In this document: positions 1-64,000 of the stretch, in pieces
Layout of the letters: every line of letters starts with the position of its first letter
Position numbering within the stretch: position 1 is the first letter of the stretch
NCBI GenBank assembly: GCA_010093605.1
Contig: MU004181.1
Span: 434,001 to 498,000, forward strand
DNA length: 64,000 nucleotides
DNA from: Lophium mytilinum
Taxonomy: Eukaryota
Direction: 5' to 3'
Translations under genes and position numbers: made by a program
Notes under the pieces: model-generated
Seen by the model: the letters and a program-made list of their open reading frames with translations, nothing else
Told to the model about the DNA's origin: nothing
Databases searched by the model: none

Positions 1-1129
1 CGCACAATGACGCCAATAGGGCTTCCGGATACGAGCCATCCTACGAACGCAGTAGTGGCCACGTCTACAGCTCTGTGCTAGGAGGATGTGAGGATGCTCT
101 AGCCCAGCGCGTGCGAAGCGGGCGTCCGTCACTGAAAATGTTCACGAGAAGCGCAGGATAGTGCCCCCTGCTTATTGCAGCGTCTGCATGATGGGAGCAA
201 ATGCATCTCCCTAGTCTCTCGTCAGAGCGTGCGCGTCGAAGTAACTCGCAATATGAAGCCCACGGCGGCTGGCACCGCCAGCTCCAAACCAAGGACGACA
301 GCAGAGACAGCAGCTCCCATGCGCCGATTCCATGACCGACTCTACGGAACTGTGCCTACTTGCATCTTCGACAGGCTTCTTCTTGCACCCAGCAGACTCG
401 ACACGTCTCTCCAATGCCGGCGAAGAGATCGCTGGCGCTACCGTCTTCTGCCGCGGTTCGCAAAGTCAAAACCTCTCCCATTGCTCATCAGATCTCTGTT
501 CCAGGCGAAAATCATCATTCAGAAGGGCGCGCCATTATGCTAGCTGCCAGCAGCAATCCTCAAGCCAGACTCCAGCGCGACGACCCCGCCGGCGACCAGC
601 TTTACCCTCCGCTCGTTCCGTGCTCCTTCCCGTGCACCACATCCAACCACCGCTCGCCCCTTGGCCTCAGCGCTACGATCCCCCAGCACGCGCAATCGAC
701 GGTGGTCTAAGTCAAGGGCAGCATCGGAGAGGTCCCTCTCGGCAGCTCCGATGAAGAGAACATCGAGCTCAAGAAGCTCGTCGGCGGAGCGGTACTGTCG
801 CCCGACTCCTATCTAAGAAACTTTTGTCGCCAATTGCTAACTGTCAACAGGTCGCCAATGAGTTCCTCGGAAAGTAAACCTTCGCCACTTCCTCGACTCT
901 TCGATCGCTTCATACCGCGCGCGCCCATTGGGCCCGACTCCGCTGCTGCCGCCGACATTTCCAACTCCTACCGTAACACCGCGCGTCCAGGCGTTTGCCC
1001 TCACCTACAACCCAATGGCTTTACTACGCTTGCCTCAGTAGCTTACACGAAGTGAGGTCTACCTAGACCGCCGTCCAATAGCTACAGGCCTTCGCCGTCA
1101 AGAAGAGCTCCGCAACCCCGCCGTCAACG

Positions 1130-2050
1130 CAACTCCTCTCCGCCCGCCTCACGAAGACCAGTACCATCACAGGCTTTCAGACCAGATGAATCGTCTTCGT
1201 CAAAGAAGCCGCCACAGTCGCGCTTGCAAAGAATGGGTCGCTGCTTGTCAAAGGGCACCGATGAGAGCCTCACTATCCGACGACCAACGCAAACCGCCTC
1301 CTCGCACACAAGGCGAACATTGGTATCACCGTAAGCATCTAAACGCATACCACGGCGTCGTGGAAGAAGCTCCTGCCGTGTCGCTCGCAAAGAACGGGCC
1401 GCTCCTCATCAAAGGCTGCCGACTCATCAAAGGCTCACCAACAGCCCAAAACCGTCGACGAGAGCTTCACCATGCAATCGCCACCGCAAAATTCCTTTCC
1501 GCACGGCTCGCGCAGACCGGTACCATCACCAGCCTTCAACCGCGTAACTGGCCTTCGTTGAAGAAAAGGCTGCCCTCACGCTGATGAAGAGCGGGCAACG
1601 CAAAAGTCTTCTCCGCGCGCCTCACGAACGTGGGTACCACCCTGGGCGTCTAAACCGCGTACCTCGTGCCTTGTAGAGGGCAGTAGTCTACCGGAGCGCC
1701 CAAAAAAGAACCGTCCGGTTCTTATCAAGGCCCCTAGCTCCCGGGAAGGTTTACCGCAATGAGGACCTCCAGTATGTCCCCAAGGATGCCACAGGAACCC
1801 GCCGCTCGGTCCTGATCCTCGGTGTTCCACGCCAAGTTCGCCTCTATCAGCTCCTCCGACTCGCCACCACCGGCGAACTTATCTCTACCCGCCTCGCGAA
1901 GACCGGCATCATCGCCGGCTTCGAAATTGCCTACCTGGTGTTCGCCAAAGAAGCCGCTGCCGTTGAGATCGCACAGAACGGGCCGCTCGTCATCGAGAGC
2001 TGCCCGTCATCGAGGGCCGCCGTCTCGCCGTCAGCCTGCTCAACAGCCCC
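1130..2050 (+). repeat. Degenerate coding-like internal repeat (3-4 copies), probably a decayed gene
   Basis: LS(A/T)RL(A/T)(K/Q)T(G/S)(T/I)I recurs at ~1135, ~1495 and ~1880; (E/K)EA.AV.(L/I)A(K/Q)NG(P/S)L recurs at ~1200, ~1360 and ~1945. Reading frames are broken by stops and shifts. Confidence 0.55.
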
Positions 2051-2409
2051 ACCTGGCGCATGAGTAGGGAGTTGCAAGACGGAGTCGAGACCAAGGGGTG
2101 GACGCGGTGCGTCCGCATTGCGGAAGCCGCGGCTGATATCGAACCCGCAGATCTGGAGCACCACCTGAGGGTGCCGACAGGCGAGTGGCAAATGGATCCG
2201 GCGCTACGGTATTGGAATTCGGGTGGGGATCCTACTGCCGATGATCAGGATGGAGACGTCGACGAGTATGGGGTGAGTGGGAATGAGACTGGTGAGGAGG
2301 ATCACATGGTTGCGGGTGGGCGCTGTCTGGGGGCCGGCGCATGAAGTTCCAGAAACGGGTGGTGACGAATTGGATTGGCGCTGCATTTGAGGAGGCTCGC
2401 CTTCGTGAG

Positions 2410-2830
2410 CTCGATTTTTATACTCATCACGTCAAGACACCTCAAACGGTACGAAGGCGTGATCAAGATCGCAATTATAATCTGCGGGTTCAGATGATGA
2501 TAGCAATGTTGGGTGTTCATTCCATCCACATTGTAGAGCTATCTTTCGATACTTAATTCTCGTTTGGTCAACCTATCAAAAAACCTCATACAGTACGAAT
2601 GCGATATCAAGATCTCAACCATGCCGTGCAGATTCAGATGATAGTGCTTTCAGCTTTAAATTCCAATCAGGTCCATAGGGCTGGTTTCTGACATCCAATC
2701 TTTATCTTTTCCAGCACGTCGAGAGACTTCAGACGGCGCAATTGCAATATCAATAGCTCAACCACTAAATGCAGATTCACACAGAGCATTCGGCTTTTCA
2801 TTCCAATAACTTCCACCGAGCTTCTACGCA
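2410..2830 (-). repeat. Degenerate tandem array, ~143-bp period, 3 units
   Basis: GACACCTCAAACGGTAC (2436), AAAACCTCATACAGTAC (2580) and GAGACTTCAGACGGCGC (2723), each followed by ATCAA..GC(G/A)G(G/A)TTCA..TTCCA blocks. Confidence 0.75.
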
Positions 2831-3068
2831 AGCACTACCATAACTCCCAATTCCCGCCTAGCCGCCCACGTTAATCTCTGCCGTTTTTCGCACGCCTATA
2901 AAACAATTAGCTACTAAATCCTACAGTTGAAACAGAATAGGATATTCTTACTGCGTAGGAGAATCAAGCCAGCCCCGCCCCCTAAGCACCCGATGTAGTC
3001 ACTCCGTCTAGACGGTCCACAAGTCAGCGGTTCATTCTTCTCCCAGTGATATCAGGAAGCACATACCT

Positions 3069-3290
3069 TCACATCTCCTGCAACTCCACCTCCTCCCCCT
3101 CGCCCTCTGCAGCCTCTTCTTCCACCCCCCGCCGACCCAGGTTCCGCCACATCTCCCTCACAAACGCGAAAAACGCCGCGAACGCCTCCGGACCGAGCCA
3201 AAGGTACAAAACGGCCACAGCGGCCAGCACGCAGACGACGACGACGCCCTGCACTATGAGGACGACTTGTAGGATGTCGGACCAAGACAT
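3069..3290 (-). CDS. Small orphan membrane protein (73 aa, MSWSDILQVVLIVQGVVVVCVLAAVAVLYLWLG...)
   Basis: ATG in CCAAAATG context after a C/A-rich leader; hydrophobic N-terminal segment; acidic tail. Confidence 0.65.
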   Translation of the reverse strand: MSWSDILQVVLIVQGVVVVCVLAAVAVLYLWLGPEAFAAFFAFVREMWRNLGRRGVEEEAAEGEGEEVELQEM

Positions 3291-3821
3291 TTTGGTTTGA
3301 TGGTTTAGATTGTGGTATGTGTGGATGTTGAGGATGAGAGGGCTGATTTGCAAACGAGGGCAGGCGGACGATTTTATGGGGTGGTGTTGGGGTGCTACCT
3401 TCACTATTTTGACTTCACTTTGGATTGTGCGCCACTTCGCCAAAGACATGGTGGGAGGGTGAAGATCAGGGTGGTAGTGGAGGGGCTTTGCGCACCGGGT
3501 CCTGGCCTCGAAGTCTTTTGCACCCCTTGATCATGTTGATGGGCAAGAGCCTACACATCAGAGGTCAAGTCCTGTACTGATGGGACTATGATGGCATTGT
3601 GTGAAGTGGCCTGATTGACTTCTACTTTACGAAATGGATGGGAACAGCGGCAGAACTTCAATTGAAAGGGTAGCACAGCAGGCCAAACCCGGATACCAAA
3701 CTCGGATACCAAATTTGCGTGCTGCAGACCCACTCTTACTCTCACCAGTCTCCACTACTTCTTCATCCGTCATGATGTATCCTACAAGCGAACCCGATCA
3801 GCTATACCAGGATATCAACAG

Positions 3822-4661
3822 TCATGTCGCAGTGTCCAGCCAACCGACTATCCTCCATCCTCGGCCAGGGCAGATGCATGTGCCTCCGCAACGGGCATAT
3901 TCTCCTGGCGGTGGGAAGATCAGAAGTTCTGAACATGCTCTCCTTCTACGCCTTCCTGGTTCCCTTGACCTGGAAAGCTTGCCAGATGTTCTTGTGCTTC
4001 TCGAGTGTCTTACTTCCGCCAACGTTGCTGGCCATGCAACGGCTACCTCGCCCGCAGGGTCGAACGCAGTGGCATAGACTCGACAGGTGATAGTACACTC
4101 ATATCTGCCATTCGGCTTGCCCAGTTTGATGAAGCGCTGAGCGGTCCTGCCATCCGTCCCCTTCTGCCATGCATCATGACCAGTGCGAAACAGCTTTGCG
4201 GGTGCGAGAGGGCAGTCTTCATGCGTAGGACGCGGAGGCAGCTGAGGCGACCCCATGCGTGCTCTCTTCCTCGGGCGTGAAGACTTCGTTTCAGCGGTCT
4301 CCATCTGCTTTGCTGTAGGCTTGGAGGTCGAGTCCTGTTGCGAGTGACTTGACGTCGCGTTGTCCGACGGTGTGGGGCTGTTGTGTACGTGGTGTGGTGA
4401 GCGGCGCTCCCGTAGCCGCTGGCTCACCTCCACGGTCCGTTTCGCTGGCATTTCTAAACTCTGAGCCGACGGCGCAGGACAGAGGATCTGTTGTAGTACA
4501 CTGGGTGGCGGGCTGCTCTCCTCGCTGGGGAGGCGGAGGGTCTCGAAGGGGTTGGTACCTTGGCTGGTAGGGCGGAAGGCGGAGAAGCTGAGGTGGAGGG
4601 AGTTGAAAGACCACTCAGAAGACGTGTTGCCGGAGCGGTGGGAGTTGTTCGGGTCGGCCAT
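3822..4661 (-). CDS. Hypothetical Ser/Pro-rich protein with basic RPRKRAR motif
   Basis: Long open frame (340 codons from the TTG at 4844; first likely ATG is MADPNN at 4661). No recognisable domain. Confidence 0.35.
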   Translation of the reverse strand: MADPNNSHRSGNTSSEWSFNSLHLSFSAFRPTSQGTNPFETLRLPSEESSPPPSVLQQILCPAPSAQSLEMPAKRTVEVSQRLRERRSPHHVHNSPTPSDNATSSHSQQDSTSKPTAKQMETAETKSSRPRKRARMGSPQLPPRPTHEDCPLAPAKLFRTGHDAWQKGTDGRTAQRFIKLGKPNGRYECTITCRVYATAFDPAGEVAVAWPATLAEVRHSRSTRTSGKLSRSREPGRRRRRACSELLIFPPPGEYARCGGTCICPGRGWRIVGWLDTAT

Positions 4662-7600
4662 GGCGCATGCGTGCGTCGAGAGGTTGGCAAGATAACGATT
4701 GACGGTGCGGTCGGGTTGAGAGTCTCGCAGCGGTAGGAGCTCGTTGTATGCGTTCAGCGAGGGAACATTCCTCGGTGGGAAGGGGTTGTGATCGATTGAG
4801 CAGGGGGCGGAAATAGTCTCTGCTGGCTGGTCGCGCTCCGACAAGAAAGAGAGAAGGGGAAAATGAGAGATGAACGCGTTCAGTCGTTGCTCGAAGTTGA
4901 TCGCCTGGTAGCTCGGGCAATGTCCACGGCCTCAAGGACGCGTACTTGTTGTTCAGTGCAAACTATCAGGTGCTAGCTAGCTTGCATCAGCTGAATAGAC
5001 CCCGTTGAGAGAGTTGTTCCTGGAGTGTGGAGGTTTGAAGACGCGATGCTGAGGGACTCATTTTGAAGGTCCGGATTGAAGGATGCGTCCGGCGCGGTTT
5101 TGCTGGCCTCGGCTGATATCTTGATCCGACCAAAGGTGGAGCGCGAGGGCCCAGGAACGTGAAACAATTCTCGACGAGCATACCACCAGAGCGATGGAAA
5201 GCATCCCTATGCTTGAGGGGATCGGCAACGGCGGCGGGCAACGAGGACTCGGGGAAGGCAGCGAGCGGAACCAGACCGAATGCAAAAGTCTCAGCCATAG
5301 CCCTAGCTAGACGAGAAGAATAAAACACTTGCAAATCATGCATTGATGAGGGGCGGCGCGTCCAAGGACAATGAGTGCGGTCGCAATCTGACGGAGATGT
5401 ATCCGGCGACCCGTGCGTAAAGAGGAGGAGGCGGAAAAACATGGAATAGAACAAGGTAGCTGGCAGCAAATGTGGACAGCGCCCAGAGGCAATACCTGAT
5501 CAGTTGAAAGACCCTGTGATCAAGCTGCGTGCATCGAGTGGGCAAAAAGATGAGGCAGCTCGCGCAGCTCAGTACCTCCACCCACCGAAAGAGCAGACGA
5601 ATCATCTCTTCACCACCCATAATAATATAAAATGCCCCAACTACCAATCAAAAGAGGACGCTAGAGCTCTTTAGAGCTCGTAGAAACACCAAAAGACGTC
5701 AATAGGGCGTGGTGGGGCCAAAGAGCAAAAAAAGTGCAAAACTTAACTTCGACATGTTAAGAAACCCCCCGGACGGGATTTTTTGGTGCGGGGCTCGAAC
5801 CTCTGAGCTTGATGTTAGCGCTGTTCCGAAAGAAGATAAAGGCAAACGATAAACGACAAGAGCAACTATATACACTGAACCACTATGCCAAGTGCCAGTC
5901 CCTTTAAAGGTGAGGGGACCTCCAAATGTTATGTCTATATACCCCAAGTCATGGAAGTACGCTAACCCTGTACTCACCACACGTCCTTCGGGGACCGCCA
6001 CCACCCCGACACGCAAGCTCTCCCACGCAGCCCTCTCCGAAGCTTCCGACCCGGCTTGCCCTCCCGCGCCCCTCCCGCGCCCCTTCCCGAGCCCGTCTCC
6101 GCAAGTCACTGACGCCGAGTCTATTAGCCTCTTATGATGCCTGTTCTCCCGCAATCACGCCTCCTTCACGCGTAATGGTATTTGTTCATCATCACCTCGG
6201 TATTCCGCACTCTGCGGCAGCATTACTATGTCGGTCTCGCATTCGCTTTGCAGTTCTCCTCCCGTCCGCCACAGCAGGTTCGATCTCTACCTATACTTTG
6301 TCTTTCTCACGAACACATCCTCCATTAGGTGCGAACTGTCGAACACAGCCTTCGAAAGTTTCGGGTGCTACAGCCTCTCGTCTGCTTCAGTCGCTTTCGA
6401 CTTCATACCTCTACGCTGTGTGACGTGCAGCCTCCGCCATCCCCATGTCGGCGACGCAGACGACTAATAACTCATAAAAGCAGATACCATAGTATTGATA
6501 GTTTCCAGGAGGTAAGTCGCATTCGGCAAAAGAACCATCTTGGGGAATTGATTTGGTGGGCCCAGTAAGCTTGCAAGCTTACTCCGAGCGCGCGACGTTA
6601 CGTCCGCTGAAATTCGGTCACGAGTGGCCGGCTCCGGTGTTGAGATCCTTTGTCTCGTCGCGTCGCACATGTGGACACCATCGTATCAAAGACAAAGGCA
6701 TTCAGAAGTTGACGATCGCTCCTAGTGACCCCTATAGCCACGGCAGCGGCTTCAAGTCCTCGACACCGATCCCACTTCCTCCTCTCTTCCCACGAACATC
6801 AACCCCTCTGGCATAGCCTTCTTTGTTCTCCTGGTCAAGAATACTCTTTTGATACCATACAATCACGCCCGTGGCGCTCACAGAACTCCGAACCGCTACA
6901 CAGCTCGCTTTCCTTCTCCCTTCCTTTTTCAACACCACCACCCTCCTTCCACCACCCTGTTTTCTTCGCAGGCCTTTTGTTGGGAGAACTGTGGTTTAGT
7001 CCTGCCGATCTGCCCGTTTGACCACTCTCTACGGAGCGGCTGAATCGCTGCGTTTCTCCGACAAGGGACTGAGTTCTCCTCTCCAAACGACACCCGATCG
7101 CCCACCAGAGGGTCTTCTGAAGCCAAGATTGGTTGATACACTATAACCTCCGATCGCACGCAGCACCAGGATTGCAGGCCATGGTCAGCCCACTGTGGTT
7201 GGACTGCAGCTGGCATTCGAAGACTTTTTCGGGGGAATCTTGGTACAAATTACCGATGTCAGCAGAAGTCAAGTCGGTGGATACTAGGCCATACCTTACA
7301 CCCCACTCATTCGGCGATTAGCTCGGAAATAAAGGCGTCAGACCAAGGCCCTCGACGAGCCGTCGCGGAAAGGTATGGCCGCTGTCGTCAACTCCGACGA
7401 GCCCATCCTGGCGGACAATTGATATCGCGGAGAACTACACTCTGGGACACGCAGCTGTGGGACATACCGTTGTAGAGACGAGTTGCATGGAACGGAGCGT
7501 AGCCAGCGATACTGGCTTCGACAGACGGCCTAGCGATAGCTTCACGGATGAGAACGACTCGTGCGCAAGCTGCAACTTTCTCTTCCCAAAGAGCGTCTGC

Positions 7601-8559
7601 CTACTGTATCCCGAATAGGGCCTTGACTGTCTCTTGAGAGGAAGAGAGATGTCCGAGCATCATGCTGCTGTGTGACCCGACCAGGCAGTATTCGCGCGTG
7701 GCCAGGCTACGTCTCAGCCCGATGACTACGGCAGCTTTCTAGATTCGTCTTACGCCAGGGCACTTGATATGAACGACGGCCTCGAGTTCTTGCTTGCAAA
7801 TCTCTCCCCCTTCTTCCCTGCGAATATGCCTTGCGACTCTTACGCCTGTGTTTCAGCGTATCTGACAATGCACCGACCGCTCTTCTCTCCTGAGACGGTC
7901 ATGTATCCAAAGTTTGACTCGGCGTCAGTCCGAAGTTTTCTCGCGCAATGTCCTTGATCACGGGCCTCGGAGCTAATATAGAACTAGAGACGACTGTCTG
8001 GGACTTGCGGTCTTGGCCGGAGAGCCTGTCATTCGAAGCACGAAAGACGTTCGCCATATAATCGAGGAACCGTGATCATCTGCAAATGCAAGATACCAGG
8101 GTTTGTGGGACGATGTGTTGTCAGAGCTTCGAAAACTCGACTGCGTCAGTAGACACTCGTTGATACGCCGCTCTCGGCGCAACCGTGTGTTGGGGAAGCT
8201 GCCTAGTGAATGATCAGGGCGAATGTTTTTAGCTGACCGCTTCCACCGCAAGCACCTTTCCGGTAGACGAGCTGCGGAAGTCAGGGCTTTCACGTGCGAG
8301 AATCCGATGTGTGATGGTCGGGGGTCTAAGAGAGCCAAAGGAAAGTGCTAAAGAGGGATACGAAAGGCGCGCTGGATAGTCTGGTGTGTGGGGTGAGCCC
8401 ACGAATGGCGGCTCGGACGATTCGTCCATGGCGTTAGGTATTTCTCTAACTGGTCGAAGGAGGGTTTGCTAGCGCTCTTCTGCCTTTCATCTCCTCATCT
8501 TCGAGCTTCGTCTTCGGCTTCACACTGTTCATCATGATATGTAACGATACCACTGCTTG

Positions 8560-8690
8560 GGTTGGCCCCATGTGGTTTCATGGAGCGAGTCAAAGTGTCA
8601 GTATCAACCACTTTTCTCAAAGCCTTATACCTGCATTGAGCCACTCCAGACGCCTGCCTCACATAGTCAAACAGCCGGTAATCACTAAAC
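8560..8690 (-). repeat. Inverted single copy of the 9.5-10.1 kb repeat unit
   Basis: The reverse complement reads CTGTTTGACTATGTGAGGCAGGCGTCTGGAGTGGCTCAATGC, matching the units at 9722 and 9884. Confidence 0.8.
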
Positions 8691-8766
8691 AAATGTAAGC
8701 TTGCAGAGTGTACATCATGTCATTCGTTTCCAAACCCTCTTCTCCGTCTACGGGAGCCAGCCCTCT

Positions 8767-9270
8767 CTACCAATAACCCACCCCACCCCTCCTCACCGGA
8801 TCTCCCCTCCACCTATAGTGCCTATTATCCGGCCAATGCACCCTAATCGGGTCCTCTCTCTCCTTCATCCACCGCGCGTGCGCCTCCTCCCTCGCTTTCG
8901 CCTCAATCTCGGCCTCCTATGGTACAAAAGTCAGCATGTCTCACATAAACACTATAATCGAGGAAGATTAGGCGAAACGTACCTTCATCCTCTGCTTCTT
9001 CTCCATGACCAACTTATCTACGGCATACTCCCGGGCCTCCGCGTTGGTGCGGTCGTGCTCCTCGTCGTCCGACGGCGTGAAGGCCGCACCACGCACGCCG
9101 AAGCTGGTGCCGAGCGCGTACGCGATGGTGTGGCGGGTGGCGGCGGGCTCGGGGTGGTGGAGGAGGCGGCGGACGGCACGAGGCGCGGTGGAGAGGGCGG
9201 GGCCGGCAGACGGGGCAGCGGGGCCAGCAGCAGCAGCGGTGTTGGTGGTGTTGGTGGTGTTTTGGGCCAT
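8767..9270 (-). CDS. Small orphan protein, 2 exons (9270-8983, 8916-8767); paralog of 20472-21029
   Basis: GTACGT..GCTGAC..ATAG phase-0 intron. Shares RLL..P, AYA.G, DRTNAE.R..A and I..HWP.NR with the 20.5-kb gene. Confidence 0.8.
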
Positions 9271-9529
9271 TTTGGCGGTGTTCTTGGTGGTTTTGAGAGG
9301 TTTGGTGGCGATGTTGGTGATGGTGCTTGCTGGTGGGCTATGGGGCGGCGAGGAAGAGTTTCGAGGTGGGCAGATTCGGGTGAAGGTGGATCATGTGACT
9401 GAAGCTGAATGTTCGGGTGAAGATGCATTGGCTATAACGCAGGGCTCAGTGCAGGCGTAAAGCTTTGGGAAAGGTAAATGAGGCTGGGATGAATGAGACG
9501 CTGTACACTCCGTAAACCGCGATCATGGT

Positions 9530-10140
9530 GTACTAACTGACTGTTTGGCAATCTGATACCGGCGTCTGGAGTGTCCTGATGCGGACATGTTTCCGCAAGA
9601 AAAGTAGATGTACGCGAGCTGCGATTTCGAAATGGAGCTCGAGTCGTAACAAACTGAGAAGCTCTACACTCTGTATTTCTAGATCATGGAGTAATGACTT
9701 GTCATTTGGCGATGTGATGCCGGCGTCTGGAGTGGCTCAATGCGGACATAACTCTATAAGAAAGGGAAGTATAGGCGACTTACGATCTCGAGATAGAGCT
9801 TGGGGCGTGAACCAAACTAGATACTCTTCGCCCTGTGTACCGCTATCTTAGTATAATAGAAGACTGTTTGACAATGGAGTGCCAGCGTCTGGAGTAGCTT
9901 AGTGCGTACACAAGTCCATAGGAGAAATAGAGGTAGGCGAGCTGCGATTTTGAGATGGAGCTCTGATTGAAACAAAATAAGACGCTCTTTGCTCCATAAC
10001 CCGATATAATCATTCAGTAACCAGCTGTTTGACAATGTGATCCCGGCATCTGGAGTGTCTCAAGGCGAACATGGTTTCGAGAGAAAAGAGGACGAAGAGG
10101 AGCTGAGATTTGGGACGGATCTTCAATCGTATCATATGGC
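9530..10140 (+). repeat. Degenerate tandem array, ~161-bp period, 4 units
   Basis: (G/A)GC(G/A)TCTGGAGT at 9561, 9722, 9884 and 10045; CTGTTTG(A/G)CAAT precedes three of the four and GAGCTG(C/A)GATTT-like blocks follow. Confidence 0.85.
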
Positions 10141-11103
10141 GCGTTGTTGCAAACATCCGTAGCCCTTCTTGCCATCGTCTGGGGGTCTCCCGTGTAACGA
10201 TAGAAAATTGGCTAAGAGAACGCACTCGCCATCTGTGTACACCAAGCTGACGCTGTCCGAGGTGGCCTCCCGATTTTGCGAGCCTTCCAAAACGCCGAAT
10301 AACTCCCTCAGTGGTCTATTACCGCTTCAGAAAATGCAATTCTCGGGCTCAAGGCACTCCGCGCTCCGGATCGTGGAGTCCAGACTCAACAAATTGGATT
10401 TGATGGGAGTAGCTGCCGTCGTGGGGAGCAGGGGGTGAGGGGTTGAGGGGGCCTCATTGGCCTGAACATTATGCGAAAGGGGCGCATTTCGCTCAACGAT
10501 TTCAAGCCCCTGCAGCAGATCAATAGCCGGACGGCGCGATTTGGCTACTGCCGTGATGATTTCGAGAAGCATAGAGACCAGATCAGGTGAGAATAAATAA
10601 GTGTACGCAGGTACATTTACGACACATTGTGAAATTGAGCATAGATCATTTACACCTTGATGAACTCCTTTTGCCCAATGTGAGCTGACCCGCTCTCAAC
10701 GGCGGTATCAAGCAAGCAACAGTATAGCAAGATCACTGAGATATCCGGGTGCTCCTACGATGCTCGACTCCGTTACTGTCTTCAATCAGGCAGGCGCAGT
10801 ATGGGGCTTGAGATTCAAGTTACGCCGCCGATCGGTGTGGAGTGTTTTGGAAAAGTGACATTCGATTGTGATGTGATTACAAGTCTATTTTGCAGCAACA
10901 GCAACGTCTAACGATACACAGGTCCGACTAGGCATCTCCAGCTTCGAAACAATGCTGAGCATCAATCCCGTCACCGCTTAGTCGAAAGGCTGCCTGAGGA
11001 GCGCAGTTAGTATCTGGCCTTCACGAGATGCTTCCTGAAGTCAAACCTTGGTCGTCTTGGTCATCCATGCACTTTTCCGCGGTGACCGCATTGAGCAACT
11101 AGA

Positions 11104-11348
11104 GAGCATGGTAGATCCATTCTTGAGCTGCAGGCCATACTGAGGAAGGTAGATGCCGTCGTGCATGCCCAACACATTTAGGTACATCCGCCCTTGTCTC
11201 GGATGTTGGGATCAGCGCCTCGAGCAAGCAAGCCGGCAACAAGTCGAGTAAAGCCAAGACCCGCAGCCAAGGGGAGCATGGTGGATCCATTCTTACGTTG
11301 TAGGTGATACTGAGGGAGGTAGATGCCATCGTGCATATCCGACACATT
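11104..11348. repeat. 75-bp direct repeat, 170 bp apart
   Basis: GAGCATGGT(A/G)GATCCATTCTT...GGTAGATGCC(G/A)TCGTGCAT...ACACATT at 11104 and 11274; the minus frame reads MHDGIYLPQY.LQ.KNGSTML twice. Confidence 0.85.
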
Positions 11349-12309
11349 GAGGATTTCTACGAACGACTCCCCGGTGGCCGCCTTGTCCGCTGGAGCAGCT
11401 TGTCGGTGTTGACGTCCAGACTAATAACCATTGTTGGAGTAGCCAACTTGACTCCTCTGGGTTTGGGCAGCTGCTAAGATACTCCTCATTATGTCTTTCT
11501 CTGTGCCTTGTTCATTCGATTGCTGAGCCAAAAGCTGCATAGCCAACTCGGTCAGTCTAGCCAGCTCGTCATCAACGTATGTGAATCTGCCAGTAGATGG
11601 CAGCAGGCGATGGCTTCCCTAGCTCCAAAAGTATTCGCACCTGAATGGCTGCTCTCGTTGGTTCAGTGGCGGACGTTCAGGCGAGTAGGAGCTGGATGAG
11701 GAGGTGGAGTCGGGACGAACTTCGGTTAGAGGGGTGTAGTCGGCAGAGGAGGGGAAGGCAGAAGAGACGGGGCTGCCACGGCTCCTTTTCGCTAGTCCGA
11801 TCATGTTGCTGCTTGTTGTCCGAGGCGTGGCTACAAGGGTAGCTTCTTGATGATGACGGGCGTTTGGCACCATGTTGCGTGAGTCCCCCTTGAAATGCTC
11901 CTTGTGTCTTTTGAGAAAGGTCAGCTGGCTGAAATTGCAAGGATACTGCATGAGATGGGAACAGTACCCAAGCCACCAACGACGAGGTGTATCCGGAAGA
12001 TGTCCTGGCCACTGCGCTGGAGGCAACGCTGGTGAAGCTGGTGTTGCTGTCGCGAGAGGCTCCCTTTGCTCCAAGGCTCTGTCCTGCTGCCGATGAGACC
12101 GTCATCGACCGCAGATATGATGCGTGGGATTCGTCCTTGCGAGCGCATGCTCGAGAAAAAGTTTGTGAAGGAGAGGATGAGAGATGACCGAGCGCTGTGG
12201 AATGGGATGGTGGTGTGAAGGCGGAGGAATTACCGTTGGGGGAGCGAGAGAGGAGTTCCCCAACGAGGAAGACGGCAGCCACCTTACCCACCTTGGCGAT
12301 AGTAGCCTC

Positions 12310-12510
12310 GTAAAGTCCTATGTAATAAGTCTACCTGGGTAGGCACATGGACTCGCTACTGACACCACTGTCGGGAGTAGCCTGGCTGCTGATTAGCCAG
12401 TCAGTCAAAAGGCAGTTCAAACTGAAGTGCTTGAACCTCGACACCGTGCTTGGATCGTCGAAATCCAGTTGGGGTACCCCAAGCAGTGGCGAACCAGTGT
12501 ACCTAGATAT
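12310..12510 (+). repeat. Dispersed ~200-bp hairpin-like element, copy 1
   Basis: GACACCACTGTCGGGAGTAGCCTGGCT...GTCAAAAGGCAGT...GGGGTACCCCAAGCAGTGGCGA matches 63287-63420 (+) and 55643-55850 (-). Confidence 0.85.
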
Positions 12511-15206
12511 ATGCACCGTTACAGTACTAGCACTTGCTAATTTAACGGCTACAAAATGGAAGCTCTTCAAAACATTCGCATTATGGCTGTCCCCCAGTGC
12601 TTCACGCAGATGATAAAAGTCACAAAAGGGCACGTGACAAATTAAGCCTTCCAGTGCTAGGGGTTATCTTGCGGGGGACGTGGATGTCACTTTTCGACAT
12701 TTCATTTCTCGTCTTTCGTCTAACTTTCCTAGCCCCATACAATGGGCATTTCATCACGGTATGCCATTGAACGTACGTTCCCCGACTGAGTTCCGTCTCG
12801 ACGGGGCTCCCAGGGCGGCAGAATGTCCTCTTATGTGCGAAGTCTTGGGCCGTTGTCTAGCAACGGAGGGTGGGTGGCCGCCGAGCAAATCCCCTTAACG
12901 CGCCCGATTTGTTGACTAGCGTGCCTTTTGGGAGCAAGAGAAGCGAATGCGTGAAAGTGAGGAGGTTCGGGGGAAGGTCCGTCACTTGGGCAAAGACACC
13001 CCAGAAATGTCCAAGAGTCCAGCAATCGGTTTTTAATTACCTTAGGCAGTCTTACTGGTCCAGAAGGGCACCACCGCTGACGTCGCTGGGCTCACTGATA
13101 TCGATGCGTGCCGAGGTCTCTTTAGGTGACATTGTTGGAGCGGAGATGGGAGCAGAGCTGGGAGGGGTGCTTGCAGACGCTTGTGGCCAAGGCAGGACGG
13201 TTTGACTTCTTCTCACTCTTGGGAAAGTAGCGCCCCTCACGTAGCTGGTGAATGCCTTCGTTCCTGGCCTGGCCTGCTTGTAGATGTTAACAAGGCCCAT
13301 TGTCAAACCTGGGCTGGAGGTACCTACCGTAGGGACCCGGTTCCGCATCCCAAAGTTCTGCTGCAGCTTCGACGGCATGGTGGTCTGCTCCTGCGGCAAC
13401 AGGAATCCGGGCTATTCCGGGCACTGAAGTCTTGAAATTGAGAGGCCATTCGTGCTCCGCAGCATCCGCCGCCTGGCTGTTCTGTGACTCAATGTATTGC
13501 GTGTGCTGAAATGATCCTTTTTGCCGGGCTGCTAGCCTGGCCAAATCTCATCCATTCTGCGGTATTGTCACGGACGTCCACGGTTCCTGCCTCGCGCGAG
13601 TCTCCTCCGGATTCCGCGTGGTTGGTGCTGTTCGTGAAGAAGAGCTTGAAGACAGAGCTGGAGGCGTTTTTCGCCTAGTACGACAGCGAGACCTTGATTT
13701 TGCGGGAGTTCGACGGTCGGTAAAATCTAGTTTGGTACAGTTAGTGAGAAGCTATTGCGACGGAAACTCTTAAGAGTTCACCTGTAAACCCTGCTGTTTC
13801 CAGAGTCATCACTTTACTTCTTCTGCTCACTTGGCTGCACAAGCGGAAGGGTCTGCAACTTGACTCCTAAGGATGTCTACGTACTCGCAGGGCTTCTCAA
13901 GGGCGTGCTTCATTCCACTTCTAGCTCCACTTGTTCGGATTCTTCGACTTGTCAAGGCTCCGGTGACATCTTCAGAAGACATGATGTATGAATGAGCTGT
14001 CGAGGTCTGCGCGGGGTTAGCTCGGGCACGATAGCAGCTCCGCATCTCTGCGGGCTCGATTCTACATACGAGGGAGACGGTTCAGGAGATGGATGGGTTG
14101 GGGGAGATGAGACAAGGTAGGACGCCTCTTCTTGGTTCCCCCAGTACTAGGGGTCCTTTCCTTCCTACTGCCCGCCATGGTGGAGGGCCTCGCCGTTGGA
14201 AGCGTGGTGGGGTGAGGTGGACCTCCGGTCCATCACAGACCGGCTCTCATACCGGCGGAGGTGTAGTGGAGTTAGGTAGTGAAGGGGAGGTGAGAGACGA
14301 CGGTCATTGAGCCTGAAAACGGCGTTTGTCGGAGGAGAGAGGATGCGGACGGAGGTGGTTTCGAAGCAGGCGGCGAGCGGCTATCATCGAGGGTGAGCAG
14401 ATGATGGAGACGGCAAGGAGACTGTGCGGATGACGCACTCCGATGATGCTGAGTGCTGTGTCGGGAGAAGATGATGTTCGGGAAAGCTTTGGAGGCGGGG
14501 ATGTTGGCGCGGTGCCGCTAGCAGCTTGAACCATGGACCGCTCGCTCGACCAACCACGGAAAACACAATCACGGGCGAAACGTTAAAACAACTTCACTTT
14601 TGGAACGAATACCAGTCAGGCAGTGAGGTGCTGTTTCATAGCATTGTGTCAAATTACTAAAAGGACAGTTTCACCGGCGCAGATAAACCCCAAGGTCGTG
14701 ATTGTGGATTTCCAGTCGAATACATTGCATAATAATGAAACCATAAAGCAGGCCATGTGCCGATCTCGAGAGTCAAATTCCGAGGGCAAGGCCAGTGATG
14801 ACAGGTTATTTCCGGGGTAACCTGGAGCTCTATACATGTTAGCACCGATTCAGACGAAGATATCCTAAGATCATCTTCACCTGCCAGCCAGATTTTTGGT
14901 ACATTACTCCCTCCGATTCCCTAACAGCTCCTAAATATCGTGTCCTTCGTCTACATTCCGAAGTCGGCGTAGATGAACTGATGCCGGCGTCCCGTTCCAT
15001 TATTCCGTCAACCGGCATAACTGAACTTCTAGTGGCAAGACATCCGTCAGCACCAACGCGGTAAATGATGGCGAATAGAATGTACGAACAAAAAGACTCG
15101 ATAGCGACACGGTCATCGACATCCCGGGCCCCATCAAGGCGCAATCCAGGACTCGACACGATCGTGCCTTGCTCCCATACGGCCAGTCATCTTGTCTAGG
15201 CGCATC

Positions 15207-15428
15207 ATCAGCTCGAAGCGACTCCAGGCTGGGCTGCCGCCTCTGGCCCACGAACACGGAAGTAACGAACTTTACGCCTTCGCTGGCGAGAAAGTCAACG
15301 CGGCGCTGCACTGCCTTTTTGTCGAGCTTCATGTTCGGAATACCGTACATCAGGAGACCGCCGACGCGATCGGAGCGCTCGTAGACGGTGACGGAGTGAC
15401 TAGCTTTATTCAACTGTTCAGCAGCAGC
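15207..15428 (-). pseudogene. GLT1: Fragment of NADH glutamate synthase (small-subunit-like region)
   Basis: [56 protein letters not shown]...SLESLR; flanks are unrelated. Confidence 0.9.
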
Positions 15429-17711
15429 AAAGCTTGACGAACTGAAACTATCTGAAGCTGGCGAAAGGCGAACTGGTGGTCATGCCTAGCGCTCCTTGGG
15501 TGCATTGCTGCCATTTCCGTCGACGCCCTAGGCAATCAACCCCTGGTGTTACGGTATTAGCTCACCTTGAATGACTCTTCGATTAGTGACGTGAAGTCTT
15601 TGGAATAATCTTACCACATTCCGAGATGGCCAAACACAGGCTGGCCAATCCATGGGGCTGAGACCTGTAGGGGCGGCAGTGACGCCACACGGCCATGGCC
15701 AGAGACCACCGTTTCCTTGATCGATAACCCCCGGAACAGCTGAGAGCACAAGCCGCTCCGAGTATCTTGGCTGGAGAAGGGTGTACCCTTCCGAGGCGCG
15801 CGAAGTGAGGATAAGACAACAGGACGAGACTGCGGAGCTGTCCCGAAGCGATAATGGCCAGGTCGGGCCTTGGTTACATGATGCCATCAACTACCTCACG
15901 GGCACGGTCGGGGACGTTGCCGGAGAGCTTGGGACCGCAGGTATGGCTTTCGAGGAAGTCGGCCTTGTGAAAATGTTTCGAGTCGGTGGTCCTGGGCATG
16001 ACTTCGACGACGTCTCGCTGCAATCCTCGTCTGGCATGTAGGCGTCGTCGATAATCATGATGTCACGGTGTTCTTTTTTGACGGATGAGACGGGCGTGTC
16101 CTGGTCCATGTCGTAGTGTTCATTAACGGACTGGAGAGAATTTTCAGCTCTTTTTGTCGGAAAGTAGTCGTGGAAACTCGGACCACACTGTAGTAAGCCG
16201 GACAATCAGGTGAGCGTCGGAGTATCATGCCTCATTATCTTCGTTCACTTCGGCCTCACCTTGCTACTGTTAAGACAGGTGCCGGCCCCAGCTTCTCCAA
16301 CTCAGCCAAGGTAAGACCGATCGACCATCGCTCGGAAACACTTAGGGTGACGGGCACGGGGGTGGTGCTCATCGCGCTGGTGAAGGCCCAGTTGAAATCG
16401 TTGACCTAGTGATTGTCCAGTCAGAGACTGGTTGCAAGATTGTGAGGCCAGTCACCACGAACATAGCGAACACCGGATATCTCGCCAATAGTCGAGACTG
16501 AAGTGACCTAAGCTGCCATGATTTTTGCGAGGTGTTGCTGCTCCTCGCCGCCGAAGACGTCCCAGAGACTCGTACTTCCGGTCATCATGATACCCAGCGC
16601 AACCACTTTCCCACGGTTGCTGTACCGGTTTATTCCCATACATAATGTCAAGATAGATATCTCAACGGACCGTCGGAGGTAGTCGGGGGACGGGAGGATT
16701 GCTCGCAATGCTGGGGTGGTCATGTTCGAAAGTGAGGGGGTGGATCGCCGGAGACGGGATCAAAGGCGATGTCGAATTCCGGAGACCGTCATGCCGTACT
16801 CGTTGTCTACTGGGTCAGCAGAATTCAGTGACAGAAGCAGGGATCCAATGGAGACGCGAACCACCTGTGTAATCCCACCACACATTTGAGATTGCATCAA
16901 TCACACCCCAGATAAACTCCACAAGCATTCCAGGATATCAAATCTTCACCGCCGCCAGATGAGCCTAAGAGTCTTCTCAGAACCGACAGGATACATGGAA
17001 CGAACTTCGAATCGAGCTTTCATCCATTTCCGGTCGCTGAGGCGGTCTCTCTCTTAGGGTTTGCAACACCAACCCACAAGGCGTACTGTGACCAGCAGCT
17101 GGCTGAACTTCGGCCTCCTTCGTGAGTGTTTGTGCGATCGCTCCACCGCTTTGCTTCAGGATTAAGACACGCCGGTATTCGGAGGATATTGTGCCTCTCT
17201 CGTAGGTGGCCGTACTAATGGATGATTCGGGAGGCTGGCAGTTGGTAGCGTCGGGGGCTGCGTGGAATGGTCCCGAGCCCAAACTCGTCGAAGCCAGCGA
17301 CTTTCATATCCTATGACCATGGGATTGCGAGGAGGAAATCCAAGAGAGGTGTAATAGGGCGGAGAGGTTTCGGTGTGAGGATGAGATTATGGAGAGGGAG
17401 ATTTTGGCGAGGATAGCGGGGACTAGCCAAGTACGTTGCCAAGATCCATGGATAGACAGGGAGGCCGGAGACGTGCTCGCGACCATCCAACTCTCTTCCT
17501 CAATCCCAACACCAGGCGAGCTAAATGATACGGAACCCCAGATTGCCCAGAGCACATCCTTTGGCTCCGATCTCGCCCCTACCCGCCAGTACACCTTCAC
17601 TAACGTCCTGTCTGCCAATCAAACACGCCGGCACCCTTCCTCACCTCGTCGGCCAGCTTCTACACGATTCTATCGCGCTAATACGCTAGCGCTAGCTCTT
17701 GCAATCTAGAG

Positions 17712-17820
17712 TATATAAGGGCTGGTACCCCCCGTCTTTCTTTCCTTCTTCATAGATTAAATGTGAGTTTCCTTCCACCCCCCAGTCTCCTCTCTCAACA
17801 TCTTGCTAACATCCTCACAG
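17712..17820 (+). promoter_or_regulatory. TATA box followed by a canonical intron with no downstream ORF
   Basis: TATATAAGG at 17712, CT-rich leader, GTGAGT at 17763, TGCTAAC at 17804, CAG at 17818-17820. Confidence 0.5.
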
Positions 17821-18079
17821 ACCTGGGGTCCTAGTCCGCTCAGGTGTCAGTTTTGCCACGCAAGAGGAGGAATGCGTCGCGCGCTCTGTACGATAGGGTC
17901 GCCATGGTGGCTTTTCTGACGGGTCTGCCAGCCGCCCTCGGCACTTTTTGGAACCGCCATCGAGCACAAACATTTTTTTCATTGATTGGCTCAGCTTGTC
18001 TGGGTGGTTGAAGAAGAAATGCCTTCTATCCTTGGGCGGTGGTCTATGTGTGGACCCAATTGCGGAAATGATACATTAC

Positions 18080-19090
18080 GAATCAGCTTACCTTTTAGCT
18101 GAAGGTATACCGACTAGCTGGGGTCCTCTGTACAGCAGTGTTGCGACGGCAAAAGTGGGACTTGTGCAGAAGGACAACCGCTCACTTGACCCCAAACAAC
18201 AGAAAACCAGCCTCACAGTTACCGCGCTCTGTATTAGGTTACCATTGGGCGGGCTAAGTACCTACTAGCTGGGGCCTTTCTGACAACGGTGTCAAGCAAG
18301 CAAAGACGGAATCAATGCGGCGGAATACCCATGACAAGAGTCTTGAAGTATAGGAAGCCGACAGCAAGAGTGGCGCGCTTGAAATTAGGTTAACTTTTGG
18401 CCTATGAACTACTTCCTGGCTGGGGTCCTCCGTACGATGGCGTCACGCTTGCAAGCCTGGAACCTGGCAACAAGAAAACCCGTGTGCTGGAACTGGAAGC
18501 TTAGAGAAGTAACGGTACAATGGAGACGGTAGAAGTTGGGCTACCTTTTGATCGATCGAATACATGCAACGCGGGGGCTTACTGACGGTGGCATCGCGAA
18601 ACTAAGACACTAACCAGTGCGGTAGCATTTCCGTGTCCTGGAATTTGAAGCCTGAGAGCCTAGTCTCAAGGAAACGCAGCGAAGATTTGGGTTACCCTTT
18701 CACTGATTGAAAACCTGCCACATGAGCCACTCCCGACGGTGGTGTCGCTCGGGCAAGAGTGGAAGCTCTACGGCAGTATTTCCGCAACCCGAAATCTGAA
18801 GCAAAAAAATCCAACCACAAGGTGATAGAGCGGGAATTGGGTTACTCTTTGACTGATTGAATGCCTTCCATAGGGGCTGCTCCTGGCGGTGGTATCGATC
18901 GAGCAAAACGGGAAGCTCTGCGGAGGCATATCCGTGTCCCGAAGTATGAAGCTTACGAACCTGACCTGAAAACGATGCAGAGGAAATTGGGCTACCTTTT
19001 GACTGATTGAACACCTGTCCCCTGAGCCACTCCCCACGGTGGTGACGAGCGAGCAAGAACCAAGCTAATGCGGGGGCATATCCGTATACC
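18080..19090 (-). repeat. Degenerate tandem array, ~150-bp period, ~7 units
   Basis: TTGGGYTAC..TTT..CTGATTGA-like blocks at ~18082, 18232, 18383, 18535, 18687, 18836 and 18986; GAGCCACTCCC(G/C)ACGGTGG at 18724 and 19024. Confidence 0.85.
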
Positions 19091-19267
19091 CATACCTATG
19101 ACCCAGTACTACGTAGCCTTGATAACAGGCAAAGGACGTGTTCTCTTTCGCACAATGGGTACATCACTGGTCAATGCAAGAAGAGTAAGTCAGAGCACCA
19201 CGAACAGGATTGCAATTGGTAACATTATAGAAAGTTGGGTCCCCCCTTCCCCCTCCTCTCTCTCCCT

Positions 19268-19659
19268 CTAGTCGACATAATAGGGCTCTAATTCTTCCGG
19301 CCGGCGGAGCAGCGCTTCGGCGTCGGCGAGGGCCAGCAGCTGGGCGAAGTCGCGGCGCACCGCGCGAGCTCTGGCGGCGGCGGCGGCCTCTTTGGCGACC
19401 GTGTGGGCGAGAGCGCGGACGACGTGGTGGGCGGCGAGGGCGGCGACGCTGGCCTTGAAGCCGGCTACGAGGAGTGTCAGCAATGTGTACAATGAAAATA
19501 AGAGTAGTAATAATGGAAATGATGGACTTACCGATGGCGGCGTCCCACTTCGCCAAAATGTCGGCGACCTCGGCGTCCTTCTTCTGGGCCGTTGTTGCTA
19601 CAAAAGCCGTCAATACTACGCTACGTGCTCACAGAAAGGGGTTACTTACGAGACAAGAT
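19268..19659 (-). CDS. Small Ala-rich helical orphan protein, 3 exons; no ATG found (ATC at the expected start)
   Basis: Two GTAAGT..(C/T)TGAC..TAG introns join ILSP-TTAQKKDAEVADILAKWDAAI-AGFKASVAALAAHH...EPYYVD* in frame; strong GC3 bias. Confidence 0.6.
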
Positions 19660-20471
19660 AGTGACTTGGTGGCTTTGTTTGAGGTGTTGGAAGTTGTGCA
19701 AATGTCGGAAGTTTTGGATCTTTGGGGAGAATGTGGCGAGTGACTTGGGCTGGGGACTTACAGAGTTGCGTTTCGACTTTTATTGCGTGTATCCGCCAAG
19801 CCACTAACTGCATTCAAATCAAGTCACGTCATTGCATTCAACGCCATTCCCATTGGATGACCTGAGGGCACTCCATCGCCTTTGCAAAAGAGTGCGGTGC
19901 ACGGCGAGGTCTTGCTTGCCATGATGTGCGGTATGGAGTAGGAATATTATGAGTATGTGAAGCTCTCCAGAGTTTAACAATTAGGTGGTCTATTATCATC
20001 AGTCTATCTCATATACAGACTCAAAGCTTAACCTTTTGAACCGTATCTATGAAAACGTCATAGCGAACACCAACGCCGATAAGATTGGTTCAAATACGAC
20101 GTACAATAGCTGCGTTTCGTGCGTGCATGACAATTTTTCAGTAACTTGCACGGTTCGGATCTGCTCTCAATCCCCAATCTCTAATTGTATCCTGCTTCTC
20201 GATAGTGTGTCCAAGCATCACATACGGCGGTCTTCGAGAGTGAATTCAATCATTCAGTAGCTCAGTTCAGGTACCCAGTGATAATCCTTCGCCTAAACGA
20301 AGCAAGGGAGCTCCAAGTCATGGTAGCTGTCACTTCACTCAAGAGCCCGTCCAGTCACATGATCCACCTTCACCCCCAAGGCCGCCCATCATAAAACCCC
20401 CTCTCCACCCTCCTTGAACCAGCAGCCAGCACCATCACCAGCAACACACCAACAACCTCCACAACGTCAAG

Positions 20472-21029
20472 ATGGGCCAAAACAACTCCATAACCACCGC
20501 GTCCGCATCCGCTGCTGCTGCTGCCCTCTCCACCCCCTCTCCCGGCCCCGTCACAGCCGCTCCCTCCCTCCAGGGCCCCGTCACAGCCCTTCCTCCCGGC
20601 CCCGCCACAGCCGCTCCCCCTCCCCCACCCCGCGTCATCGCCCGCCTGCTGCTGCGCCCCACGAAAGGCGCCGGCCGCGGCCTCTCCCTCGCATACGCCT
20701 TCGGCGACGGCTTCACGGCGCTGGACGCAGAGACCAAGAAGACGGTGGACCGCACCAACGCGGAGGGCCGAGCGTGGGCCATGGCGGCCGCGCTGAACGT
20801 GCGGAAGTGGGAGGTTTTGGTACGTATCCCCTTGATCTACTAGACTGTGTAACGTTTACTAACGCTGGGTGTGTAGGAGGCTAAGCAGGAGACGGAACGC
20901 TGGCTGAAGTACGGTGATGAGGCGCAAGTGTACGTGGAGATGTGGGAGGATCAGGAGAGGGCGCGGATGAAGAGGGAGGCGATTGATAGGCATTGGCCGG
21001 CGAATAGAGGAGGTAGTAGCCGGAGGTAG
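20472..21029 (+). CDS. Small orphan protein, 2 exons (20472-20819, 20877-21029); paralog of 8767-9270
   Basis: GTACGT..ACTAAC..TAG phase-0 intron at the same position as in the paralog; Ala/Pro-rich N-terminus; DRTNAE and HWP.NR motifs. Confidence 0.85.
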
Positions 21030-21059
21030 AGGGGAGAGACCAGATTGAATGCGAGAGAC

Positions 21060-22800
21060 CACTGTGCTGCTTGTCGGCTGATACCGTTTGAAGTGCCCTA
21101 CCTTGATGTTGTAATGCAGGTCGAGAGTGATTTGACAGGCCATCAATATACAGGGTTGAAGTCTTCACATCTGAAAGATGAACGTGGAGGACCATGTTGA
21201 ACGAATACCCGCGGAGCTGAGTGCAGGAGATAGGTCTCCTGCATATCACTTGACACTGCTTGAGGTGCCCTGACCTGATGTTGTGACGCAGGATCAAGGT
21301 GATTTGACGGATCATCAATATCCGGGGTTGAAGTCTTCACATCTGCAAGATGAAGGGGTGAAACCGCGATGAGTTAACACCCGCGGAAAGGAGTGCAAAA
21401 AACGACGATGTTGGAGTCGGCTTAACGGTGTTTGAGGTCCCCTGCATTGAAGTTGTGATGGTGGTTCTGTGTGATCTGACGGGTCGGTAATATGCAGAGT
21501 CGATGTTTCACATCTGCAAAGTAAGACTACAGAAACACCGCCTGAACCCGTTTGTGGTGTCACAACTCACGATTTTGAGGACGTGTGATGCAGTTTTGTC
21601 AAGTTCTCAAGCTGGAACGCCTGAAGTCTTGACATTCTTATCCCGATCCCACACCCAAGAGCCCACTCCTAGCTCCCAGAATGATCGCTCCCGCGCTGTC
21701 AAATCCGAGAGAGAACCGTGCCGCGTACTGGTGGGATGCAGTTTCGGCACCAGTTCATCGTCGCGACATCCGCGAGCGAGCGCTGGCCGAAGCCGCGAGA
21801 GATTTGGGGTATGCTACAGTGGAAAAGATCAAGGAAAAGTCCTTCGCCGGAGTGGATACCCATTTAAGGCCGGGAATGGTTTCCAGGGCAATCATCAACG
21901 AATGGCTATGCTTGTCGTCCAGCTTTTGAGGGCCACGCCAGACGTCGGACCTCAGGGAACGGATTTGCCAACGCTGGTGGAATCGAACGCACAACATGAC
22001 CATGTTGAATAGCACTCGACACTGTTTAAGGTGCCCTGGCTTGACGTTGCGAAGCTCGACAAGACTGCTTCGACAAGCCCTCAAATCGGAGGTTGGATGT
22101 TTGGATTTCGGAAGGGAAGCGTATGCGAGCCCACGGAGTAGACACAGCTATAATTGAACGCAAGACATGGCCATGCTGCATGGTATTTGATACTGTCTGT
22201 GATGTCATGCTCGATGACCGAAACTAGATAGGATAGTTCTAGCAGGCTCTCAGATCTACAGAGCTGAAGTTGTGACATCGGCGATGAACGTATGAAATCA
22301 CGTCGATGATGGAGTACCGTCGGGTTTGCATTGAAGCGTTGACTATACTGCCTAGCACTTAACACTATTTGTGTTGCCATGAGCTAAGAATGGTTTTTAG
22401 ACAGGATTGCTTTGGTAGGTGCTCAAACGTACGGGGCTGAGCTCTCGATATCTAAGCTTAACTTACAAAATTGCGGCGTTGATCCAGCACCGTCGTGTTT
22501 GAATGAAAAAGGTGAATTTGTTGCATAGCACTTGACGCCGTCTGTGGTGCTCTGGCTAGAGGATTGAATACGGATAGGATTGTTTTGAAGGGGTCTCAGA
22601 GTAAACGTATGACAAAGGAAGAGCGTCAGTATTGAATACCATAGACTACTATGCTGCGCATTCCTTCGTGCTGTCTGTGGTGGCTTGACGTGAGATTGTG
22701 AAACGAACCAGATCTAAAGTATTGACTCTTGAAACAAGAAATCCTATCACCTGCGGCATATCTACTAATCTCGGCAACATTTGTGGTGGCCTGAGTCGTT
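21060..22800 (+). repeat. Degenerate tandem array, ~172-bp period, ~8 units, interrupted by a ~420-bp insert
   Basis: Core ATACCGTTTGAAGTGCC and variants at 21081, 21253, 21425, then 22019, 22190, 22362, 22535 and 22668. Confidence 0.8.
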
Positions 22801-23123
22801 AATTCAAATTGAAATCAGATGTCAAAGCTTCGACTCTGTATATTGAAGACACAATCGAAAGCATCAACCGGATTGATGTCGGCGGCGTCAGTGGTGGCTC
22901 AACAGGTCTTCACGAAACTAGACAGGATGTCAAGGGTCCGAACCTACTTATGAATGGATTGATGAACACATACAACTCACTCAAGTTGATACCGTTGGGA
23001 AGACCTCACATGGTAATCAGAAACATCATGACTGACTTTCGAAACCGCATTCATTCCTCGATCGCTGTACGTTTGCATGCCACTCTAACGTCACATCATG
23101 GGCCTGCCCTCGCATGAGTGCTT

Positions 23124-23570
23124 CTAGTTCTCAATGAGTTGCTCCAGGGACAGCTTCTTCCGGATTAGGCCCTCGCGTTGCATCTTGAGAATGCACTCCA
23201 TTGCCAAGTATGGGCAGATTGCATCGGCACCATAGCCAACAAGCACGCACATGTGATGAACCTCGCTAGCTTCAGCTGACCGGGGTTTCCACGACTCTTT
23301 CCAGTCTCGGGTCGATGTCTTGGGGTTGCGATACTTCTTCGAGCGTCGCTGGTCCTTCATGAAGCCATTGGTCTTGTCGAGCACCATCGCCGACTTCTTC
23401 TTCTCGGCCTTCGCATCGCTGACGCTTTCCTCATTGTCCAGAAGGTCGCCTGGAAAAATCGGGAGCGGGTACTCCTTTTTCTTCGCTTTCTGTTCTCTCG
23501 CCTTCCCACCAAGAAGAAACCCCTTGTAATTCGTCGTCATGACTTCCGCGAATCGAGGAAGGGCTTCATT
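23124..23570 (-). pseudogene. GLT1: Two non-colinear glutamate synthase fragments fused in frame
   Basis: EALPRF...[36 protein letters not shown] (large/small subunit linker) is followed by [39 protein letters not shown] (central domain, normally far upstream). Confidence 0.9.
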
Positions 23571-24042
23571 CCACAATCCAGCGCTGGACAAGGGCGTAGC
23601 ACTCCTTAGCCGCGCTGTGGACCGCGTCGCCGAACGGAACTATAGTCTCATCGGTGTCATTTGCCTTGGTCCTCAGCACGTCGGGCTGTTTGTCGATGAG
23701 GTACCACAGGCCTATGAAGCTGCTCACAGCGACGTGCGTCAAGTTGAACGGGGATGGATTCTGGTGATTTTCAAGATCTTCCACGCGTTGGTGGGTGCCC
23801 CTCGCGAGGTGCCAGCAGTAGTAGATTCGACCCGCTTTAGATCGCTTCTGGTTCTCGAGCTCAGGATGATGCTCGAGCACGCTGACGAGAGTTTCCGTGG
23901 CTGTCAGCATCTCTTTGACCTTGGCCTTATCTGGCACGTTGACCTCGAGGTCGAAAAACTCGATGATACGGTCAGGATTGAGCAGGATGCGGGCAGCGAG
24001 CCCCGGGTCGAGGTCCTCCCGGAAATGAGCAGAGATAGTCAA
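23566..24042 (-). CDS. Hypothetical protein or unidentified gene fragment
   Basis: 158-codon frame with globular-protein composition and GC3 bias; start uncertain; its stop overlaps the GLT1 fragment. Confidence 0.5.
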
Positions 24043-24254
24043 CGCCCAGTTTACCGGACAGCTCCATCATTCGGCACAAGCCGACGCCTATGCCGGCTAA
24101 TGAGTATTTCCTTCTTCGCCGCAGGTGGATGCGCGGTCTGGCATGCCCTCCATACGCAGAGCCACAAGCGACGAAGAAGGAAACACTCACTAGCCGGCAT
24201 TACCCAGCAGGTCATTCCAATTCGGACACATATTCGAGCTTAGAGCGAGGTTGC

Positions 24255-24453
24255 GTTGCGGAGGAAGGACATGACGGTCATGAGGTTGTACAACTCGTAC
24301 CTATTCAGAAGATCGCCCCAGTTAGCTTCTTCTTCTTGAAATGGGGATGCTGCCTTGTGCGATGACTGCACAGGGGCTGCGGAAGGATACATACATCTGC
24401 TCGATGTCGGGAACCTGGTCTAGACAAAGGCAGATGACAGCGAAGTTTTCGAC
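24255..24453 (-). pseudogene. DIB1: Fragment of U5 snRNP thioredoxin-like protein Dib1/Dim1, with its intron
   Basis: VENFAVICLCLDQVPDIEQM-YELYNLMTVMSFLRN across a GTATGT..GCTAAC..TAG intron (24394-24301); resembles the Dim1 motif VKNFAVIYL.D...VPDF..MYELYDP.TVMFF.RN. Confidence 0.85.
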
Positions 24454-24689
24454 ACCTCCGATATCCTACCAACGCCTAAAACAACGTGCGACTCGTATTT
24501 CTTCCAAAGACAACGTAGATGATCTGATGCCAGTGCCTCGTTCCATTCCAGCCCGCTGCGCCCTACCCCAATTGGCACAAGTCGAAGTTTCGGAGACGAT
24601 GTTCTCATGACATGTTGGATGGGAGGCGTGCCAACGGGCCAACGAACCTAAGCAACTCAGTCAGCCTGTCCATCTTGACATGGTGTTGC

Positions 24690-24841
24690 CTTGTGCAGTG
24701 AATGCACAGCAGCGGGGAAAGAGACATACATCTGCTTGAAGCCGGAGCTCGTCCAGGTCGGAGAGGTCGATGACCGCGAAGTCCGTCGCCGGCACACGTT
24801 TGCTTGACCTCCGGGACCTGATCCAGGTCGCAGAGGCACAT
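24690..24841 (-). pseudogene. DIB1: Two further short Dib1/Dim1 fragments
   Basis: CLCDLDQVPEVKQ (24841-24800) and DFAVIDLSDLDE..GFKQM plus the start of the same intron (24786-24690). Confidence 0.75.
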
Positions 24842-24942
24842 GCTTCGCCGGAGTGTTTGGTAGCGGCACCCAAGATGCATCCCAGAATGTTGTCGTTGTC
24901 GGCGATGGCATCTTCATATCGCTTCAGAATGACCGTACCACA
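24842..24942 (-). pseudogene. Fragment of a non-reducing (melanin-type) PKS ketosynthase domain
   Basis: CGTVILKRYEDAIADNDNILGCILGAATKHSGEA matches the NR-PKS KS motif G.VILKR.EDA.AD.DNILG.ILGAATNHSAEA. Confidence 0.85.
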
Positions 24943-25426
24943 TGACGGCAAAGTCATAACACTGTCGGAGATCCCACCCCACCGAACATGTTGAATGGGA
25001 TGGGATTGAGGCGGACAAAGAAACAAGAGACGAGATGTGTTCGAGCCGTAGTAATTGTGATTGAGAAGAGTGCTGACACCGGGTTTCATCGTGCGGCGGC
25101 GAGGGTGGTGAAGGTGTTGAGGAGGACGTCAGAAGGTAAAAAGTTCGGAAGGAGGAAGAAGTCCTGCTTACCCAATCTCCGCGTCCCGTGACTTTACGGC
25201 TTCACCACACAATAACAATCACGCTTCACACTGCATACTATTGTTCTAGATATTTTAGTATCTGAATAGCTTCAATAGCTATTGTTCATTTCCATAGCCA
25301 TGATAAAACCTCCAGATTTTGGGCCGCTCTGCACTCCACAACCTCCACAGCCCTCAAACCTCTACACCAGGAAGCACAAATCAAAAGCTGCTCAAACAAC
25401 CATACACATCTATAGCCGCAATCAAT

Positions 25427-25769
25427 ATGCGCTTCAATATGCAGACCGTCGTCGCGGTGGAAGAGAAGTTGGCCGATCTGAAGGCCAAGATCACGCGCCT
25501 TCGGGCAAAGGTATGAATCACTCCCCTATTCAATTTACTTTGACCGCATTGCTAATGCTTCGAAGGTCTCCTGGTACGCGCGGGCCGCGACCGAGATCGT
25601 GAAGGAGAAGAAGAAGATCTTGACGGGGGAGGGGGCTTACGATTGGGACTGGGAGGCGCCGCTAGGGGGAATTTTGAGGGGCATTGAGGGGACAATCGAG
25701 GTCCACGTAAGGGGAGTTAAGGTAGAGGAGTTTTCCTTCTTCGAGAAGGAGGGGCAGGCTTTCTTGTAG
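25427..25769 (+). CDS. Small orphan protein with coiled-coil-like N-terminus, 2 exons (25427-25510, 25566-25769); frame continues past the TAG to a TGA at 25874
   Basis: GTATGA..GCTAAT..AAG phase-0 intron; C/A-rich leader; MRFNMQTVVAVEEKLADLKAKITRLRAK-VSWYARAATEIV... Confidence 0.7.
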
Positions 25770-25979
25770 TTTGGGAGGGGAGTAGGGGGGCTTTGGAGAC
25801 GCTTTCGGGCCTTTTGGAGAAAGAAGACGGCGGACTTTGGACCGGAAGAACGCCTATTGACAGCGCAAGAGTGACTGAAATCAAGCCTATTCGCTCGCAC
25901 TTTGAACCATCGCGTGAAGCGCGGTTATGAAAGTGTGAGGATTGAAATCTCATTGTGCCGCATACAGTTTTGCTTCTTG

Positions 25980-26270
25980 CTTGGTACCGTTTGAGGTGTC
26001 CCAACAGGCTAATTTGAAAATGGTAGCATGTTAGGTTCTGGAGCATTGAGATCAGCATACAAGTAATTCGTTCGTCTTCTAGATGCATAGCACTGTAAGG
26101 AGTGGACTGCTGTAGGAAACACCGTTGCAGTGGTTGATCTGTTCTAAAGCATGGAGATGAGCACACACAATCCAACTTGTTTTCCGGTTGCGTAGCACTG
26201 TAGGGAGTGGACTGACGTAGAAACAATTGTTGCAGTGGATGTCTTGTTCCAGAGGACGGAGATTAGCGAT
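25980..26270 (+). repeat. Degenerate tandem array, ~105-bp period, 2-3 units
   Basis: TACCGTTTGAGGTGTC (25985), CACTGTAAGGAGTGGAC (26091), CACTGTAGGGAGTGGAC (26196); GTTGCAGTGG also repeats. Confidence 0.75.
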
Positions 26271-26754
26271 GGCCTTTCAAGAGCCTATTGTCGCGGGGGT
26301 GATACTGCACAGAGTAGCTCAACACATTCATCCACAGCCTGAGAGAACGAGGTCAGCGAATGACCGCGAATCAGAGCTGAGGTCTCACCGTTGGCGTACA
26401 TGCTAGATGATACCGCTTGAAGTGGTCTACGGGTGCAAGACAGACCCGAGGCGTATACAATTGGCGGTGAGGTGTAGGTCATAGACCTGGAATCTCCTAA
26501 TGTTTGGTATACGATAGTCCTGTCTGAGTTGGCCTGGGGGGTCCAGTAAAAAAGTAGCAAAGTAATTGGCGCATACCTTTCCCGCAGGCTCGAAATCAGC
26601 CTATCGCTGATTCATTTTTTTCGCCCTTCAAAACCTATATAGGAGCTTCTCAACTCGGTATCAACACGGCCAAAAACCACTACACCGGGCTCCGAACCCC
26701 AACCATCCAAAGTAATCACCGAAGGAACTATCACCTAGGGCTTTCCCTTATGCA

Positions 26755-27361
26755 TCAGAATGGAGGTTGACGGGCGCTGAATCGGAGGAGTCGGTGGCCG
26801 CAGCTCGCAATCGGAGGATGAGGGAAGGGAGGACAGCGAGGTGTGATGTAGGCAGCACCATCTTGACATCGCGGTGAACATCCCCTTGAATCGGCCAGGG
26901 AAGCCAGGAAGCCGCACGACACCTGCCAGCGGGTTAGTAAAGGTGATCAGATCTGGGGTGCCCGGCAAGGAAGCTCTCACATCTCCAGCGCTCTCAAAAC
27001 CACCTTTGCCGCAGCACAACTCCGGCGTATTGCCCTCGGCATCGCGCTCCTCACCCTTTCCAAAGACCAGGGGAACCATAGACTCGCGCGACACCTGCCA
27101 GAGCGTCAGTCAGAGGGAGCGAATACCAAGACTCCCGCGAAGGATGTCTGACTCACGACAACAATCACAGCCCCCGAAGGATCGCATCCCGCACTTTTCG
27201 AACGAACCACAAAAAGATTGCGAGGAGGACTTCGATGCCCCGGCGTTGAGAAGATAGGCGAGGATGACGGCGGAGATTATGAGACACTGGAGTCGGAAGA
27301 GGTCCACACCGACGAAGCCTTCGCGCAATTCCTGGGCCTCAGCAGAGCGTGTGTAGTTCAT
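26755..27361 (-). CDS. Possible multi-exon hypothetical gene or pseudogene; frame unresolved
   Basis: ATG at 27361 after a C/A-rich leader; two canonical-looking introns (GTGAGT..CTGAC..CAG and GTGAGA..ACTAAC..CAG) with a duplicated CTGGCAG|GTGTCG junction. Confidence 0.3.
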
Positions 27362-28378
27362 TGTGAGTAGATTGGAGCTTCTTCAGCAAGGTTTTGGTTG
27401 GATGTGAAGAGTGTTGAGTTGTGTCTGCGGATGGTGGAGCTGGGGAAAGTGAGCTGGGCGGGCGGGCTGATTTAGGGGCAGGCAGGATTGCGGGCTAGCG
27501 GGAATGACTCCATCACAAAATCACGGCAATCATTACATCACGCAGCACATTTCGAAAGGTAAAGCGAGAAAGAGTTGGAATTTCTTCTTCAAGTCCCCGC
27601 ACATGGCGAGCAGCTCGATGAAAAAAAGAGGTGGGTTCCAAAGATTTTTGTGCCGTTTCCCCGAAGAGAGCAGGGCCTTGCCTCCGAAGAGAGCAGAACT
27701 TGATGTGCGAGCAAGCACACACAAATGCCAGAAGTTCCGAAAGAAGCACCTGTTATCAGCAAACCAGGAAGGGGGAGATGGGCAGGGATGAAGAGAGCCA
27801 AAACCACATACCTAGGCCTACCTCGCATAGGATGGAAGATCGAAGATCGAAGTCAAAGTCGAAGACGAAGTCGAATCGAAGCGGAGCCAAGCGTTTCGCT
27901 CTGCATGTTCGACATCTCGCCCAGGCTCCGACCCCAGACTCAAGAACCACGTCAAAAGCATGCTGACGAGGCTGATGCGAACAGGCCTCCTCTGAGGCGA
28001 TGGATTGAAGCGAGTCTCCCCAGGCTAGTCAATGGATCCCGTTCGACTCGGCCAGCCGACAACAGCGCAGGATCTAATGACGCAGGAGAGCTGGAAGCGG
28101 TGGCAACAGTGCAGTGACGCTTCCGCGAGGCGTGTCTATCGCAGCGGCTTTGGGCGTGTGGAATCGCAGGTCTGGCCATCTCAGGACTCTGTGATGCTCC
28201 GATCCCAGCCCTTTGAGGTCGTCCGGGGGTTTGATGGATGGGTCGAGGCTTGCAGGAGGGATGGGACTCGCGAAAGATGATCAGTATCGATGTCGGAAAG
28301 AGGTCTTCGACGAGATAGGAGAGGAGTGTGCAAATGGGAGTGCAAGGAGGAGATTGCAACGAGGGCGGGCTCCGGTAT

Positions 28379-28435
28379 ATGTACCCCTTCGATCACGGTT
28401 GAGGTCATGTACCCCCTCGATCATGGTTGAGGTCC
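28379..28435. repeat. 28-bp tandem duplication
   Basis: ATGTACCCC(T/C)TCGATCA(C/T)GGTTGAGGTC occurs twice. Confidence 0.8.
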
Positions 28436-29177
28436 CAACGCCCGATGAAACATCGTCCCGTGTCGTTGCGATACTCATGGGGAAGCAGCCACTGCCCGAT
28501 GCACCAGATCACGCACGCATCGTCAGTCATGGCGAGCATCGCTGGCCTTCATTTTTGGCGACATGAACCAAGAAGAGGCAGAGAGAGTACAGATCTAGAT
28601 CATCATGGAGTCTCGAATTAATCCTGATGTGATCTGGATGTATGTATCCGTCTTGGTCCCCTCGTGTAGAAGCGTTGGTGGGCACTTCGCGCTCGCGATG
28701 CTTGCGGCTTCCGGGGAATCTTCATCTTTCGTCATGAGAACCATCAACGCAATAGCAGCGGTACTTGGATGGCTGTCTTGAGATAATCCATCAGAGTATC
28801 CCACACTTTGTCGCTGATGTCCATGATTTATATGGGAAAGAGTTCCCCGTGAATGCGCTGATCTTGCACCGGCTGGGAGAGTTCGAGGTGAGAAACGGGA
28901 AATTTCCAGGCACAAACACCCTGAATTAGCTGCGTATTGGACCTCTTTCTACAAAGTCTTTGCCTTTGTCCTCCGCCCAAATGGTAAAACTAATGCGGCG
29001 GGTTTCAATCTGGCCATCTTAATCGTGACATCCAGAATCCAGGGGAATTCTGAACGAAACTTCTTCGCGGCACGAGACCAGTGCAACGAAGGCACACCAT
29101 AGGCAATGCGATCTCGATTCTTTCTCAAGCCGAGCGCACAACATCCCTCCACACTGGTGATCAAAACGGAGGGTCGA

Positions 29178-30046
29178 ACATCCTCCTCCCCACCCACCCC
29201 CTACCCCTATCCCCCCTCCCCAAAGCCCCACTGCGCGTCGAGGGAGCGTCGAAGCATAAAGACTCAACAAAACACGCCGAGCCCCCAATGTTGAGGCACG
29301 AGGGTGGTGAACCCCGCCCTGCCCCTTCCCCAAGGAGTGCTCACCTGCCCATAGAGTCACCCCCGCCGCCCCATCTTGCGTCATGCTGCAGCATTAGTAC
29401 CCTCAACGCCTTTTTGTTGAGTCTTTATGCTTCGACGCTCCCTCGACGCGCACCCTCATCAATGGAGTGGCTGATGGGATGATACGAGCTGCAATAGTGG
29501 TGTCATGCGAGGGGTTTCGGGCATTCATCGATTTGCAAGCGGCGGATGATCAGAACTTGACTTCTGTCACCTCCCTGTGACACCTTCACCAATGCATCTT
29601 ATGAGCTCTCTAATAGGTGTCCACTGCGTGGGTCGAACTATAAAGACTCAACAAAACAGCGTTGAGGGGCCCAATGCTGCAGCATGACGTGGGCAGGCAG
29701 GCGATGGGGTCACCCGCGGGGCAATCCCCCCCAAAAGCGGGAGGAACCCTCACCCAACTGACCCCACCGAGCCCGGGGGGACGGTTTGTTGAGTCTTTAT
29801 ACTTCGACATCTGCACCAGGGGATAGCATTGATTGGCCCCGTGCTTGTGGGGGTACCTCAACGGAGGGTTTTGTTGAGTCTTTATACTCCGACATCTGAA
29901 CCAGGCGTTGGCATTGATTGGCCCCGTCCTTGTGGGGGTACCTCAACGGAGGGTTTTGTTGAGTCTCTGTGCTTCGTTGCTCGCGGCGCGCTGCTCGCGG
30001 TGTGTGAGAGGGATAGGGGCAAGATGGGTGGGAATCGTGAGGATGT
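29178..30046. mobile_element. Non-coding fold-back element with ~95-bp imperfect terminal inverted repeats and nested internal repeats
   Basis: ATAAAGACTCAACAAA-like motif occurs six times (+29256, -29412, +29640, -29785, -29869, -29954); perfect 41-bp IR at 29232-29272 / 29412-29452; 85-bp tandem units at 29785-29970. No transposase and no clear TSD. Confidence 0.65.
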
Positions 30047-33000
30047 GTTTGCAACACAGAGGTATTTCCGCTAGGCAGTGCCTGGCTTTGCTTCACGGTG
30101 ATATGGAAATGCTGCGTGTCTGCAAATGCGTAGTCTTGTATTCATCCGGCGGGTTGCTGTGGTAAGGGGGCGTGGCACCGTTCACCAGCCGCCAGGCATT
30201 GACGGAACGAAAGGAACATGCGGGTGAATTCGAAGGCTCTAGATATTTGAGGAATGCATCAAGTTCATTGCATCTGCTTTTTAAACTTAGGACCCTACTA
30301 GCATGATGACCCTCTTCGCGGGAGTGCGAAGGCAGATGGGTGCGTGGAAACCGCTAGAATATACCGACCACGCAATAGACCATCTTCATTGGCGATGCAT
30401 TACTCCAACCAGCGACGGACTAGATATCAGGTAGCGTCTTAAATGAAGCCAAAGATTTGGTGAAGCTGAAGGGCCGAACTCTGCGTTGTTCAGATCGCAA
30501 CGCAAATTGTAACGATGGCAGGCTACTTAGCATCACGAAAAGAAATATAGCGGGAGGACAACGATGGCAAGATTTGCGTCTGATGTTAGAATTTCTAGCT
30601 ACGTAGAATAGCCATTTGCATCTACTCAAAGCAATCAATTCTGTGACCAATTCTGTGAACTCGTGATGACTTAAAAGTTGAGGGTAATGCCAACTGTGTT
30701 GCTTTTTCGGAGGCAATGGGAATTCCAAGGACGGCAAGCCCGCTTCCAAACGACACACAAGCTAACGAGGATCCCCGTTCTGCTTTTCGGATGACGATGG
30801 TCGCTTTTAGTTACGAGTGGAGAGCTGGGTCATTTTGGGAGTTCCTGGCGCCTTGGAGGAACGTAAACAAGGCGAAAAAAAGGAATAGAAAGACCACGGA
30901 GATTTTGGAACGGCCCCTGACTCGCTGGGAATCAATCCATGTTGAAACAGTCGTCCACCCCTCCCTCTGCGTGATTCTGCATCGTCTCGAGCCTTCATAT
31001 CAATTGGTGCCATTCCCGCCCCTTCTTCCTGACCCTGTCAGTTTTTCCCTTGCGGGAATCCGCATTAGGAAGACCATCGCACTCGAATGCTGTTGATTGG
31101 CTCGTGCGCATCTCCCCAAAATCCCAGCTCTTCCTCTTCTCACAGCCATTCCCATCATCTCCTCGCCAATACCTCCCCTACGGTCCCTCCTATGATTTGA
31201 CGACGACGTCCGCATCCCCCTCGCCGCCGGCGTCTCGATCTGGTAGAGCATCGAGCGAAATATATTCGTGATTGGTCGTCGTGCAGCGACGGCGCCGGTA
31301 CACGCTTTGCCCGATCGGGAAATTTCCAACGTCGAGTCGTCGAACCGCCGAGCGATGACCCCCTCTAGCACCACCACAACACCCAGGCGAGGTCCAATAC
31401 TGCTTGAGGGGGGAGATTAAAGGTTTGCAATACACATCTTGGTGCGTGATGAGCTCCATTACGAGGCGTTGATGTGTATGATCGTGTCGGGGGTGGTTTC
31501 GGCAATTCGGCGGGGGGGCTCGAATCGACGACGACGGCGCCTCTAGGGCTTCATACGTGCTGATAGGGTCATCAGGAAGGTCGAAAGATACCCTGGAATG
31601 TCTGCGTAAGTTCTGAAACCATTTGGTGAACGGAAGTTTTCGACTCAGGGGGGATGGCCTGGGGCAGATGTCTTGGCGCGGCGACCCAGCGGCCTCGGGG
31701 GTTTGATTGCCGCCCTTCATCCACCCACAAGACCAAAATGCCTGCAGAGAGCGTCAGCAAGGCTCTCCAAGCCAGATCGATGGTGTCCGGCAGGTCTCCA
31801 TCCACCAGAAACGAACCTAGTCATACCACCTCACCCTTTCACGGTTCTAGACGGCCTCGACTCCCGCCGATGCCGCCCTCGAACTCGAAATACAACTGAT
31901 GTAGGGAGAAGGGTCGGCCCGAAGGCGAGGAAATACAGGAGTGCCGTCGTCGGTGGTAGGGTCTGGAATCGACAGCCCGTCCTGTCCTGCGGTCAACGAT
32001 GCTGCTCGGTCCGAGAAATCCACCACGGCCGCCGCCCAATCTCGACTAGATATGGAAACAATATCCTCGTGCCGATCGACGTGAACATTCGGTACGGTTC
32101 GTCGCTCTCGATCGTGCTGACCACTGGGATGACGAGGCCAGAGTTGCCGCAGCTAGAGGTAGGCAATCCGTCCTGCAGCCAAAGTCAGTGGAGGTCCCAG
32201 TTTTAGGATGCTACCATAGAGAGGGTTGCCATTGGTACGATAGGATTGAGGTCCATTCCATCTTCGGCGAACACGAGGCCGACCAACAACCCTGGCTCCC
32301 TCTTGCTGTCTGCTCCCCGACACGACGCGTCGTGCCGATGGCAATTAGGTACAGGCTATTTCGAGCACGTCATGCCGCAGACAATGGACGATTGTCTCCC
32401 AGCGGCGGGTAATGTACAACCACGGCACGTCTGGGAGGAAACGTTATCTCTGATAGCGGCAGTATGTTTCGCTGTCCGTCGAATGAATTATCGGATGACA
32501 TCGTCGATGATGTAGTCATAGGTGTGAATGTCGTCAGTATTCGTCTTGTCTACGAATGGCCTCTGGGCCCTCATACTTACCGAGAGATGATCCCCCTTCG
32601 TGGAATTGCCCCTATCAAGACGAGAGAGATTCTTGGAGCTTCAGCGCGCATTGAAAATGAGCAATGATAACGTCGAAGGAGTCTCAGTACTATGAATGGG
32701 TATCGATGACCTATGTCACTGCTAACCTGAAGTAGTCAGTTCAGCCAAGGAAGAATAATACCCGGGTCGGCTATCGAAGAAACGGATATCTAGGTTGATA
32801 CCCCGAGCAGGAAGAAAAGCAAGCCATCGAGACCCCGCCAGTACCGCTCCTCGTATTGTAGCCGATGAGGTGCGGGGTCTTCTCGTAGCTTGATAACCGT
32901 GGCCTCGTGGGTATGGTACATATTGAAAAGGACGAGGGGTGCTGGTCGATGAGACTCGTCGTTGTCGAAGAAACAAATGGATGGACCCATGCCACAGAAT

Positions 33001-36000
33001 CACAAACCATGTTCTTGGAGTAAAGTCAGGATGAACCTAGTCTCCATCGCCTTCTGAAATCCTCAGTTGTGTTCTCGGTATAGGTCTGTGGATGTTCTTG
33101 CTAATCAAGTGGAACATGCTCCCAGGCCTTGTTTTCTATCGATCGATCTGATCCGGGCTCTGAGTGATGTTCTTTCTTGACTAGTCAGCAAGACTGGAAT
33201 TGGTACGTACAACGATGGGCCGGAAAAGATACCAGCTCCGCTGGGACTTTCCATGGCGCGAGATGCGCAGGGTCTGGGCCATTATGCTTTCCACTTCCGG
33301 TCGAAGCTGCTATTCTTCCAGACGCCTAGTTCTTGTCTCTTTAGACTGAACGGTGTTTCACCGGATCCGTCACCTGTAGTTATCTCATCTTGATGGCGAC
33401 GATACTCGCATATCATGATGACGCCGAATGGGAGATCGAAGCGGAGTTCCGTAAACTCGCTGCTCGCTAGCAGATGGAAACAAGATTTGTACCCGAAGAT
33501 GATTTTTAGGTTGATTGTCTCGTCTGAAACCTCCATGGAGGCTACCATGGTCTTGCTGCGCCCTTGTGAGGTTGGTTTGTATTTTCCAAGTATGGAGCAG
33601 GGGCTCTTGCCGTGGTTGGGGGTTTCATTCTTTTGACCGCTGCCTAGGAGACAAAGTTCGATCTCGTTCAAGGCATCCTTCCCACCACAGCTCGGGCTGG
33701 CGAAGGTCACGTCTGCTCGAAGGCTTATCTTGGTCGGGACATCGGGTGGGCGTGTAGAGGGGATGGGGTGAGAGGCCTGGCTTTCGAACAAGTCAGTCAA
33801 TGGGTTCACCAAAAACTGATGGCAATACCTGAAATCTTTCGCGAACAATACTCGATCACGACGGCTCCCAGGTCCCAGGAGACATACCTTCAAACGGCAG
33901 TATCGTCGTCACTCGAACATGAAGAAGAGGTAAGGGACCAGCTTCAGGCATGTTCATGCCAGCTCTCTGACAGTATTTTAGGCCTTTTTTGTTCTTTTAG
34001 ATATGTGCCAGTCCAACAGGTTGCTGCACTCCTGCAGACTATGTCTTGACGTGCGGATAGATAGCCCACGCTGTGGGGAACGATGGACGAGTCCTGGTGT
34101 CAAAGAATCTGCCGGTCGATGTGGAGGGGTGAGAGGGTTTGAGTAGGGACAACAACTGTGCGAACGAGGTGTATGAGGTCTAGGAGAAGTCTTGCTAGTC
34201 AGCCACGGTTCTGTTGCACGCTGGAACGAAACCTGGATTTCCGGACAGCCCTGGGTTGCGGCTTGCCCTGTGCCGGGGAGGACCGGCAAGATGATGAGCT
34301 AGAGAGCATTCCATACCTAGTTGGCCATCCGCGCTTGGGGTGTGTCAAAATGTAGCGCGATACAATATAAGAGGGATGAGGATTGTCGTGGCTATCTTCT
34401 GGAGTCGGTGGTGTGTCGTTCCCTTCAGAGAATCGATGTGGTTATCTCCGCGGAGGCCAGGTCGAAGGGCGGTAGGAGTATGGAGACGGCGAGTGACTGC
34501 AGCAGGTGAGAGTCAGTGATGATCGTGTAAGCTTTGCGCGACGGGTTGGGGCTTCGAGGGGGGAATGTGGTTTGCGTCGCCGCCATCGTAGCTTGCCTCC
34601 CCAGAAGCTTGCCACATACTCCTGAGCGCAGCGATGATTGTCGCGATATCCGAAAGACTGCACGGTATCTTGAGCGTATCATTGTCGGGGAGTGGGATCG
34701 TGAGTGAAGGAGAGGAGCGGACGCGGGGGAGTGCGGTCCGCGAGAGGCGGTTGGGGACAGGCGGCCGGGAGGCTTGGGAACGTTCGTTTGATTAGGTATA
34801 GGCACCACAGGAAGATAATGCGATACGCATGAGCTCGCGACGAGGTTTTGAGGATGCGAAAGGAGGTTCTTTGCGCGGGACAGCTTGGAGATTGAAACGG
34901 AGGGTTCATGAGGCGGATGGGCGGCGGGGGACGGCCACGACGAGAGGAATTGGGAAGGCGCAGAATGGCGGCGCTGCGAAAGAAAGATGCGCATCACTGT
35001 CTGCCTAGATATTGTGCGGAAAGAGATGGGCGATGCGGGACGACGTGGATGTGAACGAGGCAGAGGTTTGCGAAGGGGAGAAACGCGAAAGGGCGATTAT
35101 GACGGGCGGCATAAGGAGAGCGTAGAACGGCAGCATCACGACGCCGAAAACGGACAAAGAAGAGATGTAGACATATGCACTATGATGGCCGCTCTTCCGT
35201 CTTGATATGCCCGCCTCACGTTTCGGAGTCTTATGCGTGCGCGTCGTCCTAGGGGCTGGAGACAGAGGGCCTGAAGTGGTATCAACGCGCGCACCGCCGA
35301 TATCACAATCTTCCAGAGGCCTAGATTGGGCCCACAGGGTACAATACATGTCTTCTTAGTTCTATACGGAGTTCTGTCGCCATGGTGTTGAACAGCGCGA
35401 CGCGAAGTTACTCCATGGCGAGGCGGCGGGCTGTCCCGACTGGATTGCCAATGCGAGCAGCAACAACACGTCACTATATGTTGCGCTAGAGATACCACGG
35501 AAGGCGAAAAGAAGACATCGCCATAAGGAAAAATTCTAACCATCGTGACTTTTACACCGGCTCAGTTCGGTACGACCCTTGCCGCCATTGAACTTCACAG
35601 CGGGTCTCTGGGACGCAACCGTGGCCGCCTATCACCACAACGACGTGACTTCCGCCCTCTCATGCTCGCTCTAGATAGCTCCGATGAGAGAGAGAGAGAG
35701 CGACTCTTCTGATCTCGGTAAAAGCGGCGTCCCAGCTGCCATACCAAGCAAAATTTGCATTCGCCACACCACGGGCAGAGTCGCGCTTTCAGTGTCGCGA
35801 TAGAAAAGGTGCATCATCACAACCCGATAGCTGGTCACGACGAACCCCAAGATCACAAACGTGATTGCTTCTTCTTCGAGTACCCAGACAAGCTGAATAG
35901 TTCAATGAAAAAGGTGGTGAACAAAGATGTTCGCGTCGGCCCGAGGCAGTGCAATACGAGCGACACTGTGTCCCTTGACATAGGCAAGCCCAGCGGCCAA

Positions 36001-37116
36001 GGGACGGTTTCCAAAGACTGGGACAAAAGCTGGACTTCCGAAGAAGCCTGCCAAGCCCGTAGGCAAGGCAAACGGAGGCCAAAGGACCAACCGCGAAGAA
36101 GCGAAGGCAACGGCACGGCAGAAGGAACTAAGACACGTCAGCGATGAGGAAAGAAGGAAGGAGGGTGGGGGGCCGGCCTTATATAGCTGGCCGCAAGCGA
36201 ATTTTCGGCCCGGATCAACACGTCGGGTGGCCGCTTGGCAACAGCGGCAGGCCGTTCTGTCTCTCTGGTAGTAGAGCGCTGCCGTAGTAGCCGGCTGCGT
36301 TAGATTGCCGAAGGGACGGTGTGGCAGTTTTGGGCAGCCGTAGGGCGGCCTGCTTGACCGCGAGAGAATTGGATCTCCGGGCATATACGCACAATCACAG
36401 ATTTGGACACAAGGAGAGCTCACTTGGAGCAGTCTGATAACTCCATAAGCTACTTCGAGCACTAATAGAGGGAAGCGAATCGGAGGCAGCATTCGTCGAA
36501 TGTCCATACATCGGAACGCAGTGAGAAAAGCAGCTGTTAAAATAAGAAAGCAGGAAACCGTGGTTCGCAAGTCAGTCCTACCACGGCTGAGTTCTCGAGG
36601 GGGCGCAGTAGCTTGATCCATGCGCCTTGGTGTTTACATCTGATTGGGGTAGGGGCAAGCGGGCACGCGCCCCCCCATCTGTCTCTTCCTCGCCTTCTTC
36701 CTTTCTCTCTTATTCACCAATCTCTTTCATCCTCACTCCTCTACATCTTCCACTTTAACGGCGCTGGAACTGTTCTATCTCACTCACAGTAGCACCCTGC
36801 CTTGCCTCTTCGGTCTTGTGACGGTATTACTTCTTTCTACCTTCCTTTGCTACTTGTCCGTCGTTCAGCGACCGGATAACCTGCAGCAGCCCGGAGCTGT
36901 AGGTAAGTTTCTGCCTCTCTACAAGAGACACACGACTGATAGTAAGGCCGATAGTTGCACTACCTCCTCTCTCGCTACTCTTTCGCCCAGCTTTCGTCTT
37001 CTACTCTGCCCAGCAACACGCAACCCAGGCTGTTTCTCGCAGCCCAGACCCGACCGGGCATCAGCAGCCATCATGGCATTGGCATTGACCTTCATCACCT
37101 TCGCACTCCCTGCCTC

Positions 37117-37171
37117 ACTCGACTCACCACTCGACTCACCACTCGACTCACCACTCAACTCACCACTCAAC
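37117..37171. repeat. 12-bp minisatellite
   Basis: ACTC(G/A)ACTCACC repeated about 4.5 times. Confidence 0.9.
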
Positions 37172-37409
37172 TTACACCGTCATTGGAAGAAGACAAGCAG
37201 TCCAAGCGTTGTCCTGCCTTGCCGTTCTGGGTGACTAGTTATAAGTCCAATTCAAATTCAATGAACAAGACGGACAAGATAGAGACTGACTGTATTCACT
37301 CTAGCTATAGCCTCAACGTTTTCACTTCTACCTCCTTACCTTAAGTTCCTCCGTACCCTTGCGGCTCACTGTGCGAGCGACAATATCCCTTTTATTCCGT
37401 ATCGAAAGC

Positions 37410-37690
37410 CAACCGGTGAACGAAAGGTCGAACTATAATCGGCAAGCCCACCCCGTCGACCATAGCACCTAGAGACACATCCATTGCTCCGGGCCCGAGT
37501 CCAACAATGTCCGATGCTGTCAGGACTACGTACCTTTTGTCAAGATTGATAAGCTAGCCGGAGAACGAAAGGTTGAGCTTCAATCGAAAGCTCCCCCCTC
37601 ATCGACCACAGCACCTAGATACCATTGTTTTTGGAAGACCTCTCTTCCACCGACTCGAAGAGCAACCACGGATATGCTATCATATCTGCC
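37410..37690 (+). repeat. ~145-bp tandem unit (2 copies), parts of which recur at 38985, 39186 and 39915
   Basis: GAACGAAAGGT at 37418 and 37563; TCGACCA(T/C)AGCACCTAGA at 37456, 37602, 38987 and 39191; CGACTCGAAGAGCAACCACGGA at 37651 and 39924. Confidence 0.85.
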
Positions 37691-38212
37691 GCTCATGGGT
37701 AGGAACGGTAGGTGGTTCCCCAGGTCGAAGTCTCGAAACCTGTGCTAATGTCAGCTGCAGAAGCCTGGGTTCGCCAGCGCAAATGGGCCCACTCGTTCTT
37801 GATGCAGGCTGCTGCCACCCAATACAAGGGAATCATGGACTTCGAATACAAGCACCTGCTTTTCATCCTCCTTAGCGACCCCGACAATTTCAGCTTCCAC
37901 ATCGAGAACGCGAATTCGAAGGTTATGTGCACGACGCTGATGTCGCACGAATCATCGACCCGAAGACACGAGAATTCCTCAGGGAGTACCGCCCATACAG
38001 CCTGGTCCACTCGGCCTCTTCAGGAAAATGCCACACCGCCACCAGCACCCTCGAGCTGGTCGAACACGCTCGCCTACGATGATCCCAGTCCCAGCTCTGA
38101 GATGCGGTTTAGTGCATGGCGCTTACGTCGCCAGATGTCGCCGAATGGCCCAGTTTCTTGAGACCGCTCTGGCGCTTGCCTCTCCTCCTCAATCCGTGGA
38201 AGCGAAGCGAAG
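37690..38212 (+). pseudogene. Cytochrome P450 fragment (middle part), with intron and a ~130-bp insertion
   Basis: PLMGRN-[intron]-EAWVRQRKWAHSFLM...LLSDPDNFSFHIEN..SKVMCT-[insert]-LAYDDP...SAW.L.RQMSPNGP...PLWRLP..LNPWKRSE; resembles fungal CYP C- to F-helix region. Confidence 0.7.
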
Positions 38213-38756
38213 TTCTCTGTCGGGTGGGAGGAGATGGCTGCGACCGCGTGCGACGGGGCAAAATCTAGGTGAGATGCGTGGGGTCTGGTCAGATACGGTC
38301 TGTAGCTTTTGTCTTCTGTATTTTCAAATCAAAACCCTTTCCCCCTTCTAGCCCTCGGGCCCCTGCAGTGTCTCCGCCTGCCGCTTCAAACATCGTCAAT
38401 CCGAATTTGCTGCCGCCATTCTCAGAGCTCTGCTTCTTCATCACTCCTCCAACGTCCCATTGCCATTCCGCCGCCCGTCGTCGTTGTCGTCGTCATTCGC
38501 CTGCCGTCCGCCGCCAGCCGTCCGCGTCACAGATTCCCTCGCCGTTATAGGACACCGTCGCGGAACCAAGCCGAACTTTCGCGCCCAGTATACTGCTCTT
38601 CACCGTCAGACCCCTTCCGTCTCACCTCCAGGTCCCAGGAAATACCTCACTTTCAAAGAACCGACTCCTGCCGGGCGGGAGCCCGCATTCCACATCTTCA
38701 CCACGTCCTCTCTTCATCTGTAACTCACGACTCGTCTCAAAACCCCGCCCAGCATA

Positions 38757-38985
38757 ATGTCCTTCAGCATCGTCGTAGTAGCCCTGGTTCTCTATACCTT
38801 AGCACTCGTGACTACCGTCGAAGCATACCGTCGTTAGAACAAGACAAGTAATCCATGGGGATTCCCGGGCCCGGGTATGGTGCTACACCGGCCGAATTCA
38901 CAACCTGCCACCCGAGTGTTTTTGGCTCAAGCTCAAAAAACGGTCTGACAAGCATGGAGGCATCTACAAGACGCAAGACTCGCAC
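38757..38985 (+). pseudogene. Cytochrome P450 N-terminal fragment
   Basis: Hydrophobic anchor MSFSIVVVALVLYTLALV, a TAG, then FPGP, a frameshift, and GRIHNLPPECFWLKLKKRSDKHGGIYKT. Confidence 0.75.
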
Positions 38986-39020
38986 ATCGACCATAGCACC
39001 TAGAAACAAATTCCTCCGAT

Positions 39021-39521
39021 TGACCAGATCGGTCTCCTCGGTACTGGCAAGCCGGCGGAACTCCGAGCTGGCTTCTTCCTCACTTCACGGCTTCCATCAA
39101 TGCCCTAAAGGAGTATGAGCCAGAACCGATGCTCAACTCAAGGGCACCCAAAGTCTTCGCCATCTGGTGCACTGATGGTGTATTCCCCCATCGACCATAG
39201 CACCTAGATACACATCCACCGTCTGGTGCACCGACATCTGGTGCACCGACGGTGTATGCCCGAACGAAGACGATCCTCGCCCCCCACCAGCTGAGGAGGA
39301 AGACCCTGCTCCCATGAAGTGGCTTCTAAACAACCGCACCGACTTCTCGGACAATGGCTGGGCACAGCTACTACCAAAGGAGAACTTCGAGTTTGCCGTC
39401 TTGGACGGCAACCACTTCACGATGATGAAGGATGCTCACGTAAGTCACACTCTCCAGTCTGCAAGAACGGACTGGAACTGACAACTATTAGGGCGTTACC
39501 CTTGGCAAATTGATCGAGCAG
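39021..39521 (+). pseudogene. Fragment of a melanin-type PKS thioesterase C-terminus, with intron
   Basis: DQIGLLGTGKP..PSWLLPHFTASINALKEY...FAIWCTDGV/CPNEDDPRPPP...PAPMKWLLNNRTDFSDNGWAQLLPKENF...GNHFTMMKDAH-[GTAAGT..TAG]-GVTLGKLIEQ. Confidence 0.9.
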
Positions 39522-39800
39522 CCCTTCGCGCCTGTATCAAGGAGACCATGCGATGAAGGTCGCCTGTGCCAGCCGGTAAGTAACTTTGTACCAGCACGGA
39601 GTGCACACTAACCTTAGATAGGTGTTGCGCACGAGCTAGAGGCTGACGACTACTACCATGGCGGCTTCATCCCGAAGGGAACGATGGCTCCCTTGACTGG
39701 TGAGTCCTACCAACGGACCCTCCATATCCTTCCTAACGTAGAGCTAGGGCTATGATGCGCAACGGGGCCAAGTACCCAAATGCTGAGAACTACCACCCAG
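39522..39800 (+). pseudogene. Cytochrome P450 fragment (K-helix to just before PERF), with two introns
   Basis: LRACIKETMR*RSPVPAG-VAHELEADDYYHGGFIPKGT-..AMMRNGAKYPNAENYHP; carries the ExxR and IPKGT motifs. Confidence 0.85.
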
Positions 39801-41441
39801 GGCGGTTTTTGAGCTGGAGGTTTGGATGAAACTTCGTCGTCATCTCGGATGAGTCCATCGCAGAAGAGCTCTTCGTCAAGCGCTCGGGGCGGACTCGGAC
39901 AGACCTGTCGTGCCATCTCTCATCGACTCGAAGAGCAACCACGGAAGGCTGTCGCATGGCCGGATCGCATAGAAATTTTGAATGGTGTTTTCGAATCTCG
40001 TTCTTGATACCAATGCTTGATTCCCTTCCGCATCGTGATTCTGCCGTTGTGGCGGCCAGAGCCATAGCATACATCCGAGGCCGTGTTGCGTCATCGCCCT
40101 TGTGTCACTGCGAACTGGCCAGAAATGCAATTCCTAATCGTTACGATGCAGCAAAGAAGCTTAATGTTACGTTCGTGTGCATCAGCTTTTTACAGTCTGC
40201 TACGTCTACTTGGAGTGCCCCAGTACGGCTCCAATGTGACACGTGAGGAGTCGTTTCTGCAGGCTCACAATTCAAACACAGCGGATCTCTCGTCGATTGG
40301 AGGAGTGATAGTTACAATCAAAGGGTCTATACCGGCAGCTCCAGCGCTTCGAACGCGTACTCAAACTGTCGGAGGCGGATTGGGGGACCGACACGTGACG
40401 CATCCGACGGCAAAGGCCGCAGCCCTCGGCGTCCTCACATACCCAACTTCACTACCTCTTCCAACATCACACCCTCCTCGAGAATCACACCCTCCTCATG
40501 GCTATCCATACTCTTCTGTCCCGCCGCCTCGCTAGCGAACACGAACAGCCTCAGGCCGTCGCCTCGGACAGCGCCGCCTGCAACGCCAACATGACAGCCT
40601 TTCTCCCGGCCTAGTCTGACCCCGGCCATGCTCAAGCACCACTCATCACAGCGCCAGAGGAGGATCCGCTTGACATCTTGGGGTCTCTAGCCATTGTCTC
40701 GCCTTTCCACGCGCTCCTGCCGTTGCCGCTCGACGTGCTGCCCGGCCAGCGAAACATTGCTCTGATCTGGGAGCACCTCTCCTCCGGCTAGCACCCTGAC
40801 TCTATCACCCGGCAAGGTAGGCTGAGCCTCTTCACTTCCAGCACATGTAGCCTTCACCTTGACTGACGATGTCTTTCACTCAGGTCAGACCCGCTCAGCA
40901 TCTCGATTCGAGCGACAGAAAATGGAGCAGGGCCTTATACTACAGGAACCGCGTGGACCTCACGGACCCATCATCCACATGCATCCTGCCCTTCGTACCC
41001 CGCCGCGTTCCACTTTCTACCAAGAGACTCTATATCCACAACCTGCGATGTGAGGATATATGGAAGAATCGCGAATGTGCTGGAAGCTTGCCCGATGGAA
41101 GGCACCATGGCCGAAAGGCAAGCGCTATTGAGCTGGAGGGCGAAAAAGAAGTAAGGAGATTCTCATGAATAAGTGAGGAAGACAGCCTATAACTGATGAA
41201 CAAATCTCGACATTGTAGGCCGACACATCCTATACGCCTCCGCTTTGCTCCCAACGGCCTCTTTCTCACCCTTAGTTCACGCCGGCGAGAAGACCTTCCT
41301 CAGCTCCGAAGCACGCGCGACGTCCGATTGTCGGCATCTCCAGAGCTAGCTTTCGCTGGAGGCCGCGAACTAGAGTTTCGGTTCCGTGAGGGTTTTCACG
41401 CTCGTCAGCTACGTCTTCCTCGTCCTGATGTTCCCGCCATC

Positions 41442-42114
41442 ATGGGCCAGCTCCCGTCACCGCAGGGAAATCCGCATGCTTCGCAAGCGCCCCAGGGCAT
41501 AACCTTAATACCTACCCAAGTGCCGACCTTCCACCTCTCTTCCTCTGCCGGGACTGCGAATCGTATTTCCGGATTGGTGAGCTTTGCGCCCATGCGAAGC
41601 AGCTGATAGCACAGCTGGAGGCCGCCGCCAAAACGAAATCCGCCATCCAGAAAACCCTCCTTGGCCTACCAATTGCCCAGAACGGCCGGATTTCAGCTCA
41701 TTTTCCTGATGTCTCTGCCCAGGACGCCAAACTGGAGGGCTGTCTGAAGAGAATTGGAGAGTTGGAGAAGAAGGACGAGGCCGCCGAGAAGGGTCATGAG
41801 GGTCACCGAACTGCTAGGGATTTCATCTCGTTTGAAGTGAACAGTTTCTGGATGCTGAGGAGGTGACTCTTTCCCGCACCATTCCGATCGAGCCTGTGGC
41901 GGTTGATTTTGGCGAGGGTAGGAAGGAGGCTGAGGAGCCCCTGAAGGAGGTGAAGAAGAAGGAAAAATCGACTCCTGAGCAGGCTGATTTGCAGCCTTCC
42001 CGCGTCAGCATTCCGTCGCACCTTCGATATCAGGGCGAGAAGAAGACTGTTTTGGACCCTCAGGGCAGTCGCGCGAATGTCTTGGGGGATAGCAGAAGCG
42101 CATCGTGGTGTTGA
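41442..42114 (+). pseudogene. Possible charged/coiled-coil hypothetical gene with a frameshift
   Basis: Short GTGAGC..CTGAT..CAG intron, then LEAAAKTKSAIQK...ELEKKDEAAEK; a Glu/Lys-rich frame continues in another phase. Confidence 0.3.
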
Positions 42115-42437
42115 AGGCGGGAATGAGAACAAGGGTTGAGTACACTAATGCAGATTTTGAAAGGTCGTTGGGCCACCTCAGATGATGTCAGATAGCTATA
42201 GCAAGGCTCGATTTGGCAGAACCTAGATTTGAAGCGTGGAGATCATGACATTGAGCGAGGAGTTTTTTGACAAGACGAGACCCCTCCAACGGTGTTATAG
42301 GCTGGTCAGAACATAGTATTTGCTGCACGTCGAATCTATTCCATTATCTATCGCACCCTCCAAGAATCTTCTACGTCCGAGCCAAGTCACAGCTCCCAGG
42401 ATGACACCTGATATCTCACCCCTCCAATAGCATCTAT

Positions 42438-43328
42438 CTATCTATCCTCCTGCTCCTCCGCCCAAGATCGGCCCTCCTCCACAACCCCCATCCTCTTCTC
42501 ATGCGTCATCTGTTCCACCCGCGGACGCCCTCTCAAGGTGTGCTGAATCTCTCTGACCCTCTTCTGAACAACAGCCTCCATCTCCGCCTCCTCAACCACC
42601 TCCAAGATCCTCTTCACGTCGCAAAACCCACTCTCTTCGTGCTCAACACACCGCAGCAACTCCACCCCACCATACTCAACCCTCAGCAAAGTCTCCCTCT
42701 TTGCAGACCGCGACTTCGCCAACAACACCGCCGCCAGATCCACCACCCTCAGAACCTGCTCTTTGACGCCAAAGTTTTCCAGAGGCGTATGTCCCACCAT
42801 GTACTGCCACTCGTTCTGCCACTCCAGCAGGCCTTGCGCCGCAATGGTCACGCTCTCGAGCCCCTTAAGCGCCGCCAACGCCCCGAGCCCTGGAAGCCCG
42901 TTGATCTCGTCGAAGTCCCTCAGGACCAGGTGGCGTAGGTGTTGGAAAGCGAAGCCGATATGCACCGGCGAGATCTGCCGCGCGGTGAAGAGGTTGAGAT
43001 CGAGCGTGTCGAAGGCGAAGATGTTTTGGTGGTAGAGCTCCGCGCGGTGGTCGCGCAGTTCTGGTGGGTCGATGGCGGCGCGGAGCTTGTCGCGGAGGAC
43101 GATCATCAGCGGCAAATCGTCGACGGTGCCGGGCAGGTTTGCGGTGCCGGCGGGGGAGTTCGGTGGGGGAGGGAGGAGGTTGGTGAGGACGAGTTGGCCG
43201 TTGGCGATGGAGTGGACATGGAGCGGGTGCGCGAAGGTTACGGCGAAGGCGGTGACGTGGATGCGGATGTCCGCGGGGAGGTTGAAGAGGGGGAATTTGG
43301 TTGGTGGGATGGTGCTGATTTGAGACAT
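42438..43328 (-). CDS. F-box-like (DUF7730/2EXR-style) hypothetical protein, 296 aa
   Basis: FPLFNLPADIRIHV...ELYHQNIFAF...LRHLVL; intact single exon with strong codon bias. Confidence 0.8.
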   Translation of the reverse strand: MSQISTIPPTKFPLFNLPADIRIHVTAFAVTFAHPLHVHSIANGQLVLTNLLPPPPNSPAGTANLPGTVDDLPLMIVLRDKLRAAIDPPELRDHRAELYHQNIFAFDTLDLNLFTARQISPVHIGFAFQHLRHLVLRDFDEINGLPGLGALAALKGLESVTIAAQGLLEWQNEWQYMVGHTPLENFGVKEQVLRVVDLAAVLLAKSRSAKRETLLRVEYGGVELLRCVEHEESGFCDVKRILEVVEEAEMEAVVQKRVREIQHTLRGRPRVEQMTHEKRMGVVEEGRSWAEEQEDR

Positions 43329-43648
43329 GGTGGTTTGGTGATCGTGAACTGGGTTTGCTGTGGTGTTGTGGAGGAGATTGAGGTCCTGAAGAGTGTAGCA
43401 GTCTTAGCGCAGAGAGGTTCCGGATCTGCGTGTCCAAGAAATGACTCAACAGAATTTGGAGCGTAAGGAAAAAGTCCGCTTTGTGCTTAGGGGTGGCCGC
43501 TGGGGACGTTCCAGTCACTGACCGGGCAACCCGCCCCCGCGCGCTCTACAAGCTGCCGTACCCATATCTTGTTCCATATTCCGCACCATCACACCCATCA
43601 TCTGCAAACTGTATATTCTGCTTTCCATCACCTTCATTTCTTGCAACG

Positions 43649-45010
43649 ATGGCCGACGGCTCTTGGCTGCAAGACCGCGCGGCAAACCCACCTGGTCCGG
43701 ATAATGCTAGGCCTGTCGCAAGCTCACGCCCGCGGGTTCGTCCTTCTTCCTCTGTCTTAGAAGCGCTTCAAGCGGCTGCGACGTCATGCTATAACTCGAC
43801 GGATGGTGGCGTGACTCTAGTCGCGGCGGCGCGCATGTCAGCTCCTACGGACGTTGCCCTCCCGGCGTCGCAGTCTTCGGTAACAAACCTACAATTTAAA
43901 CCACATACAGGATACTCACTCTACTAGCTTACTACCCTCCCGGCAAAGACGTTCCCTTGGACCAAACTTCCCGCCGAGCTCAAGCTCAAAGTTTCCCGCG
44001 AAATCTTGACTTTCCCGAACATGATCCTCAAGATCATAAAGACAGACAAGTACGGCCACGCGATTTGCGTTGGCACGGAGTACTCGACTAGGGACTGGGT
44101 CCATTACGGTCCGTGGGAAGGGCCGACAGTGGTGGACCAAAAGCTTATCGCGGTCATGCAACAGCCCTTTATTCTGGCCCTCCTAGGCTCCTCCGAAAAG
44201 CGTATGACAGCTAGCCTTGATGCCACGATGAAGAGACTTCAGGATGCCGACGTTGAGCTCGGACTCGAGGCTTTCTATAAGGGTAGTCGCTTCGAAGCTC
44301 CTCTCCAGCGGTACCATGCGACGATTGGAACTCTCAACCCCAAGAGCTTCGTGCAACTTCGAGAGTTTCACCTCCTTCAAAACTACAACAAGGAAAAACT
44401 GACAACTCTTTGCAAAAGGTTGAGTAAGATTAGAACCTTGCGAGTTCTCAAGCTTGGATATCCCGCCGTCACACAGCGGTTGATAGACTTGCATAAGGCC
44501 GACCTTGATCGGCCTTCTCCTGACGTCCGTCTTGCAAGTCGCCATACCGGGTCGCAAGTACCTGCTCTCATAACGGAGCTTGTTCATGCTGCTGCACACC
44601 TCATTGCTACACCGGGCAACCGCAATTGGAAGAACATCTTGGAGCTGCACCCGAACATCGGTTGCGAGAAGTGGATCTCGCCCGGGGAGGGATTTATGGA
44701 GGCGCATCCATGGCTTCAGTGGGACAAGGAGGCAAGAATGATGAATGGAGACGATGTACGCGGCTTCCGAGAGCTGTTGAAGACAACTGTCCACGAAGCA
44801 GGACTTACTTTCGCGGGAAGAAATTTGAACAAGATGGGGGAGATGGAGATCATGAGAGTACTTCGCGCGGGCAAGAGGATCTGGGACGAGGATCAGGAAG
44901 CAGAAGGTAGGCGTCCGCAGCTGAAGCATCGGCTTCTACCACGGACGATACCTGTGAAATCTCTCAAAAGCAGCCAGGCTCTCCAAAGCAGCCAGGACAA
45001 GCGGGCTTAG
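43649..45010 (+). CDS. F-box-like (DUF7730/2EXR-style) protein, 2 exons (43649-43879, 43928-45010)
   Basis: A phase-0 GT..TAG intron joins in frame to FPWTKLPAELKLKVSREIL...EAFYKGSRF...LREFHL. Confidence 0.75.
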
Positions 45011-45545
45011 GAGTGCGGTATGCGAAGCTCTTCCACACTCCACGGGTATGCACACACCGAGATGGATTGTGTCGACTAGGTATGGCGCACAAACCCATAT
45101 ACGTGGGACTCAAGGGGTATGCTCAGGCAGGTACTACAGGTTGAATCTCCTGGCCCACGGATATTGAGTAAGAGCGATGGCAAACCAAGCGGACAAATGG
45201 ATACCTACTCTATAATCACATCCGTTGTTATGAACGTCTCAAGGTAGACGGCGTTCGTGACACCTTGGCTTTTCATGATACTGCTAGCCTGTCTTCATCA
45301 AGCGTAGTGCAGTGGAATTTACTCAATTGAACCCGAACCGATATTATTTGATGGTAATCTGAGTAACAAATGCTAGAATGTGAGGCAATACATGCTAAGA
45401 CACTGTGGCGTTGCAACATTGACGTAGATATGGCCTGGAATGATCACGTGGACTGTCACGTGAAGCCTTGATTACCGAACTCCGCAGGTCTTGCAGGTCG
45501 GCCACGGTACTGAGCCCCCCACTAACCTCGCCAAAACTGTCCACC

Positions 45546-46805
45546 ATGGATACCTCACGGTACTACTACGGGCTTCCGTATAACAGCAAAGCCCCCCCTC
45601 CCGTCGATATCACATCAATTGCCACTGCGCAGTCTCTACGAACTTGCGCGAAATGTAGAACCGCGAACCCCAAGAGCTTCTTCGTGAGCGCGTCCTGCGG
45701 ACATGACACCGTCTGTCTCATGTGCTTTCGCGTTTGGCTCAGCGAGTCTCTAAAGATAGACTGTTTCGTGTGCAAGCACGACTTCTCAGCTGGGGAGGTT
45801 ATAGGGGCTCTTTGCACGCGGGAGATGCCCGAATCTGGGGTACGAGATGCCATTGCGCAATGGAAAGAAACTAATCTGACGGTCATGGGACTATAGGATC
45901 AATACACTGCATACACGAGTTACGCGACCCTCCCAGCAAGCATCATAGCCGATTTATCGGCCACGTTTACGCTGGACTCTCCCTTAGAGGTGATCAAATT
46001 CGACGACTTCCAGGATGGATACGCCGTGGTGGGTGGAACATGGCCGTACGGCCGTGGAATGGAACCGTTCACTCTAGATATCGGTGAAGTCTTCAAGATG
46101 TGCAAAGACAAGGGCACGGCGATGCCTCCTACTGTTCGCATGCAGCAAGAAAGCATGCTATGGCAGATATTCTTTGGCAACAATGCGCTAGCCTTCACCT
46201 CCCTGGAAACAGCGCGACGACTAAGCCACGGACCAACTCCTCATTGGTACAAGCTAGTAAAAGAAGTCCATATTGCGACCATCGTCGCAAAGGATCACGA
46301 CGAGGCTTGCAAACTGATCATTAACAAGCTTTCAAGGGATCCACCTCCTGATCTCCGACGTGTCCTTGTATCCGCTGAGTGCATGGACGAATGGTTACGG
46401 ATGAACCATAGATGCAATACCCCTTTCCTGCAAAGTCTGCCTGATCTGATAGAAAGGCTCGTACTTCGACTCGCGAAGTTGATTGTCGCAATCGATAAAA
46501 AGGGCTCCTGGACGCGAATTGAGTGGGACCCCACCGGTCCGCGAGACATCTGGATCTGTGATTGCGATCCCAATCAACCCAGTCCCGGCACGCATCGACG
46601 GGAGACATGCTCATAGTTTGAGCGAGAAGGTGCCGAGGTGCAGTTCGACAACCGGTACCAAGAAGTACTTCGTATTCTAAGAGGTCGAACGCTCAGAAAC
46701 GACAAGGAGACGGTAGAGTTGATTGTTGCGGGAAAGGCAAAACATCTAAACATGGGACGCCCAAAACGCGAGCGCATCGGAGAGGTGGAGCAACTGCATG
46801 AATGA
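45546..46805 (+). CDS. RING-HC plus F-box-like domain protein R1 (exons 45546-45839, 45897-); in-frame TAG at 46614, homologous frame continues to 46805
   Basis: CAKC..SCGHDTVCLMC..W..CFVC; YATLPASIIADL..WQIFFGNNALAF..ECMDEWL..LPDLIERLVLRLAKLI. Two CACGTG boxes lie upstream (~45445-45462). Confidence 0.8.
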
Positions 46806-48024
46806 GTAGCCAGAGGCACTGAGGGGGCAGCAATGGTGAGCTAGTCACGAAATCCGATGATAGTGTACGCTAATCCTACTATAGGTTTCAGTGCAGAGTG
46901 TCGCGAGCATCAGTAAGTTGGAATGCATCAGGAAGTAGTAGTGCTCAAGTTGTGCAGTATTAGGTCAAGGTCTTGGGGAAATACCGATGGATTACTATTC
47001 AGGTTCGACCTTTGCTCGCTCGACGTCGCTGTGAGGAGTATCCTGGCTAGCAGAAACCGATGTAGACAAAACGTAGTCTATTTCCTACGACATGAAGGTT
47101 CACCTCACGTGCTACACGTTTGCATGCCTACTGCCAAATCTCATGCAGTAGAAAATAGACTACCAGAATACTATGACCAACCAATTACTAACTATGGGAG
47201 CATCCCTAACAGTAATACCTAGCTTCGAAAGTAGTACGTGAGCCGTGCAAGTATCTATATAGGGGACTCGTAGCTACACTATCTTTCGGGAAGGCTCACA
47301 CCTCTGCGCGCTCTGAATTACATCCGTAAATGCTTTTCCTCGATATGTATGTAAACAACTCTCTCACGCTCCTGATAGTGTCCAATCTTTTCTCCCCGGT
47401 CAGTGGTCACATTCACATACTCTTCCACCTTCGTGAAAACGCAACAAACGGGAGATATACCAAAGTATCAGATGGATAGCAATCGAAGTCACCGAGGTTT
47501 CTACTCAGTCTAATCGAGATATGAAGTGACGGTCCTTGCACAGAGATGAGGTTGGGGCGCAAAGATTGCGCTACGGCAACCTCCAGCGTCCGTCTTGCAA
47601 CCATCTTCGCACGTCGCTCCCACCAACTACGCGCACACCTTCATTAACCTCGTATGTATCCTATGCATCCTGAAAGACATACCTTGGGATTTCCTGACAC
47701 TTAGATAGCGATATGAGTCGTTTCACTCCACCGGGACCTCTATTTTCGAGGGCGGCTCGAGACCGATGACGGCGAGCAGCGAGCCGAAACCCCACCAGAG
47801 CATATCCAAGATTTCGACCGCATATCGTCCGCTAGTCTCCAGTCCTGCTGGGCTTTGGCCAACTTCGCCCACGGCTTATTCTGCGCAGTACTCACCGAGC
47901 TTGCGCACTACACCCGGACGCATCTGGTCGCTGGCTCACGGCCTTCCATTGCGGTACACTATGACCACATGAGCACATCATCAATTTCTATTAATTAAAG
48001 TACTTCTATTAACATAGTTGCAGC

Positions 48025-49651
48025 ATGATAGGTCGTATCGAAGAAAGCCCGCCCATCGGCGACCAGTTCGGTCTACTTCCAACGAGCTGGAACCCTCTAC
48101 CTCTTCCTAATGAGACAACTCCAGCCGGACTCTCCACAGAAGACTTCCTTTTCCCTATCGATGCACTAGACTGGCCAATTTTCCTATCGATGCACTGGAC
48201 TTGCCACTTTTCCCTATCAATGCATTGGACTGGCCAACAACGCCGGCTACCTTCATTAACAAGCGTTTCTTAACCGAAGCCGGGAGGTCATTGCATTCAG
48301 TGCGTCCTAGTTTCATCAGCCGTGGATTGGAACAGGGAGGCCTTGTGGTGGAGGACGACCCAAAGGATACCGCGGCAAGCACTTCAACCCCACCGCTTCC
48401 TCTAGGGAATTGCAGCATTTGCATGCAGGATATGAAAGGAAAGGATATCACGACGACATTTTGTGGTCATACGTTCTGCCATGGCTGCCTCAAGGAGTGG
48501 CTCCAGCACTCGCCTCACATGAATTGTTCCGCCTGTAGGCGGCAATTTACGATGGCAGATGTTGTGGGAGTGACTGTATCCGGCAATTTGCTGACAACGA
48601 GGGTAAGCTAGCCCGAAAACATATACCAATTCATATGGTAGTGTTGACTTATCGTGAACAGGACGAATATCAGTGGTACCCGTCGTTCTCTGAGCTGCCA
48701 GATAATGTCAAAGCGGACATGCTGGCTACATTAAAGCTGCCCTCATCGCTCCAGGTCTCTCGTGTGCGAGACAATAGCCACATAATGTGGGGTTACTGTC
48801 TTGCGCCGGCCAGGAATCAAATTTCATATAGCCACTCTGTCTACGTCGATCTTGACACACTATTCGAAAACTGCGTAAATCATAAGGCGAGCCGGACTAG
48901 AGACTTTGAGGAGGCATTCTTGTGGGAAGCCTTCTTGAGAGCCAACGCCGTGGCTATCCATAACACAGCATCTTTTGGATCGTTATACCATCTCAGTGCC
49001 GACGCATGGGGCTGGATAGAGGTCATTGAGGTAGACAGCCTCTACTCATCGGACTCACAAGATGCCTTTCGCTTGCTGTGCAACTATATCGTCAAGACAC
49101 GGCCAAGCTCTCGGGAAACGAAGAAAGCCAAGTCTCTTCGAGAGATACGACTCACAGCGGGTTTCCTGGACCAAGAACTCCAGGACATATTCTTCAACAA
49201 GCGCGGAGACTTTCTTTCTGCTGTTCGAGAGCTTGCGAAGACCATCTCAGTGTCAGCCGCGAAACTCATCTTCGCTATTCGCGATGGTCAGACAAACGTC
49301 AGACTCATGCTCGATCCGCTCGCGTTCAGCAAGAAGTGGCTCTGCTATAGTGGCAACCCTTGTCAGGGGCATTCAAACATCACGTATTAGCATCTACCGC
49401 GAATTGATCGCGCGGACTGCACGCAAGAAGAGCAGGAAGCCGCAGCAGCGGTGTTCCATAGCGAAATTGAGAGAATGGCAGCAATCCTAAAGGGTCGCAA
49501 AGGCATATACCGGGCCTCTAAATCAGAGACCAATCGGATTATTGAAGAAGGGCAACCTTTGTAGAATGGCAAGAAGCGCAAGCGCAAGCTGGAGGATGAC
49601 GAGGACCCCAGAAGCTGTGCCGGGAACCGGCAAAAGGCACGTCGACGATAG
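48025..49651 (+). pseudogene. RING-HC plus F-box-like family member R2; frameshift and two in-frame TAGs
   Basis: CSIC..CGHTFCHGC..W..CSAC; intron 48603-48661; FSELPDNVKADM..WEAFLRANAV..AAKLIFAI; TAG at 49388 and 49562; 1-bp deletion near 48183. Confidence 0.75.
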
Positions 49652-50362
49652 TCTGGCAAAGCAGAAGCTGTGCTTTCAGCTACGTGCGGTGCGGTAGGGT
49701 GAGTAGGCTGTCAAGCGGCCTGTGGTAGGCTTGGATGCTGGGAGGGGGTTTTCACTGCCTGGATATGGCTATGCCGGAGACGCTAATGGTTCCGTATCCC
49801 TGCGCGCACGGCATGTTCGCTGGAAATCTGATGTTGCCGGCGGATTGATACTGGCTTATGGCGATCGCTCCCTTTCTGGCTGCTGCAACTTACCTCACGT
49901 TCTGAGGCTATGGATAAGCGGCTTGGTTCTGATAGATTGTTCGTGAAATGAAGATGCTAGACTAGGCTCGGCGATGCTTTATTTTGCTTCAAACACATAA
50001 CACTCGTTGGCTCTCATTGCGAGATTAAAGTAGTAACCAAAACATGACAATGCGGAATCGCCCTTATGAATTTACTGTGAGGATATATACCACTGCTCTG
50101 TTTTCGCTATTGCTCGTTCGATACCACCGTGAGGGGTCTCCTGGGTAGTGTTCCTATGTTCAGTCAAAAGGTTGTGTTATTTCCCTTGTGATGACCTTAC
50201 ATTATCTATGAAGTTTCCAACACCGCCTGAGCTGCCACAAGCCGCTGCGGTATGATGAGCGGCTCACGTCAACCTGTAAATCTTCCCCACTCGAAAAACT
50301 TTCCGCCGACACAGCCTACGACGAGCCCCCCGTCTTCCCCCTTCCGCTACCCTGCACCCACG

Positions 50363-51261
50363 ATGCCCAACCTGGAGGACTTCTCTTTCTTTCCATTTGT
50401 GCCTTGAACAGCGCCCCTGACGGCTAGCCCTGCGCTAGGATCAGTCCGACACTCCATCAATCATGCGCATTCCCCTCCGCCCATCGAATGTTTTCCGCGC
50501 AGCCTCGCCAGCCAAGCAGCGCGTACGGCAAGCTTGGACGACAAATCCGAAGACTCGGTTTGAAACGAGTCAGCATTTGCGCCACGAGAGAGCGCGCTGC
50601 ACTCATACACATCTTTTACCAATGCGGGCCCCGTAAGTGCCACGTATGCATCCGATCTTATAATACTGCACGACCCGCTCGGCGTTGGGCATCTGATGCG
50701 ACTGGATCTCACACGCCCCCTAGCTCCGAGAGACGTATGATATTGCACGCCAGATCCCATGGCGGAGCGTGTAGGCTGCCCGACGTTGATGCCAACGGTT
50801 GAGTTCGTAGATGGCCAACCCACGATCACGGTGCCCGATCTTCGAATAGGTGCTGTATGTAGCAAGTGGAAGCACTCCGAACAAGAGTTTATGGTGACAT
50901 CCTGTGGCCATTGTTGGGCTTGCTGTTTGTGGAGTCCTAGGGATGGAATGCGTGTTGAGATTGGCCGCGGGAGCAGCGACACCATCTGCTCCACCAATGC
51001 GTAGGGGATCGAGTTCGGTGATGAGAGGAGGATGCAACGAGGGTTTGTAGGGTAGGCCGAGGCAGGGCTTGGGTGAGCTGACGCAGCTTGGATCGAATAG
51101 CGCTCTCCGTCCCGTGAATAGTAGATAGCGCATCCGTATTTTGGTTACGACTCGATTGAAGCGAAGCCTGGCTCGGACCCCACGTCTCCTGAAGAGGAAG
51201 CGCAGTGGGAGGCTCGGTGCAATTGGCAGAGTAGGAACTGAGGGAGGTTTGAAGGAATAGT
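50363..51261 (+). pseudogene. Degenerate RING remnant R3
   Basis: CSKW..MVTSCGHCWACCL..IC and a downstream LKRKRS like its neighbours; multiple stops. Confidence 0.4.
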
Positions 51262-51738
51262 AGTTGTTGCTGGTGTGCTCACGTGCTTTCCCTTTTGCTG
51301 CAGTAAGTTTCCTATGATAAATCATTCCTCCACATGCAACAGTCGAGCTGTCAAGGCGAGAAGAAAGCCCCTGTTCATCACACTGAACTAGCATAGCCAG
51401 ATTTGAGGTGAAATATACGAGATTTCTCCATGTCGAGCTAATTAGCCTCAAGGATACTCGTATCGCAATATTGAGCTGCAAAGTCAAACCATATAAGTGT
51501 CAAATCTAGGTGCACAGCCAAATGGCAGAGAAGTGCTCCTGATATCCCCTTTCCCCGTCCGCGGGTCTAGTGTTGCCAAGGCCGAATGGCCCATGCGCTC
51601 GCTAGTGCTTGAGTGCGGTGCTCAACCCCCCATGAAATTCCGTCATCCAACTTCGAATTCGTCTTCCCCGAATTAAGACAGCAAGCCTGCGTCTTGAATA
51701 CTTTTCTTCACTGTCTCCTCAACTCAAAGAGCGTAAAG

Positions 51739-53163
51739 ATGAGTGACACCAGCAGTACATCCGGAAGTGCTTGGTCAGACTCGGAGCCCGAGTTTGACTT
51801 CCCCCCGCATGATGGGTCCAGATCGGGACCATTTCAGCCAGCTGCACTCCCTGTCGGAGTCCCTATGCTTGGACTGAGTGCGGAAGCTTTGGCATCCATC
51901 TCACACCAGGACGAAGGCCCACTCATGCCGCTATGCAACTCCTGCTTCGAGGGCAAGAAGCCGACCCGGTTCATCCACACCTGTTGCAATCACGAGATAT
52001 GCAAGAAGTGTTTCATTCGGTGGATACAGCTATCAGAGCATCACGATTGCAGATGCCCGATCTGCAGAAAAACGTTCACGCTTGTGCAGGTACTCGGCGC
52101 ACAACTCTCTGGGCGGATGGTATCAGAAGCAACTGCAACAGAATTTCAAGAAATTGCAGTAAGTTGTTAAGCTCAAATCATTCTCTCTCTGGGCTGCCTG
52201 CTGATTGATTTGAATCAGGAACTTTATCATCAGCATCGCCCGCTCAAAGCTTTCTCGGAACACGCCGAGCTCGAACTGCTCGACAGCTTCAAACTCCCCG
52301 GTCCCTTCTACATTACGCATATCGAGCGTGGAGGGCACAAAATCAAAGGGACCTGCCGCCGCCCAGGCCGAGGAGAGAAAGAGTCCGACGTTGATCTGGC
52401 GAGAATGATGATGAAATATCGACAGCGACGTGCATACCACTTACGAAGGGGTCATGGCGACCGAAGCGTAGACATCCAGAAAGGGCTTGTCTGGGAGACG
52501 CTATACGGAGCCAATGCATTCAGCTTCGGGTCCTTCAGTACTCAGAACCAGGTCGATCGCTTCTCCAGGCATGCCTTTCGCTTGATGGACTTCATGGACG
52601 TCAATACTCTAGTTGGACGGGACGCACAAGAAGCCTTCCGGCAGCTGTGCGATCAATTAGCGGTCATACCGGTGACGTCTGCGAATGACTACCGGGAGTT
52701 GTTGCTCTCCGAAGACTGCATAGATGAATACCTCTGCCATTCTTTTGATTCCGGACATCGCAACTCGCTCGCCAATCTCCCAGGCCTCATCGACTTGGTA
52801 CTCCGTCTCGCCGCAAAGCTGATCTTTGCCATCCACACCAAGGGCTGGAACTTCGCTTTAGGAGGTTGGGGCCGTAACGCCCTCCGGTACAAATGGTCTT
52901 GTCCATTTGCTCACATTGTCCCGGGACACCGATATCCCTCCTCGCAGTTGAGTCGCACAGAGTGCACTCAAGACCAAAAGGATGTCGCACAAGCCCTTTT
53001 CATCAGAAAGTACGGAGAAATGGTCGAATCGATCAAAAATGAGCAAAACTTCTACGAGGCGTCCCCTGAGGAAGTTGCAGCCATCATACAACGATTCAGA
53101 CCTACTCGACCCGACCGCCTTTCACTGAAGCGGAAGCGTGAGGCGGCGGCTGGGCAGGGCTAG
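51739..53163 (+). CDS. RING-HC plus F-box-like domain protein R4, intact (exons 51739-52158, 52219-53163)
   Basis: CNSC..CCNHEICKKC..W..CPIC; GTAAGT..CTGAT..CAG phase-0 intron; WETLYGANAFSF..EDCIDEYL..LPGLIDLVLRLAAKLIFAI; C-terminal LKRKR. Confidence 0.85.
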
Positions 53164-54459
53164 GGTGGGGTCTGAGGGCAGATTGAGGGCTTCCAAGGAA
53201 AGAGAGAAAGCTTGAGAGGAAAAAGGGGTATTCTCGAGGCGTGTAAAAGCTTCTTGGGAAGTTGTAATAGTAATAATCGACCTGGGTGGACGTGATAAGA
53301 GGCTGAGGTGGATAGAAAAGGTTCTTTTTGTTTCACAGAGGGGTCCATAGCGCACAAATCCGTGAGCCTTAACATTGCGTTTCTGCAGCTACAATGTCAC
53401 CCACACGGCTACCCACACGGCTCAGGTACTGCTTTGGAAACTAGATGCCATTGTCAAAAGTGTCTCTTGTAGTCACGTAGCTGACATGTCAAAACGATGT
53501 CTGATTCGATGTCTGATTCTCAAGGCATCAGCTTCTACACGTCATGAAGACAAGGCAGGCCTTCAAAAGGCTCCCTTGTACTCGCTCGAACAGTATTCTT
53601 CTCACTCAATACCACCGCCAGGGGCGGCCTAACCAGGAGGTTGAGATTCAAGCAAGACGAATTCAGACTCTCATTGCGTGACTAAGTTCGTTGCGATATC
53701 CCCTGCGATGGCAGGAAATTCAGGTCCGATGGTAGAATATTTCCATTGATACCGAGTGCAGCGTCCATCCGAAGGCACATATATATTTCCATGAGCCCCC
53801 AACAATGAAAATCATGCCCTCATAGACTTGATAAATCATATGCTACTGATGAAGAACACACAGCTGCAACCTTTAATGAAAAAGCATAGAATGCTCTCGG
53901 GAAAGGTATCCTACGAATGACTCGGCCCTCTACTCTACCCTTCTTTCTCTCCCTTCAGCTTGCAGCTGTGCTTGATAATCTTTGATACCTACGTACCATC
54001 GTTCGAGTTTCGCCGAAATATCCCATCTGAATGCCAAAACACGAACACCGCTGCAGAGCTGACATTCGCCACCGGTTTGCTAGACGCTTCATTCCAGTGG
54101 TCTCTTACATAATGGAGGAGGGTATCAAGCGCGAATAGCATTACATCCTACCATCGAGGTGGTTCAGGAGCATTGTAGTCTCTTTTCACAACAACATCAC
54201 TGCTTGAGGTACGTCAGCCGTCCCGAACACTCCGAGCTAATCTATCTTGCCCGTCCGCAGAAATTGACCTACGTGCTGAATACTCGAACAGCTAATCCAT
54301 ATACAATTTTTCGCTTCCTATATAAGATCTTTTTCCTTGCATCTTTCCCGTGCGATATCACGGTCGGAATTGCCTCAATCATGCTTGAAAGCTGGGGGCT
54401 ATCAACTCTCTCAAAACGATATAATCTGGACTCCACCATGACTTCCTCCGGACGATGAC

Positions 54460-55506
54460 ACATGGCAGCATCCGTCTTCATCTATCGGTGGTCCGTCGGC
54501 GAGGTCCTTGCGGGGTATCTTTCCGGCAGGATGCTGCGGACTTTGGTAAGACGCCACGCCCAAAACGACTACTCTTTGAATACTACTAGCACATATAGGT
54601 TCTATATCGAAACTAGTTCAGGTCCGAGGACCTTCCACAGGCACTGAAGCCCGACATCTCCGCCGCCGTAACACTACTAGCTACATTAAGGTCAGCACAG
54701 TAGACGGGAGGGACAACCAACTCGTAGGCCAGTGCAGGGATGGCAATCGACCAGAATTTAGCGTGAACCTGATCCGACTCTTCGACCAAGTCCGGGAGTA
54801 CGAATACGGAGGCTGGTGGAAGATCCCCACAGTGCAGCGAGACTTCTTCCTTGAGCCCATGTACCGCCTCAACGTCTTTTCGTTTCCTACACCTGCTGCC
54901 GCGGACGCATTACGTCAACTGAACCAGAAGAGTTATGACTGGATCGAGGAGATCGCGGTCACCACTCTGTCCTATAATCCAGTCACGAGTGGTTTCGCGT
55001 TTCAGCTACTTTGTAACACCATAGCGGGGAAGCGACCAGAATCCCTCTACCGAATCCGAGTCACACCCGCTTGTGTAGACGAGTACCTACGATATCAGTA
55101 CGACTGCGCGGAAAGAGACCTTTTTCACCAATTTCCCCGCATTGTGGAAGTAATCATCCTGCGCGCAACCCGGGTAATAATGGCAATTCGGAACAACGGG
55201 TGGAGCATCGCCATCGAGTTGGACGCCAGCGGAATGAGTACTGAGCCCATCTGGCATGAGCACGAGGATGGCACCGGCCACTACTCGCACGAAGAGTCGA
55301 CCCGATTGATAAAGGACTACGAGCAGTCATGTTTCCAAGGCCGGTATAACGAGGTGGAGAAATTACTCCTTGGCCATGACATGGATGCTCTCAGCGTCTC
55401 TGAAATCCGGGAGATTATTGGAATGTCTGCCGGGTGGTTGGAAGAGGGCCAGGAGGGAGCGCAAGAGATTTTGTGGCAGCAGCGGATCCATGATAATTTC
55501 GTGTAG
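54460..55506 (+). pseudogene. Family member R5; RING decayed, stop and frameshift early in exon 2
   Basis: WSVGEVLAGYLSGRML aligns to the post-RING motif; intron 54546-54598; TAG near 54615; EPMYRLNVFSF..ACVDEYL..FPRIVEVIILRATRVIMAI. Confidence 0.7.
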
Positions 55507-55642
55507 ATGCTTTATCTGGCTAGAAAACGTTAATTAGAAGGTTCGAGAACGTCTACATACCTTGAAACTCTGCACGTCACCGTGGAGTGCCAGCCTACCT
55601 TGTGTCAGTGCAGATGCCTCGATGACATGGTATACAGTGACA

Positions 55643-55852
55643 GGCCACAAGTCTGGGCACACTGGTACGCCATTGCTTGGAGGCCCCCGCAGGACTTCGA
55701 AGACTCAAGGGCAATGTCAAGCTTTAGGCTGTACATATTAGACTGCCTTTTGACTCACTGCCTGCTCAATAGCCAAGCCACCCCCAACAGTGGTGTTGTG
55801 TGGGCAAGTTCGAGCCGAGTCCGTGTGCCCAGCTTGTGGCCTAGGACTGTAG
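55643..55852 (-). repeat. Dispersed ~200-bp hairpin-like element, copy 2, with ~22-bp terminal inverted repeats
   Basis: GGCCACAAGTCTGGGCACACTGG (55643) and CCGTGTGCCCAGCTTGTGGCC (55821-55841); the interior matches copies 1 and 3. Confidence 0.8.
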
Positions 55853-56193
55853 CAAGCAAACATCGGGTGTAGGTATGCAACCTGTTTGCTCAATAATTGG
55901 GGTACAGGTTGCTCACAGTTCTGATAAAGAAGGTAAATCAACGGCAACTGAATCATATGCTGAATAAGTTGGCATAACTTAATGCCCACTTGGGATGTAA
56001 GCTCTGGTTTCTCTAGGCTAGATTGTCAGACCAGCGAGCCTCGCCGTATCATTACTAGGGTTAGAAAGCATGCAAGTAGGAAACCCCATTTCAGTCTATC
56101 TACTACCTGGACCCAGTGCCTCCGCGATTAGGTGTCCCCCGCCCATATCTTTCTTACCGCTTCCTGACATATATACTACACGTGCGTCCTAAT

Positions 56194-57838
56194 CTAGTCT
56201 AGTCCGATCTTCTTGCGCTTTGTCGCCGAGTCATCTCCTCCATGCGATGCATCGATATTGAATGCCTCCTCCGCAGCGCGTTTGCGGTCGTCGTGGTTTG
56301 TAGAGCTATCTTCTGTGGCTGCCAGTGGTGTCTCAATACTGGCTCGCGTAGTCGCTTGTGCTTCGAGAGTCCTCAGAAGTTCGAGGAAGTGATCGAGCTC
56401 CTCGAGAAGGAATTCATTGTCCTTGTCCGTCAACGTCTCGGCTAGAAACTTATCATCGTTTTCATCCTCCTCGTCACTAGTATCATCCTCGGAATTCTCA
56501 TCCTCAGAACTCTCTTCCTCAGAACTCTCTTCCTCGGCGTCATCCCCAGACATTTCTTCGCTGGTTCTATGCTCAGAGCCTTCAAAGCTAACCTCTTCCT
56601 CGGAATTCTTTTCTCGGTCGAGTGCGTGTCGTTTCTCTTGTAAGAGCCGTGCTAGCTCTTGGGCTTCTCGCACTACGCTCTGGAGGATCTCGTCCGTAGG
56701 TTTGATCTTGAGCTCCTGACCCGCAAATATCGATCCCACTAGGACGAGTTTCGCCTTCAAACGACGAGGTATGCTGGTAGGATCCTCGGGTTGATCTATA
56801 TGGCCAGGCTTGCGCAAGCGTGGCGGGATAAAATCCTTGGGAACTTGCACGAGGTTCTCCCAAAGAGCTTTGTCTTTAGCGGCGAGCAACGGAAGTGCAG
56901 CTACGGCGAGAGTCGTGGTGAAAGCGTCAATGGCTGGATCCTTGCTCACATTGTAGTCAGGGTCTTCACACAGGTAGTCGTCGACAGCCATAGAGTAGAT
57001 ACGGATCGACCGGAAAGACTTGGCCTTCGCGAGGATTACAGCGAGCTTTGCGACGTCGAGGCGGCCTTCGTCGCCGTAGTCAAGACGTTGCATCTCTACC
57101 TTCTCCAGCTGGTCGAAGTTGTCTCTATTCAGATTGCGGAGAAAGTGTCCTACCGTCCCGTCATCTAGACGGAACGTATTGACTCTGTAGTGAGCCTCTA
57201 GGAACAGGCATTGGAGCTGGGGGTCCGCTGGCTGGCCATCCTTGGTTCGGTATTGCTCCAGAGGCTCCACCAGGCTCACTCTGTAGTGTTCGCCATCGAA
57301 GTTGTCAGGGTACCACTCGTGATCGGATGACTCGTAGGCGAAGCCCATCCACTGACTATGTTGAATTGTGCCATGCTCTATGCGGCGTACCTCCATGGGA
57401 CCTTTGAGTCTCACAGAATCTTCCATGTCGGCTTTCACATCGTTCGGCAAGTCCTCGTACCGTGCATACGCAACACGAGGATCCTGCTGAACGGTCAGTC
57501 GTGCCGCATGAGTATTTTGCCGCTAATCCTACCGATGTCTTGAAGTCCTGGCGGGAAAGTCGCACACGTAGGACGTTGCTGAGCGTGAAATGATCTCGGC
57601 AGTGGGGGCAAATGGTCTTCCTATTTGTCCATCGCGCTAGACAGCGAGAACCGATCTTTCTCTTGCAGCAGGTCGTCTGGATCTGTTCAGTGTGCGCATC
57701 GTCTTCATAGTCCTCCAGGCAGATAAGGCATCCCTCATCCTCATCCTCCAAAGACGATGTAGTAGCCGCACCATCATTAGCATCATCATTTGAAGGGTTT
57801 ATAGGCGCATCAACGGCTTGATCTTCCTTTTCCGGCAT
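56194..57838 (-). CDS. Variant RING plus F-box-like domain protein R6 with acidic tract and KRKK, intact (exons 57838-57533, 57486-56194)
   Basis: CLIC..CCKRKIGSRC..W..CPHC; phase-0 intron; YEDLPNDVKADM..LEAHYRVNTF..AVDDYL. Confidence 0.85.
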
Positions 57839-59528
57839 CTTCTCGGCGGGGTCGGGGCGGGAGGCGATGTTCGAGTTCTGGCGTCGATGGTGTAAGATTT
57901 AGTGTTTCAATTCTGTCCGGGTCCGGAGTTTTTGACAGCGTCCGTGCTCATCGTGATCCCAGACGGGTGCAAAGCGTACGTAAGCAATGGGAAAGTCATA
58001 CATTGATAATACATACAGCTGTATATAGCCCTAGTCTACCGACGCGGCTGCATTTTCATTAGCCTGTTAAGCCAGCGATACAATGCGCCTGAAAGTAGCT
58101 CAAAAGGCAACCAACTCTAAGGTCACATGCCTATATGTTTACAGCCGTTGATGAGCAACATGATTTTACCATTCAGTCTACTACGTGGCTCGGATCTTCG
58201 CGCTGTCGGCAAATCGAGCTCCACGACTTTCAAACTTCTAAGTCTGCTTTACCAGCACGCAGAACCCTCGTCTTTGCACCGCAATGGCAACAAATCTACA
58301 CGCTGCAGTCTCAAGCGATCTATAAGCTCAAGGCGGGGAGGCGAGTTTTGGTCATCCGCCTTTAGACAACAAGACTTTCTAACTCGGCACAGGGCCAGAC
58401 GGATACGTCTCCTAGGGACAAATTCGATCTTACAAACCTCTCCGCGACGGATCCTTCACTCGCGCCCCACGCTGAGATCGCGCTGGAACCAATGCTACCT
58501 AGTCTGAACAGCTCGGATGTCCAACGTGGCGAAAAGAAGCCCAAATACTTGGAGAAGGTTGGTAGGCTAGGTAGTCACATTATGAACTCTCTTCAATGCG
58601 AATTCCTACGTAATACCTTCGGCTTCAGAATCTCCTCAACTGTGGTATTGGTTTGATGACCGTTATGTAGATCTTGGGCTCCCCTGATCTTTCGTTCTCA
58701 TATGGGCGCATGATGTACTTTCTTGAGGGTGTGAATAAGAATAAGTAAGCTGAGATTTCTTTGATACATTTGAGACATCCCAAACCATTTCAATTCCTCT
58801 CATCCAATCTTAAGCGTTCATGGCCATGATTCGGCACAGCGGTGTGACTCTTTTGCATAACTACTTGGAAGTCTCCCAGCAGACTCGTCGCCGTCCCTGG
58901 CTGAATACTCATTTAATAACAGTTCAAATCTTACCAAATAGGTTGTTGATTAGGAAAGACCCTTTTCGGTTTGAGACAACTTAGGCAGCATTTGTCAGGT
59001 AGAAAAAAGGCGCGTATCCGCGCATCTCCAAGTCATACTTCAAATGTGACATTCCATCTCACATCCAAAGATCCCTACAGGGCACCTCTGACAGTGCTAG
59101 TGGGGCGAAAAGGTTCGTGGTTCAACAAATTGATATCCAGCACCTTGAGCTTCCATTCTCACTTTGGAACCGGATAGAATAATTCAATATCTATTGAGGT
59201 AGGCCAAACAACACCGAAAATCTGGAAAACAAGTTGATCAGGAGTGCTCCAAAACAGTTTCCACCTTCATGAATTTGAATACGTCATAGTTCAGTACGGA
59301 CTTGAGTAGATTTGTACCCCGATGGGCACTCTTCGGATCCTGCGCGCAGCAATAGTGAAGATGCAAAAAGGTGAAGTTACAGGCCCGTGCGTCTCTTTTC
59401 TCTACTATGTCAGCTCGAAAGCGTCATGTCTATCTTCTTTCCTTGTCCGAAAGTCCTCATCATCCTCCTACGCATTGCTCAAAAAAGCACCAAAAGCACA
59501 CAAAACCTACACACAAAACCTACACACA

Positions 59529-59918
59529 ATGTCCACAAACAACCACGCCGACGATCACGAAGACCCCGCCGAGCAGCCGGCCGAGCATGATGCGGAGGCG
59601 CAAGTGGGACTTCTGTACCAACTCGACCCCCCCGAGGCCACCAGCATGGAGGAAGCCTGGGTCTGGAACGACCATTGGTGCAAAGAGGAGACAGAGACGC
59701 AGGCAAAGATGCACAAGTACTACCAGAAGTACAAGATGGGTACGTTCTCCTGCATTGTGTGGCCCTAATCTCACGTAATTGACGTTTTTGTAGAAAACGA
59801 GCTCGCGAAGGTCCGCATGGAGTACCTCGCCCCCGGCCCCTCCACATCAGCCCCAACTGAGACACGTTGGTGGCGTCGCGTGTTCGGCCTCAAGGGGTAC
59901 CAGCGCCTGGCCGACTGA
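59529..59918 (+). CDS. Small orphan protein, 2 exons (59529-59739, 59794-59918)
   Basis: C/A-rich leader; GTACGT..TAG intron gives MSTNNHADD...KYKM-ENELAKVRMEY...RWWRRVFGLKGYQRLAD*. Confidence 0.8.
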
Positions 59919-60174
59919 AGGGCGCGGTATCGAACAGTCCTACAGCACGCGAATGGGGTAGACGTCCGTGGGTTAGGCTTGGCGGCTTAGATTGGAGTGT
60001 GCGAGAGAGATAGAGTAGAAAAGGCTCGCGAACCTAGATCTTATGTACGGTGTTTTGGAGCTGCTGGGCGGAGTCTAGGGGCGGAAGATTGATCTATCAC
60101 CAACGACAGTCGTGGGGCTCGGGCGGCCTGGAATGAAGTCTTTTGCTGCCTTGATATGAGATTGCTCCGGAAAT

Positions 60175-60535
60175 TGCTCTGGATCTGTGATTGCGACATT
60201 AATGGTATATGAATTTCCATCTGCTTGCCGCCGTCTGAGTTGTACCTTGACCGGGTTCAAATCCAGATTTCAATGTCAAATTTCCAAAGGTACAACCTAG
60301 ACAACCGTCATTTACTATTCTAGATCCGTGATGGTGACATTGAGGATGTATGATTTTCCCTCGGCATACCGCCGTCTGAGGTGTACTTTCCTCCGATTAA
60401 AATGTAGATATCAATGTCCAATACCCAAACGTCAAAATTAGAAAACTGCCATTACCCTGCTCCAGGTCTGCGATCTTGACATTAATGATGTACGATTTTC
60501 CTTCGGTATACCACCGTCTGAGGTGTACCTCCCCA
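60175..60535 (+). repeat. Degenerate tandem array, ~141-bp period, 3 units
   Basis: CCGTCTGAG(T/G)TGTAC at 60231, 60372 and 60514; GACATT(A/G)A and TCAATGTC blocks also repeat. Confidence 0.85.
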
Positions 60536-60551
60536 GGATGCAGACCGAGAT

Positions 60552-61316
60552 TTAGATCCTCTGCGCTCCAGCATCCTTAAGCCCTTGAGTAAAGTCTTCC
60601 TTGAGCCTGCCAATTTCCTCATCAATAACCTCGTCCGGTGCTTCCATACTCCAATAGCGTACGTTCAACTCAGAGCAAGTCGCGAGAAAATGAAACACCT
60701 TGACAAGATCCACTTCCTCCGGAGCCCCAAGACGTAGAACGGTTTTAGGATCCTGGAGACTGCCCGGCTTTTCCAGGAGCTTTCGACAGTTTTTCAGAAC
60801 TCTCTTCATAGCATCAGCACCCATCTCATGCAGTCTGTTGCGTACCCACGCTTCCGGCATGCCCTCATACATCTGTAAAAAGTGTCGATGAACATAAATC
60901 TTGGGACAAAGCTCTAGCACGGCAAGATCTTCCATTTCCCGGACCAAATCCCACGTATGCATGAGATGCTGAGCTTTCCCCTTGGGTATACCCATCCTCA
61001 GATATCGGATGCTGTTGAACATGTCCGGCCGAAGCCTCCGAAGAAAGACATTCATGGCCATGGAGCTCCGAAAATAGAATGTATTCTTCCTGTAGAATTC
61101 CTCTCCAATGACACGGCGTAGTCTCTTGTTGATCCCGAGCAGAGATGGAAGATTTTCAAGTGACGATTTGCTTTCCTTAGGCCACATGTCCTCGTTCAAA
61201 GTCCACGGGCCTTTCGGCGAGTTGACTTTGATCTCTTTGTTGAAGACTATCAGATCGCTGGATATGGGAAGCAAAAGCTCATCCGGGAGCTTCATTAGCC
61301 CCTTGTTGATGCACAT
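60552..61316 (-). CDS. F-box-like (DUF7730-style) protein, 254 aa
   Basis: LMKLPDELLLPI..LLGINKRLRR..EEFYRKNTFYF..FLRRL..IRYLRM. Confidence 0.8.
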   Translation of the reverse strand: MCINKGLMKLPDELLLPISSDLIVFNKEIKVNSPKGPWTLNEDMWPKESKSSLENLPSLLGINKRLRRVIGEEFYRKNTFYFRSSMAMNVFLRRLRPDMFNSIRYLRMGIPKGKAQHLMHTWDLVREMEDLAVLELCPKIYVHRHFLQMYEGMPEAWVRNRLHEMGADAMKRVLKNCRKLLEKPGSLQDPKTVLRLGAPEEVDLVKVFHFLATCSELNVRYWSMEAPDEVIDEEIGRLKEDFTQGLKDAGAQRI

Positions 61317-61985
61317 TTGGCGAATTTAGGGGTGTTTGAGGGGATCGTCGCGTAGTTATATCTTGATGGAGGCACCGGATTGCTTTACTTCGCATTAGAA
61401 TCTTCTGGCTCTAGAAGCAAACCCCATAGCTTTCTAGAAAGAGAGTTCGTGTTTGGCAATCATAGGTTAGAGAATACTTCTGCAAAGAACCGGACACTAC
61501 TGCACTTGGGCATGTGTCTGGGCACACGAGCATCACCTTTGAAAGCTAGACGTCACTGTAAGGAGTATCCCGAATACTAGTCGGATAGCCCGGCAAAGGC
61601 ACAGTCGAATAGTAGCCCTATTACCATTATGTAGACTCGACATCGTATTTGGAATTCAAGAAGTCAGTCGGGACGCCCCAAGCAGATGTATCTAGTGCCG
61701 CATCTTGCGATATGGTATAACCATGATATTCTTCCTCTTATTTTAACATTCAAGTAGCTACTATGTGCATAGCCGCCGCGACTGCCATATAAAAAATCTC
61801 TTTTAAGTAGGCGGCTCAGGATCTCCCCAGATCAGTCCAGAAAGCGGGCCTCGCTCTGATCTGCGTTATCGAGATATTCTAGAAGGCCAATGCTAGTTCG
61901 CGGGCCCACCGAAAAGAAGCTATGCCTCAAACAAATACGAGCCAACACTAGTCAAGCTGTACGGTAGGCATCTCCACCCTAACCC

Positions 61986-62765
61986 ATGGCAAAGCTGCTC
62001 AGCTTTCCCGAAGAGCTGCGCATTGTCATTCTCAAAAACATCGTAGTTTCGGATGACCCGATAAGATCAGAAATATGGACGTCCAAATCACTGGCCTCAA
62101 ATACCAGATGGCGGACTTCCGACGAGTACTATGCTAAAGCTCGCAAGTTCAGGTCCGACGTCTTATCAACTTTCGAGACTCCGGGACTATCACACCTTGC
62201 GAGAGAGATCTTCTACAAACAAAACACCTTCGATTTCTCCAACATGATACATTTTCATCTCTTCCTCACGGCGACGACGGCCTTGGGGTCCCTTCAGGGA
62301 CCCGGAATCGACCAGACGTGGATTAGGCGCATCGTGGTCTGGGTGACGCCTTCGGAGGCGCCTTTCATTAGGAATTGGTGGCAAGATTTGAGAAGGTGTG
62401 GAGACCTAGAGAGCTTGGTATTCGTATTGAAACCATCCTTCCCGTACTTTGGCGTACCGCACAACCAGCTGCAAGGAAATCCTTTCCTAGGAGTACTTGC
62501 TGACCTAGCTCGTGCTCGGTATGCAGAAAGTGCGCTGAGGCTGCAAGACGATCTGCTGGCAAACAGCGAGGGATTTGTGAAGGAGCCGGGTAGAGTGCGA
62601 AGCCCAAAGAGCGTGCTTCAATTCAGCTTGAATGAGAACGATGTGTTCATGCGGCTTGATATGGGAGAGTGTAAGACTAGCCGTACGGAAGAAAGCCTCC
62701 GAGACCAGATATTGGATGTGAACCGGAGGTTTGAAAGTGCGACGATGGAGTTGCTTACTGCATAA
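61986..62765 (+). CDS. F-box-like (DUF7730-style) protein, 259 aa
   Basis: LLSFPEELRIVILKNI..AREIFYKQNTFDF..FHLFL..IRRIVV..LESLVF. Confidence 0.8.
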   Translation: MAKLLSFPEELRIVILKNIVVSDDPIRSEIWTSKSLASNTRWRTSDEYYAKARKFRSDVLSTFETPGLSHLAREIFYKQNTFDFSNMIHFHLFLTATTALGSLQGPGIDQTWIRRIVVWVTPSEAPFIRNWWQDLRRCGDLESLVFVLKPSFPYFGVPHNQLQGNPFLGVLADLARARYAESALRLQDDLLANSEGFVKEPGRVRSPKSVLQFSLNENDVFMRLDMGECKTSRTEESLRDQILDVNRRFESATMELLTA

Positions 62766-63073
62766 GTTCTACAGGATGCTCTACGCTTCGTTAGTGTTTT
62801 GTAGTAAAGCGTTCATGATGGAATTACTTGCGAATTGAGAATTAAAATGACTGGACATAGATGTAAATGCCAGATATACTGCGCGGGAGTGCCTCCATAC
62901 TCACTCTGCGTCTCGTGAATCATCCTGATCCTGATAGGGCTACGCTAAGGGCGGAGCATCTCCCGGTGGGCATTCACTCAACAGCTCAAGCTACAGTTTT
63001 GTCCACCTAGCATGCCGTCAAAGCAAAACACCTGCTCCTTACAACTACCATCACTCTGACCCTCGTCATCCAA

Positions 63074-64000
63074 ATGGCGCACGACCAACAGAACGAGCAG
63101 GCTGCGTGGTTCGCCATTGCAGCAGTGCACCAGCAGACCGGCGCACATGCCCAAGCTCAGCTGCAAAGGATGCAACAAGTGGGGTTGCTGGAGAGTCTTG
63201 AGGTACGTTGAACTTTACCTCTACATTCCTAGGCCATAAATCTGGGCACTTGGACTCGCTACAGCCGGGCTCCAACTTGCTCATTTGACACCACTGTTGG
63301 GAGTAGCCTGGCTACTGAGTAGCCAATCCGTCAAAAGGCAGTCCAATGTGAAGTGCTTGAGCCTCGACACAGCCCTCGGATCTTCGAAGTCCTGATGGGG
63401 TACCCCAAGCAGTGGCGATCCAGTTTCAGCCCAATACCTATGCTTACCAGGTTTAGGCGGTTCTATACTTCGAGTCACCAACACAGATGATTGACCAACT
63501 GCGTTCGACGTCCGATCAATACCTTCAATGCGTCCGCAATATCTTCGTCGACAGATGGGATGAGCTTCTGGCTAGGGATGGCAAACGCAGAGCATTCTAC
63601 TTGACCCTTCTCCGCCTCTCGAACCTCAAGAACGTGTTCTTCATCGCCCTCACACCCCCCGCTCAGGAATACCTCGATTCACTCTTGCTGCAAAGAAATC
63701 CGCCTGCATGGGAACACCTGTCCTTCTTCACCGGTTACAATCGTACACGAATTAGGGCACTGGGCCGAGACGTCGAGAGGTCGTACAAAGGTAGCCTCCA
63801 CGACCCAGCCAACTTCAGGCTGGAGCCCTTCTGGAAGTACCGTCTGGCTGTCGACTGGATTCCACAGAGCGACCGCCATCCTCTCACCGACTGGCACAAT
63901 CAATGGACCACTGAGCATTCTCCTCGGCTCACGCAGTTGGTGAAGCAGTGGACGCAGGAAATTGAGATGAAGTGGATTCAGACCTTTCGGACGCTTCAGG
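63074..64000 (+). CDS. Hypothetical protein running off the window (exon 63074-63202, ~284-nt intron, exon 63487 onward)
   Basis: MAHDQQNEQ...LESLE followed by a GTACGT donor; the frame MIDQLRSTSDQYLQ... stays open from 63487 to the window end. Branch site is weak. Confidence 0.6.
63220..63435 (+). repeat. Dispersed ~200-bp hairpin-like element, copy 3, inside the predicted intron
   Basis: High similarity to 12310-12510; CCACTGTTGGG can pair with CCCAAGCAGTGG. Confidence 0.85.

Follow-up and report, generated by a model that had tools for sequence, protein, structure and literature searches.

In a window of 64,000 nucleotides from Lophium mytilinum, the term denoting the whole stretch of DNA analysed, several small genes are accompanied by short tandem arrays that share one strand-oriented core motif, which raises the question of where these arrays came from and whether they serve the genes beside them. 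Six diverged arrays with periods of 105-172 bp and one weak array carry the core (Table 1). The preliminary description of this locus proposed recurrent modules of an orphan gene and a downstream array; its observation is partly confirmed, in that the core, the periods and the sense orientation stand, while the unrelatedness of the units, the extents, the layout and the orphan status have been amended. The arrays probably arose by tandem amplification of arms from an old family of Tc1/mariner-like MITEs, whose transposase probably bound the core.

Table 1. Genes, arrays and solo repeat copies, with positions in the window
Feature	Position	Strand	Details
Array A1	2432-2863	-	3 units of 143/144 bp; period 144/143 measured at 2432-2779; cores 2438-2449, 2725-2736
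Small ORF (predicted)	3069-3290	-	73 aa with a single hydrophobic helix; located upstream of A1
Solo 161-bp-type unit	8605-8718	-	Starts 49 nt past the stop of gene 8767-9270
Gene M2	8767-9270	-	Two exons: exon 1 from 9270, exon 2 8916-8770; stop 8767
Array A2b	9496-10135	+	4 units of 161/162 bp; period 161/162 measured at 9496-10149; upstream of M2, inverted relative to M2 and to unit 8605-8718
Unit resembling 46958-47080	10681-10753	-	
Solo element copy	12330-12520	+	Left arm carries an internal deletion; shares 87% identity with the 63.3-kb copy across 139 bp
Array A3	18088-19108	-	7 units of 150/151 bp; period 151/150 measured at 18533-19133
Gene M4	20472-21029	+	Exons 20472-20819, 20877-21026; stop at 21029; annotated 166-aa hypothetical protein
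Array A4	21047-22704	+	At least 8 recognised 172-bp units; period 172 measured at 21046-21389; begins 18 nt past the M4 stop; break at about 21640-21985
Inverted copy of second conserved box of 172-bp unit	22803-22851	-	Closes A4; 48 bp in all, of which 32 nt are 84% complementary to 21143-21174
Array A5	25965-26433	+	One 172-type unit 25965-26035 and two 105-bp units 26074-26280, their core as in the 150-bp family (A3); period 105 measured at 26074-26267; extra core at 26413-26424
Weak module A7	42167-42303	-	Two core-like sites with 107-bp spacing, 3' of gene 42438-43328(-)
Decayed solo unit	46958-47080	+	3' of RING-finger paralog
Unit resembling 46958-47080	50085-50172	+	
Unit resembling 46958-47080	53379-53494	+	
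Unit resembling 46958-47080	53599-53655	+	
Best-preserved solo element	55633-55851	-	201-bp core element 55642-55842; TIRs; TA at both flanks
Array A6	60175-60596	+	3 units of 141/142 bp; period 141/142 measured at 60175-60553; between ORF 59529-59918(+) and gene 60552-61316(-)
Decayed solo copy	61498-61685	+	Left part 61498-61599, right part 61633-61685; E 0.001
Solo element copy	63222-63447	+	Retains the left TIR, with a decayed right end; 3' of annotated gene 61986-62762(+)

The core CCGTYTGRRGTG, sought at up to one mismatch, gave 15 matches against a mean of 2.27 (maximum 8) in 100 shuffles, none of which attained 15. As previously reported, it lies in the arrays, which hold 14 of the 15 matches, the remaining one being at 41828-41839(+). 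Its extended form approximates TGAYAC-CYGTYTGRRGTG-SCYC, and it is the sole block common to all arrays. In all seven modules the unit closest to the ORF stop has the core on the strand of that ORF, 58-333 nt past the stop, which bears out the claim of a sense orientation. The periods given earlier are also correct; as to the proposed nucleosome-like spacing of the units, their spread from 105 to 172 bp does not suggest a single fixed spacing. Array sizes had been understated, A3 comprising 7 units and A4 at least 8. Of all the arrays, TRF detected the 172-bp one alone (one of 17 rows). The layout downstream of genes holds in part, since M2 has one 3' unit and the four-unit main array lies upstream of it in inverted orientation, and the module with a period of about 107 bp comes down to two weak cores with 2 and 3 mismatches (E 0.12 and 3.5), next to an annotated gene for a 296-aa protein. 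The array units, 60-75% alike in the period comparison, show identities between units of 0.57-0.71 and ts/tv ratios of 1.06-1.48, and no RIP signature was found in them; the units are old and not RIP-made.

Outside the core, units of different arrays had been called largely unrelated. Consensus-to-consensus alignments between arrays are indeed not significant, but profile searches connect five of the six arrays through links that are always co-oriented across families (A4-A1, E 9e-9; A4-A5, 2e-5; A3-A2, 0.004; A2-A1, 0.03), and only A6, the 141-bp array, is related to the others by the core alone. Additionally, the repeats are not confined to gene-array modules: an nhmmer profile of the 150-bp units recovered seven tandem units and nine solo copies outside the arrays, with four element-like solo copies and five decayed units in the 64 kb.

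The best preserved of these copies, at 55.6 kb, is a miniature element bounded by TIRs of 21 bp (55642-55662 and 55823-55842), in which 20 of 21 positions match and one is a 1-nt gap, and which reach about 30 bp when mismatches are admitted. Its two arms align to each other with a score of 43, compared with 19.4 ± 4.1 (maximum 35) in 300 shuffles. The TIR sequence probably differs from that of the mimp elements compared below. The left arm contains the core, and an inverted core-like box adjoins the right TIR; this box is also visible in arm-to-arm alignments, and a profile built from the right half gives weak hits (E 0.18-0.85) to array cores, with the strand reversed. TA stands at both ends of the single intact copy and also occurs just before the left terminus of the copy at 63.2 kb; since only one of the four element-like solo copies retains both TIRs, the putative TA duplication is seen in that copy alone. 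In a run bearing the same species label, 34 contig pieces were confined, within the element, to 55631-55680, 55780-55810 and 63344-63397, where short contig pieces reached depths of 128-428. In the contigs of that run the putative terminus at 55632-55642 is flanked by at least four distinct sequences.

The A3 consensus is homologous to the left arm of this element, terminus included (z = 18.6). Such a mobile-element terminus within an array unit is seen for A3 only; the other arrays are tied to the TIR element by matches that are short, weak (E 0.004-0.03) or transitive. The preliminary description had named, as grounds against its own proposal, a match of all units to the subterminal repeats of a known transposon; the homology of A3 comes close to this, and is not literally the same because the TIR element is not a described transposon.

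These relationships point to a probably Tc1/mariner-type, cut-and-paste MITE family with elements of about 200 bp that would end in TA|CAGT and carry inverted termini of 21-30 bp. One element arm was probably multiplied in tandem to yield the non-coding arrays, which would have no present function, and the core would be a subterminal box that occurs in both arms in inverted orientation and was held by a putative transposase. Subfamilies would have kept this box while the other sequence drifted, which would be why arrays of different periods look unrelated outside the core. No transposase domain was found among the 123 ORFs of the window. Inverted units, namely the 48-bp box that closes A4 and the units flanking 8767-9270, resemble foldback-like elements, and a weak match to the right half of the element (8550-8612, E 0.034) follows the unit at 8605-8718; inverted partners were sought and none was found for A1, A5 and A6 or next to A3. 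Counted against a MITE origin are the lack of a transposase gene in the window, the single copy with both TIRs, the weak links beyond A3, the three-base periodicity of A6 described below and the sense orientation of the nearest unit in all seven modules.

The association with small genes is probably in part inherited and in part permissive. M2 and M4 are paralogs with 70% DNA identity over 214 bp, and the two loci can be aligned from a 5' box, across the intron and as far as the stop, with the intron position and the stop in register; the gene-plus-repeat layout of the two is therefore inherited, and their ancestor would have borne an element in its 3' flank before the duplication. Elsewhere the elements lie in 3' flanks, in which insertions would be tolerated. 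The description of the small genes as orphans fails for M4, which has a relative in Mytilinidion resinicola with 52% identity, and for M2 as its paralog. The predicted ORF at 3069-3290 has no exact sequence match in the protein collection, and those at 19268-19659(-), 25427-25769(+) and 59529-59918(+) are likewise predicted genes. No relatedness among the small genes was found beyond this pair, and the suggested co-regulation of a set of tiny genes is not borne out, only two of the genes being related to each other.

The position of the cores past gene ends could also mean that they, whatever their origin, are now selected as host DNA- or RNA-binding sites in gene 3' regions, for example to act in termination, to help form 3' ends or to mark a chromatin boundary where two genes converge, a reading that we regard as unlikely while giving it more weight than the other alternatives. 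Besides the sense orientation in every module, it draws on the core being the most conserved 16-column window in three of the six arrays (A2, of 143 windows; A5, of 88; A6, of 123), a hint that constraint persisted once the units had been amplified, for which a dead transposon would have no need. The sense strand is richer in G than in C in A1, A2, A4 and A5, as transcription-coupled mutation bias could yield, and decayed units can still be recognised 3' of RING paralogs that diverged long ago, with protein identities of only 24-33%; detection is biased to the conserved boxes. However, the core is not the best block in A1 (45 of 125), A4 (12 of 139) or A3, and its rank is partly circular because it was selected for being conserved. 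The main A2 array lies upstream and inverted, A6 is directly 3' of the convergent gene 60552-61316(-) as well and antisense to it, and the count among annotated or domain-family genes, with paralogs collapsed, is 4 sense versus 1 antisense. The earlier idea of selected binding sites is a reasonable one, the core being common to all arrays and ranking first in half of them; the homology to MITE arms counts against it. In a more specific and distinctly improbable form, a host DNA-binding protein would hold the subterminal box of the extinct transposon just past the stops of lineage-specific genes. The binder, possibly transposase-derived like CENP-B, would set termination or a chromatin boundary, and the box would therefore outlast the rest of the unit and keep a constant facing relative to the gene.

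Protein-coding relics were considered as another source of the units, which might once have been repeats of a peptide of about 35-57 residues or tandem micro-ORFs. The substitutions of A6 show a weak three-base periodicity (p = 0.008 before correction for six tests), and pN/pS is 0.45-0.53 for one codon phase but 1.4-2.6 for others. All three A6 units consist of a single ORF on the sense strand, and the first two end in a TAG at matching positions. A4 has a weaker periodicity (p = 0.046), and a 98-codon ORF runs across two A3 units. These signs are outweighed by conserved stops, which interrupt each of the six frames in all arrays, so that no frame is open across an array (the fewest stops in any array frame being 1 in 68 codons), by periods of 143, 161 and 172 that are not divisible by three, by pN/pS of 0.6-1.1 in A1-A5 and by the lack of periodicity in four of the six arrays. 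The open frame of A6 is shut by conserved stops in A4, 141 bp is too short for one promoter per unit, and neighbouring gene models stop before or outside the arrays. A coding past is accordingly very unlikely.

Least probable of all, and scarcely to be expected, is that the arrays are structured non-coding RNA or hairpins cut from long 3' UTRs. Short palindromic pieces do lie near the core in some copies, such as 60233-60248 with 60287-60302, but RNAalifold predicted no pairs on 15 copies of the 150-bp family, which lends no support to an RNA structure in 3' UTRs, and the predicted fold of the A6 region does not surpass that of shuffled sequences (z -1.95 and -1.13). No Rfam family reached threshold for the arrays, and there were no tRNA matches.

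If the derivation of the arrays from MITE arms is correct, the locus would clearly illustrate, in a fungus, how an arm of a miniature transposon becomes short tandem arrays. For annotators, recurrent motifs beside orphan genes in this genome would then be repeat debris unless otherwise shown, and if the box is under selection, it would provide a case, open to testing, in which sites of transposon origin serve anew at the ends of genes. The route from a miniature-transposon arm to short tandem arrays is documented in insects and bivalves; no fungal case was found in the literature searched, which comprised open-access papers only.

The CENP-B box of alpha satellite is a familiar example of a satellite monomer with a conserved protein-binding box, and CENP-B derives from a pogo-like transposase. 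The units of 140-172 bp described here, which appear to diverge except for a short box, resemble such satellites, and the parallel would be a box of transposon origin. Unlike them, the present arrays hold 3-10 units each at 57-71% identity, and no long homogeneous arrays, concerted evolution or centromere context was seen. Short tandem arrays together with single monomers scattered near genes also characterise the TCAST-like elements of Tribolium, for which a regulatory role has been proposed (PMC3411249), in another organism and with another repeat.

Among fungal elements, the closest comparison is with mimp, the miniature impala (Tc1/mariner) elements of Fusarium oxysporum, which are likewise non-coding, about 200-220 bp long with TIRs of about 27 bp, divided into several subfamilies and associated by context with small lineage-specific genes, with no direct function demonstrated (PMC3599309). 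Mimps differ in lying in promoters, and tandem arrays of them are not reported there (PMC3599309). A parallel for the arrays is offered by Drosophila virilis, in which the foldback transposon Tetris, its MITE relative DAIBAM and the TIR-220 satellite are described (PMC4079207). Tetris is non-autonomous, has terminal repeats in common with the MITE and carries tandem repeats in its arms that also form longer arrays (PMC4079207). Complete foldback copies with two long arms, as in Tetris, were not found in Lophium mytilinum, and the arrays here are short (3-10 units), old (57-71% identity), gene-adjacent and fungal, with periods that vary. As with Tetris, however, an array unit, here that of 150 bp, corresponds to one arm (the left) of a MITE-like element, and inverted partners accompany two of the arrays; the single unit at 8605-8718(-) facing the four units at 9496-10135(+) may reflect a foldback-like layout.

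The core motif CCGTYTGRRGTG, common to the repeat arrays 3' of small genes, is real, as the preliminary description had held: with at most one mismatch it has 15 matches in the window against 2.27 expected, a number attained in none of 100 shuffles, and 14 of the 15 lie in the claimed arrays. The periods ascribed to these arrays were likewise recovered by a repeat search, with a unit-to-unit likeness of 60-75% within arrays, while TRF run on the window detected the 172-bp array only. Extension of the arrays with one profile per array enlarged two of them, and inverted partners were found for the 161-bp and 172-bp arrays (Table).

Table. Repeat arrays of the window and their inverted partners, with the interval recovered by the repeat search
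Feature	Position (strand)	Repeat search	Composition
143-bp array	2432-2863 (-)	2432-2779	
161-bp array	9496-10135 (+)	9496-10149	
150-bp array	18088-19108 (-)	18533-19133	7 units (profile search)
172-bp array	21047-22704 (+)	21046-21389	at least 8 recognised units; unrelated insert at ~21640-21985
105-bp array	25965-26433 (+)	26074-26267	
141-bp array	60175-60596 (+)	60175-60553	
Inverted unit pairing	8605-8718 (-)		one unit, facing four at 9496-10135 (+)
Inverted box, 48 bp	22803-22851		closes the 172-bp array

The units had been described as largely unrelated between arrays, which holds for pairwise consensus alignments between families, none of them significant except that of the 150-bp array with a miniature element discussed below, but not for profile searches of the pooled arrays, which join the families. 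The 172-bp family matches the 143-bp family (E 9e-9) and the unit at 25965-26035 (E 2e-5), the 150-bp family matches the 161-bp family (E 0.004 and 0.015), and the 161-bp family matches the 143-bp family (E 0.03), all cross-family matches being co-oriented. The 141-bp array is tied to the others through the core only. A core-anchored line-up yields a common block of ~25 bp, TGAYAC-CYGTYTGRRGTG-SCYC; a 40-column core profile, too weak for the purpose, found no further copies. On these profile matches, the arrays appear to be one family.

Nine solo copies, lying outside arrays, were matched in the window by the 150-bp profile; the three at 12.3, 55.7 and 63.3 kb have ~200-230 bp in common. The copy at 55.7 kb is the best preserved, with inverted termini of 21 bp (~30 bp when mismatches are allowed), ends reading TA|CAGT...ACTG|TA, and an arm-to-arm alignment that scores 43, shuffles giving 19.4 +/- 4.1. 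Its left arm, terminus included, is homologous to the unit of the 150-bp array (z 18.6). An inverted core-like box adjoins its right terminus and the core lies in its left arm, so that the core is a subterminal inverted repeat of this MITE-like element. A run labelled as the same species, available as contigs, was placed on 44001-64000; its RNA label is a guess and its cover is no measure of expression. Within that interval these contigs touch three short element stretches only, which carry short, high-depth contig pieces, and at the inferred terminus (55632-55642) they show several different adjoining sequences, the picture expected of an element dispersed in multiple copies.

The simplest account, and the one we consider probable, is that the arrays are transposon-derived debris: the arms of an old MITE family would have multiplied in tandem, and its subfamilies would share one subterminal box. 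The arrays did not arise by nested self-insertion, since they are not followed by a corresponding stack of right halves; RIP degradation of young repeats was ruled out too, unit identity being 0.57-0.71 and ts/tv 1.06-1.48. At 29232-29982, copies of a ~25-58-bp motif, TTTTGTTGAGTCTTTATGCTTCGAC, are densely knotted in both direct and inverted orientation; among them are a perfectly inverted 41-bp pair separated by 139 bp and a tandem repeat of 85 bp (2.1 copies, 93%). This knot resembles a foldback- or MITE-like element that is younger than the core family and not related to it.

The probability left over by this account and by the exaptation considered below falls to coding relics, RNA or chance. 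The units are not coding: no open frame runs across them, stops occur in all six frames of every array, many at conserved positions, pN/pS is 0.6-1.1 in five arrays, and three array periods are not divisible by three. In the 141-bp array, substitutions show a three-base periodicity (p = 0.008, uncorrected for six tests) and each unit is one sense-strand ORF, with a TAG terminator at the same position in units 1 and 2; in the 172-bp array, stops interrupt the homologous frame. The unit ORFs of the three 141-bp units (60175-60596) have a conserved internal ATG. Antisense coding repeats (an 'HLRR' frame in which each unit would hold one intron) were rejected: the splice sites restore no frame, the stops are conserved, and the adjacent gene model needs no array sequence to be complete. 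Nor are the units structured RNA, as RNAalifold on 15 copies predicted no pairs, folding energies are ordinary, and Rfam and tRNA scans gave no matches.

A further reading, which we regard as unlikely, takes the core as putative exapted binding sites. Three points count against mere debris: the core is the best-kept stretch in three of six arrays, the uniform orientation noted earlier is borne out in all seven modules of small gene plus array, and units persist beside anciently diverged paralogs. Paralogy, the ascertainment of the core and of the copies, and the exceptional arrays at 9496-10135 and 60175-60596 weaken each of them. Solo units stand in sense orientation 200-520 bp after three RING-finger paralogs, and one follows 61986-62762. 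In the interval 45444-57898, five diverged paralogs are clustered in tandem (four on +, one on -); at least four of them have a zf-RING_2 domain and, after it, a common unnamed C-terminal region (copies 24-33% identical), and a decayed repeat unit stands after most.

The small genes had been called orphans, which is too broad for two of them: 8767-9270(-) and 20472-21029(+) are paralogs, aligned from a box ~120 nt before the ATG to the stop, including the ORF and an intron whose position they share, and have a relative in Mytilinidion resinicola (52% identical). True members of their family number only 2 among 1.84 billion representative proteins. Given this relative and the small size of the family, the pair represents a genuine small gene restricted to the order, as opposed to a high-copy transposon ORF. 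In both paralogs, a unit starts 18-49 nt after the stop, so that the gene-plus-unit layout is older than the duplication. The other small ORFs have no detectable relation to this pair or to each other, no homology being found among the seven beyond it. The gene at 20472-21029 encodes BU16DRAFT_532497, annotated as a hypothetical protein of Lophium mytilinum. Exact protein look-up of ten ORFs found two annotated (42441-43328 and 61986-62762) and no annotated match for that at 3069-3290. A 21-bp stretch, CAGTCACATGATCCACCTTCA, is identical at 20352-20372 and 9381-9401, ~100-130 nt upstream of the two ATGs, in surroundings that have diverged between the paralogs, and may belong to the promoter or leader. 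In Mytilinidion resinicola, the relative is confined to residues 185-326 of the 335-aa model BDZ99DRAFT_514166 and begins inside it, at Met-Gly-Gln-Asn-Asn-Ser; two genes may be fused in this model.

Pfam searches of the 123 ORFs with a length of 110 aa or more matched RING fingers and two gene fragments only, and no small protein was matched. An isolated piece of a glutamate synthase central domain at 23127-23639 (-) (43 residues matched) and one of a flavin amine oxidase N-terminus at 15003-15479 (-) (25 residues) are probably gene fragments, in surroundings with very few recognisable domains. Diverged direct repeats of 49-76 nt at spacings of 114-584 occupy 1131-2004, where ORFs of both strands contain repeated peptide motifs without a Pfam match and GC skew is strongly negative; a gene for a repeat protein may lie here, at the window edge. 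A weak ankyrin-repeat match at 11099-11420 (-) (E 0.0015, below Pfam's cut-off) lies in an ORF overlapping a 170-bp DNA duplication of 84% identity. Just upstream of the module at 25427-25769 are an imperfect palindrome (24090-24200; 112 bp, 77%) and a 125-bp direct repeat pair 339 bp apart (24319-24782).

The closest described cases are Tetris/TIR-220 of Drosophila virilis (PMC4079207) and, in size and gene context, mimp of Fusarium (PMC3599309).

Follow-up and report, generated by a model that had tools for sequence, protein, structure and literature searches.

A co-oriented mosaic of unprocessed P450 and polyketide synthase gene fragments in Lophium mytilinum, likely joined by microhomology-guided template switching

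Main finding

Within 2.5 kb of the 64-kb window (the whole stretch of Lophium mytilinum DNA analysed here, 64,000 nt), we identified 15 junctions and three donors. The identity of the donors, the native order of the pieces, the precise inserts, the kept introns and the disabling mutations together mark this locus as a mosaic of gene fragments, for which we infer a repair mechanism and an order of events. The locus is likely to be a non-functional mosaic of unprocessed copies from at least three of the genome's own genes, joined by several rounds of microhomology template-switch repair.

Sequence data and assembly

A single sample with two runs (X1 and X2, probably the assembly's own data) supplied contigs that were aligned to positions 37000–40300 at 80% likeness, and contigs of a close relative (X3), in which spliced joints are visible, were compared at the same 80% likeness. 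The contigs of this genome and of the close relative gave the native order of the cytochrome P450 gene and the form of the polyketide synthase (PKS) gene without insert. A misassembly of the region is extremely improbable: the run contigs do break at 37917–38036, 39095–39105 and 39859–39915, but contigs with zero differences, probably the assembly's own data, span 37000–37755, 38036–39095, 39105–39589 and 39561–39859, bridging most of the junctions.

Structure of the array

All pieces of the array are co-oriented on the + strand, namely, five of P450, four of PKS, the third donor D3 and four copies of a recurring word, L. The array starts with a first copy of the D3 tail (37406–37441, with the GERKVEL motif), which showed 78% identity over 73 nt to 37551–37622. 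This is followed by L1, consisting of an 18-nt core and shared flanks (37442–37490), by a D3 unit (37491–37587) that reads NVRCCQDYVPFVKIDKLAGERKVELQ in frame +3 and matches protein P0052, and by L2 (37588–37640), in which the D3 frame is carried on (SKAPPSSTTAPRYHCFW). P450 residues 109–186 come next (37641–37929; 65 of 68 aa identical), including an intron and, inside the piece, the left copy of a 22-mer; in X3 this intron is spliced (joint 37706 to 37760, GT..AG). PKS residues 22–68 (37931–38064; 81% over 47 aa) lie within the P450, which continues with residues 187–241 (38065–38223; 42 of 55 identical). The C-rich spacer at 38224–38696 has no Pfam or donor match and could be diverged P450 upstream DNA; its stretch 38332–38366 recurs elsewhere in the genome. 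Beyond it lies a P450 piece with one stop and two frameshifts, which begins 57 nt ahead of the start codon and ends at residue 75 (38697–38976); L3 (38977–39021) separates it as filler from PKS thioesterase (TE) residues 1821–1875 (39022–39183; nhmmer E 8e-36), which carry a 1-nt deletion. L4, together with a 14-nt re-copy of the TE (39184–39234), is not in the native PKS, and is followed by the TE from residue 1869 to the last exon (39235–39522), with the intron at 39439–39490 kept. The two final pieces are P450 residues 347–412, from the K-helix to PERF (39523–39823; 53/59), with the intron kept and W357 changed to a stop, and P450 residues 78–122 (39824–39962; 37/40), with the right 22-mer inside.

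Pfam recognized none of these short fragments, even at an E value of 10. The fragments named in an earlier, sequence-only reading are real and all lie on the + strand, but its list was incomplete, lacking PKS residues 22–68, P450 residues 187–241 and 78–122, and D3 at 37406–37640. A 137-aa gene model, P0048 (37745–38158, +), is chimeric, with two stretches of P450 on either side of PKS read out of frame, and such a model on a mosaic is a caution for annotators.

P450 and PKS donors

The P450 donor is represented by P0049, a named 534-aa cytochrome P450 of L. mytilinum (Pfam p450, E 7e-47) that is 95% identical to the P450 piece, and the donor of the PKS pieces, a melanin-type enzyme, by P0002, a 1949-aa non-reducing PKS that is 96% identical to the TE piece. 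By tblastn, the two proteins matched all P450 and all PKS fragments of the array, respectively, on the + strand. X1 and X2 contain native contigs of both donor genes, which are intact at other places in the genome. Amino-acid identity of the fragments to the native genes ranged from 76% to 96%. In the loci of 62 relatives, neither the P450 nor D3 was found at 10 kb or less from the PKS.

In the native P450, the contiguous order is 38697–38976, 39824–39944, 37673–37929, 38065–38211 and 39523 onward, while in the window the pieces run as residues 109–186, 187–241, 1–75, 347–412 and 78–122; residues 242–346 and 413–534 are absent from the mosaic. The native joint 38976 to 39824 has six other letters between the pieces, with no shared nucleotide and 6 nt replaced; the joint 39944 to 37673 was detected in X3 only; the joint 37929 to 38065 shares 4 nt; and the last leads from 38211 to 39523. 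The PKS N-terminal piece of about 135 nt is thus inserted exactly within the P450. Similarly, the 74 nt inserted at IWCTDGV (39161–39234) have no counterpart in the intact PKS, in which 39160 joins 39235 with 15 nt in common, as seen in X1, X2 and X3. The word TCTGGTGCACYGA is present three times at 39160–39249 (repeat family D5; TRF, 15 nt × 1.9), in agreement with the earlier description of a TE interrupted at IWCTDGV with this word repeated. Around both inserts the host sequence is otherwise unbroken, and the 4 and 15 nt of shared sequence are as for templated insertion at microhomologies; shared bases could be read at these two inserts and at the joint 38976 to 39824. These exact inserts make the template switching proposed earlier plausible, but the dedicated capture or archiving proposed as its alternative is not supported.

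Several other PKS-related sequences were observed. The segments 37888–37998 and 38332–38366 have approximately fivefold depth in the genome's own contigs, in which a joint 37996 to 38332 was also seen; the PKS N-terminal piece is therefore present in further mosaics at other places in the genome. Outside the array, the window holds PKS residues 384–419 at 24835–24942 (−; 89% identity), residues 1528–1575 at 13067–13213 (−; 53% identity) and two weak matches at 24007–24045 (−) and 7469–7510 (−).

The third donor

D3 is a small conserved hypothetical-protein module. The region 37473–37649 is open in frame +3, and a phmmer search of 1.84 billion proteins gave a match to P0052 (E 7.5e-4), with 20 of 34 residues identical by BLASTP and the common motif NVRC..DY..F.K.DKL.GERK.EL; the alignment with P0052 ends at the first codons of L. 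One contig of the same genome matches 37491–37587 only, with loose ends at both 37491 and 37587. A search for D3 among longer proteins yielded nothing. The tail of P0052 may resemble an Argonaute N-terminus; Pfam, PDB and Atlas gave no support for D3 as such an N-terminus. Both organisms have a native contig in which the D3 motif (37536–37583) is tandemly repeated with a period of 75 nt (25 aa), suggesting that D3 is a multi-copy, repeat-bearing module.

The recurring words

The 18-nt word TCGACCAYAGCACCTAGA, the core of L, occurs at 37456, 37602, 38987 and 39191 (four matches with at most two mismatches, versus none in 100 shuffles), and the 22-mer occurs at 37651 and 39924 (two matches, versus none in shuffles). 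Chance is not expected to produce either word, and the positions reported earlier were right for both; the interpretation of these words as linkers that border gene fragments did not hold. The 22-mer codes for DSKSNHG of the P450 and forms the end of the piece with residues 78–122 and the start of that with residues 109–186; it recurs because these two pieces overlap by about 50 nt (37641–37691 and 39916–39962). The 22-mer is native P450 donor sequence and not a linker, which is the kind of outcome that the earlier reading had named as its refutation; the same probably applies to the 18-mer. L starts right behind the D3 motif with the same reading frame kept, as is the case for two of the four copies, and most likely represents native sequence of the D3 family. 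L3 and L4 are snippets of 30–45 nt with 92–94% identity to L1 and L2.

A profile of the four copies detected no fifth L in the 64-kb window (best other match, E 2.9), and there were no further copies in the approximately 61 kb that contain at least four other gene pieces; every gene fragment of the window outside the array is without L. Contigs of the same genome carry L elsewhere in other contexts, with a depth of about 3.6-fold at 37444–37554. When 30-nt loose ends were read by eye, one other genomic copy of L was preceded by a D3-like tail, and by-eye alignment of another showed a resemblance to the 18 nt downstream of L2; these ties of other copies to D3-like sequence are suggestive only. 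Of the supposed repeat of about 145 bp, two copies exist, but they are only 78% alike over 73 nt and TRF makes no call. The spacings of the 18-mer are uneven (146, 1385 and 204 nt) and do not form a regular repeat-spacer pattern, consistent with the earlier statement that the array is not a CRISPR.

Other identities were considered for L. MAFFT aligned it with the native PKS thioesterase, but an nhmmer profile of 19 relatives ended at 39020, and the Smith-Waterman scores of the four copies were reached by 14, 38, 33 and 137 of 300 shuffles; L is not detectably PKS sequence, and this identity was rejected. A likeness of L to the 5' end of 5S rRNA was also rejected, since Rfam 15 gave no match in the window at gathering score (best in the region, E 3.4), and a snoRNA-like match at 39166–39232 (E 5.3) was at the level of chance.

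Helitrons have a 3' end of CTRR after a hairpin, at which the element ends, and insert between A and T, while in Pack-TIR and Pack-MULE elements the captured pieces are flanked by terminal inverted repeats. We regard it as very unlikely that a gene-capturing transposon of the Helitron or Pack-TIR type collected the pieces with L as its terminus. L does contain CTAG, with all four copies in one orientation and others elsewhere in the genome, but the similarity between L1 and L4 extends 8–12 nt beyond CTAG, the next base is A rather than T in 4/4 copies, no hairpin is conserved, and L is missing outside the array in the 64-kb window. The best inverted pair in 36000–41500 is 24 nt at 71%, and no terminal inverted repeats were detected there.

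Origin of the mosaic

The introns inside the fragments are kept in 3/3 cases, indicating copying from DNA, and three Trp codons have become stops, with several frameshifts in addition. With the intact donors in X1 and X2, these features are those of an unprocessed-pseudogene mosaic. Processed pseudogenes have lost their introns and carry a poly(A) tail; the array has all three introns and no poly(A). A reverse transcriptase jumping between unspliced transcripts, followed by insertion of the chimeric cDNA, would fit pieces that are all sense on one strand and all from transcribed donor parts, but the kept introns and missing poly(A) speak against it, as does a contig of the relative that extends 675 nt past the 5' end of the P450 piece, showing that this end is no transcript start. 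We consider this route quite unlikely.

At the DNA level, the difference from the native PKS was 3/139 (~2%) for the N-terminal piece and 19/230 (8%) for the TE, and that from the native P450 was 4/192 (~2%) for residues 130–186 and 34/280 (~12%) plus two gaps for the N-terminus. This uneven divergence (~2% to 12%) suggests several events, or gene conversion at a later time. Copy and native gene differ by symmetric transitions, and there is thus no RIP signature.

Under the favoured reading, error-prone repair of breaks or replication would have taken place in several rounds, with template switching at short microhomologies. The growing strand would copy a stretch of one gene, jump to another and at times resume at the exact point left earlier in the first donor. 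Two D3-derived snippets of 30–45 nt, from 1.4–1.6 kb upstream, may have been copied again to fill two later junctions, and it is this filler that would give the look of a recurring linker.

Two observations stand against this reading. The uniform orientation of all pieces is not predicted by random break repair, and the P450 overlap of about 50 nt, one period of 2273 nt apart, is also compatible with tandem duplication or with re-insertion of a circle. Both are unexplained, so that variants by duplication, by a circle or from an RNA template stay in play. In the first two, one P450-based unit would have been tandemly duplicated, or a circle excised, copied and re-inserted, with deletions leaving one period and the terminal overlap; read as a circle, the P450 order becomes 1, insert, 2, 3. 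The overlapping pieces differ in age, however (~2% versus ~9% from the native gene), and the inserts and L would be left unexplained, and we judge such an origin unlikely.

An array serving as a dedicated archive, or as a small-RNA source regulating the melanin PKS and P450 genes, could draw on the sense fragments of two secondary-metabolism genes that are present. Against it, no linker system was found, the other PKS pieces of the window lie on the opposite strand and without L, and the decay of the fragments appears neutral; the probability of such a role is very low. Equally small is the chance of a process, pictured by analogy with piRNA clusters, in which pieces of transcribed genes would be continually stitched into co-oriented mosaics with strand preserved and local filler re-used, the arrays then feeding small-RNA control of the donors.

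Surroundings of the array

A scan of 123 open reading frames gave almost no other Pfam matches, and the whole window thus looks gene-poor. Short pieces of other genes were observed, namely from the central domain of a glutamate synthase (23127–23639, −; 43 aa, E 2e-12) and from an amine oxidase (15003–15479, −; 25 aa), together with RING-finger open frames at 48114–48608 (+), 57359–57898 (−) and 45444–45893 (+), two of them above the Pfam cut-offs and one weak. Upstream of the array, the 12-nt tandem repeat CACTCGACTCAC (× 4.8; 37116–37172) lies within a 193-aa open frame at 36653–37231.

Significance and comparison with known systems

The locus is a fresh example of an already known kind, the unprocessed pseudogene mosaic. 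Its value is that of a clean, naturally occurring example of complex patch repair guided by microhomology in the germ line of a fungus, with the intact donors there for comparison. If the co-orientation and the presence of similar mosaics hold genome-wide, the species could serve to study the origin of such patchworks.

Like the products of Helitron and Pack-MULE/Pack-TIR capture (PMC4224331, PMC8277862), the array is a mosaic of fragments from host genes that still have their introns; unlike them, it is without element termini, inverted repeats and target-site duplications. For the genome of Mycosphaerella graminicola, within the Dothideomycetes, pseudogene fragments that are unprocessed have been described, along with gene 'footprints' that chromosomes have in common (PMC3111534). 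Going by the portion of that account used here, the array resembles them in its degenerate partial copies with an intact copy elsewhere, its stops and its gene-poor DNA, and differs in having 15 junctions within 2.5 kb, a single orientation and no RIP signature. In the parts of the literature on templated insertions, MMBIR and FoSTeS that we draw on (PMC8421209, PMC11724301, PMC13065848), inverted segments are common, whereas the array has none, and its mechanism is read from the product only. The array nevertheless shares with these events, as those parts present them, joints with short microhomology, inserts whose templates lie nearby or far away, resumption of the original template and local re-copying.
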